64,000 bases of DNA from an uncultured Pseudomonadota bacterium (GTDB lineage Bacteria; Oederibacteriota; Muellerivitia; Muellerivitales; Muellerivitaceae), in assembly GCA_963770835.1 (NCBI GenBank), contig CAVYRH010000003.1, forward strand, positions 160,001 through 224,000, read 5' to 3'. Below, one piece after another: positions 1 through 64,000 of this stretch (positions within the stretch are counted from its first letter, which is position 1; every line of letters begins with the position of its first letter). The notes beneath the pieces are model-generated. The model searched no databases. It had not been told where the DNA came from and was given only the letters and a program-made list of their open reading frames with translations. The translations under genes were made by a program, and so were the position numbers.

Positions 1-694
1 CGACAAGCCTTACCAGTGGACTGAGATGCCTTACGACTTGAACCAGTCGACTGTCGACAGTCGACTGTCGACAGCAGAACAACAGATGCAACTGCAAACA
101 GTAAGAGAGGACAAAGAAAAGCAACGGATTAAAATTGCCGCAATTGATTGCGGCATTAAATACAACATCCTGCGCCGCCTGATGGCCGAGGGGTTCGACG
201 TGACGGTTTACCCGGCGACCACCAAGGTGAAAGACCTGATGAACAAAGGGCACAAAGGAGTGTTCTTGTCCAACGGTCCGGGCGACCCGGAAGGCGTACC
301 CTATGTGGCGAAGATGGTACGGGAACTGATCGAAAAAAGTGTGCCGATTTTTGGCATCTGCCTAGGGCATCAAATCCTGGGGCTAGCCTTGGGCGGCAAG
401 ACCTACAAACTCAAGTTCGGCCACCGGGGGGCTAACCAGCCGGTGTTGAATACCCTCAACCAAAAAGTCGAAATCACCAGCCAAAACCACGGATTCTGCG
501 TAGAGACGGAAAGCCTGAATAAGGATGAAGTGATCCCGACCCATATCAACTTGAGCGACAACACTTCCGAGGGCATGGCCATGAAGAAAAAGCCGGTTTA
601 TAGCGTGCAGTACCACCCCGAGGCTTCACCTGGCCCGCATGACTCGCGGTATCTCTTTAAACAATTCCGCGAGATGGTCGAGCGGAACGGCTAA
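1..694 (+). CDS. carA: Carbamoyl-phosphate synthase small subunit, 3' part (5' end outside window)
   Basis: Motifs SNGPGDP, PIFGICLGHQ, KFGHRGANQPV, TSQNHGF, SVQYHPEASPGPHD; upstream of carB. Confidence 0.97.
   Translation, partial: DKPYQWTEMPYDLNQSTVDSRLSTAEQQMQLQTVREDKEKQRIKIAAIDCGIKYNILRRLMAEGFDVTVYPATTKVKDLMNKGHKGVFLSNGPGDPEGVPYVAKMVRELIEKSVPIFGICLGHQILGLALGGKTYKLKFGHRGANQPVLNTLNQKVEITSQNHGFCVETESLNKDEVIPTHINLSDNTSEGMAMKKKPVYSVQYHPEASPGPHDSRYLFKQFREMVERNG
45..74. repeat. Heptamer tandem/palindromic repeat (A/T)GTCGAC x4, in frame inside carA
   Basis: agtcgac tgtcgac agtcgac tgtcgac ag, encoding STVDSRLST. Confidence 0.85.
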
Positions 695-714
695 TCGAAT
701 AAGAGGAGGCTGCC

Positions 715-1050
715 GTGGATGACGAGCAAAAGACGGTCTTTCATAGGAAAGATGGAGTGCGGCGGTACCAGGTCGAGCACATGAAGGAGCGTCTTATCCG
801 GAGGGTCCACCGCTCCCATTTGGTGCCCCTGGTCATCATTGTTTTCCTGGGTTTTTGTATGTGGAAGGGGATGGATATCCGGACCTGGCAGGTCTGGGCC
901 CCCTGCGCTGCCTTGGCGGCGGTCTATTTCTTGACCATGGCCTTGAGCGTATGTCCCCGATGCGGCCGCCGGTTCTTCGGCGGCTTGGGTTGGCTTTTCG
1001 GGTTCGCGCATAGTGTCCATTGCGGCAAATGCGGGTTCAAGTTGTTCTGA
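715..1050 (+). CDS. Small membrane protein, two TM helices plus C-terminal CxxC...CxxC zinc ribbon
   Basis: GAGGAGG RBS before GTG; hydrophobic segments; CPRC and CGKC motifs. Confidence 0.75.
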   Translation: MDDEQKTVFHRKDGVRRYQVEHMKERLIRRVHRSHLVPLVIIVFLGFCMWKGMDIRTWQVWAPCAALAAVYFLTMALSVCPRCGRRFFGGLGWLFGFAHSVHCGKCGFKLF

Positions 1051-1069
1051 TCAACGGGGGTTGTTCTAA

Positions 1070-1177
1070 ATGCCTAAACGCACTGACATCAAAAAGATCA
1101 TGGCCATCGGAGCCGGCCCGCACGATTCAAGGTATTTGTTTAAACAGTTCAGGGAGATGGTTGAAAAGAATGGTTAG
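1070..1177 (+). pseudogene. 35-aa chimeric mini-ORF: carB N-terminus fused to carA C-terminus
   Basis: Translates [35 protein letters not shown]; matches 1591-1641 and 632-694. Confidence 0.92.
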
Positions 1178-1194
1178 GAATTTAAAGATTTAGT

Positions 1195-1232
1195 CGTCAT
1201 TGCACGGAACGAATTTTGAGACGAAGCAACCC
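1195..1232. repeat. Degenerate GTCATTGC...GACGAAGCAA(T/C)CC-type intergenic repeat
   Basis: gtcattgcacggaacgaattttgagacgaagcaaccc resembles a widespread REP-like repeat; single degenerate copy here. Confidence 0.4.
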
Positions 1233-1281
1233 AAGTTCATGGGTGGTTTATGTCAAAGAGATTAGTTTGAAATGGGTCTTC

Positions 1282-1578
1282 ATGGATAAGAAATATAAAG
1301 AGTTTTTCAAAATGATGAAATTCACGAATTGGTTGATTTTGGTCTTAACCATTGGATTGATTCCTTTTTTGTTATTAATGTCCCATATCCCTTGGTTCTA
1401 TTTAAGAAACGGATCGATTTTTTCTTACATATTTTTTTGGTGGGGATCCGGATTCTTTCGTGGTTCGGTTAGGTGCCCACGCTGCCGAAAAATGTTTTGT
1501 GTCAAATCTTTAGGCGTTCTTAATTTTGGAAATCCTTTTAGTGGTGAATGCTTGAATTGTGGTCTGAAAAACAAATGA
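1282..1578 (+). CDS. Small membrane protein, two TM helices plus C-terminal zinc ribbon; AT-rich counterpart of 715-1050
   Basis: CPRC...CLNCG motifs; same architecture as 715-1050; start uncertain. Confidence 0.7.
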   Translation: MDKKYKEFFKMMKFTNWLILVLTIGLIPFLLLMSHIPWFYLRNGSIFSYIFFWWGSGFFRGSVRCPRCRKMFCVKSLGVLNFGNPFSGECLNCGLKNK

Positions 1579-1590
1579 AAATGGGAAAAC

Positions 1591-4500
1591 ATGCCCAAAC
1601 GGACTGACATCAAAAAGATCATGGTCATCGGGGCCGGGCCCATCATCATCGGGCAGGCCTGCGAGTTCGACTATTCGGGCACCCAGGGCTGCAAGGCCCT
1701 GAAGGAAGAGGGCTACGAGGTCATCCTCATCAACTCCAACCCCGCCACCATCATGACCGACCCGGAATTCGCCCACCGCACCTATGTGGAACCCATCACC
1801 CCCGAAGTTTGCCGCAAAATCATTGAAAAAGAACGTCCGGACGCCCTTTTGCCGACCCTGGGGGGCCAGACGGCCCTCAATACCGCCGTGGCCCTGGCCG
1901 AGAACGGCACCTTGAACGAATTCAAGGTGGAACTTATCGGCGCAAATCTAGCCGCCATCAAGAAGGCCGAAGACCGCCAGCTTTTCAAGGAAGCCATGAT
2001 CAAGATCGGCCTGGACCTTCCTGATTCCCTAACCGTGAAGACCCTTGAAGAGGGGATTGGCTTCGCCGAAACCAACGGGTATCCCGTCATTATCCGGCCC
2101 GCCTTTACCTTGGGCGGCACGGGCGGCGGCATCGCCTATAACCGCCAGGAATTTGAGGAAATCCTCTCCAAGGGCATCGACCTGTCACCTATCCACCAAT
2201 GCCTGGTGGAGCAATCGGTCATGGGCTGGAAGGAATTCGAGATGGAGGTCATGCGCGACCTCAAGGACAACGTGGTCATCATCTGCTCCATCGAGAACAT
2301 GGACCCCATGGGTATCCACACCGGGGATTCGGTGACGGTGGCCCCGGCCCAAACCCTCACCGACAAGGAATACCAGCGCATGCGGGACGCCTCCATCGCC
2401 TGCATCCGGGAGATCGGCGTGGATACGGGCGGCTCCAATATCCAGTTCGGCGTGGACCCCAAGACGGGCCGTATGGTCATCATCGAGATGAACCCCCGGG
2501 TGTCCCGCTCCTCGGCCCTGGCTTCCAAGGCCACGGGGTTCCCCATCGCCAAGATCGCGGCCAAACTGGCTGTCGGCTACAGCCTGGACGAGATCTTCAA
2601 CGACATCACCCGCTACACCAAGGCGGCCTTCGAGCCCACCATCGATTACGTGGTCACCAAGATCCCCCGTTTCACCTTCGAGAAATTCCCCGACGCCGAG
2701 GACATCCTGAACACCTCCATGAAGAGCGTGGGCGAGACCATGTCCATCGGTCGCACCTTCAAGGAAAGCTACCAGAAGGCCCTGCGGTCCATGGAAACTG
2801 GCACCATCGGCCTGGGCGCCGACGGGCGGGAATGGAAGGAAGGCCGCTGGCAGAGGACCGGCGTCCGCAAGCCCCGGGGCTTGTCCCACGACGTCCTTGA
2901 CGCCCAGTTGCGCAAGCCCACCTCGCAACGGCATTTCTTCGTGCGCCAGGCCCTTTGGCAGAACTATGACGGTGGACAAGCTTTACAAGCTCTCGGCCAT
3001 CGACCCCTGGTTCCTGAATGAGATGAAGGAGATCGTGGACCTGGAGAAGGAACTGGAAAAATCAACCGCCAAGCGCGGCAAATTGAGGACCAAACTGCCC
3101 GACGACCTTTTGCGGCGGGCCAAGGCTTACGGCTTTTCCGACCCCCAACTGGCCTTCCTTTGCGGGGTCAAGGAAACGGACATCCGCAAGTACCGTAAGA
3201 TGCGGGGCGTAAAACCCGTTTACAAGATGGTGGACACTTGCGCCGCCGAGTTCGAGGCCTTCACGCCTTATCTATATTCCACTTATGAATTGGGCCGGTC
3301 CTCCTTCGCGGGGAAGGATGTGGAAGCCGGGCCGACCAAAGAAAACAAGATCATGATCCTGGGCGGCGGGCCCAACCGCATCGGGCAGGGCATCGAGTTC
3401 GACTATTGCTGCGTGCACGGGGCTTTCGCGCTTCAAGGCCGACGGGTATGAAGTCATCATGGTGAACAACAATCCCGAAACCGTCTCCACCGATTACGAC
3501 ACGTCCAACCGCCTTTATTTCGAGCCCCTGACCTTTGAGGATGTCATGAACATCCTGGACCGGGAAAATCCCAAGGGGGTCATCGTGCAGTTCGGGGGCC
3601 AGACACCCCTGAAATTGGCGGTTTCCCTGAAAAAGGCGGGGGCGCCCATCATCGGCACCTCGCCCGAATCCATCGACGTGGCCGAGGACCGCAAACTCTT
3701 CGGGGCCATGTTGAGGCGCCTGAAGATCCGCCAGCCGGACAACGGCATCGCCATGAACGTCAAGCAGGCCAAGCCCGTGGCCCGTAAGGTGGGTTATCCG
3801 GTGGTGGTCCGCCCTTCCTACGTCCTGGGCGGCCGGGCCATGGAGATCGTCTATGACGAGGAATCCCTGGACGAGTTCGTGGTCAAGGCGGCGGAAGCGG
3901 CCCCGGACAAGCCCATTCTGATCGACCATTTCCTGGAGGACGCCATTGAAGTGGACGTGGACTGCGTCTGCGACGGGAAGGAAGTGCTAGTTGCGGGCAT
4001 CATGGAGCATATCGAGGAAGCGGGCATCCATTCGGGCGATTCGGCCTGCGTGATTCCGCCCTATACCCTACGGGAAGACCAGATCAACACCATCCGCAAG
4101 TACACCAAGGAAATGGCCCTGAGCCCTCAAGGTGAAGGGCCTGATGAACGTCCAATACGCCATAAAGAACGACCTCGTGTATGTGCTGGAAGTGAACCCC
4201 CGGGCCTCCCGCACCGTGCCTTTCGTCTCCAAGGCCACGGGCACACCCTGGGCCAAGGTGGCGGCCCGGCTCATGGCGGGGAAGACCATCGCTGGCTTGA
4301 AGGTCAAGGAAGTTTCCTACCTCAAGCATATTGCCGTGAAGGAATCGGTATTTCCCTTCAACCGATTCCCGGGCGTGGACACGGTCCTGGGGCCGGAAAT
4401 GAAATCCACGGGCGAAGTCATGGGTATCGACAACGATTTCGGCATGGCCTTCTCCAAGAGCCAGATGGCGGCCAACTCTTCCCTACCCCTCAAGGGCACG

Positions 4501-4897
4501 GTTTTCGTATCCGTGAAAAACAAGGACAAGCGGTCAGTGATTTTTATCGCCAAACGCCTGAGCGACATGGGGTTCAAACTGGTGGCCACCCAGGGAACGG
4601 CCCAGGCCCTTACCAGCAATGGCCTGGAGGTGACGGTGGTGCGCAAGGTGCATGAGGGGCGGCCCAACGTGGTGGACCTCATCAAGAACGGCGGGCATCC
4701 AGCTCATCATGAACACTCCGGCGGGGAAGGGCCCCAGGTCGGACGACTTCCAAATCCGCCGCACGGCGGTGGTCTATAACGTTCCTTGTATCACCACGCT
4801 CTCGGCCTGCGCGGCCGCCGCCAACGGTATCGAGGCCTTGAAGAAACGCGAAATCAAGGTGAAGTCACTGCAGGCCCATTTTTCAAATGAAATATAG
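1591..4897 (+). CDS. carB: Carbamoyl-phosphate synthase large subunit, split by four frameshifts (~2960, ~3435, ~4125, ~4695)
   Basis: [73 protein letters not shown] and an MGS domain, spread over five ORF pieces. Confidence 0.96.
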
Positions 4898-5243
4898 ATT
4901 TGGATGGATGGGCCCGGGCCCATTGTCTTATTTGTCTTAATGGAAAGAACGGGCAGGAACATCACCAAAAATAAAAAAGCTTTTGTTCGCTCTTAATTGG
5001 AAATCTTTAAAAAAGTCCCGGTTTGTTTAATCGTCAGAATCCCACCCCAAGTCGTCAAAACTTCTGACAATTTTTGGCGTTTTTTCTGAATTGTATTCTA
5101 TTGAAAAAAGCGTGCAAGAAATTGTCAATTTAAAAGCAATTTGCACGATAAATAAAAGAAAACAAAGTGTTAAGGGCATAAATATTGCAGTTAAAATGCT
5201 AAGGTTAACCGTAAGACATTTTCTTATCTAAAGGTTCGGTTTT

Positions 5244-5579
5244 ATGACCTCAAACAATGAAAAACGCCGTCACAACCGGATAGAGTTCCAAAAACCGGTT
5301 CGCATATTTCCTGTCCTTCCTTCAAAATCCGGAAATATTTACGAAGTTCAAACTGAATCTTTCGAGGCCCGCGCTTCCGACGTCAGCGAAGGGGGTGTTG
5401 GTTTGGAAATGAGCCGGTCCCTGAATCCCGATTTCCTGGTCAAAATGAATTTCGAGGTGCAGAACAACCAGCCAGTGGAAGTTTATGGAAAGATCGTCTG
5501 GTCCCGGTTGAACCGGTGCGGTGTAAGGTTTATGCACATGGACTCATCCCTCCGCAAGGGCCTCCGTTCCCTCGTCTAA
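5244..5579 (+). CDS. Single-domain PilZ protein (c-di-GMP receptor)
   Basis: RRHNR (RxxxR) and DVSEGG (DxSxxG) motifs, G-K-I-V-W, G-V-R-F. Confidence 0.85.
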   Translation: MTSNNEKRRHNRIEFQKPVRIFPVLPSKSGNIYEVQTESFEARASDVSEGGVGLEMSRSLNPDFLVKMNFEVQNNQPVEVYGKIVWSRLNRCGVRFMHMDSSLRKGLRSLV

Positions 5580-5665
5580 AAGAATTTCCCCGTAAGCAAT
5601 TTACTTTATAACTGTGGTCTTTTGCCCCTACCTTCCGGCACCGCCTTCCCTTAAAATTGTTTCCC

Positions 5666-6214
5666 ATGGAAAACCGCCTGCATCTTTATTACGGCTACGG
5701 CAAGGGAAAAACGACGGCCGCCATCGGCCTGGCGATCCGGGCCTTAGGCGCCAGTAAAAGGGTCGCCATCGTCCAATTCGACAAGGGATATGACGGCGTC
5801 AATGAGCATTATTCCGAACGCAAAATCCTCCGTTCGCTTCCCAATCTCCAATTGTTTCCTTTCGGCAGGGAAAGGGTCTTAGGCCCCAAGGCCTTTCGGT
5901 TCAAGAACGAGCCGGGCGACCTGGGGGAGGCCCAAAGGGCCCTCGCGAAAGCCAGGGAACTACTCGATGGGGACGGATTAGATCTCCTGGTCTTGGATGA
6001 AATTTTAGCGTCGGTCATGACCCGGCTGTTGACGCGGGAGGAAGTGATGGATTTGGTGGACCTTTACAACCGGAACCGCCGCTGCGAGCTGGTACTGACA
6101 GGCCACCAGGTTTGGCCCGAATTGGTGGAGAAGGCCGACCTGGTCACCGAAATGAAAAAGGAAAAACACTATTTCGACCAAAAGGCGCCGTCCAAGGAAG
6201 GAATTGAATTTTGA
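5666..6214 (+). CDS. cobO: Cob(I)yrinic acid a,c-diamide adenosyltransferase (CobO/BtuR family)
   Basis: YYGYGKGKTTAAIGLAIRALG, LLVLDEI, ELVLTG, ADLVTEM..KHYF..GIEF. Confidence 0.9.
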   Translation: MENRLHLYYGYGKGKTTAAIGLAIRALGASKRVAIVQFDKGYDGVNEHYSERKILRSLPNLQLFPFGRERVLGPKAFRFKNEPGDLGEAQRALAKARELLDGDGLDLLVLDEILASVMTRLLTREEVMDLVDLYNRNRRCELVLTGHQVWPELVEKADLVTEMKKEKHYFDQKAPSKEGIEF

Positions 6215-6858
6215 CCGGCGCCAAACTTCATTCGCCCATTCCTTATTTTTTACTGACCGCCCTAATGGGATTGGTACCTGTTTTAAACAACAAATACCCG
6301 GCTCAATTTTTTCCCGCTTTTTCCCCCTTTCTGGTCGAGGTCGGATCGGTCTTTCTAGGTGTTTTTTCCACTTTTTGGGGTTTTTCAAGGGGTTGGGAGA
6401 TACTGCAACGCCGTTCATGGGCCCGGGAGCTTGTCCGGCAAGCCGTTGGGAAACGACAGGCGGAACCAAAAGCGGAAGAAAACGAGATCAACAACGCGGG
6501 GCGGTTGATTTCCCGCCTGGTGCGAAATGTCGACGAGGATCTGATGGAAATTATGCCGGATTTCACCGGCAATTCCCTCAAAAGGCTTCAAGGTGTTTTT
6601 CCCCTTCTTTTGGATGAAATCAGGAACGAGGAGGATGCCCTCATCAGGTTGGGAGTCGTGGGAACCTATTTGGGGGAAACGGCTTGCCGGAATTTCCAGT
6701 GGCAGTGGTTTTTCCAGACCGATCCCGCCTTGCGGCAATTCAACTATTTGGCCTCCACCCTACGGAAGACTGGGAAAGAACTGGACCCCTATGCCTGGGC
6801 GGGGGAATTACTTGTCGGAAAGAAAAAAGTTGAAGCTTTCCTGCGAGATGCCCGATGA
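6211..6858 (+). CDS. Hypothetical membrane-anchored protein
   Basis: Overlaps the cobO stop and the next start; two N-terminal hydrophobic segments. Confidence 0.6.
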   Translation: MTGAKLHSPIPYFLLTALMGLVPVLNNKYPAQFFPAFSPFLVEVGSVFLGVFSTFWGFSRGWEILQRRSWARELVRQAVGKRQAEPKAEENEINNAGRLISRLVRNVDEDLMEIMPDFTGNSLKRLQGVFPLLLDEIRNEEDALIRLGVVGTYLGETACRNFQWQWFFQTDPALRQFNYLASTLRKTGKELDPYAWAGELLVGKKKVEAFLRDAR

Positions 6859-7544
6859 GACGCCTAAGGCTTTTCCTCTTGGTTTTGGCGGGAATTTTGG
6901 CAACCAGTGGGGGAAATACCGCCTTGGCCCAATGCGCCGGAGGCCCGCCGGTCAACCGCCAAGCCATTTTCCACGTCGTTAATATCCCCATCCAGCCCCA
7001 TTATTTTCATAACTTCAGCACGGCCCAGATCGAGGGGCTTCAAACCAGCGTGAAGTTCACCTCCCGAAACCTCCAAGAGCCGGGGTTGACCTCCGCAGAG
7101 CAAGCTTTGGATACCAGCTACCAATGCGGGGCCTTGGAAAACACCCGGACCCACCGGGTCTGCGTCTGGGCTGATTCCGTGGAGATCGACTTCTCCTACA
7201 CCAAGATGGACGTTTACGTCTCCAGCCAGTACCCGGAAGGCTCCTGCCCCTATCGGGTGATCTTGGCCCATGAAAACCAGCATGTGGCCATCAATAACCG
7301 GGTTTTAAAGAAATACCTGGGACTCATGAAGCAAGCCATTCGACGGGACCGGAGCATTCCCACCAAAGACCGTCCGATTTCGGCCGGCTCGTTTAAGGAG
7401 GGGCAGGACATCATCGCCGCCCGGATCGCGCGCATCATCCAACCGCTTTACGATCACTACAAGAGGGAAGTCCGGTGGGACAACCGGATGATCGACACCA
7501 TGCGAAATTACGGGCGAATCCAGGCCAAATGTAAGGATTGGTAA
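6855..7544 (+). CDS. Secreted HExxH protein (DUF922-like putative Zn peptidase)
   Basis: Signal peptide; ILAHENQHVAI motif; terminal D...Y...C pattern. Confidence 0.6.
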   Translation: MRRLRLFLLVLAGILATSGGNTALAQCAGGPPVNRQAIFHVVNIPIQPHYFHNFSTAQIEGLQTSVKFTSRNLQEPGLTSAEQALDTSYQCGALENTRTHRVCVWADSVEIDFSYTKMDVYVSSQYPEGSCPYRVILAHENQHVAINNRVLKKYLGLMKQAIRRDRSIPTKDRPISAGSFKEGQDIIAARIARIIQPLYDHYKREVRWDNRMIDTMRNYGRIQAKCKDW

Positions 7545-7583
7545 CGACAGCCGGCAGTTAAAAGTCCGCAACCGACAGCCAGA
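7545..7583. repeat. Degenerate heptamer tandem repeat
   Basis: agccggc agttaaa agtccgc aaccgac agccaga; same periodicity as 14531 and 63071. Confidence 0.45.
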
Positions 7584-7606
7584 TTTAAAATAAAATGAGG
7601 TGAAAT

Positions 7607-7641
7607 AAAAAAAGCCCCTGGGGTTTTCCCCAGGAGCTTTT
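7607..7641. terminator. Bidirectional intrinsic terminator
   Basis: A7-gcccctgggg tttt ccccaggagc-T5 between convergent genes. Confidence 0.8.
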
Positions 7642-7658
7642 GGGCGTCCTCAAGACTT

Positions 7659-7859
7659 TTATATCTTGCGGACGTTTTCAGCCTTCAGACCCTTTTGGCC
7701 CTGGGTGACATCAAACTCCACCCGGTCGCCTTCGTTCAGGGATTTAAAACCATCCGACTGAATTGCGGAGAAGTGGACGAATACGTCCTCGCCTCCGTCT
7801 TGGGAAATGAAACCAAAACCCTTCTCGTTCTTAAACCACTTGACAGTACCTTGTGCCAT
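7659..7859 (-). CDS. cspA: Cold-shock protein
   Basis: GTVKWF, KGFGFI (RNP1), DVFVHFSAI (RNP2). Confidence 0.95.
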
Positions 7860-8029
7860 GCTGCGACAACCTTTCTACTAACTTAAAATTTTAGTCATCT
7901 TTAGGCAAAAAAAGCCCCAAAGACGGCGTCATCCTAGCGTAATTGTGGGGGAAAAGATAGAAAAAACCTACGAATTGCCTTTAAAAACGGCGGGATAAGC
8001 ACAGCGTTAAAATAAGGATGAAAATCTTC

Positions 8030-8569
8030 CTATTCAAGACCCTCCCCGGATTCGCCAATAAATTCATAAGAATCCACAGCCGCCTGCAGGGCGGGCAGGT
8101 CCTCGCGGAGGATTTGCTCGCTGGAGGAGGTCAGGGTGAATACCACGACCGCATCCTCTTCCTCAACGTAGGCCACGGCCTCGCCACTGCCGTCCTTGTA
8201 ACCAAAGTAAAGGAAAAGCGGGACGGACTTTTTTAAATGGGTTTGCAGAAAGGGGCCGTTTTGAATGAGGATCAGTGGGTTTTGCTGGCGAGCCGAAGAT
8301 TCGTCCTGGCGGATTAGGTCGTTGAGGTCCTTGAAACCATCGCCCTTGTCGGCCACACTCACATAAAGGACCGAGGGGGCGTTTTGATAAGTCGTCCCTT
8401 GGGGATACAAAACCGCGTCCGCCTCCGCGTCGGAGGCCATGCTCTTATCCAGAACCCAACCCACGGGCGCGGAAAGAAAAAAAGAATATCCACCCCCCTG
8501 GACCATTTCGGCTGAAAGGGGAGCGGCGGACAATAAAAAAGCCAGCCCGACATATTTCATTTTGCTCAT
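8030..8569 (-). CDS. Hypothetical secreted protein
   Basis: GGAG RBS then MSKMKYVGLAFLLSAAPLSA signal peptide. Confidence 0.65.
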   Translation of the reverse strand: MSKMKYVGLAFLLSAAPLSAEMVQGGGYSFFLSAPVGWVLDKSMASDAEADAVLYPQGTTYQNAPSVLYVSVADKGDGFKDLNDLIRQDESSARQQNPLILIQNGPFLQTHLKKSVPLFLYFGYKDGSGEAVAYVEEEDAVVVFTLTSSSEQILREDLPALQAAVDSYEFIGESGEGLE

Positions 8570-8697
8570 GCCATTCTCCAGGGTGGTTCGCTTGGAGGGG
8601 TTTTTGTCCCTCCCGCGTTTGGCAAGGGATTTTTGACTGAAATACAATTAAAATCAACCGGTTCATTTGAATACAAGGGCCGTTTAAAGGGGACACT

Positions 8698-11600
8698 GTG
8701 AAAAACTTAAGATTACTGCTGATGGCGACTTTCATTCTGGCAGTGGTGAACCACCCTGCGGCCTTCGCTGAACCGATGTTGAACTGGGCGGTCAACGGGG
8801 ATTTCAAGGGTAGCGGCGGCTGGACGGGAGGCCTCACAACCGAACCGGGTCGCGACAGCCAGCCCGCGGCCTCTTTAGAAAACACGAAGCCCACCTGGAC
8901 GGAGTGCGACCAGAAGATCAACCTGCCCCAACCCGCCCCACCCGTTGTTGAGGTTTCGGGTTGGTTGAAGACCGAGAACGTGGTCAAGGGGGCGAACGAT
9001 TGGGAAGTGGCCCGCATCACCGTGGTGTTTTACGACGCCCAAGGCAACCGGCTGGGGGATTGGCCCGCGCCGATTGCCCAAATCCAAGGCACCCACGATT
9101 GGGATTTTTATTCCAACCAATACAACGTTCCCAAGGGAACCGCCTGGGCTACACTGGGCATTTCCTTGGGCAACTGCACGGGCAAGGCATGGTTTTCGGA
9201 CCTCCGCTTCCTGGTTTACGATTACGATTTGAAGCCCTTGGCGCAGGGCCAGCCCACCCATCCCGACCGCAAGCCAGTAGTTTCCCAAAAGACGGAGAAT
9301 TGGCTTTTGAACCCGGATTTGGAGACTCCCGGCGACATGGCTTGGAGCCAAGCCCGCATCGCGGGACCTGGCCACCAATCCCTCCATTGCCTGGCCTTCC
9401 AGAACGACCAGCCGTCCTGGAACCTGTCGGGCCAAAATGTCTCGTTCCAGGACAAGGCTCCGGCTTTCGTGATTTACTCCGGCTGGGTGAAAACCGAAAA
9501 CGTCACGGTGGGCCAGCATGACTGGGAAGCCGCCCGCCTCGGGATCGACTTCCGGGACGCCAACAACAAACAGGTGGGCGGCTGGCAGGATTCGGTCTGC
9601 AAGGTTACCAGCACCACTGACTGGACTTATTATGAAAAAAAGTACAACGTGCCAACCGGCGCCGCCCAAGCCTACGTGGACTGTGGGCTGGGCAATTGCA
9701 CGGGCAAGGCCTGGGTGGATGACCTCTCCCTGAAGCTCCTGGACGCCCAGGGAAATCCCATCCCCACGGTCATCCAGTCCCAGCAGGTTTCAGATACTTC
9801 CGATTGGTACGCCTACCAACCCCCTGACAAGTTTTCGGATACGGCCCTGGACCTTTCTTTCCTCAATGACAAGCCCGCCGGAACCCACGGCTTCGTGTCC
9901 GCCCAGGGCGGGCATTTCACCTTCGCCGACGGCGCACGGGTGCGCTTTTGGGGCACGGACCTCGTGGGCCCCAACAATTTCCCCAGCCACAACCAGGCCG
10001 ACGCCCTGGCGGAGCGGCTCGCCAAGCTGGGCGTGAACATCATCCGCTTCCACATGCCCGAGTGCAGCTGGAGCGACAATAATTTCTTCGACCCCCACGC
10101 CGACAACACCCTGACCCTCAAGCCCGAGCAAGTGGACAAATTCGACTACCTGGTGGCGGTCCTGAAGAAGAACGGCATTTATTTTTATCCCGACTGGCTG
10201 GTGGACCGTAAGTTCCGGTCCGGGGACGGTGTCGCGGCCTACCAGGAACTGGAACCGGGCGCCAAGGGGGTCATCCATTTCGACCCGAAGATTATGGAGC
10301 TAACGAAGAAGTACGCCGAGGAACTCATCGGCCACGTGAACCCCTATACGGGCATGGCCTTGAAGGACGACCCGGCCTACGTGGGCAATGAGATCGTCAA
10401 CGAATCCTCCATCTTCTGTGGTTTCGGGGACCAAAAAATGCCCGACCCTTATTGGGACGAGCTGCAAAAGCTTTATTCCGCCTGGGGCGGCCAGGGAAAG
10501 ATCACCCGGTTCAAGTTCGACTGGGACACGCAAAAACTATTGCCGACCCAAAATCCGGAGAACGCCGACGCGAGCCTCAAATTCCTCCTCTATGAAGTCA
10601 CGAAGACCGATGGGGAAATGAAGGCCTTCCAGCGAAAGCTCAGCCCCCACGCGCTTTTGACCGGGACCAACATGGGCCTGCCGGTGTTGGGCAACATCAA
10701 GTCCGACGCCACGCTGGACTTCATGGACAGCCACGCCTATTGGGACCATCCCCAAATCTGGAACATCGTGGGCGGCTGGATCAACGTGTCCCACGCGCCC
10801 ATGAACAACAATTCCCAGCTCACCTCGCCCTTCCAGGGGTCGCTGATTTTCGGGCTGTGCCAGGACGCGGTGGAGGGAAAACCCCTCATCGTTACCGAGT
10901 GGAACGACTGTTTCCCCAACGAGTACCGCATTGAGGGGCCGGTGCTGATGGCGGCCTACGGCAGCCTGCAGGATTGGGATGGCATGCTTCAGTTCGACCA
11001 CGGCCTGGACCTGCCGGGAACGGTCAAGATGACCAACTTCGACATCGACAACCGCGTGGACGACCAGCCCCTCTACCAGGCGGGCGCGCTGATGTTCCGG
11101 CTGGGATACCTCAAGGCCGCCTCTGTCACCGTGGTGGAGTCCATCTCAGACAAGGCGGTTTTGGACAACGGCATGAAAAGCGAGTGGATATCCGACCACC
11201 CTTGGCTGCCCTATGTCGCGAAAGTGGAGAAACGCTTCACAGGGAAAAAGGAAGGGGAACCCCCGGACATCACGGGCATCGAGAAGCTCCACAGCGAAGC
11301 GGAAAAGGAAGTCGACAGTTCCACGGGCGAGGAAACCCTGGATTACGGAAAGGGCACCCTCAAGATCGACAGCCCCATGGCCCAAGGGCTGGTGGGCGCC
11401 ATCGGCAACGGCCAGGTGCTGGGCACGACCGGTTTGTGGATGCAGTTGGCCAAACGAAATCCCTGGGCAGCGGTCTTGGCCGTTTCCCTGGACCAAAAGC
11501 CCCTGGACAAGTCCGGCCGTTTCATGGTTTTCGCCGTGGCGCGGGCGGAGAACAGCGGCCAGGTTTTCAACGCTACTCGCACGGCCTTGAAAGACCCCGG

Positions 11601-11808
11601 CCAGCCGCCCGTCCTGATGCAGGGTGTGAAGGGGGAAATTTCCATCGTGGTGGACCCCTCCCGGCAATTCCAAGTGGTGCCGGTGGATGATTCGGGGAAA
11701 GAGGGGAGCCCCCTGAAGACCGCCATCGAACACGGCGGGTTAAAATTCAAAATTTCACCGACCGACCATACTTCTTATTACCTGGTGACCGGGAGCTCAA
11801 AGGACTAA
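8698..11808 (+). CDS. Secreted glycoside hydrolase (clan GH-A, GH5-like) with two tandem N-terminal carbohydrate-binding modules
   Basis: Signal peptide; duplicated SGW.KTENV..G..DWE.AR...LGNCTGKAW module; VRFWG, GVNIIRFH, EIVNE acid/base and IVTEWN nucleophile motifs. Confidence 0.75.
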   Translation: MKNLRLLLMATFILAVVNHPAAFAEPMLNWAVNGDFKGSGGWTGGLTTEPGRDSQPAASLENTKPTWTECDQKINLPQPAPPVVEVSGWLKTENVVKGANDWEVARITVVFYDAQGNRLGDWPAPIAQIQGTHDWDFYSNQYNVPKGTAWATLGISLGNCTGKAWFSDLRFLVYDYDLKPLAQGQPTHPDRKPVVSQKTENWLLNPDLETPGDMAWSQARIAGPGHQSLHCLAFQNDQPSWNLSGQNVSFQDKAPAFVIYSGWVKTENVTVGQHDWEAARLGIDFRDANNKQVGGWQDSVCKVTSTTDWTYYEKKYNVPTGAAQAYVDCGLGNCTGKAWVDDLSLKLLDAQGNPIPTVIQSQQVSDTSDWYAYQPPDKFSDTALDLSFLNDKPAGTHGFVSAQGGHFTFADGARVRFWGTDLVGPNNFPSHNQADALAERLAKLGVNIIRFHMPECSWSDNNFFDPHADNTLTLKPEQVDKFDYLVAVLKKNGIYFYPDWLVDRKFRSGDGVAAYQELEPGAKGVIHFDPKIMELTKKYAEELIGHVNPYTGMALKDDPAYVGNEIVNESSIFCGFGDQKMPDPYWDELQKLYSAWGGQGKITRFKFDWDTQKLLPTQNPENADASLKFLLYEVTKTDGEMKAFQRKLSPHALLTGTNMGLPVLGNIKSDATLDFMDSHAYWDHPQIWNIVGGWINVSHAPMNNNSQLTSPFQGSLIFGLCQDAVEGKPLIVTEWNDCFPNEYRIEGPVLMAAYGSLQDWDGMLQFDHGLDLPGTVKMTNFDIDNRVDDQPLYQAGALMFRLGYLKAASVTVVESISDKAVLDNGMKSEWISDHPWLPYVAKVEKRFTGKKEGEPPDITGIEKLHSEAEKEVDSSTGEETLDYGKGTLKIDSPMAQGLVGAIGNGQVLGTTGLWMQLAKRNPWAAVLAVSLDQKPLDKSGRFMVFAVARAENSGQVFNATRTALKDPGQPPVLMQGVKGEISIVVDPSRQFQVVPVDDSGKEGSPLKTAIEHGGLKFKISPTDHTSYYLVTGSSKD

Positions 11809-12100
11809 AAAAATCGCCTTGTAGTTCTACGGATGGCAAATTCCCCGCCTTTTCCTCCGGAACAAAGCGGGGAGCCTCTGGTTTGTCCGGGTGCCGGGAA
11901 TTGGCCAAGTAAAAAGGCTGAACAGATTTTAGATTTTCTGACGGTTTACCGGTCCTTTCCCCCCTCCTTGGTTTACCGTTGAAGCGACTATCCCCCTTTA
12001 ATTTCATACCTTTTCATAGTTGGCTTCAAAAATGCATTTTAGAATTCCGCTTTGCCATTCGGTGCGGTTTTATCTACTAGGTCAAAATTCGGGGGTCGAT

Positions 12101-13717
12101 ATGAATTCAAGAACGATTTGGTCTGCGGCGTTAGGGTTGATCCTAGCTGGTGGCACCATGGTCGGATGTATCAGGCCTGTGGGAACACCGACGGTGCCCA
12201 TCCCTCCGGCCACCAATACCCCGACCACGGTCCCCGCCGGCCCCTGTACCAATGCCTACGGCTTAACCTGCACCTACACCCCGAACCTGACGGTGAGCCC
12301 ATCATCCACCTCCACCCGGACTCCCACCCCGGTTCCCTCCGCTACCGCCCCGCTTTCCGCGACGAGTACGTTCGTGCCGCCCACGGCCAGCTTCACCCCG
12401 TCCCCCACCGTGACCCATACGCCTGTCCCCCCCACGGCATCAGCCACCGCATCCTCCTCCGCCACGGCTACGGCCGATCCGTCGGTCCCGCCGACTTCCA
12501 CCCCGACTGCGACCGCCACCCGGACCATCGTTTCCACTTCCACGGTCACCTTCGTGCCGACGGCCACTTACACCCCGGTTTCCGGATGCGTCACGATGGG
12601 GACCCACGACCCTTCGCCGGTGATAACGATCGCGGTTGAACCGAATTATTACCTGGCCCGGGCCTATCCTGCCGGAACCATCTGCGGGACGGGCTTCAAT
12701 AATTTCCAAGCCTTCGTCGGGAACTTTGACTCGATTCCCGATAACCTGGAAGTGTCGGTTTATGACAACGGCACCCGGGTGGCGGACACCGTGCTGACGA
12801 TTCCCGCCTCGAGCCAAGGCTGGGTCTCGGCGCCCCTTCCCGCCTTTACCATCCCCTGTGGGGACCAGGTGGTACTGGTGGCCCATAGCCAGGGGCCGAC
12901 AATTTTCCTAGGGGCCGCCTATGGAACGGCAAATTGTGACAGCGAAGTGAAACCCCTGTCCGGTACTATGCCCTCCAGTTATCCCGATCCGGCCTTTCTC
13001 ACCTCGGGTGGTTCCTCCGGCTGGTGCTATGAGATGAGCCTGGATTCCTGCGCGTCGGGAACACCCGCCACCCCGACCCCCACTGGGACGGCAACTGCGG
13101 TTCCCTCTGCCACGCCCACGACCACCCCGCACATGACGCCCACGATCTCCGTCCCTGGCAGCGGCATTTTTTGGGGTCCGGCGGAAATTGGTTCTTTTCC
13201 AGGCGTCACAGGGTGGCTTTCCTTAGCCGTTAACGGAAGCCCGGAGTCGACAGCGGGAGTCACCCTGACCACCCCCTCTGGCAACGTGCCTTTTACTTAT
13301 TCCGGCGTCAATGGTTCCATGGCGGCCTACTCTCCCGCCTCTTCCTTCACCTATATACCCGGCGGCACCTATACCATGACGACGGTCACTTCTATAGGAA
13401 CCGCTACGGCCTCGTTGGTGGCCCCCGGGCCTGTTTCCATCGCTCCGGACGGATCCCAGGCCTCGTGGACCTACGAGGGGAATGAGGATTACGTCACGGT
13501 CCAGGAACTGTTTTCACCCTATAACTTCACGCTTCAGACCTACAACCTGACGTCGGATGTGGATTCGCCCTATTCCATACCCGCTTCGGCCTACCCCGCT
13601 TCGGGCAATTATTCCGTTTTTCCCGTGGCCCAAAGCTCGACTTATAACGTGACGAATGCTGCTGCGGGCTCGCGATTCACGGTCACCTGTTGGAATTCCC
13701 TCGACGTTATGAAATAA
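12101..13717 (+). CDS. Putative lipoprotein with Thr/Pro-rich linkers
   Basis: Hydrophobic leader ending MVGC; long T/P/S stretches between globular parts. Confidence 0.7.
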   Translation: MNSRTIWSAALGLILAGGTMVGCIRPVGTPTVPIPPATNTPTTVPAGPCTNAYGLTCTYTPNLTVSPSSTSTRTPTPVPSATAPLSATSTFVPPTASFTPSPTVTHTPVPPTASATASSSATATADPSVPPTSTPTATATRTIVSTSTVTFVPTATYTPVSGCVTMGTHDPSPVITIAVEPNYYLARAYPAGTICGTGFNNFQAFVGNFDSIPDNLEVSVYDNGTRVADTVLTIPASSQGWVSAPLPAFTIPCGDQVVLVAHSQGPTIFLGAAYGTANCDSEVKPLSGTMPSSYPDPAFLTSGGSSGWCYEMSLDSCASGTPATPTPTGTATAVPSATPTTTPHMTPTISVPGSGIFWGPAEIGSFPGVTGWLSLAVNGSPESTAGVTLTTPSGNVPFTYSGVNGSMAAYSPASSFTYIPGGTYTMTTVTSIGTATASLVAPGPVSIAPDGSQASWTYEGNEDYVTVQELFSPYNFTLQTYNLTSDVDSPYSIPASAYPASGNYSVFPVAQSSTYNVTNAAAGSRFTVTCWNSLDVMK

Positions 13718-13733
13718 AATTCTGGTGATAGAG

Positions 13734-13764
13734 GCCGCCCTTTCCATGAAAGGGCGGCTTTTTT
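13734..13764 (+). terminator. Intrinsic terminator
   Basis: gccgccctttc cat gaaagggcggc followed by T6. Confidence 0.85.
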
Positions 13765-13859
13765 GTTTTTGGGCAAGAAGGTGGAATGGGCGGGACATCG
13801 AGGGCCCAGACCGGCAAGGACAAGTCGATTTTTTGCCTGATTTTAAAGATAATCATCCG

Positions 13860-14528
13860 ATGCCAAACTTATCCGCCGATAAAGTTTTTCTCAAAACTAA
13901 CGAAATCTACCTGAGCCTCCAGGGCGAATCCACCTGGGCAGGGCTGCCCTGCGTCTTCGTGCGCCTGACCGGCTGTTCCCTCCGCTGTTCCTGGTGTGAT
14001 ACGGCCTATGCCTTCTATCAGGGAAAAGACGAAGGTTTGGAGGAAGTGCTGAAGAAGGTGGATTCTTTCGGCGTAAAGCTGGTGGAGATCACCGGTGGGG
14101 AACCGCTGGAGCAGGAAGGGGTTTACCCGTTGATGGAAGCCCTCCTTCAAAAGGGCTACAAGGTTCTCCTGGAAACCAGCGGGGCGGTGGACCTGGGCCG
14201 GGTCCCCCGGGCCGTGGTGAAGATCATGGATGTCAAATGTCCAGGATCCGGGGAAGATGCCCGGAACCTGTGGAGTAATTTGGATAAGCTGGTCCCGGGA
14301 CTGGACGAGATCAAGTTTGTCATCCAGGACAGGGCGGATTACGATTACGCCAAGGAAGTCTTGGACCGGCACCGATTACCGGGGATGTACACTCTGCTGT
14401 TTTCTGCTTCCCATGAGACTTTAGAACCCGCCCGCCTGGCCGAATGGATCACGGCGGACCGCCTTCCGGTGAGGATGCAGCTTCAGATGCACAAGTACAT
14501 TTGGCCAAACGAAACAAAAGGCCGATAA
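13860..14528 (+). CDS. queE: 7-carboxy-7-deazaguanine synthase (radical SAM)
   Basis: EIYLSLQGE, FVRLTGCSLRCSWCDT, ITGGEP, LQMHKYIW; next to queC. Confidence 0.92.
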   Translation: MPNLSADKVFLKTNEIYLSLQGESTWAGLPCVFVRLTGCSLRCSWCDTAYAFYQGKDEGLEEVLKKVDSFGVKLVEITGGEPLEQEGVYPLMEALLQKGYKVLLETSGAVDLGRVPRAVVKIMDVKCPGSGEDARNLWSNLDKLVPGLDEIKFVIQDRADYDYAKEVLDRHRLPGMYTLLFSASHETLEPARLAEWITADRLPVRMQLQMHKYIWPNETKGR

Positions 14529-14530
14529 GC

Positions 14531-14627
14531 AGTCGACAGTCGGCAGGTGACAGTCGACGGTTACTCCCTCAATTTGTTATCCGTGGTTTTGCTGTCGACC
14601 GTCGACTGTGAACTGTTAACTAGTGAC
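14531..14627. repeat. Inverted pair of heptamer tandem arrays
   Basis: agtcgac agtcggc aggtgac agtcgac ... gtcgacc gtcgact gtgaact gttaact. Confidence 0.8.
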
Positions 14628-14655
14628 GAATTGGTGAATTGGGGAGAAACGGTAA

Positions 14656-15342
14656 ATGAAACGTCGCAAAGCCATTGTCCTAGTGTCGGGAGGTTTAGAT
14701 TCGACCACTTGTTTGGCCATCGCTAAGAAACAAGGTTATGAACTTTACGCCCTGACCCTTTTTTACGGCCAACGGCACAAGGTGGAGCTCCAAGCCGCCC
14801 GGAAAGTGGCCAAGGTTTACGGGGTCAAAAAACACCTGGAATTGGAAGTGCCCCTTACCGCCATCGGAGGATCGGCCCTCACCGATAAAAAGATTAAAGT
14901 TCCAAAACAAAGAAGCCTTAAAGAGATGGAGAAGGGAATTCCCCCCACCTATGTCCCGGCCCGCAATACGGTTTTTCTTTCGCTAGCTTTGGCCTGGGCG
15001 GAAGTCCTAGGGGCGGAAAACATCTTTATTGGGGTGAACGCCCTGGACTACAGCGGCTATCCCGACTGCCGGCCGGAGTTCATCCGGGCTTACGAACGCC
15101 TCGCGAAACTGGCCACCCAAAAAGGGGTGGAAGGGAAATGGAAACTCAAAATTCATACACCGCTTATCCGCATGAGCAAAGCCCAAATCATTCGAACGGG
15201 TTTGAAATTGGGCGTGGATTACGGGATGACCTGGTCCTGTTACGACCCAACCCCATCGGGGAAACCCTGCGGCCGGTGCGATTCCTGCCTTCTTCGGGAG
15301 AAAGGATTCAGGGAAGTTGGCTGTGAAAATCAAAACGGTTAA
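14656..15342 (+). CDS. queC: 7-cyano-7-deazaguanine synthase
   Basis: [42 protein letters not shown]. Confidence 0.96.
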
Positions 15343-15496
15343 TTAAGGTTAATTATTAGTAAATAATATTTTTTCTTTCGCTTTTTTGGGGTTTTCAGAG
15401 AGTTCTATTTCATCGTAAAAACTAAACGAAGTAGTAGAATTGGGGCCTGTCTTTAAACTTTGTTATTTTGAAACATATCAACTGGAACGGTATTCA

Positions 15497-18400
15497 ATGA
15501 TTCGGAACGCCAAAAAGTCTAGCCCTCTCTTGTTTATGGCCTTTCTTCTTGTTTCCATCGCTTGGGATAATACTTTTGCTTTCTCCTCCAATGAGTCCGC
15601 TTTTCTGGAGTGGGGTCAAAAATACTTCACCGCCGGATATCCCAATGGCCAGAACGCGGATCAGAACACCGTCTATAATCCGGAGGGTGTTTTTTACGAC
15701 GGGGCTCACTTCTTTGTTGCGGACAAATTAAACAACAGGGTTTTGATTTTTAACTCTATTCCGTCGGGAACGGATGCAAACGCGGATGTGGTTATTGGCC
15801 AAACCGATTTTGGCTCGAATTGCGCCAATCAATCCGGCCCTGTTGCCGCGAATACTTTGAACAATCCATCCGGAATCTACAGTAACGGTACGACACTTCT
15901 CGTCGCCGATACCGGGAACAACCGCGTTTTAGTTTTTTACCAAATACCCACTTCCAATAATGCCTCGGCTGACCTCGTCATCGGCCAGCCGGATATGGTG
16001 AGCAATAAATACAACCAGGGAACTTCCCCTCCTGCCGCCAATACACTGGGGGGGCCTTACAATGTTTTTAGTTCCGGCTCGAGCATAGTGATCTCGGATT
16101 GGGCCAACAACCGGATTTTGATCTTCAATAGTTTCCCCACGTCAAACAACGCATTTGCAGATGTCGTGGTCGGACAGTCCGGTTTCGGCGGCTACTTGTC
16201 CAATCAAGGGGGGGGGATTGGGGCTAATACGCTCAATCAACCTTATTACGCCTTTACGGTGGGCAATAAGCTTTTGATTTCCGATTCGGGAAACAGCCGC
16301 GTTCTTATCTTCAACAACGTACCGTCGTCCAACAACGCCTCGGCCGATTTGGTGCTGGGGCAAAGCAGTTTTTCAGGCAACCTGGCCAATGAAGCCGGGA
16401 ATCCCGGCGCCAACACCCTTTATTTTCCGGAAGGCCTATATAGCGATGGAACCAAGCTATTCGTTGCGGATACCTCGAACCAAAGGGTCCTTGTTTTTAA
16501 CAACATTCCATCCGTTACAAATGCTTCCGCGGATCTGGTGATCGGCCAATCCTTCTTTAATAATAATTCCCCGAACCAGGCTGGAAGTCCAGGCGCTAAT
16601 ACTCTCGAAGCCCCCTATGGGATTTGTGGGAATGGAACGTTCGTCGCAATTTCAGATCAGAACAATCAAAGGGTTCTTCTTTATAATAACGAACCTGTTG
16701 CTAACAATACGTTTGCGGATGCGGTGGTAGGACAAATTGGATTCACCCAGACCAGTTTCAACCAGGGGCCGGTAACAACCGCTTCCAATTATCAACAACC
16801 CCAAGGGGCCTATTCGGACGGGACAAGACTTTTTGTTGCGGATTCGGCCAATAACAGAGTTTTAATCTATAACAGAATTCCAACCTCCAGCGGTGTTCCT
16901 GCGGATGTGGTTATCGGCCAACCGGATTTTGTTTCCAACAAAGCCAACCAGGGTAGCGCAGTAGGCCCGAACACACTCAACTTCCCTTATAAGGTTTACA
17001 GCGATGGAAGCCGGCTTTATATCGCAGATACTAATAATAACCGTGTACTTGTTTACAACTCATTCCCCACCACGAACAACGCCTCGGCTGACATGGTGAT
17101 CGGTCAATCCGGCCTGTCAGCCAACTCGCCTAACCAGGGGGGCTCTATTGGACCGAATACCTTGGCCCAACCTTGGGACGTCAAGGGGGATGGTACCCAT
17201 TTGGTCATCACCGACCGTGGGAACGGCCGCATCCTGATTTACAACAGTACTCCCGTCACCAGCAACGCCCCCGCCAACGTGGCGGTGGGAGCGGCCAACC
17301 TCACCAGCGGGGGCGGGGGCTCGGGAGCCAACCGTTTCAGCAATTTGGGAGATGCTTTTAGCGACGGAACCCACCTTTTCGCGGCGGATCAGAATAATAA
17401 CCGGGTTCTTATTTTCAACAGCCTGCCTGTGACCAACAATGCATCGGCGGATGTTGTGGTGGGCCAGGCCAGCTTTACCGGAACCCAAGGTAACCAGGGG
17501 GGCGGCGTTAGTGCCCAAGCCCTTGCCATTCCCGCCGGGGTCTATTCCGATGGGACGAGGCTATTTATCGCCGATGAATACAATAATCGTGTCCTTGTTT
17601 ATTCCAGCATTCCCGTTACCAACAATACTCCGGCGAATTACGTTTTGGGACAACCCAATTTCACTAGCGACAACTATAACGAAGGCGGGTGTTCTGTGGC
17701 CTTCAGCCTTTACCATCCATGGGATGTACAGGCGCAATCGGGCGGTCTTTTTGTGGCGGACCAAAACAACAGCCGGGTTCTTTACTTCCAAGATAACGCG
17801 ACCCCCGTTCCCACATTTACTTTTACCTATACTCCCACCGGGTCGCTTACCTATACTCCCACCTTAACGCCCACCTTTACTCCCACGGCGACTGTAACTT
17901 CGACCCCGTCCAACAGCCCTACTTCCACTCCAACAAACAGTACCACGACGACCTCCACTTGGACTTCGACACCCGTCTTAAGCTTTACTCCCACCAGTTC
18001 CCCTACCCCCTCCATGACACCGGCGCCCACCAACACCCTGGTCCCAGTTGCCTGCTCCTCCGATAATACCTCGGGCCTTGCGTCGTCAGGATCGGTAACC
18101 CTTAATCCCTCAAACGATTTTGTCCCTCTGTGCAATGGGTGGGTGGCCTATGGGGACCGGACGAACAACCAAATCGTCATCATCAACGTCGCGACAGGGG
18201 CCGTGAACCAATATTTCCAACTACCCGGGCCACCCGGCCGGATCGGCTTTGATTCTTCCCATTCCCGCTTGTTTGCCACTGTGGACAACATGAACGTGCT
18301 GGCGAAGGTCGATCTGAACACCGAACAAGCCAGCTTGATCAACATTAACGGGCAGGCCATGTTCTTGGCGATTGGAAACGGAGGATTGGTGTTTGTGGAT

Positions 18401-21400
18401 GAAAATACCACCTCCGGCGGCGCTATCCAGGTAATCGACGGAGGATCGGGAATCGTCGATATGACATACCCCAACAGCTATATCGGCTTTCTAGCTTATG
18501 ACCATGTCCACGATCAATTGTTTCTTGGATCCTATGGGTCTTCGCCCTCCTCCCTCTATAGGTACGGCTTCAACCCCACCAATTTTTCGTTGGTTCTGCA
18601 ACAGGGAAGGGCTTGGGGTACCAACGGAGTGAACCTGACGGTTTCCCCCGATGGGGACCATGTGGCTTTTGTTTGCGCAGGGGGCAATGGTTATGGATAC
18701 AACGTCGTTGATATCAGCACGACGGACATCAATACTTCTTATGGAATTTGGAGTGTTTCAGCAAATGCCGCGGGTTTCAGCCCGGACAGTCGTTACTTGC
18801 TGGCAACGAACGGTTCAAATTTATCGGTGTTTGACGTCCCCACCCATATTCTTTTGCAAAGTTTCAGCATGAATCAATCTGTCGCCAACCAAAGGGCATT
18901 CTTTTCCCCGGGTGGTTCTATACTTTACAACTTTGACACCTATGGAATTTACAATCAGTCTAGCGTCTTAAATTGGCAGTTATTCACCCCTCAGCCCACG
19001 CCCACGCCCGGGATGACCCCGGCTCCGACATCCATCCCTTATGCCTGCAATTTGGATAACACCACGGGATTTCCCTATTCCGGGTCGTTGGCCATCAACA
19101 CCGCCCAGGATTTCATCCCGATGTGCAGCGGTTGGGTGATTATTCCTGACCAGAAGCTCAACCAGGTCTTGATTAAAAACGTAGAGACTGGAACCACTAA
19201 CCGGATTTACCAATTAAACGCCTGCCCGGTCTACGCTGGTTTGGATGCCGCCCAGGGTGTTGTTTACGTTGTTATGAAGGGCTCTAGCTTCCTGGCGAAA
19301 ATCAACCTTCAGGACGACTCTATTCACTATATCTCCCTGGATTGGATTCCCTTCGATTTGGCGGTTGGAAATAATGGCAATGTCTTCGTCATTGGATACA
19401 ATTACCCCGCTTCCCTGGCGGTGGTCAACGGAACGACTGAAACAGTAGGGAGCCTCATCCAGGCGAGCGATAGTGCTTTGATCACCTACGACCAATTCAA
19501 CAACCAACTTTTCCTCAGCGATTACGACTTCGAACCTTCCACTCTTCACCGCTATTCCTTCAACCCGGCCACGGGCCAATTGACCCCGGCCCAATATATC
19601 CAGGGTGGTGGGATGTCCCAGAAGGTGGCCGTTTCGTTGGATGGAAACCACATGGTTTTCGCCCCTTCCGGCGGCAGCATGATCGGAAGTAATTATTATT
19701 TGAACGACTACAATCCGTTGAATTTAAACGTCATCGACGGCAATTGGAATGTCGGCGATTATCCTTATTCCGTCGCTTTCAGCCGGGATTCCCGATTTTT
19801 CATGGAATCGGATGGGAACGGCTTGGTGTTATTTTCTGCTCAAAATTATTCGTTCCAGACGAATTTCTCTCTGAGCACTTCCGGCGATGTCATCAAGACT
19901 GGAATTTCCAACGGTGATGCCATTCTTTACGGTCTCCGTCAAAGTTCAACGGTCAGCGAAATAGACTGGCGTGTCCTACCTTTTTTCACACCTTTTCCAA
20001 CGGCAACTCCCACTTTCACGGCCAGCCAGACTCCGACGAACACAGGGACTTCAACAGCAACATCGACAGCTTCTGGCACGCCTACCTTGACACCGACATT
20101 CACCTCTAGCAATACCGCCACCAATACCTCCACACCGGACCCGACCGATACCCCGACGAACAGTCCCACGAATACCCCGACTAGCACAGCCACCAGCTCG
20201 GCCACAAATACCGCTACAAATTCAGCCACGAATACGGCCACCAACACCTCGACCCCCGACCCCACCGACACACCTACTTCGACGGCCACGAATACCACTA
20301 CCCAAACCGCCACCTATACCCCGACCTTGACGGCAACCTTAACAGCTTCCAACACCTCCACACCCGACCCAACCGATACCCCGACCAACACTCCCACAAA
20401 TTCGGCTACGAACACAGCCACCCTGACCGCCACCAACACTTCGACCCCCGACCCCACCGACACTTCAACCTCGACGGCCACTTCGACCGCCTCGAATACC
20501 TCGACCCCTGATCCTACGGACACTCCAACCAATACACCGACCAACACAGCGACGAGCACCCCGACCTTGACGGCCACCTACACTCCCACCAACTCCGCCA
20601 CCAACACCCCAACCAATTCGGCCACGAACACCGCCACGCTGACGGCCACACAGACTCCCACGAATTCAGCGACCCTGACGCCCACCTCCACGCCCACGGC
20701 CACTTTGACCTTCTCCAACACGCCAACCTCCACCCCGACCAAGACCACCACCGCCACGCCCACCTTGACTCCCACTTCCACTCCCACCAAAACCGCCACG
20801 GCCACGGCGACCGGGACGCCCACGATTACGCCGACGCCGACAAAGACCGAATTCACCCACGAATACCGCGACGCTGACGGCCACCTATAGTCCGACACAA
20901 ACCGCGACCAACTCGGCAACGAATACGCTCACCAACACACCGACCTTGACCACCACCAATACGCCCACGAATACGACGACGGCAACGCCGTCCAGTACTC
21001 CTTCCGCCACGCCGACATTCACCCCGACCAAGACCGCTACTCCCAGCTTGACGCCCACTTCCACGCCCACCAAAACCGCCACCGCCACGGTGACTGGAAC
21101 GGCGACCATGACGTCGACATCGTCCAAAACTGCGACGTCCGGTTCAACGGTCACCAAGACCCCCACGGCCACAGTGACCCCGACGTTCACCAAGACCCTG
21201 ACGCCCACTTCCATGCCCACCCGGACCTCCACGGCCACCGTGACCCGGACCTTGACGTCGACGGCCACGCGCACCCCAACTCCCGCGGCCACCTCCACGC
21301 CCACGGCGGCCGCCACCTGCGGCATCAGTGCCTTGAGCCTGCAACTTAAGGAATTCACCACTTGCGCGGCCAACCAGGGCTCGGAAACCCTCGAGGTCGT

Positions 21401-22196
21401 CAATACCGGAACCTCGGCGGTTAACCTGAACCAGATCAGCATCAAGTTCTGGGTGGACGACACCACCGGCCAATCATTGGTGGGGGTGGTTAATTACGGC
21501 GGCAACTTCGGGCCTACCAACCAGGCCGTGAACGGCGTAGCCATTAATACATTCAACTTCTCGCCCGCCTGCGGGCCGGACGGGAGCCACCAGGCGAATT
21601 GGGAAGTCACGGTCTCCGACACCGATACGCGCACCCTTGCCGCCGGGACCACCTGGACGGGCATCCAGGCGCAGGTCCACATGGCCAACTACGGGAATTT
21701 CTCGAATGATTCCATCTGGTACAGCCCCTGCGGGATCGGTGGCGGAAGCACCTATACCAACGACCTGCATTACGCGGTCTATTACCAGGGGAACCTGGTG
21801 ACGGCCTCCGGCGGGGCGCCGCCGTCCTGCCGTCCCTTGCCCACTTGCACGCCCCATACGGGCGGTTCCGTGGCGGCCCAAGTGGTCGAGGCCCCCTCCC
21901 GGAAAACCGAATGGTCGGCGCTGGCCGTCCCGAACATTTCCCAGTTTGGCGAACCGGTCAAGTTTATGGTGAATTTGCAGGGACCCGCGCGAATCCAGCT
22001 GGAGGTTTACAGCTTGGCGGGTGAACTGGTTTACCAGGCTTCGTCGGTGGGAAGCGCCGGGGAGAATGCGATTCCATGGCAGCTTGAGAATTCCGCGGGC
22101 AGCCAGCTTGCCAGCGGCCTCTATATTTACCGGGTGGTGATCGATGACGGGACAACCACCCAGGCCCAAATCGGTAAAATCGCCGTCATCCGCTGA
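15497..22196 (+). CDS. Giant secreted protein: NHL-like repeats, two further beta-propeller modules, Thr/Pro linker, CBM3-like domain, C-terminal FlgD-Ig/T9SS-CTD-like domain; one frameshift at ~20848
   Basis: About 12 repeats of SDG..LFVAD..NNRVLI.N..P....ADVVIGQ; the T/P pattern continues across the frameshift into ORF 20946-22196, which ends [10 protein letters not shown]...GKIAVIR. Confidence 0.8.
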
Positions 22197-22365
22197 CGTC
22201 CGAAGTTTGACGATCCTCGGGGGTTATTTATAAAAGCGCCTTTCTACCAAAGGGCGTATTTCCATTATTTTTCCAGCCTTTACACCCCCTCCCCCACAAC
22301 GTCCGAATCTTCGGGCCCAAGATCAAACGTTCAAGGGTAAAATATCTATTCTCTAACAAACCGTT

Positions 22366-25300
22366 TTGGGGTTAATTGTCCTTTCTCTATTTGAAAGGTT
22401 TTTTCCTTTGAATCGATTTTTTCTCAGAAAAATCCTTATAACCGTCTTCGGGATCGTTTCGTTTCCGCCGGCCTTGGCCCCCCTTTGGGCCTTTACCAAT
22501 AACCCCCTTGCCAACGTAGTCATCGGATACACCACCTTCACCCAAAGGGAAAGGTACGGCTCGGACGTCCTAGCCGACACCCTTTGGAGACCGGACCAGA
22601 TTTTCACCGACGGGACCAGGCTTATCGTCGCGGATACCACCAACTCTCGGGTCCTGATCTTTAATTCCATTCCCGCCAGCCTCGACGACCCGGCGGATGT
22701 TGTTTTGGGCCAGTGCGACGTCAATACGGGGGGAGACAGCGACCAGGGGTTGACCGCAACCCAAACTAATTTGGCTGGCCCCAAGGGCGCTTATTACGAT
22801 GGCACCCACCTACTTATCGCCGATACGTCCAATAACCGTGTCCTGATCTACAACAGCCTCCCCGCTTCCAGCTTCACCCCCGCCGACGAAGTCCTGGGGC
22901 AAACCACCTTTACCGCCAGTTCGGTCAACCAAGGGCATGGCGCGACGGCAGGAAACGCCCTTTATCTTTCCTCGCCCCAAGGAGTTTACAGCACGGGCAC
23001 GACCATCTTTGTCGCGGATACCGGCAACAACCGGGTCTTGATATTTGATTCCTTCCCGTCCTCTAACGACCCTGCCGCTAACCTCGCACTTGGACAGACG
23101 AACCCCAACAACCGCACGGCCGGCAACGGACAGGCCAGCCTCTCGGCCCCGCGCGGCGTTTACAGCGACGGGGTCTCGGTTTATGTGGCCGATAGCGGCA
23201 ATAACCGGGTTCTGATCTACGGGACCTGGCCCACCGCGAACGGCCCCCTGGCCAGCGTGGAAGTGGGGCAGACGGGTTTTGGACTCGGCTTGGCCAACCA
23301 GGGCCTTGCCGCGCCAACCTCGCAAACCTTGAGCAATCCTAACCAGGCGTGGGTTGCGGGGGGGAACCTTTTCGTCGCCGACACCGGAAACAGCCGTGTC
23401 CTTATTTATAACGGAATTCCTACTGTCAACGAAGCCGGCGCGAACGTGGTCGTGGGCCAGGCGGATTTTATCTCCAACCAGCCCAACGGCGGTGGTTCGG
23501 CGGGAGCCACTGTTTTGAGTACTCCCTTGGGTGTGGCCAGCGATGGGACCCATTTGTTTATTCCCGATTACGGAAATAACCGCATGCTCGTGTTTGACAG
23601 TATTCCTGTCACCAACGGGGCCTCCGCCGACTTGGTGGAAGGCCAGGCCGATTTCACCAGCACCCTGCCCAACCGCAACGGCGGCAGCGCCAATGGCATG
23701 AACCTTATCGTTCCCTCGGGCACTTTCTACGACGGGACCAACCTTTTCCAGGCCGATTCGCTCGACGACAGGGTCTTCATCTACCACAGCCTTCCCGCCA
23801 CCAACGGCGCTTCCGCGGACGTTGTGGTCGGCCAAAGCAACTTCACCACCACCAATTCGGGCTCGGGGCCGGCCAGCCTGAACATTCCCTACGGGCTTTA
23901 CAGCGACGGGAGCAACCTTTTCGTGGGGGACCGCGTGAATAACCGGGTCCTGATCTTCAACCCCATTCCCACTTCCAACGGGGCCTCGGCGGCCTATGAA
24001 ATCGGCCAGCCGGATTTCAACGGGACGACCGCCAACCAGGGCGGCGCCCCCACCTCCCTCACGCTTTATTCCCCCTTCAGCATCGCGGAGAAGGCGGGAT
24101 GGGTTTTTGTGGCTGATGGCGGCAACAACCGCGTCTTGATGTATTACGGGGTTCCCTCGGCCAATGACGCGGGCGCCAGCCTGGTTTTGGGCCAGGCCAG
24201 CATGGGCGCCACCCTGGCGAACCAGGGAACCACCCCCTCGGCCTCCACCATGGACGAGCCGGTCTTCGTCAGTAGCGACGGGGTCCGTCTTTTGGTCACG
24301 GATGGGCTCAATAACCGGGTCCTTCTCTTCAATAACATTCCCGCGGCAAACGATACGCCGGCGGACGTGGTCATCGGCGAACCCGACATGGCCACCACCA
24401 CGACCAACCAGGGGCTCGGGCGCCCGACTGCCCAAACCCTGAACGGGCCGACGGGAGCCTGGCTGGATGAGGGGAGGATTTATATCGCGGATTACTCGAA
24501 CAACCGGGTGCTGGTTTACAACAGCATTCCCGTTACCAACAACGCCCCCGCCGACGCAGTGATCGGGCAGGCTTCCTTCAGCGCCAATGCTGCTAACGAA
24601 GGGGCCTGCGTGAACCAGGGGAGTTTCTTCGAGCCACTATCCGCTTTCTACGGGAGCGGGAAGCTTTTCGTGAACGACTGGTTCAACATGAGGGTGCTGG
24701 AGTTCAACGACCCCAACCCGCCCCCCACTTCGACGCCCACCGCCACTGCCACAAACACTCCCACCCCCACTCCAACCAACTCGACCACACCGACGGCTAC
24801 CAGCACCTCCACGGGAACGCCAACGGGAACTCCCACGGATACCGCCACAAATACGCCCAGCAATACCGCGACCAACACCCCAACCGATAGTCCCACGAAC
24901 ACCGTGACCGCCACTCCCAGTTACACAACTACGGGCACTTCAACCGGAACATCCACCGATACCGCCACTTTGACCCTTACCGGGACTTCCACCAGCACGG
25001 CGACCCTGACTCCGACAAGCACCCCCTCGGCTACGGCAACCCTGACCCCAACGGATACGCCCACCGGCACGCCGACCAATTCAGCCACAAGCACCCCTAC
25101 TAACACGGAAACCAAAACACCGACGGATACGCCGACGAATACGCCGACGGACACTTTGACCCCAACTTCAACCTTTACGCCGACGGATACGGCGACGCTT
25201 ACCCCCACGGGGACAGCTACAGCCACGGCCACCAGCACCCCGACGAACAGCGCCACTAGCACGCCAACGGGCACCCCGACAGACACAGCCACCAGCACGG

Positions 25301-26892
25301 CCACCGGGACTCCCACAGGCACGGCTACCCTTACTCCGACAAGCACTTCCACGGCTTCGGCGACCCTGACACCCACCCTTACCCCCACCGCCACGGCCAG
25401 CTTCACTCCAACTCAAACTTTGACCAACAGCCCAAGCTTCACCCCGACGGCCACACCTAGCCTCTCCCCAACCTCAACCACCACCTCCACTACTACCATC
25501 ACCCCCACGGCCACCGCGACCCTTTCGGCCACCAGCACGGCCTCGGTGACACCGACCGGAACCCCCACCGCCACCTTCATCTTCAGCGCCACCAATACCC
25601 CCACCCTCACGCCTTCGGGCACACCCACGCTTACGGCCACCGGAACCCCCACGGGAACACCCACTTTGAGCCCCACCGCGACCCCGAGCGCGACGGCGAC
25701 GTTCACGCCCACCCTCACTCCCACGGCGACGGCCAGCTCGACTCCCACTTCCACCAGCACCCTCAGCCCCACGGCCACCCCGACCCTTACTGCCAGTTCC
25801 ACGCCCACCGGCACCACCACCCCGACTGAAAGCTTAACGGACACCCTCTCACCCACTTCAACGGCGACTCAAACTTCCAGTTTCACGGCCACCTTGAGCC
25901 CCACCGCGACCCCGAGCGCGACGGCGACGTTCACGTCCAGCCTCACTCCCACGGCGACGGCCAGCCCGACCCCCACTTTCACCTGCACGTCCAGTCCCAC
26001 GGCCACCGCCACCCTTTCGGCCACCCGCACCCCCTCGGTGACACCGACCGGAACCCCCACCGCCACCTTTATCTTCAGCGCCACCAACACCGCGACGTTT
26101 ACGCCTTCGGGAACGGCCACGCTTACGGCCACCGGAACCGCGACCTCCACTCAAACCCTGAGCCCGACGGGTTCCTCCACGCTCACCCCCACGCCGACAG
26201 CGTCCCTTACCCCTTCCGCTACGCCTTCGTCCACGGCCAGCGGTACGCCGACCAATACATTGACGGCTTCACCGTCAAGTACTGCTTCGCGGACGGCCAC
26301 TTCTACGTTGACGGCTACGCCGTCAAGTACTCCTTCGGGCACCCCGACCTTGACGGCCACCAAGACGCCCAGTTCCACACCCACCCTGTCGCCGACGCCT
26401 TCCGCGACGCCGACAGGAACGCCTTCTTCCACGCCCACCGCTTCGACCACCTCAAGCCCCACCCGGACGGCCACCCAGAGCCCCACGGGGACCCCCGGCA
26501 ATACCGCCACCCCGGCGCCCTCGGCCACGCCCAGCCCCATTCCCACCGTCACCTCCACGCCAACCATCACTCCTACCGGAGGCCCCACGGCTACTCCCAC
26601 CCCGGGGGCGATCCTGGTCCTGGGGGCCAACGAGTTCGATGAAATCTCCGGCCCGCCATTGCCCATCTACTATGAGGTCCCGCAGGAAGGGGAAGTGCAG
26701 GTCCGGATCTATAGCCTCGTCGGCTGGCCCATCCGCCATTTGGTGGATGCCCCCCTGTCCGCCGGCGCCGGCACGGCTTATTGGAACGGAAAAGACGACA
26801 CCGGGGCACTGGTGGCCTCCGGCCTCTACCTGGTGGTCCTCACCGAGCCCGGGGCCAAGGAGATCCGGAAGGTGCTTGCCCTGGAGAAATGA
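22366..26892 (+). CDS. Giant secreted NHL-repeat protein with ~620-aa Thr/Pro/Ser linker and C-terminal FlgD-Ig-like domain
   Basis: Same NHL repeat as the upstream paralog; C-terminus [19 protein letters not shown]; start uncertain. Confidence 0.8.
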
Positions 26893-27037
26893 ACCGCCTT
26901 CAAGCTTATACGGACAGTTTGAAAGCCCTCCGCCTGTCCCCCAAAGCGCTCCTTTTTTGTCCCCACGGGGGGCGCCCTTCCACCCCGGGGGCCAAAAGCC
27001 ATTGTGGGGGCCCCCCGGGGGTGATAAGATATGGCCC

Positions 27038-28231
27038 ATGTTTCGGTTAACCCGGAAATACTTCACCTTAACCCTACTGATTTCGGGACTCCTCACCGCT
27101 ACGGCTAAAGCCGAGAACCGCGGCGACCAAATCAGCTTGAGCCTGGACGCCCTGGGCCAGGGAATCTTTTTCCAAACTCCCACGGAAACCTCTTCTTACG
27201 GCGGTTTCGGCGGACAGGTCTTCCTCGATTGGCGCCCCTACCGGGTCATTTCCCTCGGCTTCGGCGGGCAGTATGCCTATTACCCCATGACGTCCAGCTT
27301 CCGACTCACTTCCTTCGACTTGGGTGGCCGCATTTTCCCGGCGGGCGCCTTCTCGCCCCAGGGGGAGTTTTATCTCCAGGGCGGGGTGGGCCGGATGCTG
27401 ATCATCAACCCCGGCAATTACCCCGGCCATTACCACGGCTACGCGGGGCTCGGTTGGCGCCAGTTTTTGGGAGGGGACATGGCCCTGGACCTGGGCGGCC
27501 AATACGATTTCTTTTCTCCCATCGGCTTGCCCCTCAACGGGGCCTCGGCCAAGCTGGGATTGACTTTCCTTTTCGGGAGGGACGACTGGTCCGAACCCAA
27601 AGCCTCCCGCATGATGCGGCCCCGCACCCTTTCCATCGGCGCCGATTGGCGCGGGCCTTCCACTTTCACTTGGACCAAGGAAAAGGACCTGCGCACCGTG
27701 GCCTTCGAGGTTTACGGGGATGAGGGCCTTTACCCCCTCATCGTGGACGCCAACAAGGACCTGATCGCCCGGGCGGGTTTGAGGCCGGGGGAGGTCTTGA
27801 ACATTCCTCCGCCGCCCAAGACCGCCGGGGAAGTCGACCGCGTCGAGGATTTAGCCTTCAGCAATTACCGTTATATGGAGTGGGAGCAAAAGAGCGAGGG
27901 CATCATTCCCCAGCCCTTCAACCCCGGCGTCACCACTTACCGTTGGAAAGAAAAAGACAACCTAGCCTCCCTGGCCCAAAGGCTTTACGGCGACGAGGAC
28001 CTTTATCCGCTGATCGTGCAGGCCAACGAGGACCGGCTCATCCGGCCCGACAACTTGGTGGCGGGAAAAGTCCTCAAGATCCCGCGCCTTCCCGCGGATA
28101 ACCTCTTGGATGGCGTCCGGGACGAAGCCCTGAACGACCCCCATTACCTCTGGTGGCGCAATGTCAGTATGGAAGAAAAAGAAGACATCGTTCCCATGCA
28201 CATGCAGGCCCCCGCCGACGACGAACCCTGA
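27038..28231 (+). CDS. Outer-membrane beta-barrel-like protein with two C-terminal LysM-like domains
   Basis: Signal peptide; alternating Gly/aromatic strands; two YGDE.LYPLIV.AN...G.VL.IP repeats. Confidence 0.7.
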   Translation: MFRLTRKYFTLTLLISGLLTATAKAENRGDQISLSLDALGQGIFFQTPTETSSYGGFGGQVFLDWRPYRVISLGFGGQYAYYPMTSSFRLTSFDLGGRIFPAGAFSPQGEFYLQGGVGRMLIINPGNYPGHYHGYAGLGWRQFLGGDMALDLGGQYDFFSPIGLPLNGASAKLGLTFLFGRDDWSEPKASRMMRPRTLSIGADWRGPSTFTWTKEKDLRTVAFEVYGDEGLYPLIVDANKDLIARAGLRPGEVLNIPPPPKTAGEVDRVEDLAFSNYRYMEWEQKSEGIIPQPFNPGVTTYRWKEKDNLASLAQRLYGDEDLYPLIVQANEDRLIRPDNLVAGKVLKIPRLPADNLLDGVRDEALNDPHYLWWRNVSMEEKEDIVPMHMQAPADDEP

Positions 28232-28303
28232 TTTAAAGGGGAGCCAAATCCTCGCCTGCCAGCCGGTTTTTCAACCCTCATGAGATGTCCCTTTTGAGAA
28301 AAA

Positions 28304-28392
28304 CACCCCTCACCCTACCCTCTCCCGCAAGGGGCGAGGGTTTCCGCGATATTTGCCCCTCTCCCTTGACGGGAGAGGGCGGGGTGAGGGTG
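28304..28392. repeat. REP-like double palindrome (CCCTCACCC..CCCTCTCCC..GGGAGAGGG family)
   Basis: Related copies at 33712, 50345, 54013 and 60215. Confidence 0.85.
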
Positions 28393-28407
28393 ATGAAGGA
28401 GCCCGTT

Positions 28408-29118
28408 GTGAGTAATAAATTTCTTTGGTTGCCGGCCCTCCTGCTGTTGGCGTTTTTTATTTCCTCCGCCCGGGCCGACGAAAACGACCAGCAGTTCAGC
28501 GTGAACCTCGACTTGCTCGTCTCCGGGGCTTTCTCCTCCGCCCCCGGCCCGGGCTTGGCGGGCGGTTTGGGGGCGGCGGCCTTCGGGGATTGGCGCCCCG
28601 TTCCCTTTCTCTCCCTGGGGACGGGCCTGGACTTCGCCGAATATCCCGGAGGGAACTGGCAGACCTCCTCCTGGAGCCTGGGCGGCCGCCTGTTTCCCCT
28701 GCCCATGGAAAAAACCGGGGAATGGTACCTCCAGGGAACGGGGGGGCTGGACTTCATCACCCAAAGCCTGGACAAGCGTTGGCCGGGGAACGGGCACTTG
28801 ACCGCAGGCGTTGGCTACCGGCTTTTCCAGGGCCCAGGGACCGCCCTGGACCTGGGAGTCCAGTACGATTTCTTCACCCCCGCCCACATGCCGCTGGAGG
28901 CCCTGGGCCTGAAGGTGGGCTGGACCTGGCTTTTTGGCAAGGTACCCACCCCGCCTCCCACGGTTTGGACCTCGCCCCTCCTCTCAGCGCCGGCAACGGT
29001 TGAATCGGCCCCGGTGACGGCGCCTTCGGAACCGGTTTCCGCGGCCAAAAAGAAGTCAAAAAAACACAGGCCACCCACTCCCACCCCCACGCCGGGAGAC
29101 CCTTACCTATTTCCCTAA
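28408..29118 (+). CDS. Outer-membrane beta-barrel-like protein, paralog of the 27038 barrel, with a Pro/Lys-rich tail
   Basis: AAGGAG RBS before GTG; shares DWRP, LGGR.FP, GE.YLQG and ALDLG.QYDFF.P with the upstream gene. Confidence 0.7.
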   Translation: MSNKFLWLPALLLLAFFISSARADENDQQFSVNLDLLVSGAFSSAPGPGLAGGLGAAAFGDWRPVPFLSLGTGLDFAEYPGGNWQTSSWSLGGRLFPLPMEKTGEWYLQGTGGLDFITQSLDKRWPGNGHLTAGVGYRLFQGPGTALDLGVQYDFFTPAHMPLEALGLKVGWTWLFGKVPTPPPTVWTSPLLSAPATVESAPVTAPSEPVSAAKKKSKKHRPPTPTPTPGDPYLFP

Positions 29119-29203
29119 CGTCGACGGGGTCGGAGTTTTCCGGGCCCAAAAATTTGAAAACTATTCATCCTTTTAAAAGGTTTAAGCGATAAAATAGCTA
29201 TCC

Positions 29204-29944
29204 ATGAACGCCTTGTCGAACGCCCATCCACACCTACCGCGCTTGCTGGCCGGTTTTTTGGCTCTCTTGATCGCCATTCCCCCGACCCTTTGCTGGGCGG
29301 ATTCCTCCGCTTCGACTCCTTCCCCCAAGGGTGTAAATAACTATCCCACGCTGGTCATCGGCCCGGGCGATCTCCTGACCATTTTCGTTTACGGCGAAAA
29401 CGGGCTGGTGGGCTCGGGTGGGGGGGCGGGAGCCCTGGACCAATTGCCCACGGACTACCAGGTGGACTCCGACGGCGTCATCGTGTTTCCTTTCCTGGGC
29501 CGCGTGAAGCTCACGGGCCTCACGCCGGTGGAAGCCAGCGAGAAGATCGCCGGGCTTTTGTCGAAGCCCCGCAAGGTCTCGGTGCTGGTGAAGGCCTCCA
29601 CCACCTTTTGGGTTTCGGTATTGGGGAATGTCAGCAAACCGGGGAAGTACCAAATCCAGGGGCGGCCCACTTTGCTTTCGGCCTTGGGCGAGGCCGGCGG
29701 ACCCCTGCCCGACACGGACATGGGAGGGGCCATCCTGCTGCATGGGAAGGCGAAGACCAGGGTGGATTTGGACAAGTACTTGAGGGATACGGGGGTTGAG
29801 GTGGATGACCCTTACCTTTACCCGGGCGATACGCTTTTGGTGCAAAAAAGCGCCTGGCCCTCGATCAGCGACTGGGCCATCATTGCCAGCATCCTGGCCA
29901 GCGGGGCCATCATCACCGTGGAATTGAGCACCCTCCACCACTAA
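29204..29944 (+). CDS. wza: Polysaccharide export protein (Poly_export plus SLBB, Wza-like)
   Basis: IGPGDLLTIFVYG, VDSDGVIVFPFLGRV, VLGNVSKPG, ALGEAGG, LYPGDTLLV. Confidence 0.88.
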   Translation: MNALSNAHPHLPRLLAGFLALLIAIPPTLCWADSSASTPSPKGVNNYPTLVIGPGDLLTIFVYGENGLVGSGGGAGALDQLPTDYQVDSDGVIVFPFLGRVKLTGLTPVEASEKIAGLLSKPRKVSVLVKASTTFWVSVLGNVSKPGKYQIQGRPTLLSALGEAGGPLPDTDMGGAILLHGKAKTRVDLDKYLRDTGVEVDDPYLYPGDTLLVQKSAWPSISDWAIIASILASGAIITVELSTLHH

Positions 29945-29964
29945 CGCAAGCGGAACGGAAGATT

Positions 29965-31666
29965 ATGGAAGCGAACCTTACAACCCAAAGCGAACCCAAT
30001 TACCAAGGCGCCCCCAATGGCGGCGAGGAAGACCTGAACCTGCAGGACCTGGCCCGCGTGGCCCTTTCCCACCGGCGGTTCATCGGCCTGGTGTCGCTGG
30101 CTTTCCTGGCGATGGGGATCGCCTACGCCTTCCTCTGGCCCAAGACCTACGAGGCCACCACCACCGTCAAGGTGCCGGATATGTCCCAGACCGCCCAGGG
30201 CATGCTGCGCCAACTGGTGCCCATGAGCGGCAGCGGCGACCCCATCGAGACCTACGTGGAAATCTGCCAGTCCCAGTCGGTGGCCCAGCAGGTCGCCCAA
30301 GCCCTCAAGCTTTCCGCCCAGCCCGAGTACGCGGACCTGACGGACCAGGAGACCGCGAAAAAACTCCTGAAGGGCACGGTCAAGGTCACCAACGTGAAGA
30401 CTTCCAATATCCTGTCCATCGCGGCCAAGTCCAACAATCCCCAGCTGGCCACCGACATCGCCAACGCCTGGGCCCAGGCCTTCATCCAGGTCAACCTGGA
30501 CCTCTCCCACAAGGGCGCCGAGTCGAAGAGGGAATTCCTCGAGGGCCAGGCGGCGGAAATGAAACAAAGGCTCACCAACCCGGACCTGCGCCTGAACGAC
30601 GAATCCAAGGCCGACGAGCTCATCTATGCCCAGCTCCTGCAGGACCTCCAACAGGCCCAGATCGAGGAAAAGGTCAACGACGCGGGCATCGTGGTGGTGG
30701 ACAAGGCCTCGGTGCCGGAAAAACCCATTTCCCCCAAAAAGTTGCTTTCCCTGGTTCTCTGCCTGTTGTTGGGCCTGTTCGCCGGTGTCCAAGGCGCTTT
30801 CCTTTTGGAGAAGTTCCAGGACCGGGTCAAGAACGAGGAACTGCTGAAACAAGTGACGGGTCTTTCTAATTTCGCCGTGGTGCCGGACTTCCGGGAGGAT
30901 TATCCCGAGGGCATGAACCTTCCCAGCCACTGAGCGGTTCAACCCCAAGTTCCTCATCCATAACCCCGTCTTCCAACACGCCTTCTACCGGGAAAGCTTC
31001 AACGTCCTGCGCACCAACCTCACCTTCGCGCAGGCGGGCAATCCCTTGAAGGCCCTGGGGGTGCTTTCGCCGGGCCCCGATGAAGGCAAGACCCTGGTGA
31101 ACGCCAACCTGGCCATCGCCCTATCCCATGGGGGCAAGAAAACCCTGCTGGTGGATACGGATTTCCGAAAATCCTCGGTGCGAAAGGCCTTCGGGCTGGA
31201 AAACGGCATGGAAACCGGCCTGCCCCTGGCCCTCACCGGCCAAAAGCCCTGGAAGGAGATGCTGCGCCCCTCGGGCGTGGAAAACCTGGACCTCCTTCCC
31301 AACACCGTGACGCCGCCCAATCCGGCGGAGCTTTTGGGCAGCGAAACCATGAAAAAGCTCATCGGGGAAATGAAGGCCGCCTACGACTTCGTGGTCTTCG
31401 ACGGCGCGCCCCTTTTGGCCGTGACGGACTCGGTGGTTCTTTCGACCCTCCTGGACGGCGTGGTGCTGATGGCCTGTTTCAACCAAACCCGCTCCTCCAA
31501 TATCCACCGGGCCCTGGAACAACTGCGCCGGGTGGGCGCCCATGTGGTGGGCACGGTCCTCAATTACGTCCCCGTGAAACAAGGGTTTTACGGTTACGGC
31601 TATGGATATGGCTACGGCCATTACCGTTATGATTCGGAACCTTCCGAGGAAAAAGTAAAGAAGTGA
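29965..31666 (+). CDS. wzc: Polysaccharide co-polymerase/BY-kinase (Wzc-like); frameshift at ~30925
   Basis: Wzz N-terminal TM, P..PISP motif, ESFNVLRTNL after the shift, PDEGKT Walker A, DTDFR, DGAP, Tyr-rich tail. Confidence 0.88.
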
Positions 31667-31674
31667 GGGTCCAG

Positions 31675-32018
31675 ATGGCGTCCACGACTGAAAAAAATCC
31701 ACCAAAACAAGCATCGGAAAACTCCTCAAAAATAAACGGGGAAAGATCCTGGAACTCGCCCGCCTGCACGGCGCCAGTGAAATAAAGGTGTTCGGTTCCG
31801 TGGCCCGTGGGGAGGCGGACGATCAAAGTGACGTGGATTTCCTGGTCCGCATGGAACCCGGGCGATCCCTGTTCGATATGGGCGGACTTTTGATGGATTT
31901 GGAACATCTCTTGGGCCGTCCGGTGGACGTGGTGACCGAGAACGGACTTCGGGACCGGATCAAGGAAAGGGTCCTCCGGGAGGCCGTGCCGCTGTCAAAA
32001 ATCCCGGAAAAAGGTTAA
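31675..32018 (+). CDS. Minimal nucleotidyltransferase (MNT antitoxin-like), frameshifted in an A7 run; no HEPN partner
   Basis: VFGSVARGEADDQSDVDFLV, LEHLLGRPVDVVT; one extra A at 31691-31697 joins ATG 31675 to the domain. Confidence 0.8.
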
Positions 32019-32021
32019 TCC

Positions 32022-33622
32022 ATGAAAACATTCGATCTGCAATTTATTTTCCTGGCGGCCCTGGTCTTCTCGCTGGTCCTCACCCCGCTTTTCACCCATT
32101 TGGCCCGCCGCCTTCGCATCGTGGACCGCCCCGCCCACCGCAAGACCCACAAGGAGCCCGTTTCCTTCCTCGGGGGCGTCGCTGTCTTTTTGGCTTTTAT
32201 CCCGGCCCTGCTCCTGACCTTGTTTTTTTCCAAGGACTTGAATTATTTACTCACCTTTCACGGCTTGGCGAAGGCCTTCGTCATCCTCTCCGCCTCCTTG
32301 GGGGTGGGCCTGGTCGGGCTTTGGGACGACATCCGCAACCTGAGGCCCCGCTACAAACTGATGGGGCAGCTGGTTTTCGCCCTGGCTTTCGCCTTTTTCG
32401 GTTTTCATTTCGAGGTCCTTCACCTGCCGGGCCTTCCCCCCGTTCACTTGGGGCTCCTGGCCGTCCCCCTGACTGTTTTCTGGCTCCTCTCGGTGGTCAA
32501 CGCCTTCAACCTGGTGGACGGACTGGACGGCCTGGCCACTACGGTCGCCGCGGGTTCCCTCGACCCTCCTGGCCGGGGCCGCCGCCATCGTGGGGAACAG
32601 CATGGAATTGGTTTTGGCCGTGGGCGCCCTGGGGGCGGTCCTGGGCTTCCTGCCCTTCAACTGGAGGCCCGCCAGCATCTACCTGGGCGACGCGGGTTCG
32701 GGCGGCCTGGGGATGTTCTTGGCCTGCTCCCTCGTGGCCCTGGGCCAAAGCTACGGCCAGGCCCCTGCCGGGGCCGAGTCAATATTTCGGGCAGCCATTC
32801 TTTTACCAGGTTTTTATCGCGACCCTGCTGGTGGCCTATCCGGCGCTGGAAATCTCCCTGTCGGTGGCCCGGCGGCTTTTGCACGGGCGCTCCATCGCCA
32901 GCGCGGACCGGGGGCATATCCACCACCGCCTCTTGAAAGCCGGCTGGAAGGCCCAAGGCATCTGTTTGACCGCCCTGGGGCTGACTTTCCTGCCGGGCCT
33001 GGCCGCCTTGACCACCCTTGCCCACTACCACGGTTGGGCCACCTGGTTTTTGGTGGCCACCGGCCTCCTTTTGGGTTTCGGCCTTTCCGCCCTGGGCTTC
33101 TTCGACTTTTTACAGCCCCATGTGCTGGAACGCCTGAGGCCCCATTACCAGATCGCCCACCATTTCACTTCCATGCAAAAGGTCAAGCTCGGCCTGGCCA
33201 CCAACCGGGAGGATGTGCTGACCCTGGTCAACCAAACCTGCCAGGAATTAGGGGTGAAGGGCTACCGGATGATCGTGCGGGCGGACGAGCATGGTAAAGG
33301 GGGGCTGGACTACACCCTCTCCTTCGACCCAACCCGCATTGCCGAGGAGGGGGTATCCTACGGCCCCGTGGACCAGGTGCGCCTGTCGGGCGGTTTGGGC
33401 GGGGCCGAGTGGGTGTTCGAGCCCCAATTGATCGAGGAAGAACTGGACATCGAATATAGGGTTCTTTTGAATGACTTCATGCGGGAAGCCCTGGAAACCG
33501 CCGCCAAATTGGGCCGCCACCAGGCCACCCTGGAACTGCCCAGTGTCATCGCCTTTCCCCAGGGCCGGGTGAGCGGGCACGCGTTGCGGAAATCCCATGG
33601 GCGGAACAATCCCAATCGGTGA
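32022..33622 (+). CDS. wecA: Undecaprenyl-phosphate GlcNAc-1-P transferase (WecA/MraY family) with C-terminal extension; two frameshifts (~32560, ~32780)
   Basis: GLWDD, NAFNLVDGLDGLA, FNWRPASIYLGDAGS and ADRGHIHHRL motifs in three frames. Confidence 0.85.
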
Positions 33623-33711
33623 AGAACCCAGGCCGCTAAAACCCAAGCGGTGAAAAAAATATGGAACTATGCACATGACATTTTAAAAACCCAGTGTTTC
33701 TCAGTTGTCGT

Positions 33712-33804
33712 CCCCTTCTCCCTTGAGGGGAGAAGGTTGGGATGAGGGTGGTTTTGATGGCAAAAGGCACCCCTCACCCTGCCCTCTCCCCCAAGGGGAA
33801 AGGG
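33712..33804. repeat. REP-like double palindrome, halves in opposite order to 28304
   Basis: ccccttctcccttgaggggagaagg...gagggtg followed by cacccctcaccctgccctctcccccaaggggaaaggg. Confidence 0.8.
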
Positions 33805-33879
33805 ATTATGTTTTGCCTGTATGTCAGGTAGATAGTTCCGAAAAAATATTTGTAGTCCTTCCGAGCGCTAAAAAACAAC

Positions 33880-33916
33880 TTGTCTTTGGCATTAACCGTT
33901 ATACAATCCTTGTATA
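33880..33916 (+). promoter_or_regulatory. Putative sigma70 promoter overlapped by a palindromic operator
   Basis: TTGTCT-16-TACAAT; TATACAA-tcc-TTGTATA upstream of the RHH antitoxin. Confidence 0.6.
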
Positions 33917-33947
33917 GGTACATTTTGCCTTTGAAGGGGGGCTCTCC

Positions 33948-34193
33948 ATGAAAACTTCGACCATCAACCTATCCATACCCAGGGATCTCCTGGAAAAAGC
34001 GGACCGGGAAGCGAAGAAGGAATCCCGGAGCCGGTCCGAATTGATGCGCGAGGCCCTGCGGGCCTACATCGAGAGGCAAGCCCGATGGGAAAGAATCACC
34101 ACTTACTCCGACGCCCAGGTTGAGAAGATGGGCCTTGCCCCCGGGGATGTCGAAGCGATCATCCAGGAGGACCGGAAAGCGCGGCAACGGTGA
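33948..34193 (+). CDS. Ribbon-helix-helix (CopG-type) antitoxin
   Basis: INLSIP..LL...D..A.....SRSELMREALR; overlaps the PIN gene. Confidence 0.85.
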   Translation: MKTSTINLSIPRDLLEKADREAKKESRSRSELMREALRAYIERQARWERITTYSDAQVEKMGLAPGDVEAIIQEDRKARQR

Positions 34194-34708
34194 AGCAGGT
34201 CGTTTTCGACACGAATGTTTGGATTTCCGCGATCGCTTTTCATGGGCGCGTCCGGCGGCTGCGGGATGAGGCCGTCCATGAAAGGATCCGGGTGGCAGTG
34301 TCCCCGGCCATTCTTGAGGAAACCATCCGGATCCTGAGCGGGCCCAAGTTTCGGTATTCCCCTGACGAAGTGGCGGTCATCGAGCTTGAGATCAGGGAAC
34401 TTGCCCGCATGGTCCGGCCGTCGGAACATTTGGAAGCCGTCAAAGCCGACCCGGACGACGATCGGGTCCTGGAATGCGCGGTGGAGTCGGGATCCGAAAT
34501 CATCGTTTCGGGCGACAGCCATCTTTTGGACCTTGGAACCTTCAGGGGTATCCGCATTATGGGCCCGGCGGCTTTCCTTGGGGAACTTGAGACGGGGAAA
34601 GGGACGGATCCGGGGAAAGGGCCCGGTGTGGAGGAGTCCCCGGCGGCATACGGTGCCGGAGGTAAGAAAGCCAAGGGAAGCCCCGCGAAGAGGGTTAAGG
34701 CGAGGTAG
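34190..34708 (+). CDS. PIN-family toxin with C-terminal extension
   Basis: VVFDTNVWIS, DPDDDRVLECA, IVSGDSHLL. Confidence 0.88.
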   Translation: MKQVVFDTNVWISAIAFHGRVRRLRDEAVHERIRVAVSPAILEETIRILSGPKFRYSPDEVAVIELEIRELARMVRPSEHLEAVKADPDDDRVLECAVESGSEIIVSGDSHLLDLGTFRGIRIMGPAAFLGELETGKGTDPGKGPGVEESPAAYGAGGKKAKGSPAKRVKAR

Positions 34709-34808
34709 GATGATTTGCCCAAATCAAAACCTTCTTCAAACCCGCCATTGGCGTTTCGGCTGGTTTTGATAAAATAATCACAGGCAACGAGGTCCGAAAG
34801 GAAAAACC

Positions 34809-35060
34809 ATGAGCGTCCAAGTTTCTATTTCAATGCCCGATTCGGCCTTTTCGGCCCTTAAGCGGAGCCCAAAGGAATTCGCCAAGGAAATGCGGCTTGC
34901 CGCGGCGGTGAAATGGTACGAAGCCGGCATGGTTTCGCAGGCCAAGGCGGCGGAACTGGCCGGTCTGAACCGCGCGGGATTCCTTCAGTCCCTGGACAGG
35001 TTCAAAGTCACCCCGTTCCAATATGACGCAGGCGACCTCGAACGTGAAATGAATGAATAG
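34809..35060 (+). CDS. UPF0175-family putative antitoxin
   Basis: RLAAAVKWYE.G.VSQAKAAELAGL.R..FL. Confidence 0.82.
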   Translation: MSVQVSISMPDSAFSALKRSPKEFAKEMRLAAAVKWYEAGMVSQAKAAELAGLNRAGFLQSLDRFKVTPFQYDAGDLEREMNE

Positions 35061-35652
35061 GAGCTGGGTTTTCGACAGCTCCGCCCTCATCGCCCTCGGT
35101 AAAATCGACCGGTTGGACTTGATCACGGGGCTCCCTGGTGTCTTCCACGTCCCGCACGCAGTCAAGAAGGAAATCCTCTCTAGAAAACCACCGGACCCGG
35201 CCTCCCTCTGGCCGCTCGATAAAAACTGTCCCGCCCGGGTGGTTCGTACGCCCTTGGACAGGGCTGTGTTGTCATGGGATCTTGGGGCTGGGGAATCGGA
35301 AACGATTTGCCATTGCTTGAGGCACCGTGGTTGCGTGGCGGTCTTGGACGACCGAATGGGAAGGCGTTGTGCCAAGGCGATGGGTGTCCAGGTCAAAGGG
35401 ACGGTTGGACTTCTTTTATGGCTCAAAGAGCAAGGAAAACTCGATAAAATTAAACCGGTTTTGGGTTCGCTTTCAAAGTCAGGTTTTCACCTTGATCCCG
35501 CCGTATTTAAATTGGCCCCGAAACTAGCTGGCGAGCATGAAAGCGGATTAGGCGGGGAATATTCCCTTACCGCCCATGAAGCTCCCGCCGTATATAAGAC
35601 CACCACATCAAAAAAGCCCAAAACCAGGCGTCCTCAACGGAAACGCAAATAG
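35053..35652 (+). CDS. DUF3368-type PIN protein with C-terminal extension
   Basis: VFDSSALIAL, DLGAGESE, LDDR.GRR.A..MG..V.GTVGLL. Confidence 0.82.
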   Translation: MNRSWVFDSSALIALGKIDRLDLITGLPGVFHVPHAVKKEILSRKPPDPASLWPLDKNCPARVVRTPLDRAVLSWDLGAGESETICHCLRHRGCVAVLDDRMGRRCAKAMGVQVKGTVGLLLWLKEQGKLDKIKPVLGSLSKSGFHLDPAVFKLAPKLAGEHESGLGGEYSLTAHEAPAVYKTTTSKKPKTRRPQRKRK

Positions 35653-35659
35653 GTCCCGG

Positions 35660-35700
35660 TTGGACCAAACTTGACCAACTTGACCAAGTCCAGGTAAAAT
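35660..35700 (+). promoter_or_regulatory. Promoter/operator of the phd-vapC module
   Basis: Tandem TTG(G)ACCAA x3; TTGACC-18-TAAAAT. Confidence 0.6.
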
Positions 35701-35706
35701 AAGCTC

Positions 35707-35982
35707 ATGAAAAATAAATACTCCATTTACGAGGCCAAGACCCACCTCAGCGAGATTCTCCGCCAGGTCAAGAACAACCGGGAGATCGTCATTACTGACC
35801 GGGGCAAGGAAGTGGCGCGGGTGGTTCCCGCCGTGGATTCAACCAACTTTGAGAAACGCATCGAAGCCCTGAAACGGGCAGGCATTATCACTCCTGCCAC
35901 CGGCCGCCCCTCAGAGATCAAGCCCATCGCCCATATTCCCGGAGCCTTGAAGCGCTTCCTGGAAACCCGGAATCGCTTTTGA
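35707..35982 (+). CDS. Phd/YefM-family antitoxin
   Basis: SIYEAKTHLSEILRQV...EIVITDRGKEVARVVP. Confidence 0.9.
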   Translation: MKNKYSIYEAKTHLSEILRQVKNNREIVITDRGKEVARVVPAVDSTNFEKRIEALKRAGIITPATGRPSEIKPIAHIPGALKRFLETRNRF

Positions 35983-36476
35983 AATCAGCGTTCTTTGACA
36001 CTTCAGCCTTAGCCGCTGTCCTTTTCAACGAGCCCTCTTCCCCCGCGGTCCAAAATATCCTGGAAGATATCGAAACAGTCCGTGCCTCAAGCCTCCTGGA
36101 AGCGGAAATCCGGAGTGCGGCGGCGAGGGAGGCCCTTGACCAGCGGGAAGTGGACGTTGTTCTTTCCAAGGTGGAATGGGTCCTGCCGGACCGCCCCCTT
36201 TCCCAGGAACTGCGGGTTGTAGCCTCATGTGGGATCCATTTGAGGGGCGCCGATGCCTGGCACCTGGCCTGCGCCCTCTACCTGGCGGGTGACCCGGCGA
36301 ACCTTCCTTTTGTGACCCTTGACGGGGACCAAGCCAAAGTGGCCAGCCACCTCGGCTTTAAGGCGCTCCCGGGGGGATTGCCACAGGGATCGGGAGTTCA
36401 CGAGCCCCCAATGCCGTATGGCGCCGGGGGTAGGAAGGCCAAGGGAAGCCGCGCGAAGAGGGTAAAAGCACATTGA
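35979..36476 (+). CDS. vapC: VapC-type PIN toxin with C-terminal extension
   Basis: FFDTSAL, E.RS, LRGADAWHLACA, FVTLD. Confidence 0.85.
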   Translation: MKSAFFDTSALAAVLFNEPSSPAVQNILEDIETVRASSLLEAEIRSAAAREALDQREVDVVLSKVEWVLPDRPLSQELRVVASCGIHLRGADAWHLACALYLAGDPANLPFVTLDGDQAKVASHLGFKALPGGLPQGSGVHEPPMPYGAGGRKAKGSRAKRVKAH

Positions 36477-36594
36477 ACCATGTCGTAATAACAGCGGTCA
36501 TTGAGAGGAATAAGCCCTAGAGGGGCTTGTTTATGACGAAGCAAACTCACGTTTCTAAGCTTTTTGGGGATGTTTGGGGAGGTAGTGAGGCAGG

Positions 36595-36980
36595 CTATTC
36601 TTCCAATTTTTATGCAATTTGCATAAAAATTGGAAGAATAGAGACCAAATCACCGGTTGAATTGTCCTCATTGGGGACAATTCAAATAAGGGAATTTGGG
36701 GGTAGGCTGTTTATTCTTCCAATTTTTACGGATAGTCCGTAAAAATTGGAAGAATAGCCGGAAACAAAAGTCTAAAAAATCGGCCAAATTGGGGGGGAGC
36801 GTAAATTATTTACGCTTGGGGCATGAAATAGGGGTTTTGACGTTTCGGGGTGTCCGTCGGACGGACACTCAAAATAAGGGTTTTATGAAGATTTGAAGAA
36901 CGCCTTATTTTTGGTGTTTCCCGGGGAAACACTTTGGGGTCCGAGTTTTTAGGAATCTTAAAAAAATTGGAAGAATAGCC
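36595..36980. repeat. Cluster of five perfect short-loop palindromes with five copies of AAAAATTGGAAGAATA
   Basis: 36595-36641 (23-bp arms), 36657-36685, 36712-36756 (21-bp arms), 36850-36868, 36914-36932; half site at ~36962-36978. Confidence 0.85.
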
Positions 36981-37000
36981 GGGCTTAAAAGGGGTAGGTT

Positions 37001-37471
37001 ATGGCTCAAAATCCGTTAGGGGGGTTCCTCAAGGGCCTGTTTGGCCGTCAAACACCCAACCCCGCTGCCCAGGCCCCCGTACAGGCCCCTATGCCGAGGC
37101 CTCAAGCCGAGGCACAAGCCTTGGGTGTATCGGAGCAGGTTCGGGGCTCCGATGCCCCGGTCACAGCCCAACCCACTCCTCTAAGCCCCCAGCGCTCCCC
37201 AGCCACCCCGACCACCGAAGCCTACATGACCCGGAAGAAGGGCCGGAAGCTCCATAGAGATAGTTACGCGGACGCCAAAAGGCTCTACGAGAGCATCCAA
37301 CGCCGGGGGGAGGCTACCCCCGGGGACCTGGCCCAGGAGTTCGGCATGGCCCGGAGCTCCCTGGCCTATAACCTCAACCGGCTGGTGGCCAAGAAGTACG
37401 TTGAACGCCTCGGCGGCGGGCGGAGCATCCGGTACAAGGTAACGGGTGTTCCTTTGGGCAGGATCAATTGA
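37001..37471 (+). CDS. Winged helix-turn-helix protein with Pro/Gln-rich N-terminus
   Basis: ATPGDLAQEFGMARSSLAYNLNRLV..KYVERLGGGRSIRY. Confidence 0.75.
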   Translation: MAQNPLGGFLKGLFGRQTPNPAAQAPVQAPMPRPQAEAQALGVSEQVRGSDAPVTAQPTPLSPQRSPATPTTEAYMTRKKGRKLHRDSYADAKRLYESIQRRGEATPGDLAQEFGMARSSLAYNLNRLVAKKYVERLGGGRSIRYKVTGVPLGRIN

Positions 37472-37522
37472 AACTGAATAAAACAAGGCCAATGTTATAA
37501 TTTACCCGGAAAGAGGCCGCTT

Positions 37523-37762
37523 ATGGAACACCGACACTTTAAATACGACCGCATTACTTTCGACCCCGATAAATGCTTTGGGAAACCCTGCATCCGTGGT
37601 TATCGCATGCCGGTAGCAACGTTACTGGGTTATATGGCCGGCGGAATGACCATTCCGGAAATCCTGAAGGAATGGCCGGAACTTGAGAAAGACGACATTC
37701 TCCAAGCCCTCGCCTATGCCTCGTTGGAGGCTGAGGAGCGGTTCATCCCGGCCCGCCCTTGA
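37523..37762 (+). CDS. DUF433-family putative antitoxin
   Basis: RITFDPDKCFGKPCIRG.RMPV, G.TIPEIL..WP.LE..DI..ALAYA. Confidence 0.9.
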   Translation: MEHRHFKYDRITFDPDKCFGKPCIRGYRMPVATLLGYMAGGMTIPEILKEWPELEKDDILQALAYASLEAEERFIPARP

Positions 37763-38328
37763 AGTTTATCCTGGACGTCAACCTTCCGCCCTCGCTTTGC
37801 CAACGGCTGGCCCGGCATAGCCACGAGGCATTCCATGCGGGGAAATTAGGATTATGGAAAGCCACCGACGAAACCGTCTTATCCTTGGCGGAATCACAGG
37901 GCGCGGTCCTTTTGACCCATGATCTTGGTTTTGGCAAATTACTGGCCTTTTCCCAAAAGGAAAAACCCTCTGTCGTAATTTTCCGCCTTGAAAAACTGAA
38001 TTCTGAAATTTTGGAGGGAATTTTATTAAAAGATTGGGGCTTGATCGAAAGGCCTGTCTTGCTGGGAGCCATTGTAGTGATCGAGGAGAATGACGTTCGA
38101 ATCCGGCGGCTTCCCATCGGAGGAACGGGCCTTGAAGGGCTTCCTGAAGTCCATGAAGCGCCCGCCGCTTACAAGGCGGGCCCTTCGAGAAAGCCCGCTG
38201 ACCCGAGGCCCTCAAGCCGAGGGGTGAGCCTTGCGCGTGCCGGGCCGGGGGACGGAGTTGACGACGTCCCACAAAGGGCCTGGCCCAAAGCCGGGCGTTC
38301 CAAGCCGAAACCTAAGAAGCGGAAATAA
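37759..38328 (+). CDS. DUF5615-type PIN-like toxin with long C-terminal extension
   Basis: MKFILDVNLP, ATDETV, LLTHDLGFG, PSVVIFRL, VRIRRLPI. Confidence 0.85.
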   Translation: MKFILDVNLPPSLCQRLARHSHEAFHAGKLGLWKATDETVLSLAESQGAVLLTHDLGFGKLLAFSQKEKPSVVIFRLEKLNSEILEGILLKDWGLIERPVLLGAIVVIEENDVRIRRLPIGGTGLEGLPEVHEAPAAYKAGPSRKPADPRPSSRGVSLARAGPGDGVDDVPQRAWPKAGRSKPKPKKRK

Positions 38329-38423
38329 GGAAAAAGGTCCTCGCTGAATGAACTGTTTTCAAAAGACTCATCACTCCTCACTTCGCACTCATAACTCAGG
38401 GGCCAAGAACTTGGCCACTGGAA

Positions 38424-38533
38424 TGGCCTATAACCTCAACCGGCTGGTGGCCAAAAAGTACATTGAACGGATCGGTGGGGGCCGGAGTATCCGGTACAAG
38501 GTAACGGGTGTTCCCTTGGGCAGGATTAATTGA
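38424..38533 (+). pseudogene. Second copy of the last 110 nt of the wHTH gene (37362-37471)
   Basis: 10 mismatches in 110 nt, 8 synonymous; its stop overlaps the TTG start of the next gene. Confidence 0.92.
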
Positions 38534-39234
38534 ATTCTCCTACATCTTCCCAAGAAACCTCAAAATCCCCGAATAGTTCTTTGAGGGTTAATGTCGGTTG
38601 CGGCCAGACGCCTGTTCCGGGATGGCGTAATTTCGATAATTCGTTAACAGTCCAAATATCAAAGTTTCCTTTTTTACCTTCCCTCTTGTACCGCCTGAAA
38701 TTAATTAAAGATCAGCAATATCAATTCTCGTTGGTGGCGCGTGATAAATCCATTGAATGGGCCAACGCCACTAAAAAACTGCCTCTGGAGAGTGGTTCGG
38801 TTGAAGTGGTTTACAGTTCTCATATGATTGAGCATCTTGACCGGAGTGAGGCGCTGTTGTTCTTAAAAGAAGTAAAAAGAGTTTTGCGCCCAGGCGGTTT
38901 TCTTCGCCTTGCGATTCCCGACATCCGAAAACAAGTTCAAAAATATATCGAGAATGGGGATGCAGATGAATTCATCGCCCAAACACAGATTACTCAACCC
39001 CGTGCCAAGACTTTCATGGAAAGGTTACGGTTACAAATGGTTGGGCAACGAAATCACCAATGGATGTACGACGGCAAGTCTTTAACCAATCTTTTAACGA
39101 CAAATGGATTCGTTAATGCAACTGAAGTTCCGGCGGGCGAAACGAGAATACCGAATCCCAGGCCACTGGATTTGTTTGAAAGGGAAGATGAAAGCGCCTA
39201 CGTCGAGGCTGAAAACACCGGGAGTGAATCTTGA
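38530..39234 (+). CDS. SAM-dependent methyltransferase domain protein
   Basis: VNVGCG, VYSSHMIEHL, RVLRPGG.LRLAIPD. Confidence 0.85.
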   Translation: MNSPTSSQETSKSPNSSLRVNVGCGQTPVPGWRNFDNSLTVQISKFPFLPSLLYRLKLIKDQQYQFSLVARDKSIEWANATKKLPLESGSVEVVYSSHMIEHLDRSEALLFLKEVKRVLRPGGFLRLAIPDIRKQVQKYIENGDADEFIAQTQITQPRAKTFMERLRLQMVGQRNHQWMYDGKSLTNLLTTNGFVNATEVPAGETRIPNPRPLDLFEREDESAYVEAENTGSES

Positions 39235-39866
39235 GATCATTTAAGCATTGGACACCTCGTTATATCAAAGACCGCTTAGGGGTCATCGTTTATGAAATGA
39301 AAAACCCTAACAATCCTTGGTTGACCAAAACGGCTATTGAAGTCCTGGACGGCTTACTTAAAAAAACCGATGTTGGTTTGGAATTTGGAAGCGGTCGTTC
39401 GACTTTATGGTTCGCGAAACGGGTCAAACATCTCACAAGTATCGAGCACAACAAAAGTTGGTATGAAAAAGTTCGATTGATGATCGTAGAAAATAAACTT
39501 CGTTCGATCGTGGATCAACGCCTTTTTGAATGTGAGGAAATCGAAAAGGGCCAGAATTCTGAATATGTGAAGTTTATAGATAGCCTCCGGGACAAGTCCG
39601 TTGATTTTGCCTTAGTTGACGGAATTTACCGCGACTATTGCGCCCTTAAAGTTATTGATAAGCTACATCCTGGGGGAATTTTGATAATCGACAACGTGAA
39701 TTGGTTTTTGCCTTGTGATTCTCTCGCTCCCAATTCCCGGACAACAGATCAGGGACCTTCAGGGAAAGTTTGGAATCGTGTGTACCAATCCGTTAATAAA
39801 TGGAGAAAAATCTGGACGACTAGCGGCGTAACAGATACAGCGATTTTTTTTAAGCCTTACGACTAA
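39231..39866 (+). CDS. Class I SAM-dependent methyltransferase
   Basis: LEFGSGRSTLWF, SIEH, FALVDG, LHPGGILIIDN. Confidence 0.85.
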   Translation: MRSFKHWTPRYIKDRLGVIVYEMKNPNNPWLTKTAIEVLDGLLKKTDVGLEFGSGRSTLWFAKRVKHLTSIEHNKSWYEKVRLMIVENKLRSIVDQRLFECEEIEKGQNSEYVKFIDSLRDKSVDFALVDGIYRDYCALKVIDKLHPGGILIIDNVNWFLPCDSLAPNSRTTDQGPSGKVWNRVYQSVNKWRKIWTTSGVTDTAIFFKPYD

Positions 39867-39913
39867 AAATATTTCAGCAGGAAAGTGCATGACCACTAGA
39901 AAAAGTCCCTCAA

Positions 39914-40714
39914 ATGAATGAAAGGGAAAAGTTTTACCTAAAGGGTGTTCAAGATTTTATTCGATACAATAACGCATCGGTACTTGTTTGCGGTGGGGGG
40001 ATTTTGGATAGGGATATATTTAAGAAATTAGGTTTTCGAAATGTCACAATTTCAAATCTTGATAAAAGGGTTAGGAAAAACGCATTTTATCCCTTTAAAT
40101 GGAAATATGAGAACGCTGAATCACTTTCATTTCCTTCCGAATCATTCGACTACGTAGTCATTCACGCGGCGATTCATCACGCATCTTCTCCACATAAAGT
40201 CCTTACTGAAATGTACCGTGTTGCAAAAAAAGGAATATTGGCTTTTGAGGCGAGAGATTCGAAACTAATGTCAATATTGGAAAAGTTTGGATTTTCTCAA
40301 ACTTATGAACATGGGGCGGTATATCACAACGAGTGTAAATATGGAGGGGTGAACAATAGTCAAATTCCAAATTACATATACAGGTGGACTGAACGAGAAG
40401 TGGAAAAAACTATTCAGTCATATGCACCGTGTTTTAAGCATGAAATTTTTTATAGGTATGGTGCCGCTTTCCCTGGTTTTCTTGAGACCGAAAACAAAGC
40501 AAGGTTTAGGATGATTCTCGCGAAAATCTTGTATCCCCTTTTTTACGTGTTCTCGAAGTTATTTCCAAAGCAGCAAAATCTATTTGCGTTTTATGTTAAA
40601 AAACCCTCGATTTCTAATTCACTCTTACCTTGGCTCGTTTTTGACAATAAAAAAAGAAAAATAATATTTAATGCGGCGTGGGGAAATCGAAAATACAAAA
40701 GAGTAGAAGATTAA
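39914..40714 (+). CDS. Methyltransferase type 11-like protein
   Basis: VLVCGGG, NAESLSFPSESFDYV, IHH.SSPHKVL.EMYRVAK. Confidence 0.8.
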   Translation: MNEREKFYLKGVQDFIRYNNASVLVCGGGILDRDIFKKLGFRNVTISNLDKRVRKNAFYPFKWKYENAESLSFPSESFDYVVIHAAIHHASSPHKVLTEMYRVAKKGILAFEARDSKLMSILEKFGFSQTYEHGAVYHNECKYGGVNNSQIPNYIYRWTEREVEKTIQSYAPCFKHEIFYRYGAAFPGFLETENKARFRMILAKILYPLFYVFSKLFPKQQNLFAFYVKKPSISNSLLPWLVFDNKKRKIIFNAAWGNRKYKRVED

Positions 40715-40750
40715 ATCAATTATTAAAAAAGCTAAAAAGCAAAGGCCAAA

Positions 40751-42220
40751 TTGAAAACTTCAGAGTTGAGTCGAAAAAGCATTCCGGAGGGTTATTTCGG
40801 CATCGCGACTGAAGGTGCGTTCTGGAACGTTGGTTTAGCTGCGGCCAATAAGGTTGTTACCTTAGTAGGCCAAGTTATTTTGGCTTGGCTTCTAACACCG
40901 GCTGATATGGGTTTGGCTGGAATGGCTATTGCAATGACGGGGTTTACCTTGTTCGTATCCGCAGGGGGTATCAGTGACGTCTTAATTCAAAGAAATCGGT
41001 ATGAAAAGGAAGCTGGACAAGGTTTATGGATATCGGTTGGTCTTTGTTTGATCATGACGGTTTTAACATTACTCTTAGTTCCAATCGCTTGGATGTTAAA
41101 CCGAAGAGATATAACGAATTTATTACTCATTCTGGCCTTGTCTAATTTAATTTGGCTTCCCAACCCTATTTTGGAAGCGAAGCTGAAGAACTATTTGAAT
41201 TTCAAACAGCTTTCAATCGCATATTTTCTATCGGGTGTTTCCTATACTTTTTTTTCCATTTTCTTCGCCTGGCTTGGCTTCGGTCCCTTCGCATTGATTT
41301 GCCCGCGATTGATCCAAAATGCTGTCCAAATTGGTTACATGTTTTGGAAAGAGGGTGGAATACCTATAGAAAATCCCCGATGGGATTTGATCAAAAAACT
41401 TATAAAACCAACCTTGATGATGTCTCTTACGGGATTTTTTGCGGGACTTCAGACACAGGCTCCGGTTTTTTGTGTCGGGTTATTATTGAGCCCAACTTCA
41501 ACGGGATATTTCTCTTGGGGTTGGGCAATTGCGAGTCAGGCTGTATTCCTATTGGCTTCCAACTTGAGGCACGTTTTGTTGCCCGTTTTTAGCAAGTTGA
41601 AGGGAGATCAGGAAAGACAGGTATCGGCGGTTATCAAGTCGATAACTGCTATGACTGCTATTCTTGTGGTGGTTTGTGGAATTCAAGCAATTCTCGCTCA
41701 GCCTGTTTTGGACATATTTTTCCCGGCCAAATGGCAAGCCTCTGGGCCTGTAATCACTTGGATTAGTCTCGGCTTGTCAATGCAAGGTATATGGGTTGCA
41801 GTCACGGCATGGTTGAACGCGAATGGACAATACAAAGCACTACTTTGGAACAATATGGTTCCTACAGTGCTAGGGGCAGTATTTGCATTTTGCGGGGCCT
41901 ATTGGGGCGGAGTTAATGCAGGGGCGATGGGCACAGGTGTGGGGATTGCGCTGGGTTCCTTGTTTTCGCTTTTCAGTTTCCCATTGAGCGCTCTTAAGGG
42001 AAGTCTCCGCAATTTTTTTATCCCATTGTTAATTTCAGGAATCCTTTGGTTTGGTGGAAGTTTTGTTACCCAAGGAAACTTAATTTTGAGGGGATTAGCA
42101 ACTGTTATTTTTGTATCAGGAAGCGCAATTGCATGGTGGTATTGGGACGAAGGAACATTAAAGAAAATGGTTCCAAGATTGTTTTTTGCGAAATACCAAA
42201 AAGCCGGTGGTGAGAATTGA
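40751..42220 (+). CDS. wzx: Oligosaccharide flippase (Wzx/WzxC-like)
   Basis: ILAWLLTPADMG, multiple TM helices, LLPVFSKL. Confidence 0.85.
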   Translation: MKTSELSRKSIPEGYFGIATEGAFWNVGLAAANKVVTLVGQVILAWLLTPADMGLAGMAIAMTGFTLFVSAGGISDVLIQRNRYEKEAGQGLWISVGLCLIMTVLTLLLVPIAWMLNRRDITNLLLILALSNLIWLPNPILEAKLKNYLNFKQLSIAYFLSGVSYTFFSIFFAWLGFGPFALICPRLIQNAVQIGYMFWKEGGIPIENPRWDLIKKLIKPTLMMSLTGFFAGLQTQAPVFCVGLLLSPTSTGYFSWGWAIASQAVFLLASNLRHVLLPVFSKLKGDQERQVSAVIKSITAMTAILVVVCGIQAILAQPVLDIFFPAKWQASGPVITWISLGLSMQGIWVAVTAWLNANGQYKALLWNNMVPTVLGAVFAFCGAYWGGVNAGAMGTGVGIALGSLFSLFSFPLSALKGSLRNFFIPLLISGILWFGGSFVTQGNLILRGLATVIFVSGSAIAWWYWDEGTLKKMVPRLFFAKYQKAGGEN

Positions 42221-43380
42221 TTCGGTTAGGTGTTTTTACGACCCATCCAATCCAATATTACGTTCCATTATGGAGGTATCTTTCCAAGTACTCAAAATTA
42301 GACCTAACTGTCCATTATTTCAGCGATATAAGTGTGCGAGGTGGGATGGACAAAGGATTCAATCGCCCCGTGAAATGGGATATACCGCTTTTGGAAGGTT
42401 ATAAAAGTATTTTTGTTTCACGAGATGCCGACCTAGAAAAACCGTGGTCGATCCGAATTCCAAATGTTCGGAATTACCTGCGACAGTTCAATTACGACTG
42501 TATTCTTCTTCTAAGTTACAACCGTTATTTTGATTTCCAGATTGTCCGGGAAGCGCCAAAGCTGGGAATTAAGGTTTTGATGCGAGCTGAATTTTCTGAT
42601 ATCGGAAAAAGAAACCCCATAAAACAATTTGTACGCGATCGGTATTTAATGTGGCTATATCGGCGAATCGATGTATTTGCAGTTATCGGCGAGAACGCAA
42701 AGCAGCATTTGTTAAAACGGGGAGTTCCCCAGGAGAAAATGGTTTCTTCCCCTTATGCCGTTGATACAGACCTTTTTGAGAAACAGAAAAAGAGATTCAA
42801 AAGAGATAAATGTCGTAAAGCGTTGGGGCTTTCCAAGAACGACTTCGTTGTAATGTTTTCAGGCAAATTGATACCACGTAAGGAACCTCTCTTGTTCTTA
42901 AGAGCTCTCGGCAAACTCAATAATCATAAAAGCTTAAGGGTTATCATCTTAGGAGAAGGGCCATTGAAAATGCAGACAGTGAACATGGCGGAAGAATTGC
43001 TTCCTGGTAAAGTTTTGTTTCCTGGTTTTATAAATCAATCCGAGTTGGGACGATATTATGTGTCGTCAGATCTATTTGTTTTGCCTTCAAATCATGAAAC
43101 TTGGGGACTCGTGGTAAATGAGGCTATGCAATTTGGATTGCCCGTAGTCGTGAGTAAAAATACGGGTTGTCATTCTGACCTTGTCAATTTTGGTAAAACT
43201 GGTTTTGTTTTTTCTTCAGGAAATGAAGAGGCTTTGGCAAAACAGATAAAAAGATTTTTCTTGAATCACAAGCTCCAAGGAATAATTTCGCGAAATGTTA
43301 AAAAATTAATAAGAAATTACTCAGTTCAACATTCGGTGATTGGGATTTATGAAGCAATTAAATCTGTTAGTAAAATCTGA
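42217..43380 (+). CDS. Glycosyltransferase family 4
   Basis: FSGKLIPRK, DLFVLPS.HETWGLVVNEAM..GLPVV. Confidence 0.9.
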   Translation: MIRLGVFTTHPIQYYVPLWRYLSKYSKLDLTVHYFSDISVRGGMDKGFNRPVKWDIPLLEGYKSIFVSRDADLEKPWSIRIPNVRNYLRQFNYDCILLLSYNRYFDFQIVREAPKLGIKVLMRAEFSDIGKRNPIKQFVRDRYLMWLYRRIDVFAVIGENAKQHLLKRGVPQEKMVSSPYAVDTDLFEKQKKRFKRDKCRKALGLSKNDFVVMFSGKLIPRKEPLLFLRALGKLNNHKSLRVIILGEGPLKMQTVNMAEELLPGKVLFPGFINQSELGRYYVSSDLFVLPSNHETWGLVVNEAMQFGLPVVVSKNTGCHSDLVNFGKTGFVFSSGNEEALAKQIKRFFLNHKLQGIISRNVKKLIRNYSVQHSVIGIYEAIKSVSKI

Positions 43381-43418
43381 AGGAAATTTACTAAGATTAA
43401 AACAACTTGAGGCAGTAA

Positions 43419-44615
43419 TTGATCGCAGAACCTAGAAATTCTCACAATATTAATTTGGATTTTCTGCGGGGAACCGCAGCGTTGTTTGTGTTATTCGAAC
43501 ATCTTTCAAAGTTCCATTTAATCGCTAGTAATCAAATACAGAGCAAATCTTTTATAGCTTCCTTGTTTTATTTGTTCAGAAATTCGGGTGGAGACGCAGT
43601 TTTAGTATTTTTTGTTTTAAGTGGGTTTCTTGTAGGTGGATCTGTCGTAGAAACAGTATCGAAAAACGAATGGTCTTGGATTCATTATGCAATAAATAGA
43701 TTGTCGCGTCTTTGGACTGTACTAATACCAGCATTGTTCTTCACTTTTTTTTGGGATTCATTAGGTAAATTTTTCAATGGTTCTGGTTATACGGGAGCTT
43801 TTTTTAAAGACTTAGGAAGTGGCCCGACCCCGCTAAGCCTTGGAAATCTTAAGGCTTCCTCGTTTTTTGAAAATATTATTTTCCTTCAAACAATCAGTTG
43901 TCCCCCTTATGGATCAAATGGACCTCTTTGGAGTTTGGCCAACGAGTTTTGGTATTATTTACTTTTCCCACTTTTAATTCTAGTGATTCAAGTCAATGAA
44001 AAAACTAAAAATAAGATTTTGTATTCTATTATTTTCCTTTTATTGATATTTATTTTACCCAAGCGAATGTTGTTACTCGGTAGTGTTTGGTTGTTTGGAT
44101 TTGTAGCTTATTGGTGTTCAAAATCAAAAATAGCAGGCAGGGTAGTTACCAGTTTTACTTTTTTTATATTTTCGGCAATTTTGTTTATTCTTGTATTTTT
44201 TTTAACCAGTGATTTATTTAATTATCCATTTTACTTAGAAAAGATATTGAAATATGGCTCTTTGCCCTCGGACGGTCTTATAGGACTGACATTTGCAGGA
44301 ACTATTCCATTTTTAGCCACTCACGATCTTGAATTTAAAATATACAAAAATATTTCTAAATGGTTGTCTAATATTTCGTATTCTTTGTACCTGTTTCATT
44401 TTCCTTATTTGGCTTTTTTTTATTTTTGTTTTGTTTTACCACCCGCCCTACAGCCCTCGGTATTAAATCTTTTTTATTTTTGCCTAATGTATTTAGGGGC
44501 TATCGTGTATTCAGCGTTGATGTGGTATTTATTTGAAAGGCATACAAACAAAATCAAAAAATACGCTGAAAAAATTCTCTTGCGAAGACCTCAAGTCGCT
44601 TCGGGCAGAAATTAG
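43419..44615 (+). CDS. Acyltransferase family 3 (O-acyltransferase)
   Basis: LDFLRG.AA..V..EH, VFFVLSGFL, R..RL, WSLANEFWYY, ISYSLYLFHFP, FER. Confidence 0.88.
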   Translation: MIAEPRNSHNINLDFLRGTAALFVLFEHLSKFHLIASNQIQSKSFIASLFYLFRNSGGDAVLVFFVLSGFLVGGSVVETVSKNEWSWIHYAINRLSRLWTVLIPALFFTFFWDSLGKFFNGSGYTGAFFKDLGSGPTPLSLGNLKASSFFENIIFLQTISCPPYGSNGPLWSLANEFWYYLLFPLLILVIQVNEKTKNKILYSIIFLLLIFILPKRMLLLGSVWLFGFVAYWCSKSKIAGRVVTSFTFFIFSAILFILVFFLTSDLFNYPFYLEKILKYGSLPSDGLIGLTFAGTIPFLATHDLEFKIYKNISKWLSNISYSLYLFHFPYLAFFYFCFVLPPALQPSVLNLFYFCLMYLGAIVYSALMWYLFERHTNKIKKYAEKILLRRPQVASGRN

Positions 44616-44650
44616 AGTTATGAGAAGAAAAGAAAACAAAAATTCTATCG

Positions 44651-46126
44651 ATGAAAAATATGATTTTTAAAAATAAATTTCCAAGGACAAAAAACCGAAT
44701 TCGAAATGGTGATTTTGTAGAAATAAAAAATCGTAAAACTTCAAATAAAATATATCTACTTCTGTTAATAATATTTTTTGTTGGTTTTTTTATTCCAGAA
44801 ATGCAAAGTGTTTATTTCATCCTTGGATCCTGCATCAACTTAATTATCTTATTCATTTTAAGAAAGGAAATTTGCAGCCGAAATACGAATTATCTTCCGA
44901 TTTGGTTGATGATGCTTTTATTTGTTTTGGGGTATGTCCTTAAAACTTACCTTTGGTTTTTGCTTCCGCAAGAAATTGGTTCGCACATTTATGATTTTCC
45001 GGGAAATATCTATGCCACCGACACGGATTTAGTGGGGAGGTCTTATTTAATTTCATGCATTGGGTTTTTATTATTTTTTATCGTTTCAAAGATTTTAATA
45101 TTTAAAAAAAGCATCAAATTTACTGTGACCTCTTTTGAACCGAATGTTGGATTTATAAAGCTGGTTTTGAGTTTGATTTTGTTGATGTCAATCGTTACTG
45201 GTTATTTTCAGTATAAGTATCAAATCGGTATATTTGGCCATGATCCTGTAAAGTTGCCATTTAAACTTTCAGGCATTATTTATGAATCGAGAAATTTTCT
45301 GATTCCTTATTTACTTTTAGTATTAATTCATATTCTTCAAAGGCATAAAAATAAAAAATTTCTATATTTTTCAATTGCCCTTTTAATTGTTCATGCAATT
45401 TCTCAATCTTTTTTAATAACAAGTCGGGGAATAGTTTTGCTAATTTTGATACCTGTTTTCATGCTTTATATATTAAATGAAAACTTAAATAAAAAAGCCC
45501 TTTTAGCTTTTGGAATTATCCCAATAGTTTTTGTCATTGCAACTTATACAACTATTTCAGAAATTCGTTCTCTCCGAAGCACTAATGGCGCTTTTGATAT
45601 GACTTACTTTATAAACACATATCAAGAGTCTACACAAGAAGCTTTTGAATTAGGCTCTGAATTAGCTCTAGGAAGAGTAATTGGGATTAACGGTACAATT
45701 TGTTCCGTTAAAAACGTTGAACAACCTATCCCTCTTGGCGAATTGTTACGTATGTTTTTTGATCCCGAAAATTCCTTTTCCGACTATTACACGCATGAAA
45801 TATTGGGAATATTTTCAGAAAATCATCATTCTTCTCCCGGATTAATAGGTCAAATGTACGTAATAGGACTAATTCCGGGAGTGATTATTGGAATGATCAT
45901 TTGGGCCATATTATGGGTTATTTTATGGAATTATTATTTTACTAAAGAAAAATTTACAAGATTACCTCTTCTTTCGATGGTTGCATATTTCTTGTTTTTG
46001 TATTCTCACGAAGGGGACATTGGTTCGTTGTTTAAAATATTCATTTGGTTAATAATTTTTAATTTTGTTGGCGAATATTTGTTTAAAAAAAGTGTTTTGA
46101 TATCAAGAAAAAATGCTTCAACATGA
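44651..46126 (+). CDS. Putative Wzy polysaccharide polymerase
   Basis: Very AT-rich, >10 TM segments, SRG motif, position in a Wzx cluster. Confidence 0.6.
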   Translation: MKNMIFKNKFPRTKNRIRNGDFVEIKNRKTSNKIYLLLLIIFFVGFFIPEMQSVYFILGSCINLIILFILRKEICSRNTNYLPIWLMMLLFVLGYVLKTYLWFLLPQEIGSHIYDFPGNIYATDTDLVGRSYLISCIGFLLFFIVSKILIFKKSIKFTVTSFEPNVGFIKLVLSLILLMSIVTGYFQYKYQIGIFGHDPVKLPFKLSGIIYESRNFLIPYLLLVLIHILQRHKNKKFLYFSIALLIVHAISQSFLITSRGIVLLILIPVFMLYILNENLNKKALLAFGIIPIVFVIATYTTISEIRSLRSTNGAFDMTYFINTYQESTQEAFELGSELALGRVIGINGTICSVKNVEQPIPLGELLRMFFDPENSFSDYYTHEILGIFSENHHSSPGLIGQMYVIGLIPGVIIGMIIWAILWVILWNYYFTKEKFTRLPLLSMVAYFLFLYSHEGDIGSLFKIFIWLIIFNFVGEYLFKKSVLISRKNAST

Positions 46127-47259
46127 AAAAGGTAGAATTGGATGTGGAAAAGATCCTGATTTTTAGAATTGGATTTTTGGGTGATACACTTGTTTCGCTT
46201 CCAGCAATATCTGTTATTAGAGAAAAGTTTCCAGATGCAGGGTTATTTCTCTTAAGCCAACGGGTAATCAATGATAAGCGAGTGATTGGAAATGAAATAT
46301 TTGATGGTTCGGGCATTTTTGAAGATTACATTGGTTATCCGGTAGACCATCGTTTTATTGGGAAGTTTCTCCTACCTTTTTATTTCCTGAAACTCTCAAT
46401 TCAATTAAAAAAAAGTAATTTTGACAAGTTGGTTTATTTATCTCCTTCCCGACGCACTAAATATCAAATTGTGAGAGATCGGTTTTTCTTCAATTTGGTG
46501 GGAATTAAAGAATTCATTGGAATGGAGGGGTTTCAGCAAATTCTAAAGAAAGTTCCTGGTAAGTCTTTGCCAGAGGGTTGGCATGAGGCTGACCTGCTTC
46601 TAGACCGTCTTCGGGCTTCCGGATTTAATGTTCCCCCGCGCCTTTCGGGAAAGATGGATTTGAACCTGAATGAAAATGAAGAAGAAAGATTACAGAAGAT
46701 TCTGTCACAATTTCCTGGAACTAATGACCGTAGATGGTTGGGGATTGGCCCTGGAGGCAAAAAACAGGTTAGTATTTGGCCAAGTGAGCGCTATTTGGAA
46801 ACCGTCAGGAAATTGATTGAAAAATACAAAGTTTGGCCGGTCATCTTCGGTGGCGAGGATGATAGGGAAATAGGCGAGGAACTTGTGAAAGCCTGGGGCT
46901 GTGGTTATAACCTGGCCGGAGTTTTGCCGGTACGATTGTCGGCATTGGCTTTGCGTCGCTGCCAACTTTATCTAGGTAATGACACTGGGACGATTCATCT
47001 TGCTGCGTTGGCGAAGGTGCCATGTGTTGGAATTTATTCCTCGCATGAATATCCAGGCCGGTGGTACCCCTATGGTGTGGGGCATAAAGTTTTCAGGACT
47101 CCGATTGAATGCGAGGGGTGCGGCCTTTTTGAGTGCATTGAAAAGAAAAAAGAGTGCATCTTGTCCATCCGTGTTGAAGAGGTCTTAAAAGCCTGTGAAG
47201 TTGTCTTAGATCAAATCCAAAAGATTGAAAAAGCGGGCCCTTCGAAAAATGACGAATAA
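46123..47259 (+). CDS. Glycosyltransferase family 9 (heptosyltransferase-like)
   Basis: RIGFLGDTLV, WP.ERY, LYLGNDTGTIHLAA, Cys-rich end. Confidence 0.88.
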   Translation: MKKVELDVEKILIFRIGFLGDTLVSLPAISVIREKFPDAGLFLLSQRVINDKRVIGNEIFDGSGIFEDYIGYPVDHRFIGKFLLPFYFLKLSIQLKKSNFDKLVYLSPSRRTKYQIVRDRFFFNLVGIKEFIGMEGFQQILKKVPGKSLPEGWHEADLLLDRLRASGFNVPPRLSGKMDLNLNENEEERLQKILSQFPGTNDRRWLGIGPGGKKQVSIWPSERYLETVRKLIEKYKVWPVIFGGEDDREIGEELVKAWGCGYNLAGVLPVRLSALALRRCQLYLGNDTGTIHLAALAKVPCVGIYSSHEYPGRWYPYGVGHKVFRTPIECEGCGLFECIEKKKECILSIRVEEVLKACEVVLDQIQKIEKAGPSKNDE

Positions 47260-49483
47260 AAAAGTATCAAACAGATTTGAGAAGTTACTGAAGAATGCGC
47301 TCACAGGTGCCATCGCCCTTTTACAACCTCTTTATTTCTTGAGGCTATTTGTTCAAGCGGTATTAGATGCTTGTTTTTTTTCGTTTGTAAGAAGTTTTTA
47401 TAAACCGCGGAGGAGTCAAGGAGAAGCAATCAAGCATATTTTGGTAGTAAAGCCAGACCGTATTGGAGATGTGATCCTGGCTTTTCCTTTTTTGCGCGAA
47501 CTCAAAAAGACCTTCCCTCAGGCCAAAGTGACCCTAGTCGTTCGAGATCAAGTTGCGAACCTAGTGGAAAACTGCCCTTTTGTGGACGAAGTTCTCACTT
47601 ATACCAATGACCGTCATTGGGGCTTTCATTTTTTTCGGGGTATGAGAAAGGCCTTTACCTTTTCTAGAAAATATTTTTCAGGCCGGATTTACGATCTCGC
47701 AATTTTTCCCCGGTGGGGAATTGATTATTACTATGCGGGTCTCCTTGTGTTTTTGAGTGGGGCCCCCCGGCGAATTGGCTATTCCAATAAAGTGTTTATA
47801 GAAAAGGAAAGAGCCAATTTTGGGTTTGACCAGCTTTTTACAGAATGTTTATCGGGAGGAAAAGGGAAACATGAAATTGAATGCAATTTGGAAATTGTTC
47901 GTTATTTGGGCGGAAAACCAACAAGTGAAAACGTTGAATTTTGGTTTGGCGAAAATGATTTATTAAATACGGAAAAAATTATTGAACAAGGCGGGATGGA
48001 ACCAAAAGGAAAATTTATTGCCATCGGCATTGGGGCCAAACAAAAAAGGAAACAATGGCCTATTCAAAGATATTCCGAAATTATTAAATGGCTTCAAAAA
48101 GTATTTGACGCCGATGTTTTGATATTGGGTGGTCCTGAAGATCATGCTGATGGAGACCGATTAAATCAACAAAATGGGAAAAGAGTAATTAATCTGGCCG
48201 GGGCACTTAGCTTGCGTCAAACCGGAGCCGCTCTTTCGAAGTGCGATTTTTTTATTGGAAATGATTCCGGCCCCAAACACCTTGCGGCAATTTGCGGCTG
48301 TCCAACCATTGAAATTTCCTGGCATCCCCAAGAAGGTGATCCTGAAGAATCGAATTCGCCAGTGCGGTTTTCGGCTTGGAGTGCGAACACTGAAATTTTG
48401 CGCCCTAAGCGTCAAGGCCCTTTTTGTAAGAGAAAATGTATTGCCTATTTTCCGCATTGTATTTGCGGAATTGGGGTTGGAGAAGTCAAAAAAGCCGTGC
48501 TTGAATTGGCTAAAATCAGGGGCATTCAACACAAAGATAATCCGGAGGAGTTAAAAGAACCAATTCCAAATTTTTTTATTATTGGGGCGCCCCGCTCGGG
48601 CACGACTTCCTTGAGCACCTACCTGAGGAGTCACCCCAACGTATTTCTAAGCGCGTTGAAAGAACCGTCTTTTTTTGACTTTGATCTTGCACCCAAAGCC
48701 AAGATAAGCCGGGACGATTATTTGGGATTATTCATGAAGGCAGATCCGAAAGTTAATTTGGCCATCGGGGAAGCCTCACCCACTTATTTATTCTCAGAGT
48801 GCGCGGTGTCTGAGATTTTGAAGTTCAACCCTAAGGCTAAATTCATAGCCATATTGCGCAACCCGGTGGACCTTATTCAATCCATCCATAGTCATGAGGT
48901 CTTCTGGGGGGAAGAAAATATTAGGGATTTTGAGAAAGCCTGGCGGGCCGAAGCCGAGCGCAGGGAAGGAAAAAACATCCCCTATTCCTGCCGTGAGCCC
49001 AAATGGCTGATGTATTCGCAATGGGGGAAGTTCGGAGACCAAATTGAGAAACTCTATTCTCATGCTACGAAAGACAAAATTAAAATCATCATTTTCGATG
49101 AGTTTGTTGCCAATCCCAAAGCGACCTATGAGGGACTTTTGACTTTCCTAGGAGTGCCATCGGACGGGCGTAATGAGTTCCCCAAGGTCAATGAAGGCCG
49201 GAATATACGATGGATATGGCCTCAGCAGATTTATTCGTTGTTCGTTTCTATGGCCTGGATTCTCCGATCCAAATTCGGGCTGGCCATGAAAAGTTATGGC
49301 ATATCCACGAAAATATTGTCTCTCAACGTCGATCCATTGAATAAAGGTTTTGTTTCCAAGGATTTTCGGGAGGAACTCAACCGGTTTTTTTACGATGATG
49401 TGATGAAGCTCTCGAAGCTTTTGGGGCGCGACCTGTCTTATTGGGTTAATGCCGAACAACCGAAGCCAAGCCTTAAGCATTAA
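47249..49483 (+). CDS. GT9 glycosyltransferase fused to a C-terminal sulfotransferase
   Basis: DRIGDVIL and FIGNDSGPKHLAA, then PNFFIIGAPRSGTTSL (5'-PSB), KEP.FF, GEASPTY, ILRNPV. Confidence 0.85.
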   Translation: MTNKKVSNRFEKLLKNALTGAIALLQPLYFLRLFVQAVLDACFFSFVRSFYKPRRSQGEAIKHILVVKPDRIGDVILAFPFLRELKKTFPQAKVTLVVRDQVANLVENCPFVDEVLTYTNDRHWGFHFFRGMRKAFTFSRKYFSGRIYDLAIFPRWGIDYYYAGLLVFLSGAPRRIGYSNKVFIEKERANFGFDQLFTECLSGGKGKHEIECNLEIVRYLGGKPTSENVEFWFGENDLLNTEKIIEQGGMEPKGKFIAIGIGAKQKRKQWPIQRYSEIIKWLQKVFDADVLILGGPEDHADGDRLNQQNGKRVINLAGALSLRQTGAALSKCDFFIGNDSGPKHLAAICGCPTIEISWHPQEGDPEESNSPVRFSAWSANTEILRPKRQGPFCKRKCIAYFPHCICGIGVGEVKKAVLELAKIRGIQHKDNPEELKEPIPNFFIIGAPRSGTTSLSTYLRSHPNVFLSALKEPSFFDFDLAPKAKISRDDYLGLFMKADPKVNLAIGEASPTYLFSECAVSEILKFNPKAKFIAILRNPVDLIQSIHSHEVFWGEENIRDFEKAWRAEAERREGKNIPYSCREPKWLMYSQWGKFGDQIEKLYSHATKDKIKIIIFDEFVANPKATYEGLLTFLGVPSDGRNEFPKVNEGRNIRWIWPQQIYSLFVSMAWILRSKFGLAMKSYGISTKILSLNVDPLNKGFVSKDFREELNRFFYDDVMKLSKLLGRDLSYWVNAEQPKPSLKH

Positions 49484-49662
49484 TCCCGCGTCGTCCTAAA
49501 CTTTCGTAACAAAACACAGGCATTTTTTGTATTCAGCATGGTAATCCCGGCGTCCTCCCGGCTTAATAAACCCTAGTTAAACTTACTATTTAAGTACGCA
49601 TTTGAACGTCGGAAAATTACAATGCTGCGGATTGTTAAACCTCCGGGGGACCAAAATATCCA

Positions 49663-51210
49663 TTGAACCCAAAATTGCTGGTCCTCTATCAATATTACTC
49701 ACCCGATGATGTTGTCAGTGCGGTTCATTTCACTGATTTGTGTGAGGGACTTTCCAAGAGTGGTTTTGCCGAACCCAATCTTGGTGCCTCCGCAAGCTCC
49801 GGCACCTCGGTTCGGCACACACAAAGCCCTCTCCTCGGCTTGAGGGTCTCGGAGAAGTGGGAAGTCGAGGTCTGGCCCAGCAACCGGGCCTGCCACGATC
49901 TAAAAGCCACCTATACCACCAAGCCGGAAACGGTGAACGGAGTGACCATCCGCCGGGTTTGGAGGCCGCCTTTCTCCCAGCATTCCTTCCTGGGCCGGAT
50001 CCTCAATTCCATCTGGATGCTGAAACGCTGGTGGTGGCGGCTTCTTTTATCACCCTCCATCCAACCGGACGTGATCCTGACGGGCACCGACCCGCTGTTT
50101 ACCATAATCCTCATCCCTTTCCTGAAAATGATCCGCCCCAAGGCCAAGATCGTCCACTGGTGCTTCGACCTCTATCCCGAGGCCGCCATCGCCGACGGCA
50201 TGCTGAAGGAAAACGGCCCCGTGGTGAAGCTCGCGAGGCCTTTCCTGGAAAAAGGCTACGCGAAATGCGATTTGGTGGCCGACCTGGGGCCTTGCATGAG
50301 GGAAAAGTTAAAAAAATATGGAATTGAAACACCTAAGGCTGAAGCACCCTCACCCCAACCCTCTCCCCTTAAGGGAGAGGGGGGAGCCGATTCAACCGAA
50401 TACCAAAAGGCCTCCCCGCTGCATCTTCTCGGTGAAAAACGAGTTGTGACCCTGACTCCCTGGGCCTTGGAGGAACCCTCTGCTCCTCTGCCAATCGACC
50501 TGGTAGAAAGGGAAGCCCTTTTTGGGGCCGAGCCCATGGGTGATGCCTCCGCAAGCTCCGGCATCTCGGCTCGGCCCACCTCACCCATCGGGCTTACGCC
50601 CGAGGGCGACAAAAATCGTCGGAGCTCGCCCCGAGGCTCGAGGGCCTCGGGGCAGGGGAAATTTCAATTAGCCCTGCTTTATTCCGGCAACCTGGGCCGG
50701 GCCCACGACTTTTACCTCAATTTGAAGCTGGCCCAACGGATGCGCGATTCCGCGGGGTTCACCTACAGCGTGCGGGGCAGCCGGGTGGACGCCTTGAAGC
50801 TGGCGGTGAACCCGGAATATACCAATATCCGTTTCGCGCCCTTCGCCCCGCCGGAGCGCCTGGCCGCGCGGCTGGCCGCGCCCGACGTGCACGTGGTGAG
50901 CCTTCGCCCCGAGTGGACGGGCACGGTGGTGCCCTCCAAATTCTTCGGGGCCCTGGCCGTGGGCCGGCCCGTGCTTTTCGAGGGCGACGAGCATTCCTCC
51001 ATCGCCCTCTGGATCAAGGAATATGGGGTGGGCTGGGTTTTGGGCGTCAGGAACATGGAGGATGTCGCGGAGGAACTGGAGAAGTTCTCCAAGGACGCCA
51101 AGAAGAAGGCGGAGATGTTCAAGCGGTGCCATCAAACCTACCAGGCCCATTTCTCAAAGGCCACGATTCTTTCCAAATGGGAGGCTGAATTGAGGGCATT
51201 GCTGCCCTGA
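49663..51210 (+). CDS. Glycosyltransferase family 4 (WbuB/WcaI-like) with three in-frame repeat insertions
   Basis: QYYSPD, DLYPE, LYSGNLGRAH, VPSKFFGALAVGRPV. Confidence 0.85.
   Translation: MNPKLLVLYQYYSPDDVVSAVHFTDLCEGLSKSGFAEPNLGASASSGTSVRHTQSPLLGLRVSEKWEVEVWPSNRACHDLKATYTTKPETVNGVTIRRVWRPPFSQHSFLGRILNSIWMLKRWWWRLLLSPSIQPDVILTGTDPLFTIILIPFLKMIRPKAKIVHWCFDLYPEAAIADGMLKENGPVVKLARPFLEKGYAKCDLVADLGPCMREKLKKYGIETPKAEAPSPQPSPLKGEGGADSTEYQKASPLHLLGEKRVVTLTPWALEEPSAPLPIDLVEREALFGAEPMGDASASSGISARPTSPIGLTPEGDKNRRSSPRGSRASGQGKFQLALLYSGNLGRAHDFYLNLKLAQRMRDSAGFTYSVRGSRVDALKLAVNPEYTNIRFAPFAPPERLAARLAAPDVHVVSLRPEWTGTVVPSKFFGALAVGRPVLFEGDEHSSIALWIKEYGVGWVLGVRNMEDVAEELEKFSKDAKKKAEMFKRCHQTYQAHFSKATILSKWEAELRALLP
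49768..49853. repeat. In-frame palindromic insertion 1 in the GT4
   Basis: gccgaacc..ggtgcc-tccgcaagctcc-ggcacc-tc-ggttcggc, then cctcggcttgagggtctcgg. Confidence 0.8.
50345..50382. repeat. In-frame REP-like unit in the GT4 (PSPQPSPLKGEG)
   Basis: caccctcaccccaaccctctccccttaagggagaggg. Confidence 0.8.
50527..50653. repeat. In-frame palindromic insertion 3 in the GT4
   Basis: gccgagcc..gatgcc-tccgcaagctcc-ggcatc-tc-ggctcggc plus hairpins tcgggc-ttac-gcccga and gccccgaggc..gcctcggggc. Confidence 0.8.
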
Positions 51211-51291
51211 TCCAGCTTGTGTCCATAGTGGCCTTCGGGCCTGGCACACCCAAACCGCGTGTCTCGCCTTGTGGGCTCGACACAGGGGTAC

Positions 51292-51360
51292 CAAGCCCAT
51301 TTTTCAAGAGCCGCTGTGATCTCCCATTGGGATGAAGAACTTCGAGCCCTCTTGTCTTAA
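51292..51360 (+). pseudogene. Alternative GT4 C-terminus, copy 2
   Basis: QAHFSRAAVISHWDEELRALLS* versus QAHFSKATILSKWEAELRALLP* at 51142-51210. Confidence 0.85.
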
Positions 51361-51527
51361 TAACACGCGGGGACTAGCTGCGGCTCCCGGGCTTGGTACA
51401 CCCAAGGCTCGCGCCTCGGCTTGCATTCGTCCCTGCTGGGACGATTGCGACCAATTCTTGCACCTCGCCTTGTGGGCTCGGTGCAGGACGGGCTACTACC
51501 GCTCTTCGAGGCTACGGCGCAGGGGAC

Positions 51528-51596
51528 CAGGCTCATTTCTCCAAAAAAATCGTCCTCGACGCCTGGGACCGGGAACTGCGATCCCTCCTGGCTTAA
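51528..51596 (+). pseudogene. Alternative GT4 C-terminus, copy 3
   Basis: QAHFSKKIVLDAWDRELRSLLA*, same 69-nt length. Confidence 0.85.
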
Positions 51597-51601
51597 TCCA
51601 A

Positions 51602-51633
51602 TTGTTCCCAAAATGGTAACATTAGGGTAGAAT
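51602..51633 (+). promoter_or_regulatory. higBA promoter with imperfect palindromic operator
   Basis: TGTTCCC-aaaat-GGTAACA followed by TAGAAT. Confidence 0.55.
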
Positions 51634-51639
51634 CCAACC

Positions 51640-51939
51640 ATGAGGGTCATCAGCCTGAGGGGCTTAAAAAAATTCTGGGAAAGTCCTGAGGGCAAGGAAT
51701 CGGAAAGCCCTTTGCGGGTATGGATCAAGGAAGCCCGGGGGGCCCATTGGAAAGGGCCGCACGACGTTAAGGCCCAATATCGAACAGCTAGCATCTTAAA
51801 AAGTGGCCGGGTTGTATTTAATGTTGGTGGGAATAAATTCAGGTTGGTGACGGTTGTGTTTTACGACGTTCAAATCGTGTTTATCCGATTTATAGGAACG
51901 CACACCCAATACGATCAAATAGACGCGCAGGAGGTTTGA
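51640..51939 (+). CDS. higB: HigB-family mRNase toxin
   Basis: MRVIS, W..P.DVK, RVVFNVGGNKFRL, IRFIGTH.QYD. Confidence 0.92.
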   Translation: MRVISLRGLKKFWESPEGKESESPLRVWIKEARGAHWKGPHDVKAQYRTASILKSGRVVFNVGGNKFRLVTVVFYDVQIVFIRFIGTHTQYDQIDAQEV

Positions 51940-51942
51940 GAA

Positions 51943-52314
51943 ATGAAGCCCAAAGTCCTTAAAACCGAAAAAGATTACGACAGGGCGCTTCGATATATCG
52001 AGGGCCTCATGAAGATTCCCAAAAGCTCCTCCCGAAACGAAGAGTTGGATTTATGGGCGACCCTTGTGGAGGCTTACGAAAAAACACATTACCCGATTGA
52101 CGATCCTGATCCTATTGAAGCTATCAAGTTTCGGATGGACCAAATGGGGTTAAAACCCGCCGATTTAGCCAAACTTTTGGGGGGGAGGAGCCGGGTTTCC
52201 GAGGTGTTGAACCGAAAGCGTCCCCTTTCCGTTTCCATGATGCGGAGTCTTTACAAAGACCTTCACGTTCCGGCTGAATCGCTCTTGGCCGAACCTTCGC
52301 CCAAGTATCGTTAA
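51943..52314 (+). CDS. higA: HigA-family HTH antitoxin
   Basis: LVEAYEK.HYPI..PDPIEAIKFRMDQ.GL, SRVSEVLNRKRPLS. Confidence 0.92.
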   Translation: MKPKVLKTEKDYDRALRYIEGLMKIPKSSSRNEELDLWATLVEAYEKTHYPIDDPDPIEAIKFRMDQMGLKPADLAKLLGGRSRVSEVLNRKRPLSVSMMRSLYKDLHVPAESLLAEPSPKYR

Positions 52315-52353
52315 TCCAACGTTAGATCGTACTAGTTCAGGGAAGGGACTGGA

Positions 52354-53337
52354 ATGAAAAAAATCCTCGTCAACGGCGCCGGGGGGTTCATCGGCGGGCA
52401 CCTGGTGAAGCGGCTCAAGGCCGAGGGGAATTGGGTGCGGGGCGCCGACCTGAAACAGCACGAATACTTCAAGCTTCCCGCCGACGAGTTCCTCCAGGGC
52501 GACTTGCGGGACCAGGCTTTCGCCCAAAAGGCCGTGGGGGGCATGGACGAGGTGTACCAGCTGGCCGCCGACATGGGCGGGGCGGGTTACATCTTCACCG
52601 GCGAGCACGACGCCGACGTCATGCACAACTCGGCCACCATCAACCTGAATACCCTGCATTTCGGCCGCCTGGCCGGCGTGAAAAAAATCTTATATTCCTC
52701 CTCGGCCTGCATCTACCCGGCCCACAACCAGGAGGACCCGGACAACCCCATCTGCTCCGAGGACTCGGCCTACCCCGCCAACCCGGACAGCGAATACGGC
52801 TGGGAGAAGCTGTTTTCCGAGCGGCTTTACTTCTCTTATATGAGGAACTACGGGCTGGAGGTGCATGTGGCCCGGTTCCACAACATTTTCGGGCCCGAGG
52901 GCACCTGGGACGGGGGCAAGGAAAAGGCCCCGGCGGCCATCTGCCGCAAGGTGGCGCAGGCCCCGGACGGCGGGGAGATCGAGATCTGGGGGGACGGCTT
53001 GCAAACCCGGTCTTTCCTTTACATCGACGAGTGCCTGGAAGGCGTGCGGCGGATGATGGAATCCAAGGAGCCCGGCCCCCTCAACATCGGCTCCGAGGAA
53101 ATGGTGACCATCAACGGCTTAGCCCAAATGGCCATGGAAATCGCCGGAAAGAAGCTTTCCATTAAGCATATCCCCGGCCCCCTGGGCGTGCGGGGCCGCA
53201 ATTCGGACAACCGCCTGATCCAAAAGAAACTGGGTTGGGCGCCCAGCCGGCCCTTACGGGAAGGCATGGAAAAGACCTACCGGTGGATTGAAAAGCAGGT
53301 CCAGGCCAAAACCACCGCATCACCCAAGGGAAAGTAA
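52354..53337 (+). CDS. NAD-dependent epimerase, GDP-mannose 3,5-epimerase-like
   Basis: GAGGFIG, LAADMGGAGYI, SSACIYP, YGWEK, RFHNIFGP.GTW.GGKEKAPAA.CRK, GVRGRNSDN. Confidence 0.88.
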   Translation: MKKILVNGAGGFIGGHLVKRLKAEGNWVRGADLKQHEYFKLPADEFLQGDLRDQAFAQKAVGGMDEVYQLAADMGGAGYIFTGEHDADVMHNSATINLNTLHFGRLAGVKKILYSSSACIYPAHNQEDPDNPICSEDSAYPANPDSEYGWEKLFSERLYFSYMRNYGLEVHVARFHNIFGPEGTWDGGKEKAPAAICRKVAQAPDGGEIEIWGDGLQTRSFLYIDECLEGVRRMMESKEPGPLNIGSEEMVTINGLAQMAMEIAGKKLSIKHIPGPLGVRGRNSDNRLIQKKLGWAPSRPLREGMEKTYRWIEKQVQAKTTASPKGK

Positions 53338-53340
53338 GAC

Positions 53341-53952
53341 TTGGCCGCTTCCGCCCGTACGGGGTTGAAATTCACCCATAAGTTGTTTCTGGCCGCCGCC
53401 CTATTCCTCTTTTGCCTGGGTCTGGCCCAGGCCCTTTATTACGCTTCGGTTTTCGCGAACCTGCCCACCGTCATCCCCCCGGCGGACATGATCCTCATTT
53501 ACAGCGGGCCCGATGACCGCACCGAAATCCTGAGAGATTGGGGGGATAAGCCTTCCCCCCTCTTCCTGCTCTCGGGCCAGGATTACACCGCCTGGAAACT
53601 GCAGAGGGAATTGAAGTCGGGAAGGCCGATGCTGGTGGAGGATTGGGCCCGGACCACAGACCAGAACGCCCGTTATTGCGCGCCGATTGTCCTGAAAAAA
53701 GGGGTTAAACAAGTGGTGTTGGCCCTGCCCTGGTACCACCTGCCCCGGGCTATGTTTTTGACCCGCGTATATTTAAGGGGTACGGGCGTGACGGTGGCTC
53801 CTTATGCCACGGTGGCAGTGCCCAGCGGATGGTACCTTCGCCCGATCTTCTGGATCGAGATGGTCAAGTTTTGGGGCAGCCTGATGCGGGTGGGGCTTTC
53901 GCACTTCGGCGTCCAGGATTTCCCCCCTCCCACCGGCGGCTTTTGGGGATAA
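53341..53952 (+). CDS. YdcF/DUF218 (ElyC/SanA-like) protein
   Basis: N-terminal TM, LLSG, E..ARTT.QNA, YHLPRA, E..K. Confidence 0.75.
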   Translation: MAASARTGLKFTHKLFLAAALFLFCLGLAQALYYASVFANLPTVIPPADMILIYSGPDDRTEILRDWGDKPSPLFLLSGQDYTAWKLQRELKSGRPMLVEDWARTTDQNARYCAPIVLKKGVKQVVLALPWYHLPRAMFLTRVYLRGTGVTVAPYATVAVPSGWYLRPIFWIEMVKFWGSLMRVGLSHFGVQDFPPPTGGFWG

Positions 53953-53976
53953 GGACCGGGGTTGCGGGCTATGCTG

Positions 53977-54135
53977 GGTCGTGACTCAGTTTGAGTTGGA
54001 TAACCTTAAGGCACCCCTCACCCTACCCTCTCCCCCAAGGGGCGAGGGTTTTTTAGTGGTATTTCCCCCTCTACCTTGAGGGGAGAGGGCGGGGTGAGGG
54101 TGGAGTAACATTTTTTTTCAAACTGATGCACTACC
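53977..54135. mobile_element. MITE-like element, copy 1
   Basis: TIRs ggtcgtgactcagtttga / tcaaactgatgcactacc enclosing a REP-like doublet; near-identical to 60179-60337; no TSD seen. Confidence 0.75.
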
Positions 54136-54200
54136 GATACTTGGAAAACATTGTCTGGTTTTTGAAGCTCCTTTATATAATGAGGTTCCAAGAGGAAAAC

Positions 54201-54392
54201 ATGGCCCAACCTAAAGACGAAGCCCTCCAAATCATCCAAAACCTTCCCGAAGACTCCACTTTCGGGGATATCCAATACCACCTTTACGTCCGTGAAAAGG
54301 TGGAAAAAGGCCTGAAGGATTTTGAGGCGGGACGCACCCTGACCCAAGCCCAAGTCGAAGAAAAAATGGCCAAATGGCTCAACCCGCAATGA
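54201..54392 (+). CDS. Small antitoxin-like protein of a type usually paired with RelE/ParE; no toxin follows
   Basis: LPED.TF.DIQYHLYVREKVEKGL.D.EAGR..T..QV. Confidence 0.65.
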   Translation: MAQPKDEALQIIQNLPEDSTFGDIQYHLYVREKVEKGLKDFEAGRTLTQAQVEEKMAKWLNPQ

Positions 54393-54697
54393 TGAGGAAA
54401 CTGTTCTTAGCCTTGGCATTATGGCTGGCCGCCGGGGGGGCGCAGGCGGCCTATTACCACAGTTTTTTGGGGATGGACGACTATTACTGGTTCGACTTGA
54501 CCGGGAGCTGGGTGGTGAGCGACGTCACGACGAAGGTTCTCCCCGAGGACCTCAAACCCCTCGGCCCTTGCGCGGTCTTCGCGGGGGACGCGATTTATGA
54601 GGGCCTCAAGAATCCGACCCCCAACGACATCGGCCTGGACCTGGCCCTGGACGCGGCGGGATGCGGCTTATCCTACATCATCAACATCAAATGGTGA
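54389..54697 (+). CDS. Small secreted hypothetical protein
   Basis: Signal peptide ending AQA; overlaps the upstream stop. Confidence 0.55.
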   Translation: MMRKLFLALALWLAAGGAQAAYYHSFLGMDDYYWFDLTGSWVVSDVTTKVLPEDLKPLGPCAVFAGDAIYEGLKNPTPNDIGLDLALDAAGCGLSYIINIKW

Positions 54698-54847
54698 GAG
54701 GCGTCTCCCCCCGCCTTCGGGGGCCCGGTAACCCCCAGTTTGCCCCCTTCTTTCTGTGACATCCGTCATATTCGTTTTTGGATTACGGATGTAAATTCTA
54801 ATTAGTAGATAACAAACAAAACCGAAGCGGTGACAGCGAGTGAACGC

Positions 54848-54881
54848 GCTCTCCATGAAAATCAGGGAGGGCTTTTTTTTT
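54848..54881 (+). terminator. Terminator-like hairpin ~50 nt upstream of the 54931 start
   Basis: gctctcc-N11-ggagggc followed by T9. Confidence 0.5.
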
Positions 54882-54930
54882 GAGCTAGGCAGGTTAACTG
54901 TTTTACCGAACGCCGCCTAAGGATAAGCCA

Positions 54931-57900
54931 ATGAAAAAGGGAAAAATTTTCTTTTTTGCGGGTCTCCGCTTCACCTTCCTCATTTCCTTATTGGCGGCTT
55001 CCCAGGCCTTTGCCACGACCCGTTACGTGGGCCCGGCCGCCAGCGGGGTCACCTACACCACGCTGACCACGGCCATCGCGGCCTGCGCCACCGGCGACAT
55101 CGTCGTCCTCCTGCAGAACACCAATGAGAACGTCACCTTTCCCGCCAACTATGGAAAAAAAATAACGGTCGAATCGGACGCCACCGGCAGCGTGACCCTG
55201 ACCGCCGCCGGACGCACGAGGACGATCAATTATTCCGGGGCCGGCGTGAATCCCACGATCGATTTCGGGAACGTCAATACCAACGGTTACGGGATCACCT
55301 TCATCAACCTCATCATCAACAACCAGACCACGGGGGCATCGGGGGGTGTTCCGGTCAATTTGGACGCCAACAACCCCAATACCACGGGTTCGGTGGTCTT
55401 CCTCAACTGCGAATTCCGCCGGGACACGGCGACCGCGGGAAACGGCATCCTCGTCAGCCAGACGGGCGGGCAGCCGGGCGCGGCTTACGCCTTCCAATTC
55501 ATCCGGTGCGACTTCAGCGGCAACGCCGCGACCGGCAACACCCTGGCCGGGCTTTACCTGGGCAGCAACGGCAACCAGCCCAACGGGCATCCGTCCTGGT
55601 ACGTGGAGAATTCGGTGTTCCACGACATGACGGCCGCGAATTCCGCCGGCATCAGTTGGGGCTATTCCACCGCCAACACCGGGCCCGACGCATCCTTCAA
55701 CAACGACACCTTCTTCAACTGCGTGTGGGGCATTTCCTCCAAGGGCCCGATGAGCGTGACCAACTGCGTTTTCGCCGCCAATAGCACGGGGGACTTCACC
55801 TTCAACGCCACGGGCAACGCCATGAAGAACTCCCTATTCTCCAACGACACCTTCTACAACCGCCCCACCCAGACCCTGACCCCGGTCTTCACGGCCTGCA
55901 TCACCGCCACGCCCACCTTCTACCCGACGGAGTTCGTGAACAGCACGGTGGGGTCCGAGAACCTCAACCTGGCCCCCGGGGCCCGGTCGGTGGATACGGG
56001 CAAGACCATCGCCCCGGTGCCCGCCAGCGGGATCTTCGCCGCCGGCGCGATCGACCACGACAGCACCGCCCGGCCGCAGGGGCCCGCCTGGGACATCGGC
56101 GCCTATGAGTACACCCCACCCACCCCGACGCCTTCCAGCACCCCGAGCGGCACGCCGACCTTCACCATCACCAACACCCCCACGCCCCTGGTTACCAGCA
56201 CACCTACGGACAGCCCCACCTCGACGGCCAGCTCGACGCCCACCTCAACCACGACCGACAGCCCGACCCCAACGGCTTCCTCAACGCCCACCTCCAGTTA
56301 CACCGCCTGTACCGACGGCAGCGGCAACACCTGCACTTTCACCACCACGCCCATGCCCACCAACACCCCGACCGATTCCCCCACTGACAGCGCCACCAAT
56401 ACCCCCACCGTCACCCTGACTTCGACGCCCACTTCTACCCCGACCAACTCGACGACCTCCACGGCCTCCTCCACCCCCAGCTCCACGCCCACCGTGACCA
56501 ACACCCCCAGCGGGCCCCCGGTGACCATCCTGGGGACGGGCAACACCTATACCACCCTGCAACTGGCGGTGGCGGCGGTTTCCGGCGGGCAGACCATCCA
56601 GGTCAACGGCCCCACCACGGAGACGGTGGCCTTCGGGGCCGGGGGAAAATCCTTCACGGTGCAGACCAACGGGTTCCCCCAGACGGTCAACCTCAACGCC
56701 AACATCACCGAGGACACCCAGGGCGGCACCATCAGTTTCACCAACATCGCCTTCAACCACCTGGTGGCCGTCACCACCCTGTTCACCAACAGCTGGGGCG
56801 CCGCGCCCGTTTCCTTCATCAACTGCCAGTTCCTATCCACCCAGACCGACGATGTGTTGCCGGTCTCGGGTTACGGCTACAGCCTGATCCGCAGCCAATT
56901 GGTGGGCAATACCAACTCCACGGCGGGCATCAACCTGAAGACCGGCAACAATTCCGTGACCCTGGTGGATTCGGTCATCCAGGATGTGGGCAACGGCGCC
57001 GGGGTGACGGAAAGCGGGGGAGGGAACAACACCAAGAACCTCTATTATTTCGACGATTTCGTCAACAACCAGGCCGGGATGAGCATCCCGACGGCCAACG
57101 ATTCCTGCGCCGTCACGGACTGTATCTTCATGTCCACGGGCGCCACCGACGTGGCCTTCACCAGCGGCAACGGACCCATCAACTTCGACTATTGCACTTT
57201 TAAGACCCCGCCCACCGCCACGGGCATCCTTACCCTGGGGACCCACAACAAGACCTCGACCGCCGCGGCCGAGTTTATGAACGCCGCCGTGGGCAGCGAA
57301 AATTTACAATTGGTTTGTTCCGCCCTTTCCCGCCTGGCGGGGGTGGCGGTGGCCGGCATCAGCACCGACAACCTGGGGACGGCCTTGAATGTACCCCCGG
57401 ACATCGGCGCTTTTGCCTACACGGGCCCTAATTGCACCCCGACTAATTCGTCCACCTCCACCCCGACGGGCACCCCGACGAATACGGCCACCAACACGCC
57501 TTCCTTTACCCCCACTTCCACAACGACGGATACCCCCACCATTACCCTCACTTTCACCGTAACGGATACCCCCACGGAAACGCCGACGTTGACGCCGACC
57601 AACACGGCTACGTCAACGGCCAGCGACACACCGACTTCCACCGCCAGCGATACCCCGACCCCCACGGCGACCTTCACAATTACGGATACGCCCACCGTCA
57701 CCCTCACGTTCACGGCTACCCTGACGCCCACCGATACGCCGACCTCGACGGCCACCTCGACCCCCGACCCTACCGACACATCTACTTCGACGGCTACGTC
57801 CACCGCTTCCAACACTTCCACGCCTGATCCCACGGACACGCCAACGGATTCAGCGACACCGTCACTGACCCCGACGGCCACGCCTTCGTTGACCTCCACG

Positions 57901-59118
57901 AATACGGCTACAGAAACGCCGACGGATTCGATGACGCTTAGCCCGACAGACTCCCCGACTCCAACAGCCTCATTGACGCCGACTGGGACGGCGTCCCCCT
58001 CCGCTTCGTCCACGCCTTCGCCGACACCCCAGGATACGGCGACGGATACATTGACGGCTACGCCGTCCAGTACTCCCCCGGGCACCGCCACACCGACAGC
58101 CACGAACACACCCGTTAACACCACGACCGATACCACGACATTAACCGCGACGGATACGCCGACAGGTACGCCAACGGCGACGCCCACGCTCACCGCTATG
58201 GATACGCCTTCGCTAACGTCCACGAATACGGCTACGGATACGCCGACGGATTCGATGACGCCTAGCCCGACGGATTCCCCGACCCCAACAGCCTCATTTA
58301 CACCGACTGGGACAGCGTCCCCCACCGTTTCGACTACGCCTTCGTCGACACCCTCGGATACCGGCACTCAAACAGCCACCAATACCGCCATGAATACCTC
58401 CGTTAACACCACGACCAATACTGCGACGGATACGCCAACCGATACGCCAACGGCAACGCCCACGCTCACCCCAATGGCAACGCCTTCGCTGACGTCCACG
58501 AATACCGCAACTTTCACCACCACGAATACGCCGACGGACTCGGCCACGGCGACCGCTACTTTGTCGCAGACGGCTACCGCCTCAGCCACGCCATCCTTGA
58601 CACCCACGAATACGGCCACGGATTCAACGACGCCTACGGTGTCCTTTACCGCTTCAGCGACACCTTCGTCGACGGCCACCCCGTCGCCTACCGCCACCTT
58701 GACCTTCTCGGCCACTGCCACGCCTTCCAATACCCCTACCGCCACCCCAACTTCCACCACGACCTCAACCGCCACAGGGACGCCCGCCGCCAGCTCGACT
58801 TCCACGCCCACCGGCACCCCCATCGCGGCCGTGGCCGTCGCCACGCCCCTGCTTTACCCCAATCCGGTCAATGGGCCGGGACCGGCCTTCATCCAGGTGG
58901 GTTTTGGGAGCAACGAAGCTTGGGTTGAAATGAAGGTTTTCACGACGGGGTTCCGGAAGGTGAAGGACAAAACACTGGAGAATGTCGCCGCAGGGATCAA
59001 CAACCTGCCGCTGGACTTGAACGATGACTGGGGGAAGCCGCTAGCCAACGGTCTTTACTACGTGGTTCTTACCACGCCGGAAAATAAATACGTCCTGAAG
59101 CTTTTAGTCCTGCGGTAG
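54931..59118 (+). CDS. Giant secreted protein: two beta-helix (pectin lyase fold-like) modules, Thr/Pro linkers, C-terminal FlgD-Ig/T9SS-CTD-like domain
   Basis: Signal peptide; both modules start YTTL..A and end DIGA(Y/F); C-terminus LYPNP...LANGLYYVV...KLLVLR. Confidence 0.8.
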
Positions 59119-59148
59119 GTCCTGATAAGCCATCACCCCACCGCCCTG

Positions 59149-60090
59149 TTAGTAATACGGGGTTTTATAAATCTCCGCTTCCGATTGGAACCCATCGGCG
59201 ATAACGGTGGATTTCAAATTCGCTTGGTCGACGACGGTGGGGGAAAAGAGGATGCTGGGAACATCCTTCCGGCCGTTGTGGACCTTTTGGATTTCACCGG
59301 GCAAGGGTTGCTTATTCGCAAAGGCCACCGCCGCCTCGGCCGCCCGGGTCGCCAACAGCTTGACGGGCTTGTAAACCGTCATGCTTTGGGTCCCCTCCAT
59401 GATCCTTTGGCAGGCGGCCAGGTCGGCGTCCTGGCCGGACACGGGGACCTTCCCCCGCAGGGAATAGCTCTCCAGCGCCCGAATGACGCCTCCCGCAGTC
59501 CCGTCGTTCGAGGCCACCACCGCGTCCACCTGGTTCTGGGTCTTCTTTAAGGCTTCCCGGGTGATCACCAAAGCCTCCAGCGGGAACCAACCCCTGACCC
59601 AATGGTCCCCGATAATCCGTATGTCCCCCCGGTCAATGGCGGGTTGAAGGGCCTTCATCTGGCCCAAGCGGCAGTGTTGGGCGTTGGCGTCCGTGGAGGG
59701 CCCCCCGATGAGGAGGTAATTCCCCCTGGGGACGCGTTCTTGCAGGTAGCCGGCCTGTAATTCCCCCACCTTGACGTTGTCAAAGGAAACGTAAAGGTCC
59801 AAATCACAATCGATGATCAGGCGGTCGTAAGCGATCACCGGGACGCCCGATTGGTGGGCCGCATTGACCACATGGGCCGCTGATCCCGCGTCGGAGGGGA
59901 TCACCACCAGGGCCTGGACGCCTTGGGACGCCAGGTCCCCTTCCTGGATGCCCCGGGCGACCTCCTCGAAGTCTTCCTCTTGCAGGGATACCTCCGCGCC
60001 CAGCTCCTTGGCCCTGGCGATAAACAAGGCCTTGTCCTTTTTCCAGCGGTCCTGAATCAAACCGATGGAAACCAATAGCCTAATATGCAT
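59149..60090 (-). CDS. XylF-like sugar ABC substrate-binding protein without signal peptide
   Basis: RW.KD, VPVIAYDRLI, YVSFDNVKVG, ASNDGTAGG, SGQDADLAA.QRI..GTQSMTVYKP. Confidence 0.85.
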   Translation of the reverse strand: MHIRLLVSIGLIQDRWKKDKALFIARAKELGAEVSLQEEDFEEVARGIQEGDLASQGVQALVVIPSDAGSAAHVVNAAHQSGVPVIAYDRLIIDCDLDLYVSFDNVKVGELQAGYLQERVPRGNYLLIGGPSTDANAQHCRLGQMKALQPAIDRGDIRIIGDHWVRGWFPLEALVITREALKKTQNQVDAVVASNDGTAGGVIRALESYSLRGKVPVSGQDADLAACQRIMEGTQSMTVYKPVKLLATRAAEAAVAFANKQPLPGEIQKVHNGRKDVPSILFSPTVVDQANLKSTVIADGFQSEAEIYKTPYY

Positions 60091-60178
60091 GAGCTATTCC
60101 TTGCCTTGGGATGAAACAATCTTGAAATTCCCGGAACTTTTCACGGAAGAACGGAACCCGCCATTCGATGGCTTTTCT

Positions 60179-60337
60179 GGTAGTGACTCAGTTTGAGTTG
60201 GACAACCTTAAGGCACCCCTCACCCTACCCTCTCCCACAAGGGGCGAGGGTTTTTAGCGGTATTTCCCCCTCTCCCTTGAGGGGAGAGGGCGGGGTGAGG
60301 GTGGAGTAACATTTTCCTTTCAAACTGACGCACTACT
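60179..60337. mobile_element. MITE-like element, copy 2, with 8-bp target-site duplication GCTTTTCT
   Basis: TIRs ggtagtgactcagtttga / tcaaactgacgcactact; GCTTTTCT at 60171-60178 and 60338-60345. Confidence 0.85.
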
Positions 60338-60458
60338 GCTTTTCTTGATGTGACTTTTATCCTACATCTTGGACGTTGTCCGTGGCTTATTCAAGCCGGT
60401 CCCTTCATTATCACCGGTCCGAAGATTCCCGGCCGTTGCCCTTGAGTTACACGGAAGG

Positions 60459-61934
60459 TTAGCGGCCTTGGGCCACCAGGAGCTGGGGTAGGGTTTTCGC
60501 GGAGGCGGGGGTCCCCGGGGACTTTTGGGCTAGGGCCGGGTGGACCGGGTTTTTCTTTCCCCTCAAAATTCCGTACTTCGCCTTGGTGGCCATGATCCGG
60601 TCATAAGCCAGGTCGATGCTTTTTAAGGGGACCTGGCCCGAAACCACCGCCTTGACCAGGCTGTCCATGACCCGCCGTTCATAGTTATCCGTCACCAAAA
60701 GCACGTCCACGCCCGCGTTGACGGCCTGCACCACCGACACATCCAGCGGGTAGCGCTGTTTGATGGCGTCCATCCGCAGGTCGTCCGAGATCACCAGTCC
60801 CTTGTAACCCAGTTCCCCCCGCAGGACCTTCTGGATCATTTCCGGGGAAAGGGAGGCGGGGAAATAGGGGTCCACGCACTTGTAGACCACGTGGGAAAGC
60901 ATGATGGCGTCCAGCAAGTGGTTCTGGATGAGGGCGCGGTAGGGCACCAGGTCCAGGCTTTCCAACTCGCCCAGGGGCACGTCCGTGACCGCCACGCCCT
61001 CATGGGGGTTGGCGGAGGCTTCGGTCTCGGTGGGGAAATGCTTGGCGGTGGCGATGATGTTCTTGGCCCGCATGCCCTTGACGATCTGAAGGGCCATGGC
61101 GGAGACCAACTGAGGATCGGAGCCCAGGGAACGATGGTATTTGGAGATCACCGAACCGGCGAAGCCCCGGTCGATATCCACCACGGGCGCCAGGTTCAGG
61201 TTGGCGCCCACGGCCCTCAATTGCTGGCCGCTCAAGAGGCCGAAGCGGTAGGCCAGGCCGGGGTTCTTGGTCTTGCCCAGGGAGGCCAGGGAGGGAAGCC
61301 TTTGGAAGCCTTCCGATTCCTTGAAGCGGCGCACGGACCCGCCCTCCTGGTCCACGGCCACGAAAAGGGGAGTGGGCGAGTTCCGCTGGATTTGGGAGAT
61401 GTAACCCGAGATTTGTTTCTTATTCCGGACGTTCTGGTCGAAAAGGATGACGCCCCCGATCCAGCCGGCGTTGAGCATCATTTTTTTCTGGCCGGAAAGC
61501 CTCGTGCCGGGGACGCTGACCATGATCATTTGGCCGATTTTTTTCCGCAATCCCGCCATTTCGACCGGGCCCAGGCGAAGGGCGGCCAGGGGACGCGGGC
61601 CTTGCCGCCGGAGCGTTTCCACGAAGGGCGGCAGGTGGCCGATGTGGGGGTCCAGGCCAAGGGCCATGGAGTAATCGAAGAGCGCGGCCTGGTCCTGGCC
61701 CTGGAGGTAAAAGCAATTGCCCGAGAGCAGCCAGGGGCCCGCCGAGCCGGGGGCGTTGCCGAGGGCAAGGTTCGCGAGGCGCTCGGCGAGGAAATAGTCT
61801 TGGCGGTTGAAGGCGGCTCGGGCGTCCTCGAATTGGAGATTGGCTAGCGGACGGGAGCCGTTGGAGAGGGGAACCGCATAAGGGAAGTAAAGAGTCAATA
61901 AAGCGGAAAGGAAGAGGATGGGCCGACGAACCAT
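60459..61934 (-). CDS. Secreted TPR plus GH3 (NagZ-like) glycoside hydrolase
   Basis: GGVILF, VDQEGG.V.R, NLAPVVD, KHFP, PASLS, ISDDLRM, AGVDVLL. Confidence 0.88.
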   Translation of the reverse strand: MVRRPILFLSALLTLYFPYAVPLSNGSRPLANLQFEDARAAFNRQDYFLAERLANLALGNAPGSAGPWLLSGNCFYLQGQDQAALFDYSMALGLDPHIGHLPPFVETLRRQGPRPLAALRLGPVEMAGLRKKIGQMIMVSVPGTRLSGQKKMMLNAGWIGGVILFDQNVRNKKQISGYISQIQRNSPTPLFVAVDQEGGSVRRFKESEGFQRLPSLASLGKTKNPGLAYRFGLLSGQQLRAVGANLNLAPVVDIDRGFAGSVISKYHRSLGSDPQLVSAMALQIVKGMRAKNIIATAKHFPTETEASANPHEGVAVTDVPLGELESLDLVPYRALIQNHLLDAIMLSHVVYKCVDPYFPASLSPEMIQKVLRGELGYKGLVISDDLRMDAIKQRYPLDVSVVQAVNAGVDVLLVTDNYERRVMDSLVKAVVSGQVPLKSIDLAYDRIMATKAKYGILRGKKNPVHPALAQKSPGTPASAKTLPQLLVAQGR

Positions 61935-62065
61935 AATTTGATTTTATCAGAGCGGGTACCCGCTGTCAGCTTCCGATGTTCGCGACGGCCCTCAAGAAGG
62001 CGCGAGCGGCACCGCGCCAAGAAAGAGTTGATTCAGAGTGAAGGGGGAATTATTCTGATTCCACT

Positions 62066-63112
62066 TTGTACAAACTTATTCGACCCATCCTGTTCTCCCT
62101 GCAACCGGAAACAGCCCACCACCTCGCGGTCGTTGGCCTGAAGCTTTCCAAGCCTTTCCTTCCCTTGTTTTCCCCTTTGTTGACGGCATCGGATCCACGG
62201 TTGGAGAAAAAGATTTTCGGACTTACCTTTCCCAACCCCGTGGGGCTGGCGGCGGGACTGGATAAGAACGGGGAGCTGGCCGACGCTTGGGGTAAAGTGG
62301 GATTTGGTTTCGCCGAATTGGGCACCTTCACCGCCTTGCCCCAGCCGGGAAACGAGCCGCCCCGGGTTTTCCGCTTTCCCGGCCAAAAGGCCCTGATTAA
62401 CCGCATGGGATTTCCCAATTGGGGGGCCGAGGCCGTGGCCTCGAACCTCAAGAGGCTCAAGGAAGAGGGCCATTGGCCTTCCATCCCCATCGGTATCAAC
62501 ATCGGCAAAAGCAAGTTGAGGCCGCTGGAGGAAGCCGTGGAGGATTACCTGGAATCGCTGGAACACTTAAAGCCTTACGCCGATTACCTGGCGGTGAACG
62601 TCAGCTCCCCCAATACGCCGGGTTTGAGGAAGTTACAAGAAGCCAAACCCTTGAAGAAGCTCTTGCGGGCCTTGGTGAAGGCTTCCTCCGGCAAGCCCGT
62701 TTTGCTGAAATTGGCCCCCGACCTGGAACCCAAACCCTTGAAAGAGGCGGCGGACACCGCCGTTTCGGCCGGTTGCGCGGGGCTGATCGCCACCAATACC
62801 ACCCTTTCCCGCGAGGGGCTGCCCCCGGGGAAGTACCCGGAAGGAGGCCTTTCGGGCGCGCCGCTGAAGAAAAAGGCCCTTAAAATACTCGAAACCCTTA
62901 ACCGTTACACCAAGGGAAAATTGCCCCTGATGGCGGTGGGCGGGATCTTTACGGCCCAAGACGCCAAGGAAAGGCTGGAAGCGGGGGCCAGCCTGGTGCA
63001 GGTTTATACGGGATATATTTATGAGGGGCCCACCCTGCCCGCGCGCCTCTGCCGGGGACTTCTGAAAAACAGTCCGCAGTCCGCGGTTCGTAGTTCGCGG
63101 TTTAAAATTTGA
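62066..63112 (+). CDS. pyrD: Quinone-dependent dihydroorotate dehydrogenase (class 2)
   Basis: NPVGLAAGLDK, INRMGFPN, NIGK, VNVSSPNTPGLR, KLAPDL, TNTT, GGLSG. Confidence 0.96.
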   Translation: MYKLIRPILFSLQPETAHHLAVVGLKLSKPFLPLFSPLLTASDPRLEKKIFGLTFPNPVGLAAGLDKNGELADAWGKVGFGFAELGTFTALPQPGNEPPRVFRFPGQKALINRMGFPNWGAEAVASNLKRLKEEGHWPSIPIGINIGKSKLRPLEEAVEDYLESLEHLKPYADYLAVNVSSPNTPGLRKLQEAKPLKKLLRALVKASSGKPVLLKLAPDLEPKPLKEAADTAVSAGCAGLIATNTTLSREGLPPGKYPEGGLSGAPLKKKALKILETLNRYTKGKLPLMAVGGIFTAQDAKERLEAGASLVQVYTGYIYEGPTLPARLCRGLLKNSPQSAVRSSRFKI

Positions 63113-63215
63113 ACCTTATTTTGGGAATTTTGAAGGGTCCTACATGAAAATGAGCCATGAAATTCAAAAAATACGAAGGGTTTTACTGCGGACTGCGAAC
63201 CGCGGACTGCGAACT
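63071..63215. repeat. Inverted pair of heptamer arrays spanning the pyrD end and rlpA start
   Basis: agtccgc agtccgc ggttcgt agttcgc ... gcggact gcgaacc gcggact gcgaact. Confidence 0.8.
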
Positions 63216-63680
63216 TCCCTTGTTTTAGTCTTTTTGGGGGGATGCGTGCCTATCCGGCAATGGGTGCCGGGCGGTCCGGCCCATGCCTCAAATTCCAAGC
63301 TTCCCTCCGGTCCCACCGAATTCGAGAGCCCCGACGATTTTAAGAACTTGGGCAAGGACGCATGGAAGGACGAAATGGAGGGCATCGCCTCCTGGTACGG
63401 GGAGGAATTCAACGGCCGATTGACGGCCAGCGGTGAAGTTTATGACATGTACAAAATGACAGCGGCCCATAAGACGCTGCCCTTGGGGGCGGTGGTCAAG
63501 GTGACCAACGAGGACAACGGGATGACTTGCCAGGTTACGGTGAACGACCGGGGGCCCTACGTGAGGGGCCGCATCATCGACTTATCCAAGACGGCGGGGC
63601 GCGCTATCGGGATGAGGGAAACGGGCACGGCCAGGGTTAAATTGGAAATTGTCAGCTGGCCGCAGCAAGGCGGCCGTTAG
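63144..63680 (+). CDS. rlpA: Septal ring lytic transglycosylase RlpA-family lipoprotein
   Basis: LGGC lipobox; GIASWYG, TASGE.YD, TAAHKTLP, NDRGPY..GRIIDLS. Confidence 0.93.
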   Translation: MKMSHEIQKIRRVLLRTANRGLRTSLVLVFLGGCVPIRQWVPGGPAHASNSKLPSGPTEFESPDDFKNLGKDAWKDEMEGIASWYGEEFNGRLTASGEVYDMYKMTAAHKTLPLGAVVKVTNEDNGMTCQVTVNDRGPYVRGRIIDLSKTAGRAIGMRETGTARVKLEIVSWPQQGGR

Positions 63681-63766
63681 CCGCCTACTATCAGCCGCCA
63701 CCAAAACCTTAAATTAGAATTCCAACAACACCCAAGCTCTTACGAGAAAGTTCAATCCGCGATTTT

Positions 63767-63922
63767 TTATTCTTTCCTACGGGTTATCTCGTATTCAACT
63801 TCCAAAAGACAGGGCTTGCAAAAATACCATCCATCCTTGTTGAGGATGCTTTTGCCCAGGACACCCCTGAGCTTGCAGAAGTCACACTCCTGAAAAATGG
63901 CTTCGACGGTTGATGTATACAT
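63767..63922 (-). CDS. 51-aa putative zinc-finger microprotein (not in ORF track)
   Basis: AAGGAGG RBS; MYTSTVEAIFQECDFCKLRGVLGKSILNKDGWYFCKPCLLEVEYEITRRKE*. Confidence 0.65.
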   Translation of the reverse strand: MYTSTVEAIFQECDFCKLRGVLGKSILNKDGWYFCKPCLLEVEYEITRRKE

Positions 63923-64000
63923 TTCCAACCTCCTTTGCGTTGTTAGAATTAATTTAGAATCCTCCCATTAAATACCTGTAACGGTTCCTGGAAGCTTTCG

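Follow-up and report, generated by a model that had tools for sequence, protein, structure and literature searches.

Displaced gene ends behind intact housekeeping genes of an uncultured soil bacterium and its relatives: probable scars of insertion with duplication

In the stretch of DNA analysed here (hereafter the window; 64,000 nucleotides, contig C3:160001-224000 of genome G000), the last codons of three genes recur downstream of the same gene, with small additional genes between or behind the copies, and the question was raised of how a gene end can be repeated with its stop codon in place and how the additional genes came there. G000 is a metagenome-derived assembly (96% complete, 3.65% contamination) and was compared with relatives from the candidate division FCPU426, whose MetH proteins are 84–97% identical. 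The initial annotation had placed tail duplications at carA, a winged-helix (wHTH) gene and a GT4 glycosyltransferase gene, and had proposed that incoming DNA brings its own 3′ end of the resident gene (the anchor) plus cargo and pushes the old end downstream. All three duplications are genuine and lie at the coordinates given there, save that the first GT4 copy begins 3 nt earlier, at 51289. The analysis revealed that the displaced tails are real, recurrent and measurable, and that small extra genes have probably been placed behind housekeeping genes repeatedly by DNA bringing fresh last codons, in this uncultured soil bacterium and in its relatives.

The carA–carB locus contains the following features:

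1–694, plus strand: 3′ part of carA (carbamoyl-phosphate synthase small chain; gene call g2567), the anchor, which starts before the window; GATase PF00117, E = 2e-52.
632–694, plus strand: working carA tail, of the allele that accompanies cargo 1; over 54 nt it shares 94% identity with the tails of G004 and L259, which are likewise linked to cargo 1.
715–1050, plus strand: cargo 1, a small membrane protein with CxxC..CxxC and no assigned family; homologues lie right behind a carA end in G002, G004 and L259–L262.
1070–1114, plus strand: orphan carB start of 15 codons; 1070–1119 is 90% identical to 1591–1640.
1115–1177, plus strand: displaced carA tail, beginning in frame at a GGCCC microhomology; 83–87% like the working tails of G020, G010, G021, G007 and G017.
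1192–1240, plus strand: remnant of a dispersed REP-like repeat; 15 blastn matches in the genome, itself included.
1282–1578, plus strand: cargo 2, an AT-rich membrane protein with CxxC..CxxC, its ORF open from 1216; the genes that relatives have at this position are 23–32% identical to it.
1591–4897, plus strand: carB, in several frames (probable assembly indels); an X1 contig is one base shorter at 2968.

The two carA tails are the same at 47 of 63 nt and differ in one of 20 residues, and the stop codon is retained. The start of carB is duplicated too, which the initial annotation had overlooked; it continues in frame into the displaced end of carA, giving an ORF of 35 codons, and the locus therefore consists, in order, of tail A and cargo 1, the carB start joined to tail B, and then cargo 2 and carB. 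The carB/carA joint is alone in having a known donor side, and its GGCCC is common to carB (at GAGP) and carA (at PGPH). L262 shows the unstacked arrangement carA–cargo 1–carB, which is the simple donor state, and one microhomology joint is needed to yield the window locus from it. In four sequencing runs searched over window positions 1–3000, that is at the carA locus, contigs with no difference cross the carB/carA joint in two studies (X1 of study P1, spanning 1065–1680, and X2 of study P2, spanning 954–1181), X1 or another run possibly being the source sample; the joint of carA with cargo 1 is crossed by contigs with no difference in X2 and X3. The small genes of this locus had been described as Zn-ribbon membrane genes, and they do possess hydrophobic stretches and CxxC...CxxC, but no Pfam or NCBIfam family was assigned to them, and an atlas search with cargo 1 returned unnamed clusters only.

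Tail and cargo move jointly, as had been supposed. While the working carA tail is close to those of the cargo 1 carriers G004 and L259, the adjoining G004 windows reach 55–85%, and cargo 1 is 88–93% identical among five sources against 23–32% for the next gene. The cargo-1 tail and the joint are held in common by G004, L259 and L260, whose downstream genes differ. Cargo 1 stands first in G000, G004 and L259–L262 and last in G002, behind two orphan tails and two other cargo blocks, a position from which an order in time might be read. Among the relatives compared, carA joints lie mostly at GPH, a joint used by two different donor ends. A short carA remnant was also seen by eye in G015.

The wHTH locus contains four features:

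37001–37471, plus strand: winged-helix (MarR-like) gene, the anchor, with its working tail at 37362–37471; PF12802, E = 6e-8.
37523–38328, plus strand: cargo, a toxin–antitoxin-type pair of DUF433 (37523–37762) and DUF5615 (37759–38328), by Pfam.
38365–38423, plus strand: short tandem-repeat tract and small hairpin ahead of the joint; a like tract precedes the G002 joint.
38424–38533, plus strand: displaced wHTH tail, whose stop overlaps the start of the next gene, an AT-rich methyltransferase.

Here 100 of 110 nt are the same, with two residue changes and the stop retained. In G002 the slot holds a different pair, resembling by eye the UPF0175/DUF3368 genes of the window, and in spite of this different cargo the two joints lie within 3 nt of each other.

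The GT4 locus is stacked:

49663–51210, plus strand: WcaI-like GT4 glycosyltransferase gene, the anchor, with its working tail at 51139–51210.
51243–51288, plus strand: palindromic dispersed repeat that ends in CAGGGG directly against the first orphan; the genome has 19 scored copies.
51289–51360, plus strand: displaced GT4 tail 1; 95.5% identical over 89 nt to the end of the working GT4 gene of G002 and its flank.
51388–51524, plus strand: second, longer palindromic repeat tract.
51525–51596, plus strand: displaced GT4 tail 2, presumably the oldest.
51640–52314, plus strand: higB (51640–51939; PF09907, E = 4e-28) and a higA-like gene (51943–52314; weak HTH_3 match), behind the last tail.

The working tail (51142–51210) shares 43 of 69 nt with 51292–51360 and 39 of 69 with 51528–51596, each with the stop retained. 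Although the GT4 bodies of G000 and its congener G002 are 73.6% identical, the first orphan with its flank matches the working end of G002 far more closely; together with the carA tail, this bears out the claim that the copies are former functional alleles. The element also stands ahead of the orphan in G024, G021 and, more diverged, G043. As for the proposed cargo, DUF433 and DUF5615 were confirmed and HigB exceeds its Pfam cut-off, whereas HigA is a weak HTH_3 match, and higBA does lie behind the last GT4 copy but not between copies.

Beyond the window, an excess of such events was found genome-wide. A blastn search of 3115 genes against unannotated DNA recovered copies of a gene's own tail downstream for 19 genes, upstream for three and in far controls (same-strand windows 20–25 kb away) for none, the polarity of 19 vs 3 having a binomial p of 0.0009. 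The 19 downstream cases include one whole paralogue, one ORF of low complexity and one toxin tail; upstream, orphan gene starts were found for three genes, carB included. A stop-anchored peptide scan within 5 kb (about 3000 genes) gave 21 downstream and six upstream matches, several of the latter being a dispersed repeat, a stack member or of low score, with one and two matches in far windows. Under a strict uniform scan, 11 downstream cases stood against one upstream among 2926 anchors; three of the 11 lie in the window (p = 0.0006, the window having been chosen for them), and two lie in a polysaccharide cluster.

The curated set comprises 29 pairs at 23 anchors, among them carA, metH, nrdJ, leuA, comM, lpdA, an asnB-like gene, a DEAD helicase, a P-type ATPase and PTS IID, and the displaced 3′ fragments, which start 24–396 nt (median 83) before the stop, sit behind intact, restored anchor genes. 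Displaced tails are stacked three deep at metH and two deep at GT4, nrdJ, leuA, g664, g4324 and, in G002, carA. The cargo, 0.1–4 kb in size, is often toxin–antitoxin-like when read by eye. Pooled divergence is mostly synonymous (pS 0.377, pN 0.094, pN/pS 0.25), part of the low ratio being ascertainment because many pairs were found through peptide likeness; the pairs at g1024, g1428 and g3555 may be decayed paralogues.

In the FCPU426 relatives the pattern recurs at all seven anchors examined, which had been picked since G000 has tails there. With G000 counted, own-tail copies within 1.5 kb were obtained for metH (7/26), nrdJ (4/24), leuA (2/27), comM (8/28), carA (3/19), GT4 (3/18) and wHTH (2/9); further copies turned up in protein-level searches, of carA in G011 and of GT4 in G043 and G019. 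Cargo at the anchors varies between relatives, as had been anticipated. The idea that G000 is exceptional was not supported: against its 11/2926 in the strict scan stand 4/1060 in 400-kb samples of four relatives (G004 1/267, G014 1/235, G006 0/269 and G029 2/289), G029 belonging to another family and one of its two cases also matching upstream and being repeat-like. Orphans of metH were present at 6 of 24 FCPU426-like loci and none of 15 others (p = 0.065, with the anchor pre-selected and the controls related), and across the phylum no nrdJ orphan was found outside the family among the few homologues. The comM orphans are joined 48–51 nt before the stop, after a conserved hairpin spacer, and this joint and spacer are common to eight genomes across genera. 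Six of the eight comM orphans are nearest to the working tail of their own genome among 22 tails, while the own tail ranks first for one of five metH, none of three GT4 and one of two nrdJ orphans.

The junctions themselves vary. A shared junction motif had been considered, and none was found at 30 junctions, where the commonest first dinucleotide occurs five times. The position differs within metH (48–135 nt), nrdJ (78–132 nt) and leuA (48–157 nt), and is fixed at comM (48–51 nt in eight genomes), GT4 (72 nt) and wHTH (two genomes with different cargo). Dispersed repeats occur at 3 of 30 junctions and 100 of 600 controls, giving no excess, and junction flanks fold more stably than controls that were not GC-matched (−9.1 vs −6.7 kcal/mol). 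Two further candidates were discarded. The lower GC3 of the tails as a mark of foreign origin is uninformative, because tails lie below gene bodies with or without cargo, and a target duplication gave no signal (15.3% mismatches over the first half of the copied segment vs 16.9%). The statement that the window holds no integrase or transposase was upheld, since the 12 tyrosine recombinases, one resolvase and 11 Y1 transposases of the genome (two of the last longer and divergent) all lie outside it, and no transposase emerged when 50 ORF queries, a subset of the ORFs in the window, were scanned against Pfam. No tyrosine recombinase, resolvase or Y1 transposase was found within 10 kb of the 23 curated anchors, the genome-wide scan having covered these classes and not DDE transposases, and no Rfam family was detected in the window and five anchor loci. 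ComEC and DprA exceed their cut-offs and a ComM-family gene is also present, though presence is no proof of transformation.

Variable joints, the lack of a motif, the lack of a nearby recombinase and the presence of ComEC and DprA point to host recombination with one homologous side. The evidence covers architecture, polarity, linkage of allele and cargo, variable junctions and the absence of a nearby recombinase, and the tails are probably scars of insertion with duplication by the host's own recombination, with most likely no dedicated enzyme or integrase behind them. In a first, rare step, foreign DNA with an anchor allele and downstream cargo would pair with the anchor and its free end would be joined within the anchor's last 25–400 nt, either because the fragment circularises and then enters by a single crossover, or by an illegitimate joint inside the gene of the type of homology-facilitated illegitimate recombination (HFIR); the present data do not separate the two routes. 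The anchor would remain whole, now ending in the new tail, and its former tail would lie behind the cargo. Events that leave no whole gene would then be purged, so that cases at 3′ ends prevail over the few mirror cases at gene starts. In a third step the orphan tail would serve as a second homology arm for plain double-crossover recombination, by which the same cargo and junction could land ahead of the recipient's own downstream genes, repeated rounds building stacks. The order of these events is read from position.

The second-arm role would explain common junctions ahead of different downstream genes, and it is suggested by the six of eight comM orphans with their own tail and by the joint that G004, L259 and L260 have in common while the next gene diverged. 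A unit would thereby spread together with its joint and take on the tail and downstream genes of its recipient. We tentatively propose, as a possibility rather than a probability, that displaced tails are working parts, the second arm making a portable integrase-free cassette that can enter any carrier of the anchor without deleting downstream genes, and that toxin–antitoxin pairs and even gene-less hairpin elements use it, in FCPU426 as well as in other phyla, as a general stacking route behind conserved genes. The own-tail result at comM would also follow from gene conversion, and the fixed joints at comM, GT4 and wHTH also fit site specificity, gene conversion or a hairpin-guided enzyme. 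The weak own-tail ranking at metH, GT4 and nrdJ, the use of the carA GPH joint by two donor ends and the more stable folding of junction flanks count against the preferred reading too.

The foremost alternative, which we consider unlikely, is a tandem duplication that arose locally through microhomology in a single chromosome, with one copy later altered by ordinary allele replacement or gene conversion. The carA–carB unit is indeed repeated in tandem with a microhomology at its closure, the comM unit of G011 is present in an exact tandem copy, G021 has a 276-nt repeat at 95% at its GT4 locus, and the comM copies of G002, G011 and G019 are 100% identical to the own allele. However, the two carA units hold unrelated cargo and the cargo of most units was found once; the tails have diverged synonymously (11.5 of 11.8 synonymous sites at carA), the GT4 orphan matches the working allele of another species, and two steps would be required per locus at about 20 loci.

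Somewhat less probable still is a dedicated mobilisation route, at least at comM, GT4 and lpdA, in which palindromic elements would guide the joint with a HUH/RAYT-like or other enzyme acting in trans. Such a route would account for element ends that, in several genera, meet the orphan at one fixed codon and would suit the 11 Y1 transposases, including the two longer, divergent ones, and the hairpin excess at junctions. However, in five element families only 3/19, 3/22, 0/13, 0/60 and 0/19 copies are followed by a duplicate, with a background of 14/400, and a general role of palindromic elements in producing duplications in G000 was not supported, most copies having no duplicate. For the comM element the count is two of four, one being its own locus and the other the GT4 locus on the opposite strand; 27 of the 30 junctions have no dispersed repeat, and in G002 carA and at g4324 the element lies within the orphan, the position expected of a later insertion.

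Islands that carry an integrase and target the 3′ ends of genes might have left such remnants, or integron-like cassettes might be served by an integrase in trans; either is a rather remote explanation. Prophages and islands at the 3′ end of a protein gene, such as e14 at icd, leave a restored gene and a displaced fragment but depend on an integrase and on one fixed att site; in integrons, which also need an integrase, the newest unit adjoins the anchor; and comM is an island target. The geometry of the product is equal, and 12 tyrosine recombinases and one resolvase exist in the genome, yet no integrase was found at the loci studied, and a single crossover point per gene is seen at comM, GT4 and wHTH but not at metH, nrdJ and leuA. 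No tyrosine recombinase or resolvase lies within 10 kb of the curated loci, none of 12 matches to the integron-integrase model (TIGR02249) exceeds its cut-off (best 44.6 vs 265 bits), and the 23 anchors are unrelated, with variable joints and cargo of 0.1–4 kb. The integron-like integrase in trans put forward at the outset was not supported, there being no IntI above the cut-off, no common junction motif and joints that differ within one anchor, and the loci do not form an integron. Lastly, a chimeric assembly of co-occurring strains, for which the metagenomic origin, the 3.65% contamination and the carB frameshifts might speak, is very improbable, because exact contigs from two studies bridge the carA junction, which refutes it there, and the wHTH and GT4 joints recur in independent genomes.

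Insertion with duplication by host recombination, the reading preferred here, has relatives among described systems. In the displacement of rhs C-terminal ends (Jackson et al. 2009, PMC2935791), as far as that account was drawn on, an incoming 3′ end pushes the resident one downstream without deleting it and arrays grow, the proposed route being single-crossover integration of a circle. In both, an intact gene is followed by a stack of displaced 3′ fragments; the rhs anchor is a polymorphic toxin with non-homologous tips, whereas the anchors of G000 are housekeeping or unrelated genes with a conserved tail, novelty being the cargo behind it, at about 20 loci. The tails thus work like rhs or T6SS displacement without being members, because their anchors are not polymorphic toxins. 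The T6SS effector–immunity arrays of V. cholerae (Kirchberger et al. 2017, PMC5361080) are, in the portion of the paper used, integrase-free, integron-like stacks behind a conserved anchor, ascribed to HFIR, which once finished move through ordinary recombination. They differ in being limited to T6SS clusters and in mostly losing the old effector while keeping the immunity gene, and that portion of the paper gives the orphan tail no second-arm role.

HFIR, as the sections used of Amarir-Bouhram et al. (2011, PMC3240628) describe it, takes place in competent hosts and has one homologous side and one illegitimate joint with 3–10 bp of microhomology. The initial annotation had named it as a candidate, and the fit is partial: one homologous side agrees and GGCCC stands at the carB/carA joint, but classical HFIR is described as a deletion, of about the insert size and on laboratory substrates, whereas the tails are duplications of natural divergent alleles; deletion events would leave no tail and are beyond the reach of a tail scan. 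In the same sections, a substrate with one-sided homology recircularised in E. coli, and 56 of 60 clones were single-crossover products in which the end of the homologous gene was duplicated, over 109–950 bp in the 14 clones sequenced.

Integrase-free hotspots of gene transfer, in the parts of Oliveira et al. (2017, PMC5635113) used, turn over by double recombination within the core genes on either side. Both have cargo that varies between core genes, lack a mobile element, and show flanks that have recombined and a link to transformation; the hotspot model swaps the interval and, in those parts, predicts neither displaced tails nor stacking, so the tails add duplication to it. Word searches found no paper on displaced housekeeping tails genome-wide, which is weak evidence of absence. 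Many hotspots of gene turnover have no integrase, and the addition of genes there without the loss of neighbours is an open question in the parts of that paper used (PMC5635113). If the orphan tail does act as a second arm, integron-like stacks could form by an enzyme-free route; if it does not, the tails would still serve to mark past transfer. As a trace of such additions, displaced tails are simple and can be counted: they mark the junction and preserve the older allele, any genome can be searched for them, and the strict scan counts roughly 3–4 per 1000 genes.

Duplicated units were also observed at other loci of the source genome and in its relatives. At L125:1350-5660 on contig C16, the unit comprises the tail of one gene plus the start of the next; its three copies enclose two cargo blocks, an arrangement that leaves both flanking genes whole. 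The mirror case was found at L136:1068-2177 on contig C26, where a complete addA-like gene (the name was assigned by eye) is preceded by an antitoxin-like gene and, farther upstream, by an orphan start of its own, 98 nt long. At the 3′ end of comM (loci L122 and L230-L255), eight of 28 loci carry a copy of the comM tail, 48-51 nt in length, directly behind a conserved hairpin spacer of ~87 nt that contains no gene; these copies are often identical to the allele of their own genome, and in genome G011 spacer and copy are doubled in tandem. In G029 (locus L380), which belongs to another family of the same phylum, a ferredoxin-like gene has a displaced tail of 40 residues at a distance of 965 nt downstream.

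In the window, the polysaccharide cluster harbors three toxin-antitoxin-type pairs in tandem (RHH/PIN, UPF0175/DUF3368 and Phd/PIN). A similar C-terminal tail, V.E.P..YG.. and then basic residues, is common to four unrelated toxin-type genes, two of these tails (34649-34701 and 36417-36469) having 85% DNA identity. Such a common tail could make toxin-antitoxin cargo swappable, with the joint unmoved.

33948-36476: three tandem toxin-antitoxin-type pairs
34190-34708, 35053-35652, 35979-36476, 37759-38328: genes with the V.E.P..YG.. tail
36593-36640, 36712-36759, about 36960-36980: recurring AT-rich palindromes 5′ of the wHTH gene
37086-37128, 38194-38250, 49768-49861, 50354-50383, 50527-50658: palindromic dispersed repeats inside ORFs

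The AT-rich palindromes are candidate operator sites and are partly conserved in genome G002. The palindromic dispersed repeats lie inside the wHTH, DUF5615 and GT4 ORFs, whose reading frames stay unbroken.

Elsewhere on contig C3 (64364-89999), several ORFs terminate in TCTCLSQKG-stop, the reading of a short dispersed sequence that represents either a repeat or a mobile end and was left out of the tail-copy counts. Two group II intron reverse transcriptase-like genes were recognized by eye, at L129 (contig C4, ~580300) and as g1396 (contig C2), one of them 0.5 kb past the P-type ATPase orphan tail. In the window, carB (1591-4897) is spread over several frames with breaks near 3021, 3440, 4130 and 4700, which are probably assembly indels; the base at 2968 is absent from one contig of sequencing run X1. 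The stretches 12020-26892 and 54931-59118 encode large secreted proteins that are rich in Thr and Pro, contain tandem repeats and are typical of this genome.

Follow-up and report, generated by a model that had tools for sequence, protein, structure and literature searches.

Two carA–carB spacer alleles apparently stacked in tandem through a microhomology joint in an uncultured FCPU426 bacterium

We analyzed a 64,000-nt window from the 4.58-Mb genome of an uncultured soil bacterium of candidate division FCPU426, in which the spacer between carA and carB holds two small membrane-protein genes in tandem with a fused carB/carA scrap between them. carA and carB are genes of pyrimidine and arginine synthesis. 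All features described lie on the forward strand. The window opens within carA, whose 3′ part (2..694) carries the GATase domain (Pfam PF00117, E 2.7e-52) and whose last 63 nt (632–694) form the real gene end, an allele that accompanies gene 1 in relatives. Gene 1 (715..1050; 111 aa; GC 0.57) belongs to a family with two helices and a CPxC..CxxCG motif. It is followed by a 17-codon copy of the carB start (1070..1120), likely the right flank of a donor, and by a spare carA 3′ end of 20 codons plus stop (1115..1177), likely the displaced end of the resident gene. The two meet at an all-GC microhomology joint, (CC)GGCCCG (1113..1120), which we placed from the sequence and the alleles of relatives and which encodes Gly-Pro in frame with both genes. 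Between this scar and gene 2 lies the left half of a dispersed palindromic repeat (about 1189..1250) that we take to be REP-like and that has no Rfam match; the genome contains 15 similar left halves, and in relative G010 a longer copy stands directly after the real carA end. Gene 2 (1282..1578; 98 aa; GC 0.36) more likely starts at ATG 1282, to judge from homologue N-termini, than at TTG 1216, which would give 120 aa. carB follows (1591..4897; Pfam CPSase_L_D1/D2) with its real start at 1591, and its frame is broken by single extra bases near 2970 and 3430 compared with L075, L082, L008 and L012, probably assembly errors. The spacer holds genes 1 and 2 only, with no Pfam match at cut-off and no recombinase gene. 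No sigma-70-like promoter and no Rfam match were found in 560–1750, and a dyad scan of 560–1700 returned only two loose dyads of 9–10 pairs, both inside coding sequence.

The scrap at 1070–1177 proved to be what a reading of the sequence alone had described, a 35-aa ORF in which a carB start is fused in frame to a carA end; the palindromic half repeat downstream of it had been overlooked in that reading. The two carA-end copies (632–694 and 1115–1177; 63 nt, 483 nt apart) were confirmed base for base to differ at 16 of 63 nt and in one amino acid (R/K), the carB-start copies (1070–1120 and 1591–1641) likewise at 6 of 51 nt and in one amino acid (A/V), and the scar thus keeps 19 of 20 carA-end and 16 of 17 carB-start residues. 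These are not chance matches, because E values with the whole 4.58-Mb genome as search space are 1.8e-11 for the carB start (blastn) and 2e-9 for the carA end (tblastn). The shared GGCCCG proposed for the joint matches carA exactly, but the real carB reads GGGCCC, and two of the six carB-start differences fall within the joint hexamer. When the alleles of relatives are used instead (carB of G021; carA of G010 and L082), the shared stretch reaches up to eight bases, CCGGCCCG.

We regard the 35-aa ORF as likely a one-off scar and a by-product of the joint, because the joint falls on Gly-Pro codons common to both genes. That the CarB/CarA chimera is instead a selected regulatory or interfering peptide would suit its open frame, ATG start, upstream G-rich stretch and mere two amino-acid changes from its parents, but we consider this highly improbable. 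The fusion is absent from every relative examined and gave no match in GTDB genome_contigs, searched by exact matching with one degenerate pattern in a set that may leave out the window's own genome; its carB start carries V12A, whereas none of the 44 other carB starts compared has Ala at that position; and the equivalent carA-end scars of relatives contain stops and missense changes. A carB-start duplicate was likewise absent from the other 24 family spacers and the 14 metagenome spacers read.

The arrangement itself could in principle have come from an assembly that merged two haplotypes, each with one spacer gene, the outcome against which the sequence-only reading had staked its claim. We rejected such an artefact because short-read contigs from runs of three studies bridge every junction without mismatch: Logan contigs match with 0 differences at 400–857 (X2), 623–837 (X3), 954–1181 (X2), 1019–1215 (X5) and 1065–1680 (X1), each junction being bridged separately rather than by one contig across the whole stretch, and one run possibly being the source sample. 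An assembly chimera, for which the error-like indels in carB might speak, is therefore almost certainly the wrong explanation.

We next compared the duplicated ends with each other and with those of other lineages. The carA ends differ by 11.5 synonymous versus 3.5 non-synonymous pathway-averaged changes (P=9e-7 versus neutral decay), the carB starts by five synonymous and one non-synonymous change (P=0.003), and the spare carA end has a pS of 0.97 versus a pN of 0.07. This spare end matches the real end of its own genome at 47 of 63 nt and the functional ends of G020, L088, G021, L075, L078, L079 and L089 at 53–54 of 63 nt; it stands closer to nine listed functional carA ends elsewhere (three identical copies included) than to its own. 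Because the changes are mostly synonymous and the spare end lies nearer to other lineages, we interpret the carA ends as alleles rather than as products of duplication and decay, and the same two observations refute plain duplication with divergence. A related route, in-place tandem duplication through microhomology followed by divergence or replacement of one gene copy, is very unlikely. It would explain why genes 1 and 2 are distant homologues of one family (pairwise BLASTP E 8e-4), and a few scars elsewhere do resemble neutral decay, but the two genes are only 17% identical in alignment and differ in GC3 (0.76 versus 0.40) while their flanks have kept nearly all residues, nearly all differences in the scraps are silent, other lineages offer closer matches to them, and the replacement variant would require the same short-homology exchange as stacking of alleles.

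Relatives carry variable versions of the same spacer. In a family set of 25 genomes with both spacer ends on one contig, read by ORF only, 11 spacers are empty, five hold one gene without a scar (G001, G007, G017, G023 and G042), two hold one gene behind a carA-end copy and seven hold at least two genes; the 14 occupied spacers contain one to four different genes each, mostly of the two-helix CxxC/CxxC family. Spare carA ends are present in six of the 25 family genomes, and carA-end copies were located in G000, G002 (two), G004, G011, G015, G045, L080 and L082. They begin at about −63 (G000, G004, G011, L082 and L080), −42 (G045 and G015) or −100 (G002, twice), with no fixed crossover point. 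Gene 1 orthologues (81–88% nucleotide identity in G002, G004, G045, L080 and L082) all lie within the carA–carB spacer, where gene 1 is the first unit in G000, G004, L080 and L082 and the last in G002. In five relatives the real carA end accompanies gene 1. The carA ends preceding gene 1 in L082, G002 unit 3, G004 and L080 match the window's real end at 55–59 of 63 nt. Over the last 63 nt, the carA genes of G004 and L080 agree with that of the window at 57 and 55 positions, yet identity is only 70–72% over 481–631, a sign that a gene end is transferred along with its cargo. The scars of G004, G011 and L082 have a common junction and a Y-to-C change with different downstream genes, as expected if a scar is reused as a homology arm.

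Together, the single-unit spacers of relatives and the silent-biased carA ends resembling functional ends of other lineages support the earlier proposal that two different spacer alleles are stacked in tandem at carA–carB. The single-unit forms predicted with it exist in part: five genomes have scarless one-gene spacers and gene 1 stands directly before carB in G002, but no single-unit spacer carries gene 2 itself, the best family match being 40% identical, and the family search did not recover the exact allele expected before insertion, [carA – repeat – gene 2 – carB]. The idea that the mini-ORF defines a cassette array did not hold, since the other stacks contain unfused copies of the carA end whose breakpoints lie elsewhere.

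As to how the stack arose, we believe slightly more than we doubt that the alleles were joined by carA homology on the left and a joint of 6–8 bases of GC microhomology on the right, with DNA of a relative incoming. The donor would have supplied [carA end – gene 1 – carB start]; a homologous, RecA-type crossover within carA would have resolved its left side and an illegitimate joint onto the resident carA Gly-Pro codons its right side, so that the old carA end and gene 2 were pushed downstream rather than deleted. Unit 1 would thus be the incoming and unit 2 the resident one, and the in-frame joint would spare carB from polarity. The route may be homology-facilitated illegitimate recombination (HFIR), with no dedicated enzyme. 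HFIR products have one joint at a short GC-rich microhomology, a feature present here. Uptake was perhaps by natural transformation; comEC and dprA are intact in the genome, each also over cut-off in 10 of 14 control genomes. A spare gene end already in place may offer a second arm of homology, and ordinary homologous recombination could then hand a unit on and stack it in front of whatever allele is resident. MutS is present and would hinder a crossover at 75–85% identity. Passages of a study of Vibrio (PMC5361080) put HFIR orders of magnitude below homologous recombination in frequency, which fits poorly with about 17 scars in one genome.

A circle could give the same product by another order of events: the Gly-Pro microhomologies of a single-unit donor's carA and carB would recombine to excise a circle [carA end – gene 1 – carB start] of ~0.5 kb, which would then integrate into the recipient through a single Campbell-type crossover, using either the 63-nt carA end or the 51-nt carB start. 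We hold this to be possible but doubtful. The chimeric ORF is exactly the junction expected of such a circle, a circular intermediate is the model offered for Rhs tip displacement in passages of PMC2935791, and the carA of G004 and L080 is common with the window only over the last ~63 nt, which implies a unit able to move on short homology. Against it, four runs of low depth, searched as contigs only, list no return joint from ~1120 to ~632, the likeness of carA to the gene-1 lineage L082 continues upstream of the joint, and short diverged homology disfavors RecA, for which 51–63 nt at 75–90% identity are a poor substrate. The carA stretch at ~200–640 is 83–96% like L082 and equally like G010, which has a different carA end; carA is mosaic family-wide, sliding-window identities leave the donor tract upstream of the joint ambiguous, and with no clear limits to that tract a linear donor and a circle look alike. 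Retention of both donor flanks in the scar is the distinctive feature of this locus; it implies that a relative's allele of this very spacer was inserted and that a few GC bases were enough to make the joint.

Spare gene ends recur at many genes of this genome and are not specific to carAB. We scanned 2,671 genes by comparing the last 30 aa of each with the 5 kb downstream for non-paralogue copies and found matches for 27, against 0 of 2,671 for the opposite strand and 0 of 2,255 at a distance of 50 kb. In our judgment 17 of these are gene-end scars; the other 10, which on visual inspection looked like small paralogues or weak matches, were excluded. Pooled over 18 loci, the scars have a pS of 0.40 versus a pN of 0.08, a pN biased downward by detection through protein similarity, and four of the 18 (nrdJ, prolyl-oligopeptidase, TPR and P-type ATPase) lack a synonymous excess. 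The scars often flank toxin–antitoxin pairs, with no integrase, and cargo at the other scarred loci includes PIN, Phd, HepT, DUF433 and others. Spare leuA ends also occur in G000 and G002 (copies of 115 and 89 nt in the latter). Spare gene ends, absent from the opposite-strand and distant controls, offer a simple computable mark by which to find and order such events across genomes.

Several gene-end scars adjoin hairpin repeats, which leaves room for an enzyme acting in trans. Such an enzyme, either an HUH/Y1 transposase that acts on the hairpins or the serine recombinase proposed for this genome's 28-bp-site arrays, might duplicate gene ends, a quite improbable alternative to stacking by homology and microhomology. 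The genome has 11 Y1_Tnp genes; repeat tails adjoin the carA scar in G004, G011, G045, L080 and L082 and a hairpin does so in G015; the cargo family adjoins or sits between 28-bp dyad sites in G003, G043 and G000:C26; and a nucleotidyltransferase–HEPN cargo lies behind leuA here and, in G018, within a 200-nt, 96% repeat of another gene's end. The 28-bp palindrome (11-6-11) was recovered genome-wide, with 19 dyads in the top cluster, but has 0 matches within eight mismatches at 1–5000 of the window; the joint there runs from carB to carA coding sequence with no hairpin; breakpoints differ within one locus, and by eye we saw no common motif at breakpoints across loci. A broader and rather unlikely proposal is that the last 15–100 codons of FCPU426 housekeeping genes are distributed, self-renewing docking sites with integron-like, newest-first collecting and no att site. 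If so, [gene tail + cargo] would excise or transfer as a module, bring a fresh working tail and push older units back, possibly through an HUH enzyme acting in trans on hairpins and with a cargo pool common with the 28-bp-site arrays, and in the carAB scar we would see a founding event whose two donor flanks can still be read. Taken by itself, the carAB case amounts to one scar rather than to new machinery.

Sequential displacement is described for Rhs loci and for Vibrio T6SS effector–immunity arrays, in passages of both reports (Jackson et al. 2009, PMC2935791; Kirchberger et al. 2017, PMC5361080). As far as those passages go, there too low-GC cargo and variable-length fragments of a gene's own conserved part lie downstream of the intact gene, and incoming units displace older ones downstream without an integrase, by a proposed HFIR or circular intermediate. 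Unlike the polymorphic toxin or secretion gene that anchors those arrays, the anchor here is the essential metabolic gene carA with its protein unchanged, it is the downstream gene rather than a toxin tip that varies, and many unrelated housekeeping genes are affected; the cargo may still have an immunity role. A variable carA–carB spacer has reportedly been described in Neisseria by Lawson in 1995 and Brinkman in 1997. Minimal mobile elements (MMEs) of Neisseria (Saunders & Snyder 2002; Snyder 2007), as defined in passages of PMC3787668 and PMC1797815, comprise different small gene sets at a site bounded by the same two conserved genes, none with a mobility gene, as found here, but MMEs replace one another whereas the present alleles stack and leave pieces of flanking genes. 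The mosaic carA and the linkage of end and cargo fit allele exchange, but at this locus the alleles are stacked and one joint is illegitimate.

Insertion with long target duplication, in the parts of its description that bear on this locus (Furuta et al. 2010, PMC2853133), involves inserts of <20 kb between direct repeats of >30 bp with no mobile-element gene. The repeats often extend across a start or stop codon, which keeps the target gene intact, and most of the species concerned are naturally competent. The 63-nt repeat, its copies 483 nt apart and the empty spacers in 11 of 25 genomes agree with that description. In the rows of PMC2853133 consulted, however, the cargo is restriction–modification and the repeats are mostly 93–100% alike. 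Here the repeats are allelic copies 75–90% alike, and the cargo consists of small membrane proteins or toxin–antitoxin pairs. Insertion with long target duplication is also said to have been treated by Nobusato in 2000. Rows of small accessory genes are likewise formed by integrons or CALINs and by integrase islands at gene 3′ ends, such as tandem SCCmec arrays. The likeness extends to often low-GC accessory genes, toxin–antitoxin pairs and a newest unit that likely lies beside the anchor, but the units here have no integrase, no fixed crossover and no palindromic site at the joint. Our literature search gave no account of stacked carA–carB spacers, an earlier description of tandem MMEs being possible, nor of integrase-free toxin–antitoxin cargo between duplicated housekeeping-gene ends. 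Published cases are mostly toxin loci or restriction systems, and the locus bears on an open point about transfer hotspots, namely the first entry of a gene between core genes and piling up versus replacement.

The unnamed cargo family to which genes 1 and 2 belong comprises 4,422 clusters at E<=0.001 and is a new target for function tests. NCBIfam, PHROGs and PADLOC gave scattered weak zinc-ribbon or membrane matches (at most four of 21 members per family), ESM Atlas neighbors are unnamed clusters, and 36 homologues are annotated as hypothetical or bear automatic labels. Foldseek against the PDB returned no match at E<=0.001, and the best VIA-align match (Z 8.0), to a generic helical hairpin, is uninformative. 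The AlphaFold model of gene 2 (pLDDT 85) predicts helices at 3–33 and 38–61, followed by a Cys4 tail.

The carA–carB spacer holds two small predicted membrane-protein genes and, between them, a scar made of leftover spare pieces of the two neighboring genes. On the forward strand, carA (GATase by Pfam) runs from the window start to 694, followed by the spacer ORF gene 1 (715–1050), a 35-codon carB-start/carA-end fusion (1070–1177), half of a dispersed palindromic repeat (about 1189–1250), the spacer ORF gene 2 (1282–1578) and carB, which starts at 1591 and has a frame broken downstream. The fusion joins 17 carB-start codons to carA's final 20 at common Gly-Pro codons, and recounting in the sequence returned exactly the differences given by the sequence-only reading, 16/63 for the carA end and 6/51 for the carB start. 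Two of the six carB-start differences lie inside the joint hexamer, whose letters are the carA version, and with relatives' alleles the microhomology common to both genes would extend to CCGGCCCG. The stacked arrangement is real: its junctions are covered with zero mismatches by Logan short-read contigs that come from three studies (400–857, 623–837, 954–1181, 1019–1215 and 1065–1680), at low depth and junction by junction with no contig across the whole stretch, and with one run possibly the source sample; two studies bridge the gene 1–scar junction and a third the scar–gene 2–carB junction. Two of three close matches to gene 1 are orthologue records titled candidate division FCPU426. carB reads in several frames (1591–4897), with an extra base near 2970 and another near 3430 relative to relatives, which suggests probable assembly indel errors and not a pseudogene. 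Inside carA, a 14-nt tandem repeat/palindrome, CAGTCGACTGTCGA, occurs twice at 37–74, in a segment just 43–68% alike among relatives.

The spacer is a variable site across the family, 31 genomes of which 25 carry the carA end and carB start on the same contig and were counted. It has no gene in 11 of the 25, one gene without a scar in five, one gene downstream of a spare carA end in two, and two to four genes in seven. Clear spare carA ends occur in six of the 25 (the source genome G000 and relatives G002, twice, G004, G011, G015 and G045), while G021 has a weak one; two of 16 metagenome loci (L080 and L082) have them too, in a partly redundant set that includes genomes already in the family count. 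No spare carB start besides the window's was found in the other family spacers and metagenome loci read, and a degenerate pattern scan of GTDB for a carB/carA fusion gave zero matches. The G002 spacer (L003, G002:C59:1376–3280) is a three-unit stack of a small unnamed gene, a nucleotidyltransferase-like and HEPN-like pair (by eye) and gene 1, and one and the same ~55-nt hairpin is inserted within the YHPE codons of both its spare carA ends. Two family genomes have second carB-like genes (G019:C11:12838 and G009:C183:5261).

Sequence comparison indicates that the real and spare carA ends are alleles. They differ by 11.5 synonymous and 3.5 non-synonymous changes (pathway averaging) with a single residue change (P=9e-7 against neutral decay), and the spare end matches other lineages' functional carA ends at 53–54/63 positions versus 47/63 for its own genome's real end. 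The real end matches those preceding gene 1 in L082, G002, G004 and L080 at 55–59/63, although G004 and L080 are just 70–72% alike to the window immediately upstream, so gene end and cargo move together. Four loci have gene 1 in first place, whereas in G002 it comes last, directly 5′ of carB, so the kind of donor required for stacking is available. The carB scrap carries V12A, present in 0 of 44 other carB starts and an initial sign of decay; in relatives, older scars have stops and missense changes.

The structure requires one homologous crossover and one microhomology joint. We favor homology-facilitated illegitimate recombination (HFIR), a model put forward for Vibrio immunity arrays (PMC5361080), in which linear donor DNA would be taken up through transformation, anchored by homology in carA and resolved on its other side at the Gly-Pro microhomology; comEC and dprA are intact in the source genome. 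A circle closed at the same microhomology bases and integrated via a single crossover, akin to the circular intermediate proposed for Rhs tips (PMC2935791), would give an identical product, and sliding-window carA identities do not discriminate between linear donor and circle. In a second step, the existing scar would act as second homology arm, stacking a unit ahead of any resident allele. Such reuse is likely because the scars of G004, G011 and L082 have a common junction and Y-to-C change with different genes downstream, and it would explain many stacks from a rare illegitimate event. Against HFIR and the scar arm stand the presence of MutS, the short, diverged homologies and the hairpins that adjoin many scars. 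As the source genome has 11 Y1 transposases, some probability remains for an enzyme making gene-end duplications in trans, an explanation we consider improbable; the 28-bp site of the genome's other arrays is absent from window 1–5000.

Spare gene ends mark a lineage-wide habit, of which the carAB scar is an unusually complete record of a single event. In the source genome, the last 30 residues of 27 of 2,671 scored genes recur as a non-paralogue copy ≤5 kb downstream, versus 0/2,671 on the opposite strand, 0/2,255 at 50 kb away and 10/2,659 for mid-gene queries, by eye mostly small paralogues. We judged 17 of the 27 by eye to be true spare ends, at the Pfam-named genes carA, leuA, metH, class II ribonucleotide reductase, asnB, kdpC, P-type ATPase, DUF1501, rhomboid, pirin, prolyl oligopeptidase, GT2, a TPR protein and a MarR-type gene, at two genes we take to be comM-like and lpd-like, and at window 51210; one more at window 34708, identified separately, brings the total to 18. 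Spare gene starts occur for marC and an AddA-like helicase. Seven of 18 inserts carry toxin–antitoxin-type pairs (Pfam), one with the antitoxin alone named, and the scanned inserts hold no integrase. Pooled pS is 0.40 and pN 0.08, with a synonymous excess at 14 of 18 loci and none at four, in a set biased by discovery through protein similarity. Within the window, a PIN gene ending at 34708 is followed by UPF0175/DUF3368 and Phd/PIN pairs and then by a duplicate of its own end, to which the last PIN ORF is fused (33948–36473); a MarR-type gene ending at 37471 precedes a DUF433/DUF5615 pair and a 110-nt, 91% copy of its own end (37001–38533); and 51210–52311 holds a hairpin, a diverged copy of the upstream gene's last ~24 codons, and genes for a HigB toxin and, probably, its HigA partner. 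Elsewhere in the genome, a duplicated TPR-gene end and marC start surround a small gene and a PIN_3 gene (L106, G000:C16:14309–19069), and a duplicated AddA-like start surrounds a Phd/PIN pair (L105, G000:C26:96500–97700).

leuA is a second stacking site, with three ends of differing breakpoints in G002 (L136, G002:C43:4000–10700). In the source genome, 15-codon and ~55-codon spare leuA ends surround a nucleotidyltransferase–HepT pair (L096, G000:C11:91098–92150). Relatives of this nucleotidyltransferase–HEPN pair, 70–82% alike, lie at other loci in six genomes, and the copy in G018 sits inside a 200-nt, 96% repeat of the end of a different gene. The carAB stack is a well-supported, real variant of known displacement and insertion kinds. 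It operates like Rhs/T6SS displacement and has the geometry of long-target-duplication insertion (PMC2853133), but lacks the anchor or cargo of these two; as a locus it fits the way a minimal mobile element is defined (PMC3787668 and PMC1797815), except that carAB alleles stack. Our literature search, incomplete in coverage, returned no account of this arrangement with comparable cargo at housekeeping genes.

The majority of the spacer genes fall into a single family with two hydrophobic helices and CPxC...CxxCG, a mean column identity of 25% and a confident predicted structure (pLDDT 85), for which Pfam, NCBIfam, PHROGs, PADLOC, ESM Atlas, Foldseek PDB and VIA-align searches gave no name or known fold. 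Its profile matched 4,422 clusters at E≤0.001, the weaker of which may be generic zinc ribbons, and gave a hit in 15 of the 30 remaining family genomes versus one of 68 other genomes of the phylum, a skew partly built in by an alignment of Muellerivitaceae members. The family behaves as typical mobile cargo, and its variability and genomic company lead us to guess at membrane-level protection (phage or toxin immunity). Members elsewhere occur as single genes within other operons and also next to, or between, copies of the 28-bp dyad site, so 28-bp-site arrays and gene-end stacking appear to draw on a common cargo pool. Loci with members adjoining or flanked by such sites include L158 (G003:C349), L156 (G043:C9) and L062 (G000:C26:597120 area). 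A fifth, weaker member (GC 0.35) lies alone between two genes at G000:C3:118942–119247, in what looks like a sugar/LPS operon.

Follow-up and report, generated by a model that had tools for sequence, protein, structure and literature searches.

The window, meaning the whole 64,000-nt stretch analysed here, carries four pairs of small co-oriented genes in which an antitoxin-type gene (RHH_1, UPF0175, Phd or DUF433) is overlapped by 4–8 nt by a downstream putative toxin gene of the PIN fold, together with a HigBA pair (Table 1). Size, orientation, overlap and the combination of toxin and antitoxin family domains are those of type II toxin-antitoxin pairs, the Pfam match of the DUF3368 protein to PIN being a weak one. 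In their carrier domains and gene arrangements these and the other tagged pairs described below (PIN/VapC, HigBA, HicAB, BrnTA, Phd-Doc and MNT-HEPN) are ordinary members of their classes, and what sets the tagged members apart is a tail lying beyond the point at which the family models stop.

Table 1. Genes and sequence features of the window discussed in the text, with positions counted from its first nucleotide.
Feature	Position	Strand	Evidence or remark
Tyrosine autokinase gene	31046..31666		TIGR01007
RHH antitoxin-type gene, untagged first gene of pair 1	33948..34193	+	Pfam RHH_1, E 1.8e-09; 4-nt overlap with next gene
PIN_3 putative toxin, 172 aa, tagged tail	34190..34708	+	PF13470, E 4.9e-18; TIGR00305
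Tag core VEESPAAY (tail 1), then 18 residues with 7 K/R	34628..34651	+	motif match
UPF0175 antitoxin-type gene, first gene of pair 2	34809..35060	+	PF03683, E 9.5e-26
DUF3368 PIN-like putative toxin, 199 aa, tagged tail	35053..35652	+	PF11848, E 4.7e-11
Tag core AHEAPAVY, then 18 residues with 10 K/R	35572..35595	+	motif match
Phd/YefM antitoxin, first gene of pair 3	35707..35982	+	PF02604, E 4.2e-12
PIN (VapC-like) putative toxin, 165 aa, tagged tail	35979..36476	+	PF01850, E 4.9e-10
Tag core VHEPPMPY (tail 3)	36396..36419	+	DNA ancestry common to tail 1 (see text)
DUF433 antitoxin-type gene, first gene of pair 4	37523..37762	+	PF04255, E 9.9e-24
DUF5615 PIN-like putative toxin, 189 aa, tagged tail	37759..38328	+	PF18480, E 1e-21; DUF5615/PIN_10
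Tag core VHEAPAAY	38149..38172	+	motif match
Extra in-frame stretch, net 30 aa, between core and basic end of the DUF5615 gene	38194..38286	+	missing in P0132, a near-identical protein of 159 aa
HigB toxin, untagged first gene	51640..51939	+	PF09907, E 3.6e-28
HigA antitoxin with the short form of the tag, LAEPSPKYR, at its end	51943..52314	+	LAEPSPKYR 52285..52311; core 52285..52308

The earlier note had reported that the four PIN-fold genes end in the same tag and that HigA closes on a related one, and all five ends are present in the sequence as quoted. The four tails read [VA]x-E-x-P-x-x-Y followed by Lys and Arg, with 7–10 K/R in the last 18 residues, a range that begins at a value (at least 7) reached by 79 of 3,384 gene models of the genome, and with K, R or H as the last residue. 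In these genes the tag takes the form hydrophobic-x-E-[P/x]-[P/x]-[A/G]-x-Y and then K/R, its shortest common element being a Glu and a Tyr separated by four residues (E-x4-Y), to which this bacterium adds a Lys/Arg tail after the Tyr. Structure models predict the tails to be disordered (residues 138–172 of the PIN_3 protein have pLDDT below 50), apart from a helical turn of three residues that coincides with the Tyr or precedes it. The family models end upstream of the tail, as the earlier note had implied in placing a Gly-rich linker beyond the domain; the linker itself is not always Gly-rich in relatives. None of the Pfam or NCBIfam models matched the tail in the proteins scanned, a tail profile found no PDB chain at E 10, the ESM Atlas gave no usable match, and the E-x4-Y tag is undescribed in the open-licence papers that we searched. 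Few conserved residues, a disordered and optional setting and recurrence in unrelated folds are the marks of a short linear motif.

The carriers had been called four unrelated toxins. They do belong to different families, but these share one fold, and at most three of the tails are independent because 77 nt of tails 1 and 3 align with 77% identity. Shared DNA of this kind, also seen in genome G069 where two tails of unrelated folds have 32 identical nt at their ends, would suit a near-neutral passenger of single origin that spread between neighbouring cassettes by recombination, as would the clustering of tagged pairs and the untagged state of most family members. Against such a passenger, the differences between tails 1 and 3 are more often synonymous than not (10 versus 7 in 27 codons), Glu and Tyr are kept while their neighbours and the linker length drift, and the motif turns up again, without the flanking DNA, in other phyla and at N-termini. 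We regard this explanation as improbable. The possibility that the motif stems from a DNA element was considered and rejected, since third codon positions vary across 18 tags and no further copies of the tail DNA were found in the genome (tails 1 and 3 being the only such pair).

An optional element outside the domains, the motif keeps its Glu and Tyr despite varying linker length and codons. Among 120 PIN_3 homologues 11 are tagged, and these are the 11 closest, with linkers of different length; a tree built from the domains alone for 60 of the 120 places them in a single group with weak support (86/0). The HigA family tells the same from the antitoxin side: 111 of 120 homologues could be anchored (nine lacked the anchor), 63 extend at least eight residues beyond it, and in these 63 the E-x4-Y lies in register in 50, the Glu in 56 and the Tyr in 53, with the positions between them variable. 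The short forms of HigA and Uma2 proteins keep E and Y and lack the basic run. The motif thus appears, from its pattern of conservation, to be kept at the protein level.

Within the genome, a strict pattern, which was defined post hoc, matched 10 of 26,417 ORFs with 3.8 expected, and four of the ten fall inside these 3.7 kb. A matrix trained on 13 tags from other genomes, some of these tags taken from window-gene orthologues, put six genes ahead of all others among 5,793 candidate ORFs: the four of the window, one for a HEPN protein and one for an AEP-TOTE defence primase. Eight column-shuffled matrices gave 0–2 matches at that score level. Only 4 of the 33 PIN/HEPN matches in this genome are tagged. 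In wider searches many motif matches were due to chance or lay inside folded enzymes. A tail-only profile proved too weak for large protein libraries, with 18 matches among 7,985 scored candidates, and 9 in another run, nearly all of them training proteins or their close kin; a profile made from five tail sequences and run on 31 genomes found mostly chance matches (E 0.03–1), as did loose patterns across the phylum outside the Muellerivitaceae. Motif-only DNA patterns outside this family did not exceed reversed controls (21 versus 19, and 6 versus 24). VREPAAxY had 24 matches, about three of them in plausible carriers. In viral contigs we found no relative of the DUF5615 gene, and the seven matches to the window-type pattern included none in toxin-antitoxin genes.

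Motif-directed searches gathered carriers of unrelated folds (PIN, HEPN, HepT, HicA, Fic/Doc, XRE, RHH, ORF6N, Uma2, Xre/MbcA, HsdR and AEP-TOTE), and in other phyla the tag is found on HEPN, HicA, Doc, CopG, ORF6N and Uma2 proteins, restriction enzymes and methylases. The portable module proposed in the earlier note is borne out to this extent: the motif lies outside the family domains, is absent from most family members rather than a normal part of their alignments, and is enriched in toxin-antitoxin proteins. The description as a toxin tag does not hold, as the motif sits on whichever gene closes the pair, among them genes for HigA, CopG/BrnA-type and HI1420 proteins and for small partners of PIN proteins, and also on restriction-modification and phage proteins. 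Its site is the free end of the downstream gene, be that toxin or antitoxin. Among 34 C-terminal carriers, a collection assembled by motif-directed searches and not a census, a script found an upstream partner gene for 31; 25 are on the toxin side and nine on the antitoxin side. In G069 the last gene is tagged in each of four cassettes in a row. Large restriction enzymes and methylases also carry the tag, either N-terminally or within internal linkers. Single matches were noted in MutL, a sigma-54 activator and DnaE-like linkers, which may be chance; for the MutL of the present genome, the listed matches include none in a disordered context.

This placement bears on two readings offered in the earlier note. 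Chaperone addiction (ChAD), in the TAC antitoxin HigA1 of Mtb, involves an antitoxin extension with a key Tyr, Y114, that is read by a SecB-like chaperone encoded by a third gene (PMC6377645). The tag is likewise an optional C-terminal extension with a key Tyr on a toxin-antitoxin protein, and in ChAD such an extension confers dependence on a third factor. Unlike ChAD, it occurs on either partner, predominantly on the toxin side where the extension would belong on the antitoxin, recurs on restriction and phage proteins, and is followed by no third gene. Chaperone addiction is unlikely because no SecB was found in the genome, and the SecB family (PF02556) was found in 0 of 31 family genomes (the control matched in 4 of 14); with these points together we hold a tail read by a SecB-like chaperone to be extremely improbable. 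In the second reading the tag Tyr would be phosphorylated by the polysaccharide BY-kinase encoded nearby, and capsule synthesis would thereby be coupled to toxin-antitoxin activity. A tyrosine autokinase gene does lie in the window (Table 1), the Tyr is nearly invariant, and polysaccharide genes surround 5 of 11 tagged loci read by eye in relatives, but the other six have none in the stretch read, nor do the HEPN copy elsewhere in this genome and the phage carriers, and untagged toxin-antitoxin pairs share these loci, which are insertion hot spots. The idea is weak and in our view very improbable.

A tether or degron for an AAA+ protease (ClpXP, ClpCP with McsB, or Lon), by which an unfoldase would be recruited to the complex and strip the antitoxin, could act from either partner and so matches the observed placement. 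The genome encodes a McsB-type arginine kinase domain and the tails are rich in Arg and Lys. The ORF6N carriers end in RIGF-LEEPRAVYRVK, of which RIGF resembles the IGF loop of ClpX. The SspB-binding half of the ssrA tag has the consensus small-small-[NH]-[DE] with an aromatic residue after it, and the tag resembles it as a C-terminal peptide of similar build, GVHE resembling the first four positions. It differs in that its aromatic residue stands two positions further on and that it lacks the LAA end, the ClpX signal; the tail ends are also unlike the genome's own tmRNA tag, ADNQLALAA. Delivery by SspB is unlikely because SspB (PF04386) was not found in this genome, which is 96% complete (the control matched in 2 of 14). 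A degron on a toxin moreover contradicts the usual logic of the labile antitoxin, and the N-terminal and linker tags of the large restriction enzymes and methylases speak against a protease tether, which we judge unlikely overall.

Alternatively, the tag might bind nucleic acid directly, Glu and Tyr gripping guanine and the Lys/Arg run the backbone, and so raise the local concentration of its carriers on RNA, ribosomes or DNA. All tag carriers act on DNA or RNA, and the basic run stays in frame across several insertions, an observation for which we have no denominator. A conserved nucleotide-pocket loop of RtcB, E446-A-P-G-A-Y451-K (positions from an alignment), has the spacing of the tag and agrees with its consensus at up to nine of nine positions, myxobacterial-type RtcBs matching VQEAPAAYK; in RtcB this loop makes contacts to GMP. 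However, that loop is part of a folded catalytic domain of 480 residues and the tag a free tail, predicted to be disordered (pLDDT below 50), so that the likeness is probably convergence, and one such match among all Pfam positions would be expected by chance. RtcB was not found in this genome, and the short forms on HigA and Uma2 keep E and Y without the basic run. Direct binding of this kind likewise seems unlikely.

We consider it rather probable, judging from the sequences compared, that the tag is a docking motif, so far undescribed and under selection, by which its carriers would bind a widespread host factor, any partner named here being a candidate. It would dock toxin-antitoxin complexes and DNA-acting mobile and defence proteins onto that one factor; toxin and antitoxin would form one complex, so that one tag per pair would be enough, tails would move from cassette to cassette by recombination, and the long Lys/Arg run of this bacterial family would add non-specific affinity for nucleic acid. 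The leading candidate for the reader is the DNA sliding clamp. The beta-clamp motif, Q-phi-x-[L/M]-[F/L], is likewise a short linear motif in disordered ends and linkers of DNA-acting proteins, and the clamp surface near subsite I is Arg-rich with the flanks of clamp motifs mostly acidic (PMC11139829); the portion available of that review does not describe an E-x4-Y extension. The tag's Glu might meet the Arg-rich rim beyond the clamp pocket and its Tyr dock beside that rim.

The connection comes from methylases and nucleases of phages and metagenomes, and from phage polyvalent proteins, in which the tag stands directly behind a motif of clamp-binding type (QLxLF-EPxAxY). In viral contigs this combination had 8 matches, 6 in ORFs of more than 100 aa, compared with 3 (none long) for a shifted spacing and 4 (none long) when Tyr was replaced by Phe, all these counts being small and including near-duplicates; the window spacing E-x-P-A-x-Y after QLxLF gave 4 viral matches, only one in a long ORF. 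Among 35 metagenome ORFs scanned, 13 of the 17 carriers named by Pfam are methylases, nucleases or a transposase, which by itself is not evidence for the tag because the clamp motif alone would select DNA enzymes. The part that we saw of a paper on polyvalent proteins mentions no clamp or linker motif (PMC5512222), and its supplements could bear on the point. Unlike the clamp motif, the tag has no Gln or Leu-Phe pair, and 0 of 18 family tags, those of the window included, have a clamp motif upstream, the consensus Q-phi-x-[LM]-(x)-[FL] being confined to the fused phage and metagenome forms. A tail of Lys and Arg is a poor match for a clamp surface rich in Arg, there is no obvious reason for PIN and HEPN RNases to work at the replication fork, and a need for docking of any kind has to be squared with most pairs doing without a tag. 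The chance that the beta clamp reads the tag we put well below even. For the whole proposal, an optional docking tag kept at the protein level that tethers its carriers to one host factor with the clamp as leading candidate, we see the chances as even. Its widest form, in which a cross-phylum E-x4-Y code would plug toxin-antitoxin complexes, restriction-modification enzymes and phage polyvalent proteins into the host replisome beside the clamp pocket, where such selfish and defence modules might reload on, mark or monitor newly replicated DNA with one tag per pair sufficing, is rather doubtful.

It is largely an open question which signals trigger most toxin-antitoxin pairs of chromosomes and how the enzymes of defence systems and mobile elements reach their location in the cell. 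One eight-residue motif in PIN, HEPN, HicA, Doc, XRE, RHH, Uma2 and HsdR proteins and methylases points to a common host reader. Were a protease the reader, a new route to toxin release would be indicated; were it the clamp, the known clamp motif would be extended and toxin-antitoxin pairs would be tied to replication.

The polysaccharide gene cluster is interrupted, after its export, chain-length, tyrosine-kinase and WecA-type genes, by four inserted two-gene cassettes, each with a PIN-fold second gene (PIN_3, DUF3368, PIN and DUF5615 by Pfam; tails 1 to 4) that overlaps an antitoxin-type gene by 4-8 nt. The earlier note had described one C-terminal tail on these four genes, an E-x4-Y peptide followed by a Lys/Arg run, and all four endings match its wording. 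A strict tail pattern gave 10 matches against 3.8 expected among 26,417 ORFs of the source genome, four being the window genes and a fifth a HEPN gene on a different contig. Since this pattern was post hoc, a matrix was trained with 13 tags taken from other genomes; among 5,793 candidate ORFs its six best were the four window genes, this HEPN gene and an AEP-TOTE defence primase, against 0-2 matches at the same score for eight shuffled matrices, a test that is not fully independent because some training tags come from orthologues. Tails 1 and 3 share 77% identity across 77 nt.

Features of the window and of other loci read (L-numbers; G000, source genome; C, contig; G001 and G014, other genomes)
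Feature	Location	Observation
Chain-length ORF	window 29965-30933	Separate from tyrosine-kinase ORF; one 564-aa ORF in L209
Tyrosine-kinase ORF	window 31046-31666	
Short nucleotidyltransferase ORF	window 31788-32018	No HEPN partner after it
WecA-like gene	window 32022-33622	Split over two frames near 32570; single 532-aa ORF in L209
Perfect palindromes, 23-nt and 21-nt arms	window 36595-36641, 36712-36756	Upstream of winged-helix gene
Half site	window 36962-36985	Upstream of winged-helix gene
Winged-helix gene, 156 aa	window 37001-37471	In L202 and L209, too, this gene type neighbours tagged cassettes
111-nt direct repeat (91%)	window 37362-37472, 38424-38534	3' end of winged-helix gene; copies flank DUF433-DUF5615 cassette
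ORF6N proteins	L020:209-871 (G000 C19); L206:1340-1876	End in RIGF, then tag
Second, broken ORF6N copy	L020 about 2076-2180 (G000 C19)	1.9 kb away
Unnamed 79-87 aa protein	L207:10768-11031, 12470-12709; L206:5351-5995	Downstream of PIN genes, toxin-first order
75-nt tandem repeats	L080 / L206:6388-7039; L204	In frame inside tag remnant; arrays recur nearby in G014
Phd domain fused to addiction-module component	L017:641-979 (G000 C4)	Motif in linker; upstream of ParE-like gene
RHH-like domain fused to DNA methylase	L282:2-1051 (G001)	Linker bears motif
Response regulator	G000 C19:452591-453295	Ends LTEPGVGYR, same E-x4-Y spacing

The repeat around the DUF433-DUF5615 cassette suggests either an insertion accompanied by duplication or a unit prone to deletion, whilst the palindromes and half site are probably operators of the winged-helix gene. 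The response-regulator ending, which we take to be the wing of an OmpR-type domain, is probably a chance match.

Amongst 120 PIN_3 homologues, E-x4-Y was present in the 11 closest, behind linkers of differing length, and absent from the other 109, which makes the tag an optional addition outside the normal family domain, where the earlier note had placed it; in a domain-only tree of 60 homologues the 11 tagged proteins formed one side of a weakly supported branch (86/0). Within the source genome four of 33 PIN, PIN_3, HEPN, HepT and DUF5615 matches were tagged (a row recovered by two families was counted a single time, and identical copies were retained where they lay on different contigs). 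HigA homologues could be anchored in 111 of 120 cases, with little or no extension in 48 and one of 8 or more residues in 63, of which 50 carried E-x4-Y in exact register (E in 56, Y in 53), the positions between E and Y varying. Across 18 tags the third codon position is variable; of the 27 codons compared between tails 1 and 3, 10 differ synonymously and 7 non-synonymously. The PIN_3 tail is disordered in the AlphaFold model (residues 138-172, pLDDT under 50) apart from a three-residue turn at P-A-A, and the HigA end has a similar low-confidence turn. Judged from sequence and models, the tag thus behaves as a short linear motif under selection, given the kept E and Y, varying codons and predicted disorder; a neutral passenger would leave the kept residues unexplained. 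Insertions occur in several tails without putting the basic end out of frame (individual cases, not a rate).

Motif-directed searches in the family (Muellerivitaceae) found the tag on PIN_3, DUF3368, PIN, DUF5615, HEPN, HepT, HicA, CopG/BrnA-type and HI1420 proteins, on small unnamed partners of PIN genes and at the end of ORF6N proteins. In genome G069 the last gene of each of four consecutive cassettes is tagged (DUF5615, small partner, HEPN, small partner), and two tails on unrelated folds are identical over their last 32 nt, indicating that tails were swapped by recombination. In G014 the unnamed 79-87 aa PIN partner, which had no match in Pfam or NCBIfam, is joined to a DUF5615 protein, following its tail. 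A script found an upstream partner gene for 31 of 34 tabulated C-terminal carriers, whereas in the other three the start was called wrongly or the partner had not been called. First genes run into the start of the following gene and cannot be extended; seven first-gene antitoxins hold internal or very short versions. Antitoxin-side genes make up 9 of the 34 carriers, so the shared tail proposed earlier stands as a portable module but not as a toxin tag. Its presence on either partner would fit a protease tether, a role at odds with the N-terminal and internal copies of the motif. The toxin-side carriers in the same table also speak against a ChAD-type chaperone-addiction element, as does the finding of SecB in none of the 31 family genomes; this candidate thus lacks two defining features. 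Phosphorylation of the Tyr by the BY-kinase, also suggested earlier, has in its favour the kinase gene adjoining the cassettes, but 6 of 11 tagged loci in relatives, among the matches listed and judged by eye, show no polysaccharide genes.

One narrow pattern run against 185,579 genomes gave 69 matches, many of them chance. Seven were RtcB-like (two Pfam-confirmed), and direct nucleic acid binding could be argued from the look-alike RtcB loop (E446 to Y451), presumably of that function, although the tag has no fold to hold it as the loop does. Nine matches fell no more than 10 residues from the stop codon of a plausible gene, and each of these genes was toxin-antitoxin or repressor-like (four named by context rather than Pfam): four of DUF2283, an Opitutus HigA, a Fulvimonas Doc, from Rhodocyclales a zeta-toxin partner and a repressor-like protein, and a small FCPU426 protein that also occurs in a genome of the source family. 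A Bacteroidota family (41 genomes) gave 21 matches, among them four Uma2 nucleases and two Xre/MbcA antitoxins, each with the motif at the N-terminus, and one HsdR, together 7 of 12 Pfam-named carriers; six matches in 61 Rhodocyclales-related genomes included HsdR and a zeta partner. Raw counts did not exceed reversed-pattern controls (21 vs 19 and 6 vs 24, respectively), so the signal comes from the identity of the carrier genes and the place of the motif in them rather than from its frequency. The tag is broader than the earlier note saw, the long Lys/Arg run being mostly a feature of the source family.

A reader of the tag should be widespread. Neither SspB nor RtcB was found in the source genome, whilst a McsB-type kinase and DnaN, the beta clamp, are present. 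A clamp-like peptide immediately precedes the motif in DUF2283 and in one MutL linker, which led to a direct test of QLxLF fusions in viral sequences. QLxLF-E-x-x-A-x-Y gave 16 matches, five in plausible genes, four of which had the Pro that the pattern did not require. With Pro fixed there were 8, and 6 of these were in ORFs longer than 100 aa, namely two C5 methylases, two polyvalent proteins and two without a name. The controls gave 3 matches for shifted spacing and 4 for Phe in place of Tyr, and no control match lay in an ORF longer than 60 aa. A metagenome scan gave at least 120 matches, the first 80 yielding 35 non-redundant ORFs at least 70 aa long; among these matches listed, 17 ORFs were Pfam-named and 13 of the 17 were methylases, restriction or other nucleases, or a transposase, an uncontrolled count. 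Viral matches over controls and the metagenome carriers argue that the QLxLF-EPxAxY fusion is real. Against a clamp reader, the clamp motif occurs in 0 of 18 family tags, and QLxLF followed by the spacing of the window tags gave four viral matches, one in a long ORF. The basic tail suits badly the Arg-rich clamp surface near subsite I described in PMC11139829, and the fusion could equally be two neighbouring motifs, each with its own reader. The DNA clamp is the leading candidate reader, but a rather doubtful one. No description of the motif was found in the literature searched. The tag is a real, selected and portable motif, and we lean towards a docking role for it.

Follow-up and report, generated by a model that had tools for sequence, protein, structure and literature searches.

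The question raised by this locus is why one glycosyltransferase gene should be followed by spare copies of its own end, each standing behind the same kind of structured element. In the window (the whole 64,000-nucleotide stretch of DNA that was analysed) a GT4-like glycosyltransferase gene of 515 aa occupies 49663-51210 of the plus strand, on which the tails, arms and elements of this locus are also placed; its matches to PF13579, PF13524 and PF13439 all fall below the curated cut-offs. The earlier note described three alternative C-termini of exactly 69 nt (22 codons plus stop) at 51142-51210, 51292-51360 and 51528-51596, and both the positions and the translations proved exact. Pairwise the three tails are 43/69, 39/69 and 43/69 identical (57-62%), and all keep an open frame and conserved F, W and EL residues. 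The shared start of homology that had been proposed is indeed a fixed site, but it lies three bases earlier, at a TAC codon (51139, 51289), and copy 3 has no T (CAGGGG/ACC, 51526; slashes mark junctions). Copy 1, the tail in use now, consists of TAC, 22 codons and stop (51139-51210); copy 2, a displaced tail, spans 51289-51360 and reads CAGGGG/TACCAA at its junction; copy 3, also displaced and presumably the oldest, spans 51526-51596 and reads CAGGGG/ACCAGG, the T of TAC being absent.

As originally reported, GGGCYTGGYACACCCAA is present in both spacers, and both end CAGGGG(T)ACCA. In unit 1, hairpin 1 has the first ten bases of copy 1 as its first arm, and the arm at 51237-51246 is an inverted copy (9/10) of these bases, 51139-51148, matching the downstream copy at 8/10. 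Element core 1 (51243-51288) runs from GGYAC through a bulged base and a closing stem of 3 bp to hairpin 2 (51259-51283), and stops with CAGGGG at the junction. The arm of unit 2 (51389-51398) is an inverted copy of 51289-51298 at 10/10, as compared to 7/10 for the downstream copy. Core 2 (51395-51525) is in two parts, 51395-51423 and about 51508-51525, lying around a nested, related two-hairpin element at 51424-51508 whose ends are uncertain by one base; the two hairpins once taken to covary are thus not positional homologues, since the loop of the second spacer's element is interrupted by another. The segment after copy 3 (51597-51620) recurs nearly unchanged behind the last orphan tail of a relative (G021). 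The higB-higA-like toxin-antitoxin pair (51640-52314) does follow the last copy and lies outside the units, with higB above the PF09907 cut-off and the HTH gene below that of PF01381; relatives carry several such pairs behind the GT4 gene. A further element copy, a covariance model match, sits within the GT4 reading frame at 49814-49861, and several in-frame repeat insertions were seen in the same frame (49768-49820, 50350-50386 and 50527-50579).

Misassembly of the three-tail array was considered and ruled out by contigs bridging each junction without differences. These contigs, from three studies (four of the 14 listed runs), cover 50914-51361, 51224-51515 and 51321-52373 with zero differences; every tail junction is bridged, the full array is crossed by no single contig, and one of the runs is possibly the source sample itself. 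No joint within 51139-51596 and no empty allele appears in these contigs, which at their low depth says nothing either way. Of 31 family genomes searched, 18 have a tail match (one weak), and the same C-terminal junction is found in five, G000 (the genome of this window), G002, G021, G024 and G027, representing four genera, and also in two contigs from metagenomes, of which one likewise carries three tails. Most GT4 genes of the family have a single tail.

The spacer motif belongs to a dispersed family of elements. There are 45 copies in G000 by nhmmer and 40 by covariance model, which also finds the element in 29 of 30 other family genomes and in none of 68 other genomes of the phylum; it gave no hit in the 20 non-family GT4 loci or the five viral matches tested. 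The core consists of GGYAC and a bulged base, then a closing stem of 3 bp, an asymmetric loop, a stem of 5 bp, a 2x2 loop, a stem of 3 bp and a loop of 5 nt, and ends in CAGGGG or variants. Hairpin 2 and the closing stem co-vary across 23 aligned copies (0.671 vs 0.198 shuffled, 0/500, a control inflated by relatedness; slid controls at most 0.155). A scanner recovered 166 copies from G000 and from loci that represent part of the more than 600 family matches; in 131 of them the copy forms a short first hairpin by itself, with GGYAC at the end of the second arm. Ordinary copies mostly measure 66-73 nt from first arm to end, tandem arrays begin at the first arm, and elements are placed in frame inside genes, GT4 included. 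A search of Rfam at the locus returned one chance-level match and nothing else, 60 element loci held no tRNA genes that might have served as targets, and a viral scan gave five matches, none fitting the element model; two of five pattern matches in a metagenome scan were real.

Non-Watson-Crick pairs on the written strand are rich in A.C (34 vs 7 G.T, with 74 ties, among 115 dereplicated copies; p 2.5e-5), and this excess of A.C over G.T means that folding is better on the opposite strand. This signature says that the hairpin probably works on one strand and points to the opposite strand as the folding one. Copies within genes occur in both orientations, which argues against an mRNA-level role, and we infer that the element acts at the level of DNA. 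Orientation relative to replication, judged by local GC skew, is 17 vs 18 copies, the skew being too weak for strand calls. Flank-flank pairing is slightly above that of shuffled sequences (-6.13 vs -5.62 ± 0.13 kcal/mol, 125 copies), so a subset of copies sits in hairpin loops; the second spacer of the window is such a loop-insertion case, and its uninterrupted form exists in G002 (L114).

At GT4 the first hairpin is built differently. The C-terminal units have no good short first hairpin (5-6 of 10); instead, the TAC site of the gene itself supplies the first arm of stem 1, the last 23 codons form its loop, and the second arm repeats the tail's first ten bases in inverted orientation. Arms of this NNCCARGC type number ten among the 166 copies, and seven of these are at GT4 units. 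In the six units for which both neighbouring tails are available, few, related and non-independent as they are, the arm matches the upstream tail at 53/60 positions, the maximum of all pairings (6/720 permutations), and the downstream tail at 42/60 (504/720 permutations). Where the two tails differ, the arm follows the upstream one 13 times, the downstream one twice and neither once. This test left out L096 (upstream copy cut off), L114 (another repeat between it and the tail) and the non-independent second copies in G021, L093 and G027. Duplex energies favour the upstream end in five of six units, and folding of the whole unit agrees clearly in three of six; it is weak in G021, opposite in G024, where the arm lies on the downstream copy, and strand-dependent in L093, where it lies on the downstream copy on the opposite strand. 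Taken together, these pairings show the arm to track the upstream, apparently newer, gene end and not the displaced one.

The earlier note had argued from two breaks at one site for a site-specific process rather than random recombination. A site-directed process tied to the element is supported: the junction recurs in four genera and with at least four hairpin variants, and the inverted copy of the break site, located before 'acacccaa', co-varies with the upstream gene end. We lean, if only slightly, towards the view that a unit of gene end, arm and hairpin moves as folded single-stranded DNA, inserts at a fixed site and supplies a new end while the old end is pushed downstream. In such a scheme, hairpin 1 and the closing stem would stack end to end and bring the left and right junctions together, where a predicted trans-acting nuclease or recombinase would cut and rejoin, releasing a closed single-stranded unit. 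The arm might then locate a new allele through base pairing with the conserved TAC-CAR-GC site there, which would take the place of the unit's own copy on the arm and become joined. The order in the window would be copy 3 as the oldest, then unit 2, then unit 1. The tails would ride along as passengers and have no switching role; a unit that carries a tail leaves its gene intact, so selection would tolerate it.

Mirror units that duplicate the gene start were found in three of the 31 genomes (G002, G006 and G027). Here orphan N-termini are joined to the element at a single fixed site after GAY GAY GTN; next come this site in inverted orientation and a new start, and the arms follow each genome's own codons. 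G002 has five start copies, two of which adjoin a different repeat. In G027 (C18 98560-99010) we observed a collapsed GT4 gene in which three start copies with elements are present and the last is fused directly to the final 36 codons; the 36-aa 'orphan' of this genome was accordingly rejected as a tail copy. Three GT4 ends with longer homology are also seen at L053 (G019:C22 11285-15224), with an AAA-ATPase or AbiE-like cargo between them (labels assigned by eye); these longer 'orphans', three copies with toxin-antitoxin and ATPase cargo, have other breakpoints and no model match at the junction examined, and were set aside.

The layout is far from general among the element's copies. The expectation that the hairpin would neighbour duplicated gene ends genome-wide was disappointed: such an end adjoins only four of the 45 copies in G000, two at GT4, one at a gene that we take to be comM-like and a fourth at a small membrane ORF; in both non-GT4 cases it is the nested-type element, in reverse orientation. 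Gene-end replacement is so a specialised use of a common element and not the rule. Among ordinary copies, arm and downstream flank do not match (mean 3.0/10, 156 copies), and arm guiding is therefore not a general rule either; nor is there a fixed target tetranucleotide, NRCC following the junction in 21 of 156 copies (control offsets 4-17). An lpd-like gene in G000 has a different repeat with the same own-arm layout (11/11, 0/100 controls), and 19 other non-GT4 orphan ends gave no convincing arm (best 10/11, 2/100 controls) in an 11-mer test that is blunt, as unit 1 of the window itself scores only 9/11 (14/100 controls). Several further duplications were noted in passing. At 632-694 and about 1116-1178 of the window there is a diverged duplicate of the end of a presumably carA-like gene, fused behind a short fragment resembling what we assume to be the carB start and with a small membrane ORF between; it has no arm and no element. 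The end of an HTH ORF is duplicated around a toxin-antitoxin-like pair (about 37365-37471 and 38425-38532), with element copies nearby (37085-37131 and 38194-38241) and none at the junction. In two same-genus genomes (L105 1400-1640; L187) an endonuclease III-like gene has upstream of it an 84-nt direct repeat with the element inside.

The working GT4 gene of the same-genus genome G002 ends with copy 2 (69/72 nt identical), although its gene body is 71% identical to that of the window. Between G000 and G002, tail, spacer and element of unit 2 are identical at 85/89, 42/44 and 16/18 positions (143/151 overall), as compared to 50/71 for the tail after the junction and 69-88% for other shared genes, and identity drops within 7 nt of the junction. 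The simplest reading would be a recent transfer of unit 2, bounded near the junction; the left boundary is not placeable, as copy 2 has no gene body. Overall, the sequence comparison shows the anatomy, the fixed junctions, the co-variation of arm and upstream end, an apparent bias towards folding of the opposite strand, and a unit with sharp bounds that two diverged genomes share.

Alternatively, and we consider this possible but rather unlikely, each site might have received a single old insertion, by any route, which homologous recombination then copied and handed from lineage to lineage, the gene body and orphan tail acting as homology arms; the arm would match the working end through template-switch correction of quasi-palindromes or through decay of the orphan. 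Homologous recombination has also been at work on these arrays: G027 has a 35-nt identical tract within otherwise different tails, L093 a chimeric middle copy and G021 a 1,322-bp duplication, mosaics and longer duplications that look like products of homologous recombination and are what such a history would leave. The same applies to the first 17 nt shared by the G024 orphan and copy 2 of the window, to the single first hairpin type of all three N-terminal units, and to a Ser-to-Pro change that the orphan tails of G002 and G021 share and that is absent from all working tails listed, from which it follows that element and orphan travelled together at least once. Several GT4 cores are mutual nearest or near-nearest neighbours, for instance those of G021 and L093, but the ranks are mixed overall: the nearest relative of core 1 is a non-GT4 copy (44/46 vs 40/46), and the closest GT4 core to that of G027 is at rank 29. 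What this history leaves unexplained are the compensatory changes in hairpin 2, the strand bias and the drop in G000-G002 identity within a few bases of the junction; moreover, the arm follows both synonymous and non-synonymous variants of the farther copy, not the nearer one. We also note that G027 carries a 1.3-kb block duplicated 10 kb apart (C18 83542-84864 and 94213-95535), which adjoins a transposase fragment, starts at an element arm and holds an orphan tail and a ParB-like gene.

A third scenario, which appears improbable to us, invokes one-sided events in which a donor recombines by homology in the gene body and its hairpin end is joined to the TAC site of the recipient, with no closed intermediate. 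These might take the form of homology-facilitated illegitimate recombination, or of an insertion that duplicates a long stretch of its target; both processes are already described, as far as the available text of PMC3240628 and PMC2853133 goes. Such events would yield a new end, an element and an old end with a sharp right junction, and G000 does have many orphan gene ends without an element; yet under them the arm would not be expected to pair specially with the site of the donor itself, and the mirror N-terminal units have their fixed junction on the other side. Orphan gene ends with no element at the junction, in two or three copies over several kb, were observed in G000 at C4:724159, C26:608639, C10:209036, C11:91098 and C8:153703, and this genome has an unusual load of gene-end duplications. 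The remaining suggestion, a programmed shufflon- or cassette-like switch among three glycosyltransferase C-termini, is very unlikely: the open frames and conserved F, W and EL of the tails, which speak for it, would be expected of recently displaced working ends anyway, the tails stand in direct order with no inversion and no invertase or recombinase beside them, the orphans show marks of decay (the lost T, Ser-to-Pro), the low-depth contigs hold no joint or empty allele, and most family GT4 genes are one-tailed.

If units do move as folded single strands, once present they might also be duplicated and exchanged by homologous recombination between tails, and an enzyme acting in trans would be required. 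The searches made here found no such enzyme. There is no integrase gene in or beside the GT4 units, no recombinase or invertase among the ORFs examined in 40000-60000 of the window, and no match to the integron integrase TIGR02249 above cut-off in any of the 31 family genomes. Among 30 Y1 loci, part of the Y1 matches, none has the gene flanked by the element on both sides and three have a copy within about 1.5 kb; G021, 99% complete and with 46 element copies, has no Y1 match. In G000, none of 12 tyrosine recombinases (mostly beside tRNA-like sequence, with one triplet and one Xer-like), 11 Y1, 11 IS110, 18 reverse transcriptases and one large serine recombinase is element-flanked, and ResT, TrwC and Rep_trans have no match. 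The commonest neighbour of the element is a ParB-like family (26 loci, partly clustered via the element's own peptide) that hosts in-frame copies. These proteins (L132, L144, L179, G000 C10:211374 and others) form an expanded family with a membrane segment and a variable C-terminal domain, and their genes are frequent hosts of in-frame element arrays in both orientations. Other mobile genes were seen along the way. Y1 proteins of about 320 aa (G000 C3:276333 and C26:665993; G027:C18 82540-82984 and repeats) lie in units with perfect 16-bp terminal inverted repeats that are multi-copy across the family and have deleted derivatives; eleven identical reverse-transcriptase genes (G000 C3:2516, C3:106850, C4:580639 and eight more) lie in a roughly 2-kb unit, the ends of which resemble short inverted repeats common to an IS110-like element; and at L268 (G002:C26 7667, 8783) element copies lie directly before and within a triplet of tyrosine recombinase genes.

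The literature searched, with subscription papers covered in part, holds no account of this layout. In integrons the inverse core is complementary to the cassette's own 5' start, the attC core being GTTRRRY and the inverse core RYYYAAC. The GT4 units would work most like such a cassette, yet fall outside the class, with no IntI above cut-off in 31 genomes and a different core. They share the stacking of units at one site and in one orientation, as well as the one-strand imperfect hairpin and possibly its bulged base and unpaired spacer, with the cassettes and attC sites outlined in the accessible part of PMC2727003. Further likenesses are an arm complementary to the unit's own first bases, at GT4 and in 131 of the 166 copies, a G/T at the junction and AC in the arm. 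Unlike attC, the GT4 core is G/TRCC with the arm GGYAC, not G/TTRRRY; there is no IntI above cut-off, Rfam match or attI array; copies are dispersed and lie within genes; and as cargo there is a replacement terminus for the gene that is targeted. The unpaired positions of the hairpin comprise a single bulged base, an asymmetric 7/1 loop and a 2x2 loop, spaced otherwise than in attC. Prophage e14 and phage 21 at icd likewise insert inside a gene, restore it with a new end and displace the old one. The GT4 units resemble them in bringing a replacement terminus that leaves the gene intact, but measure 150-240 nt, have no integrase, act at both gene ends and carry an inverted copy of the site.

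The element itself resembles REP, BIME and REPIN sequences served by TnpA-REP (RAYT), which in the sections available of PMC3333891 and PMC6006769 are short, lineage-restricted, multi-copy mismatched palindromes that form arrays, insert in frame in genes and have no enzyme of their own; excision as a single-strand circle is the model proposed there for REP/BIME. It differs in having no GT[AG]G at the hairpin foot (alignment consensus) and no element-flanked Y1 gene, and a target-complementary arm and gene-end replacement are absent from those same sections (PMC3333891; PMC6006769). With IS200/IS605, and IS608 in particular, it has in common a strand-specific hairpin substrate and DNA-DNA target pairing by hairpin-foot bases, as far as these are treated in the available text of PMC5934647, which also reports that engineered IS608 attained a specificity of 12/17 nt through extended pairing; the 10-nt arm would be a natural means to the same effect. 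Unlike these elements, the unit has no transposase and ordinary copies have no conserved target tetranucleotide; by replication strand the copies divide 17 vs 18, at a skew too weak for strand calls. Insertion with long target duplication likewise flanks an insert that lacks mobility genes with long direct repeats; in the accessible part of PMC2853133 the duplications are variable in length, unlike the GT4 case with its fixed break, copies 57-62% identical and a structured element at the junction. In contrast to a shufflon, all GT4 tails are in direct order, and no linked invertase occurs among the ORFs examined in 40000-60000.

The mobile-element reading thus draws support from the anatomy of ordinary copies, the arm statistics, duplex energies, co-variation, strand bias, unit 2 in G000 and G002, the core ranks, the mirror units and the lpd layout, and has against it that no enzyme was found, that the arm has no flank match in ordinary copies, the shared Ser-to-Pro change, the folding of G024, L093 and G021, the six units being related and the four of 45. 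More tentatively, and with some doubt on our own part, we speculate that these are mini-cassettes without a protein, guided by DNA, in which a folded single strand with a 10-nt arm tailored to its target inserts near either gene end and repairs the gene with the terminus it carries. If so, they would represent an undescribed class, either a natural counterpart of the engineered extended-pairing IS608 or an integron-like system without the integron.

The layout is real, recurrent and structurally specific, and is probably a variant of small hairpin mobile elements. The locus yields rules that can be tested, namely the strand that folds, the positions of the junctions and the bases that must pair. 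If the arm does select the site, this would be a natural programmable insertion system of less than 250 nt that enters genes without breaking them, and it would predict an enzyme acting on folded single-stranded DNA. It would also explain a common scar, the spare, diverged gene ends that lie behind hairpins, and the exchange of gene-terminus alleles between lineages that are 20-30% apart.
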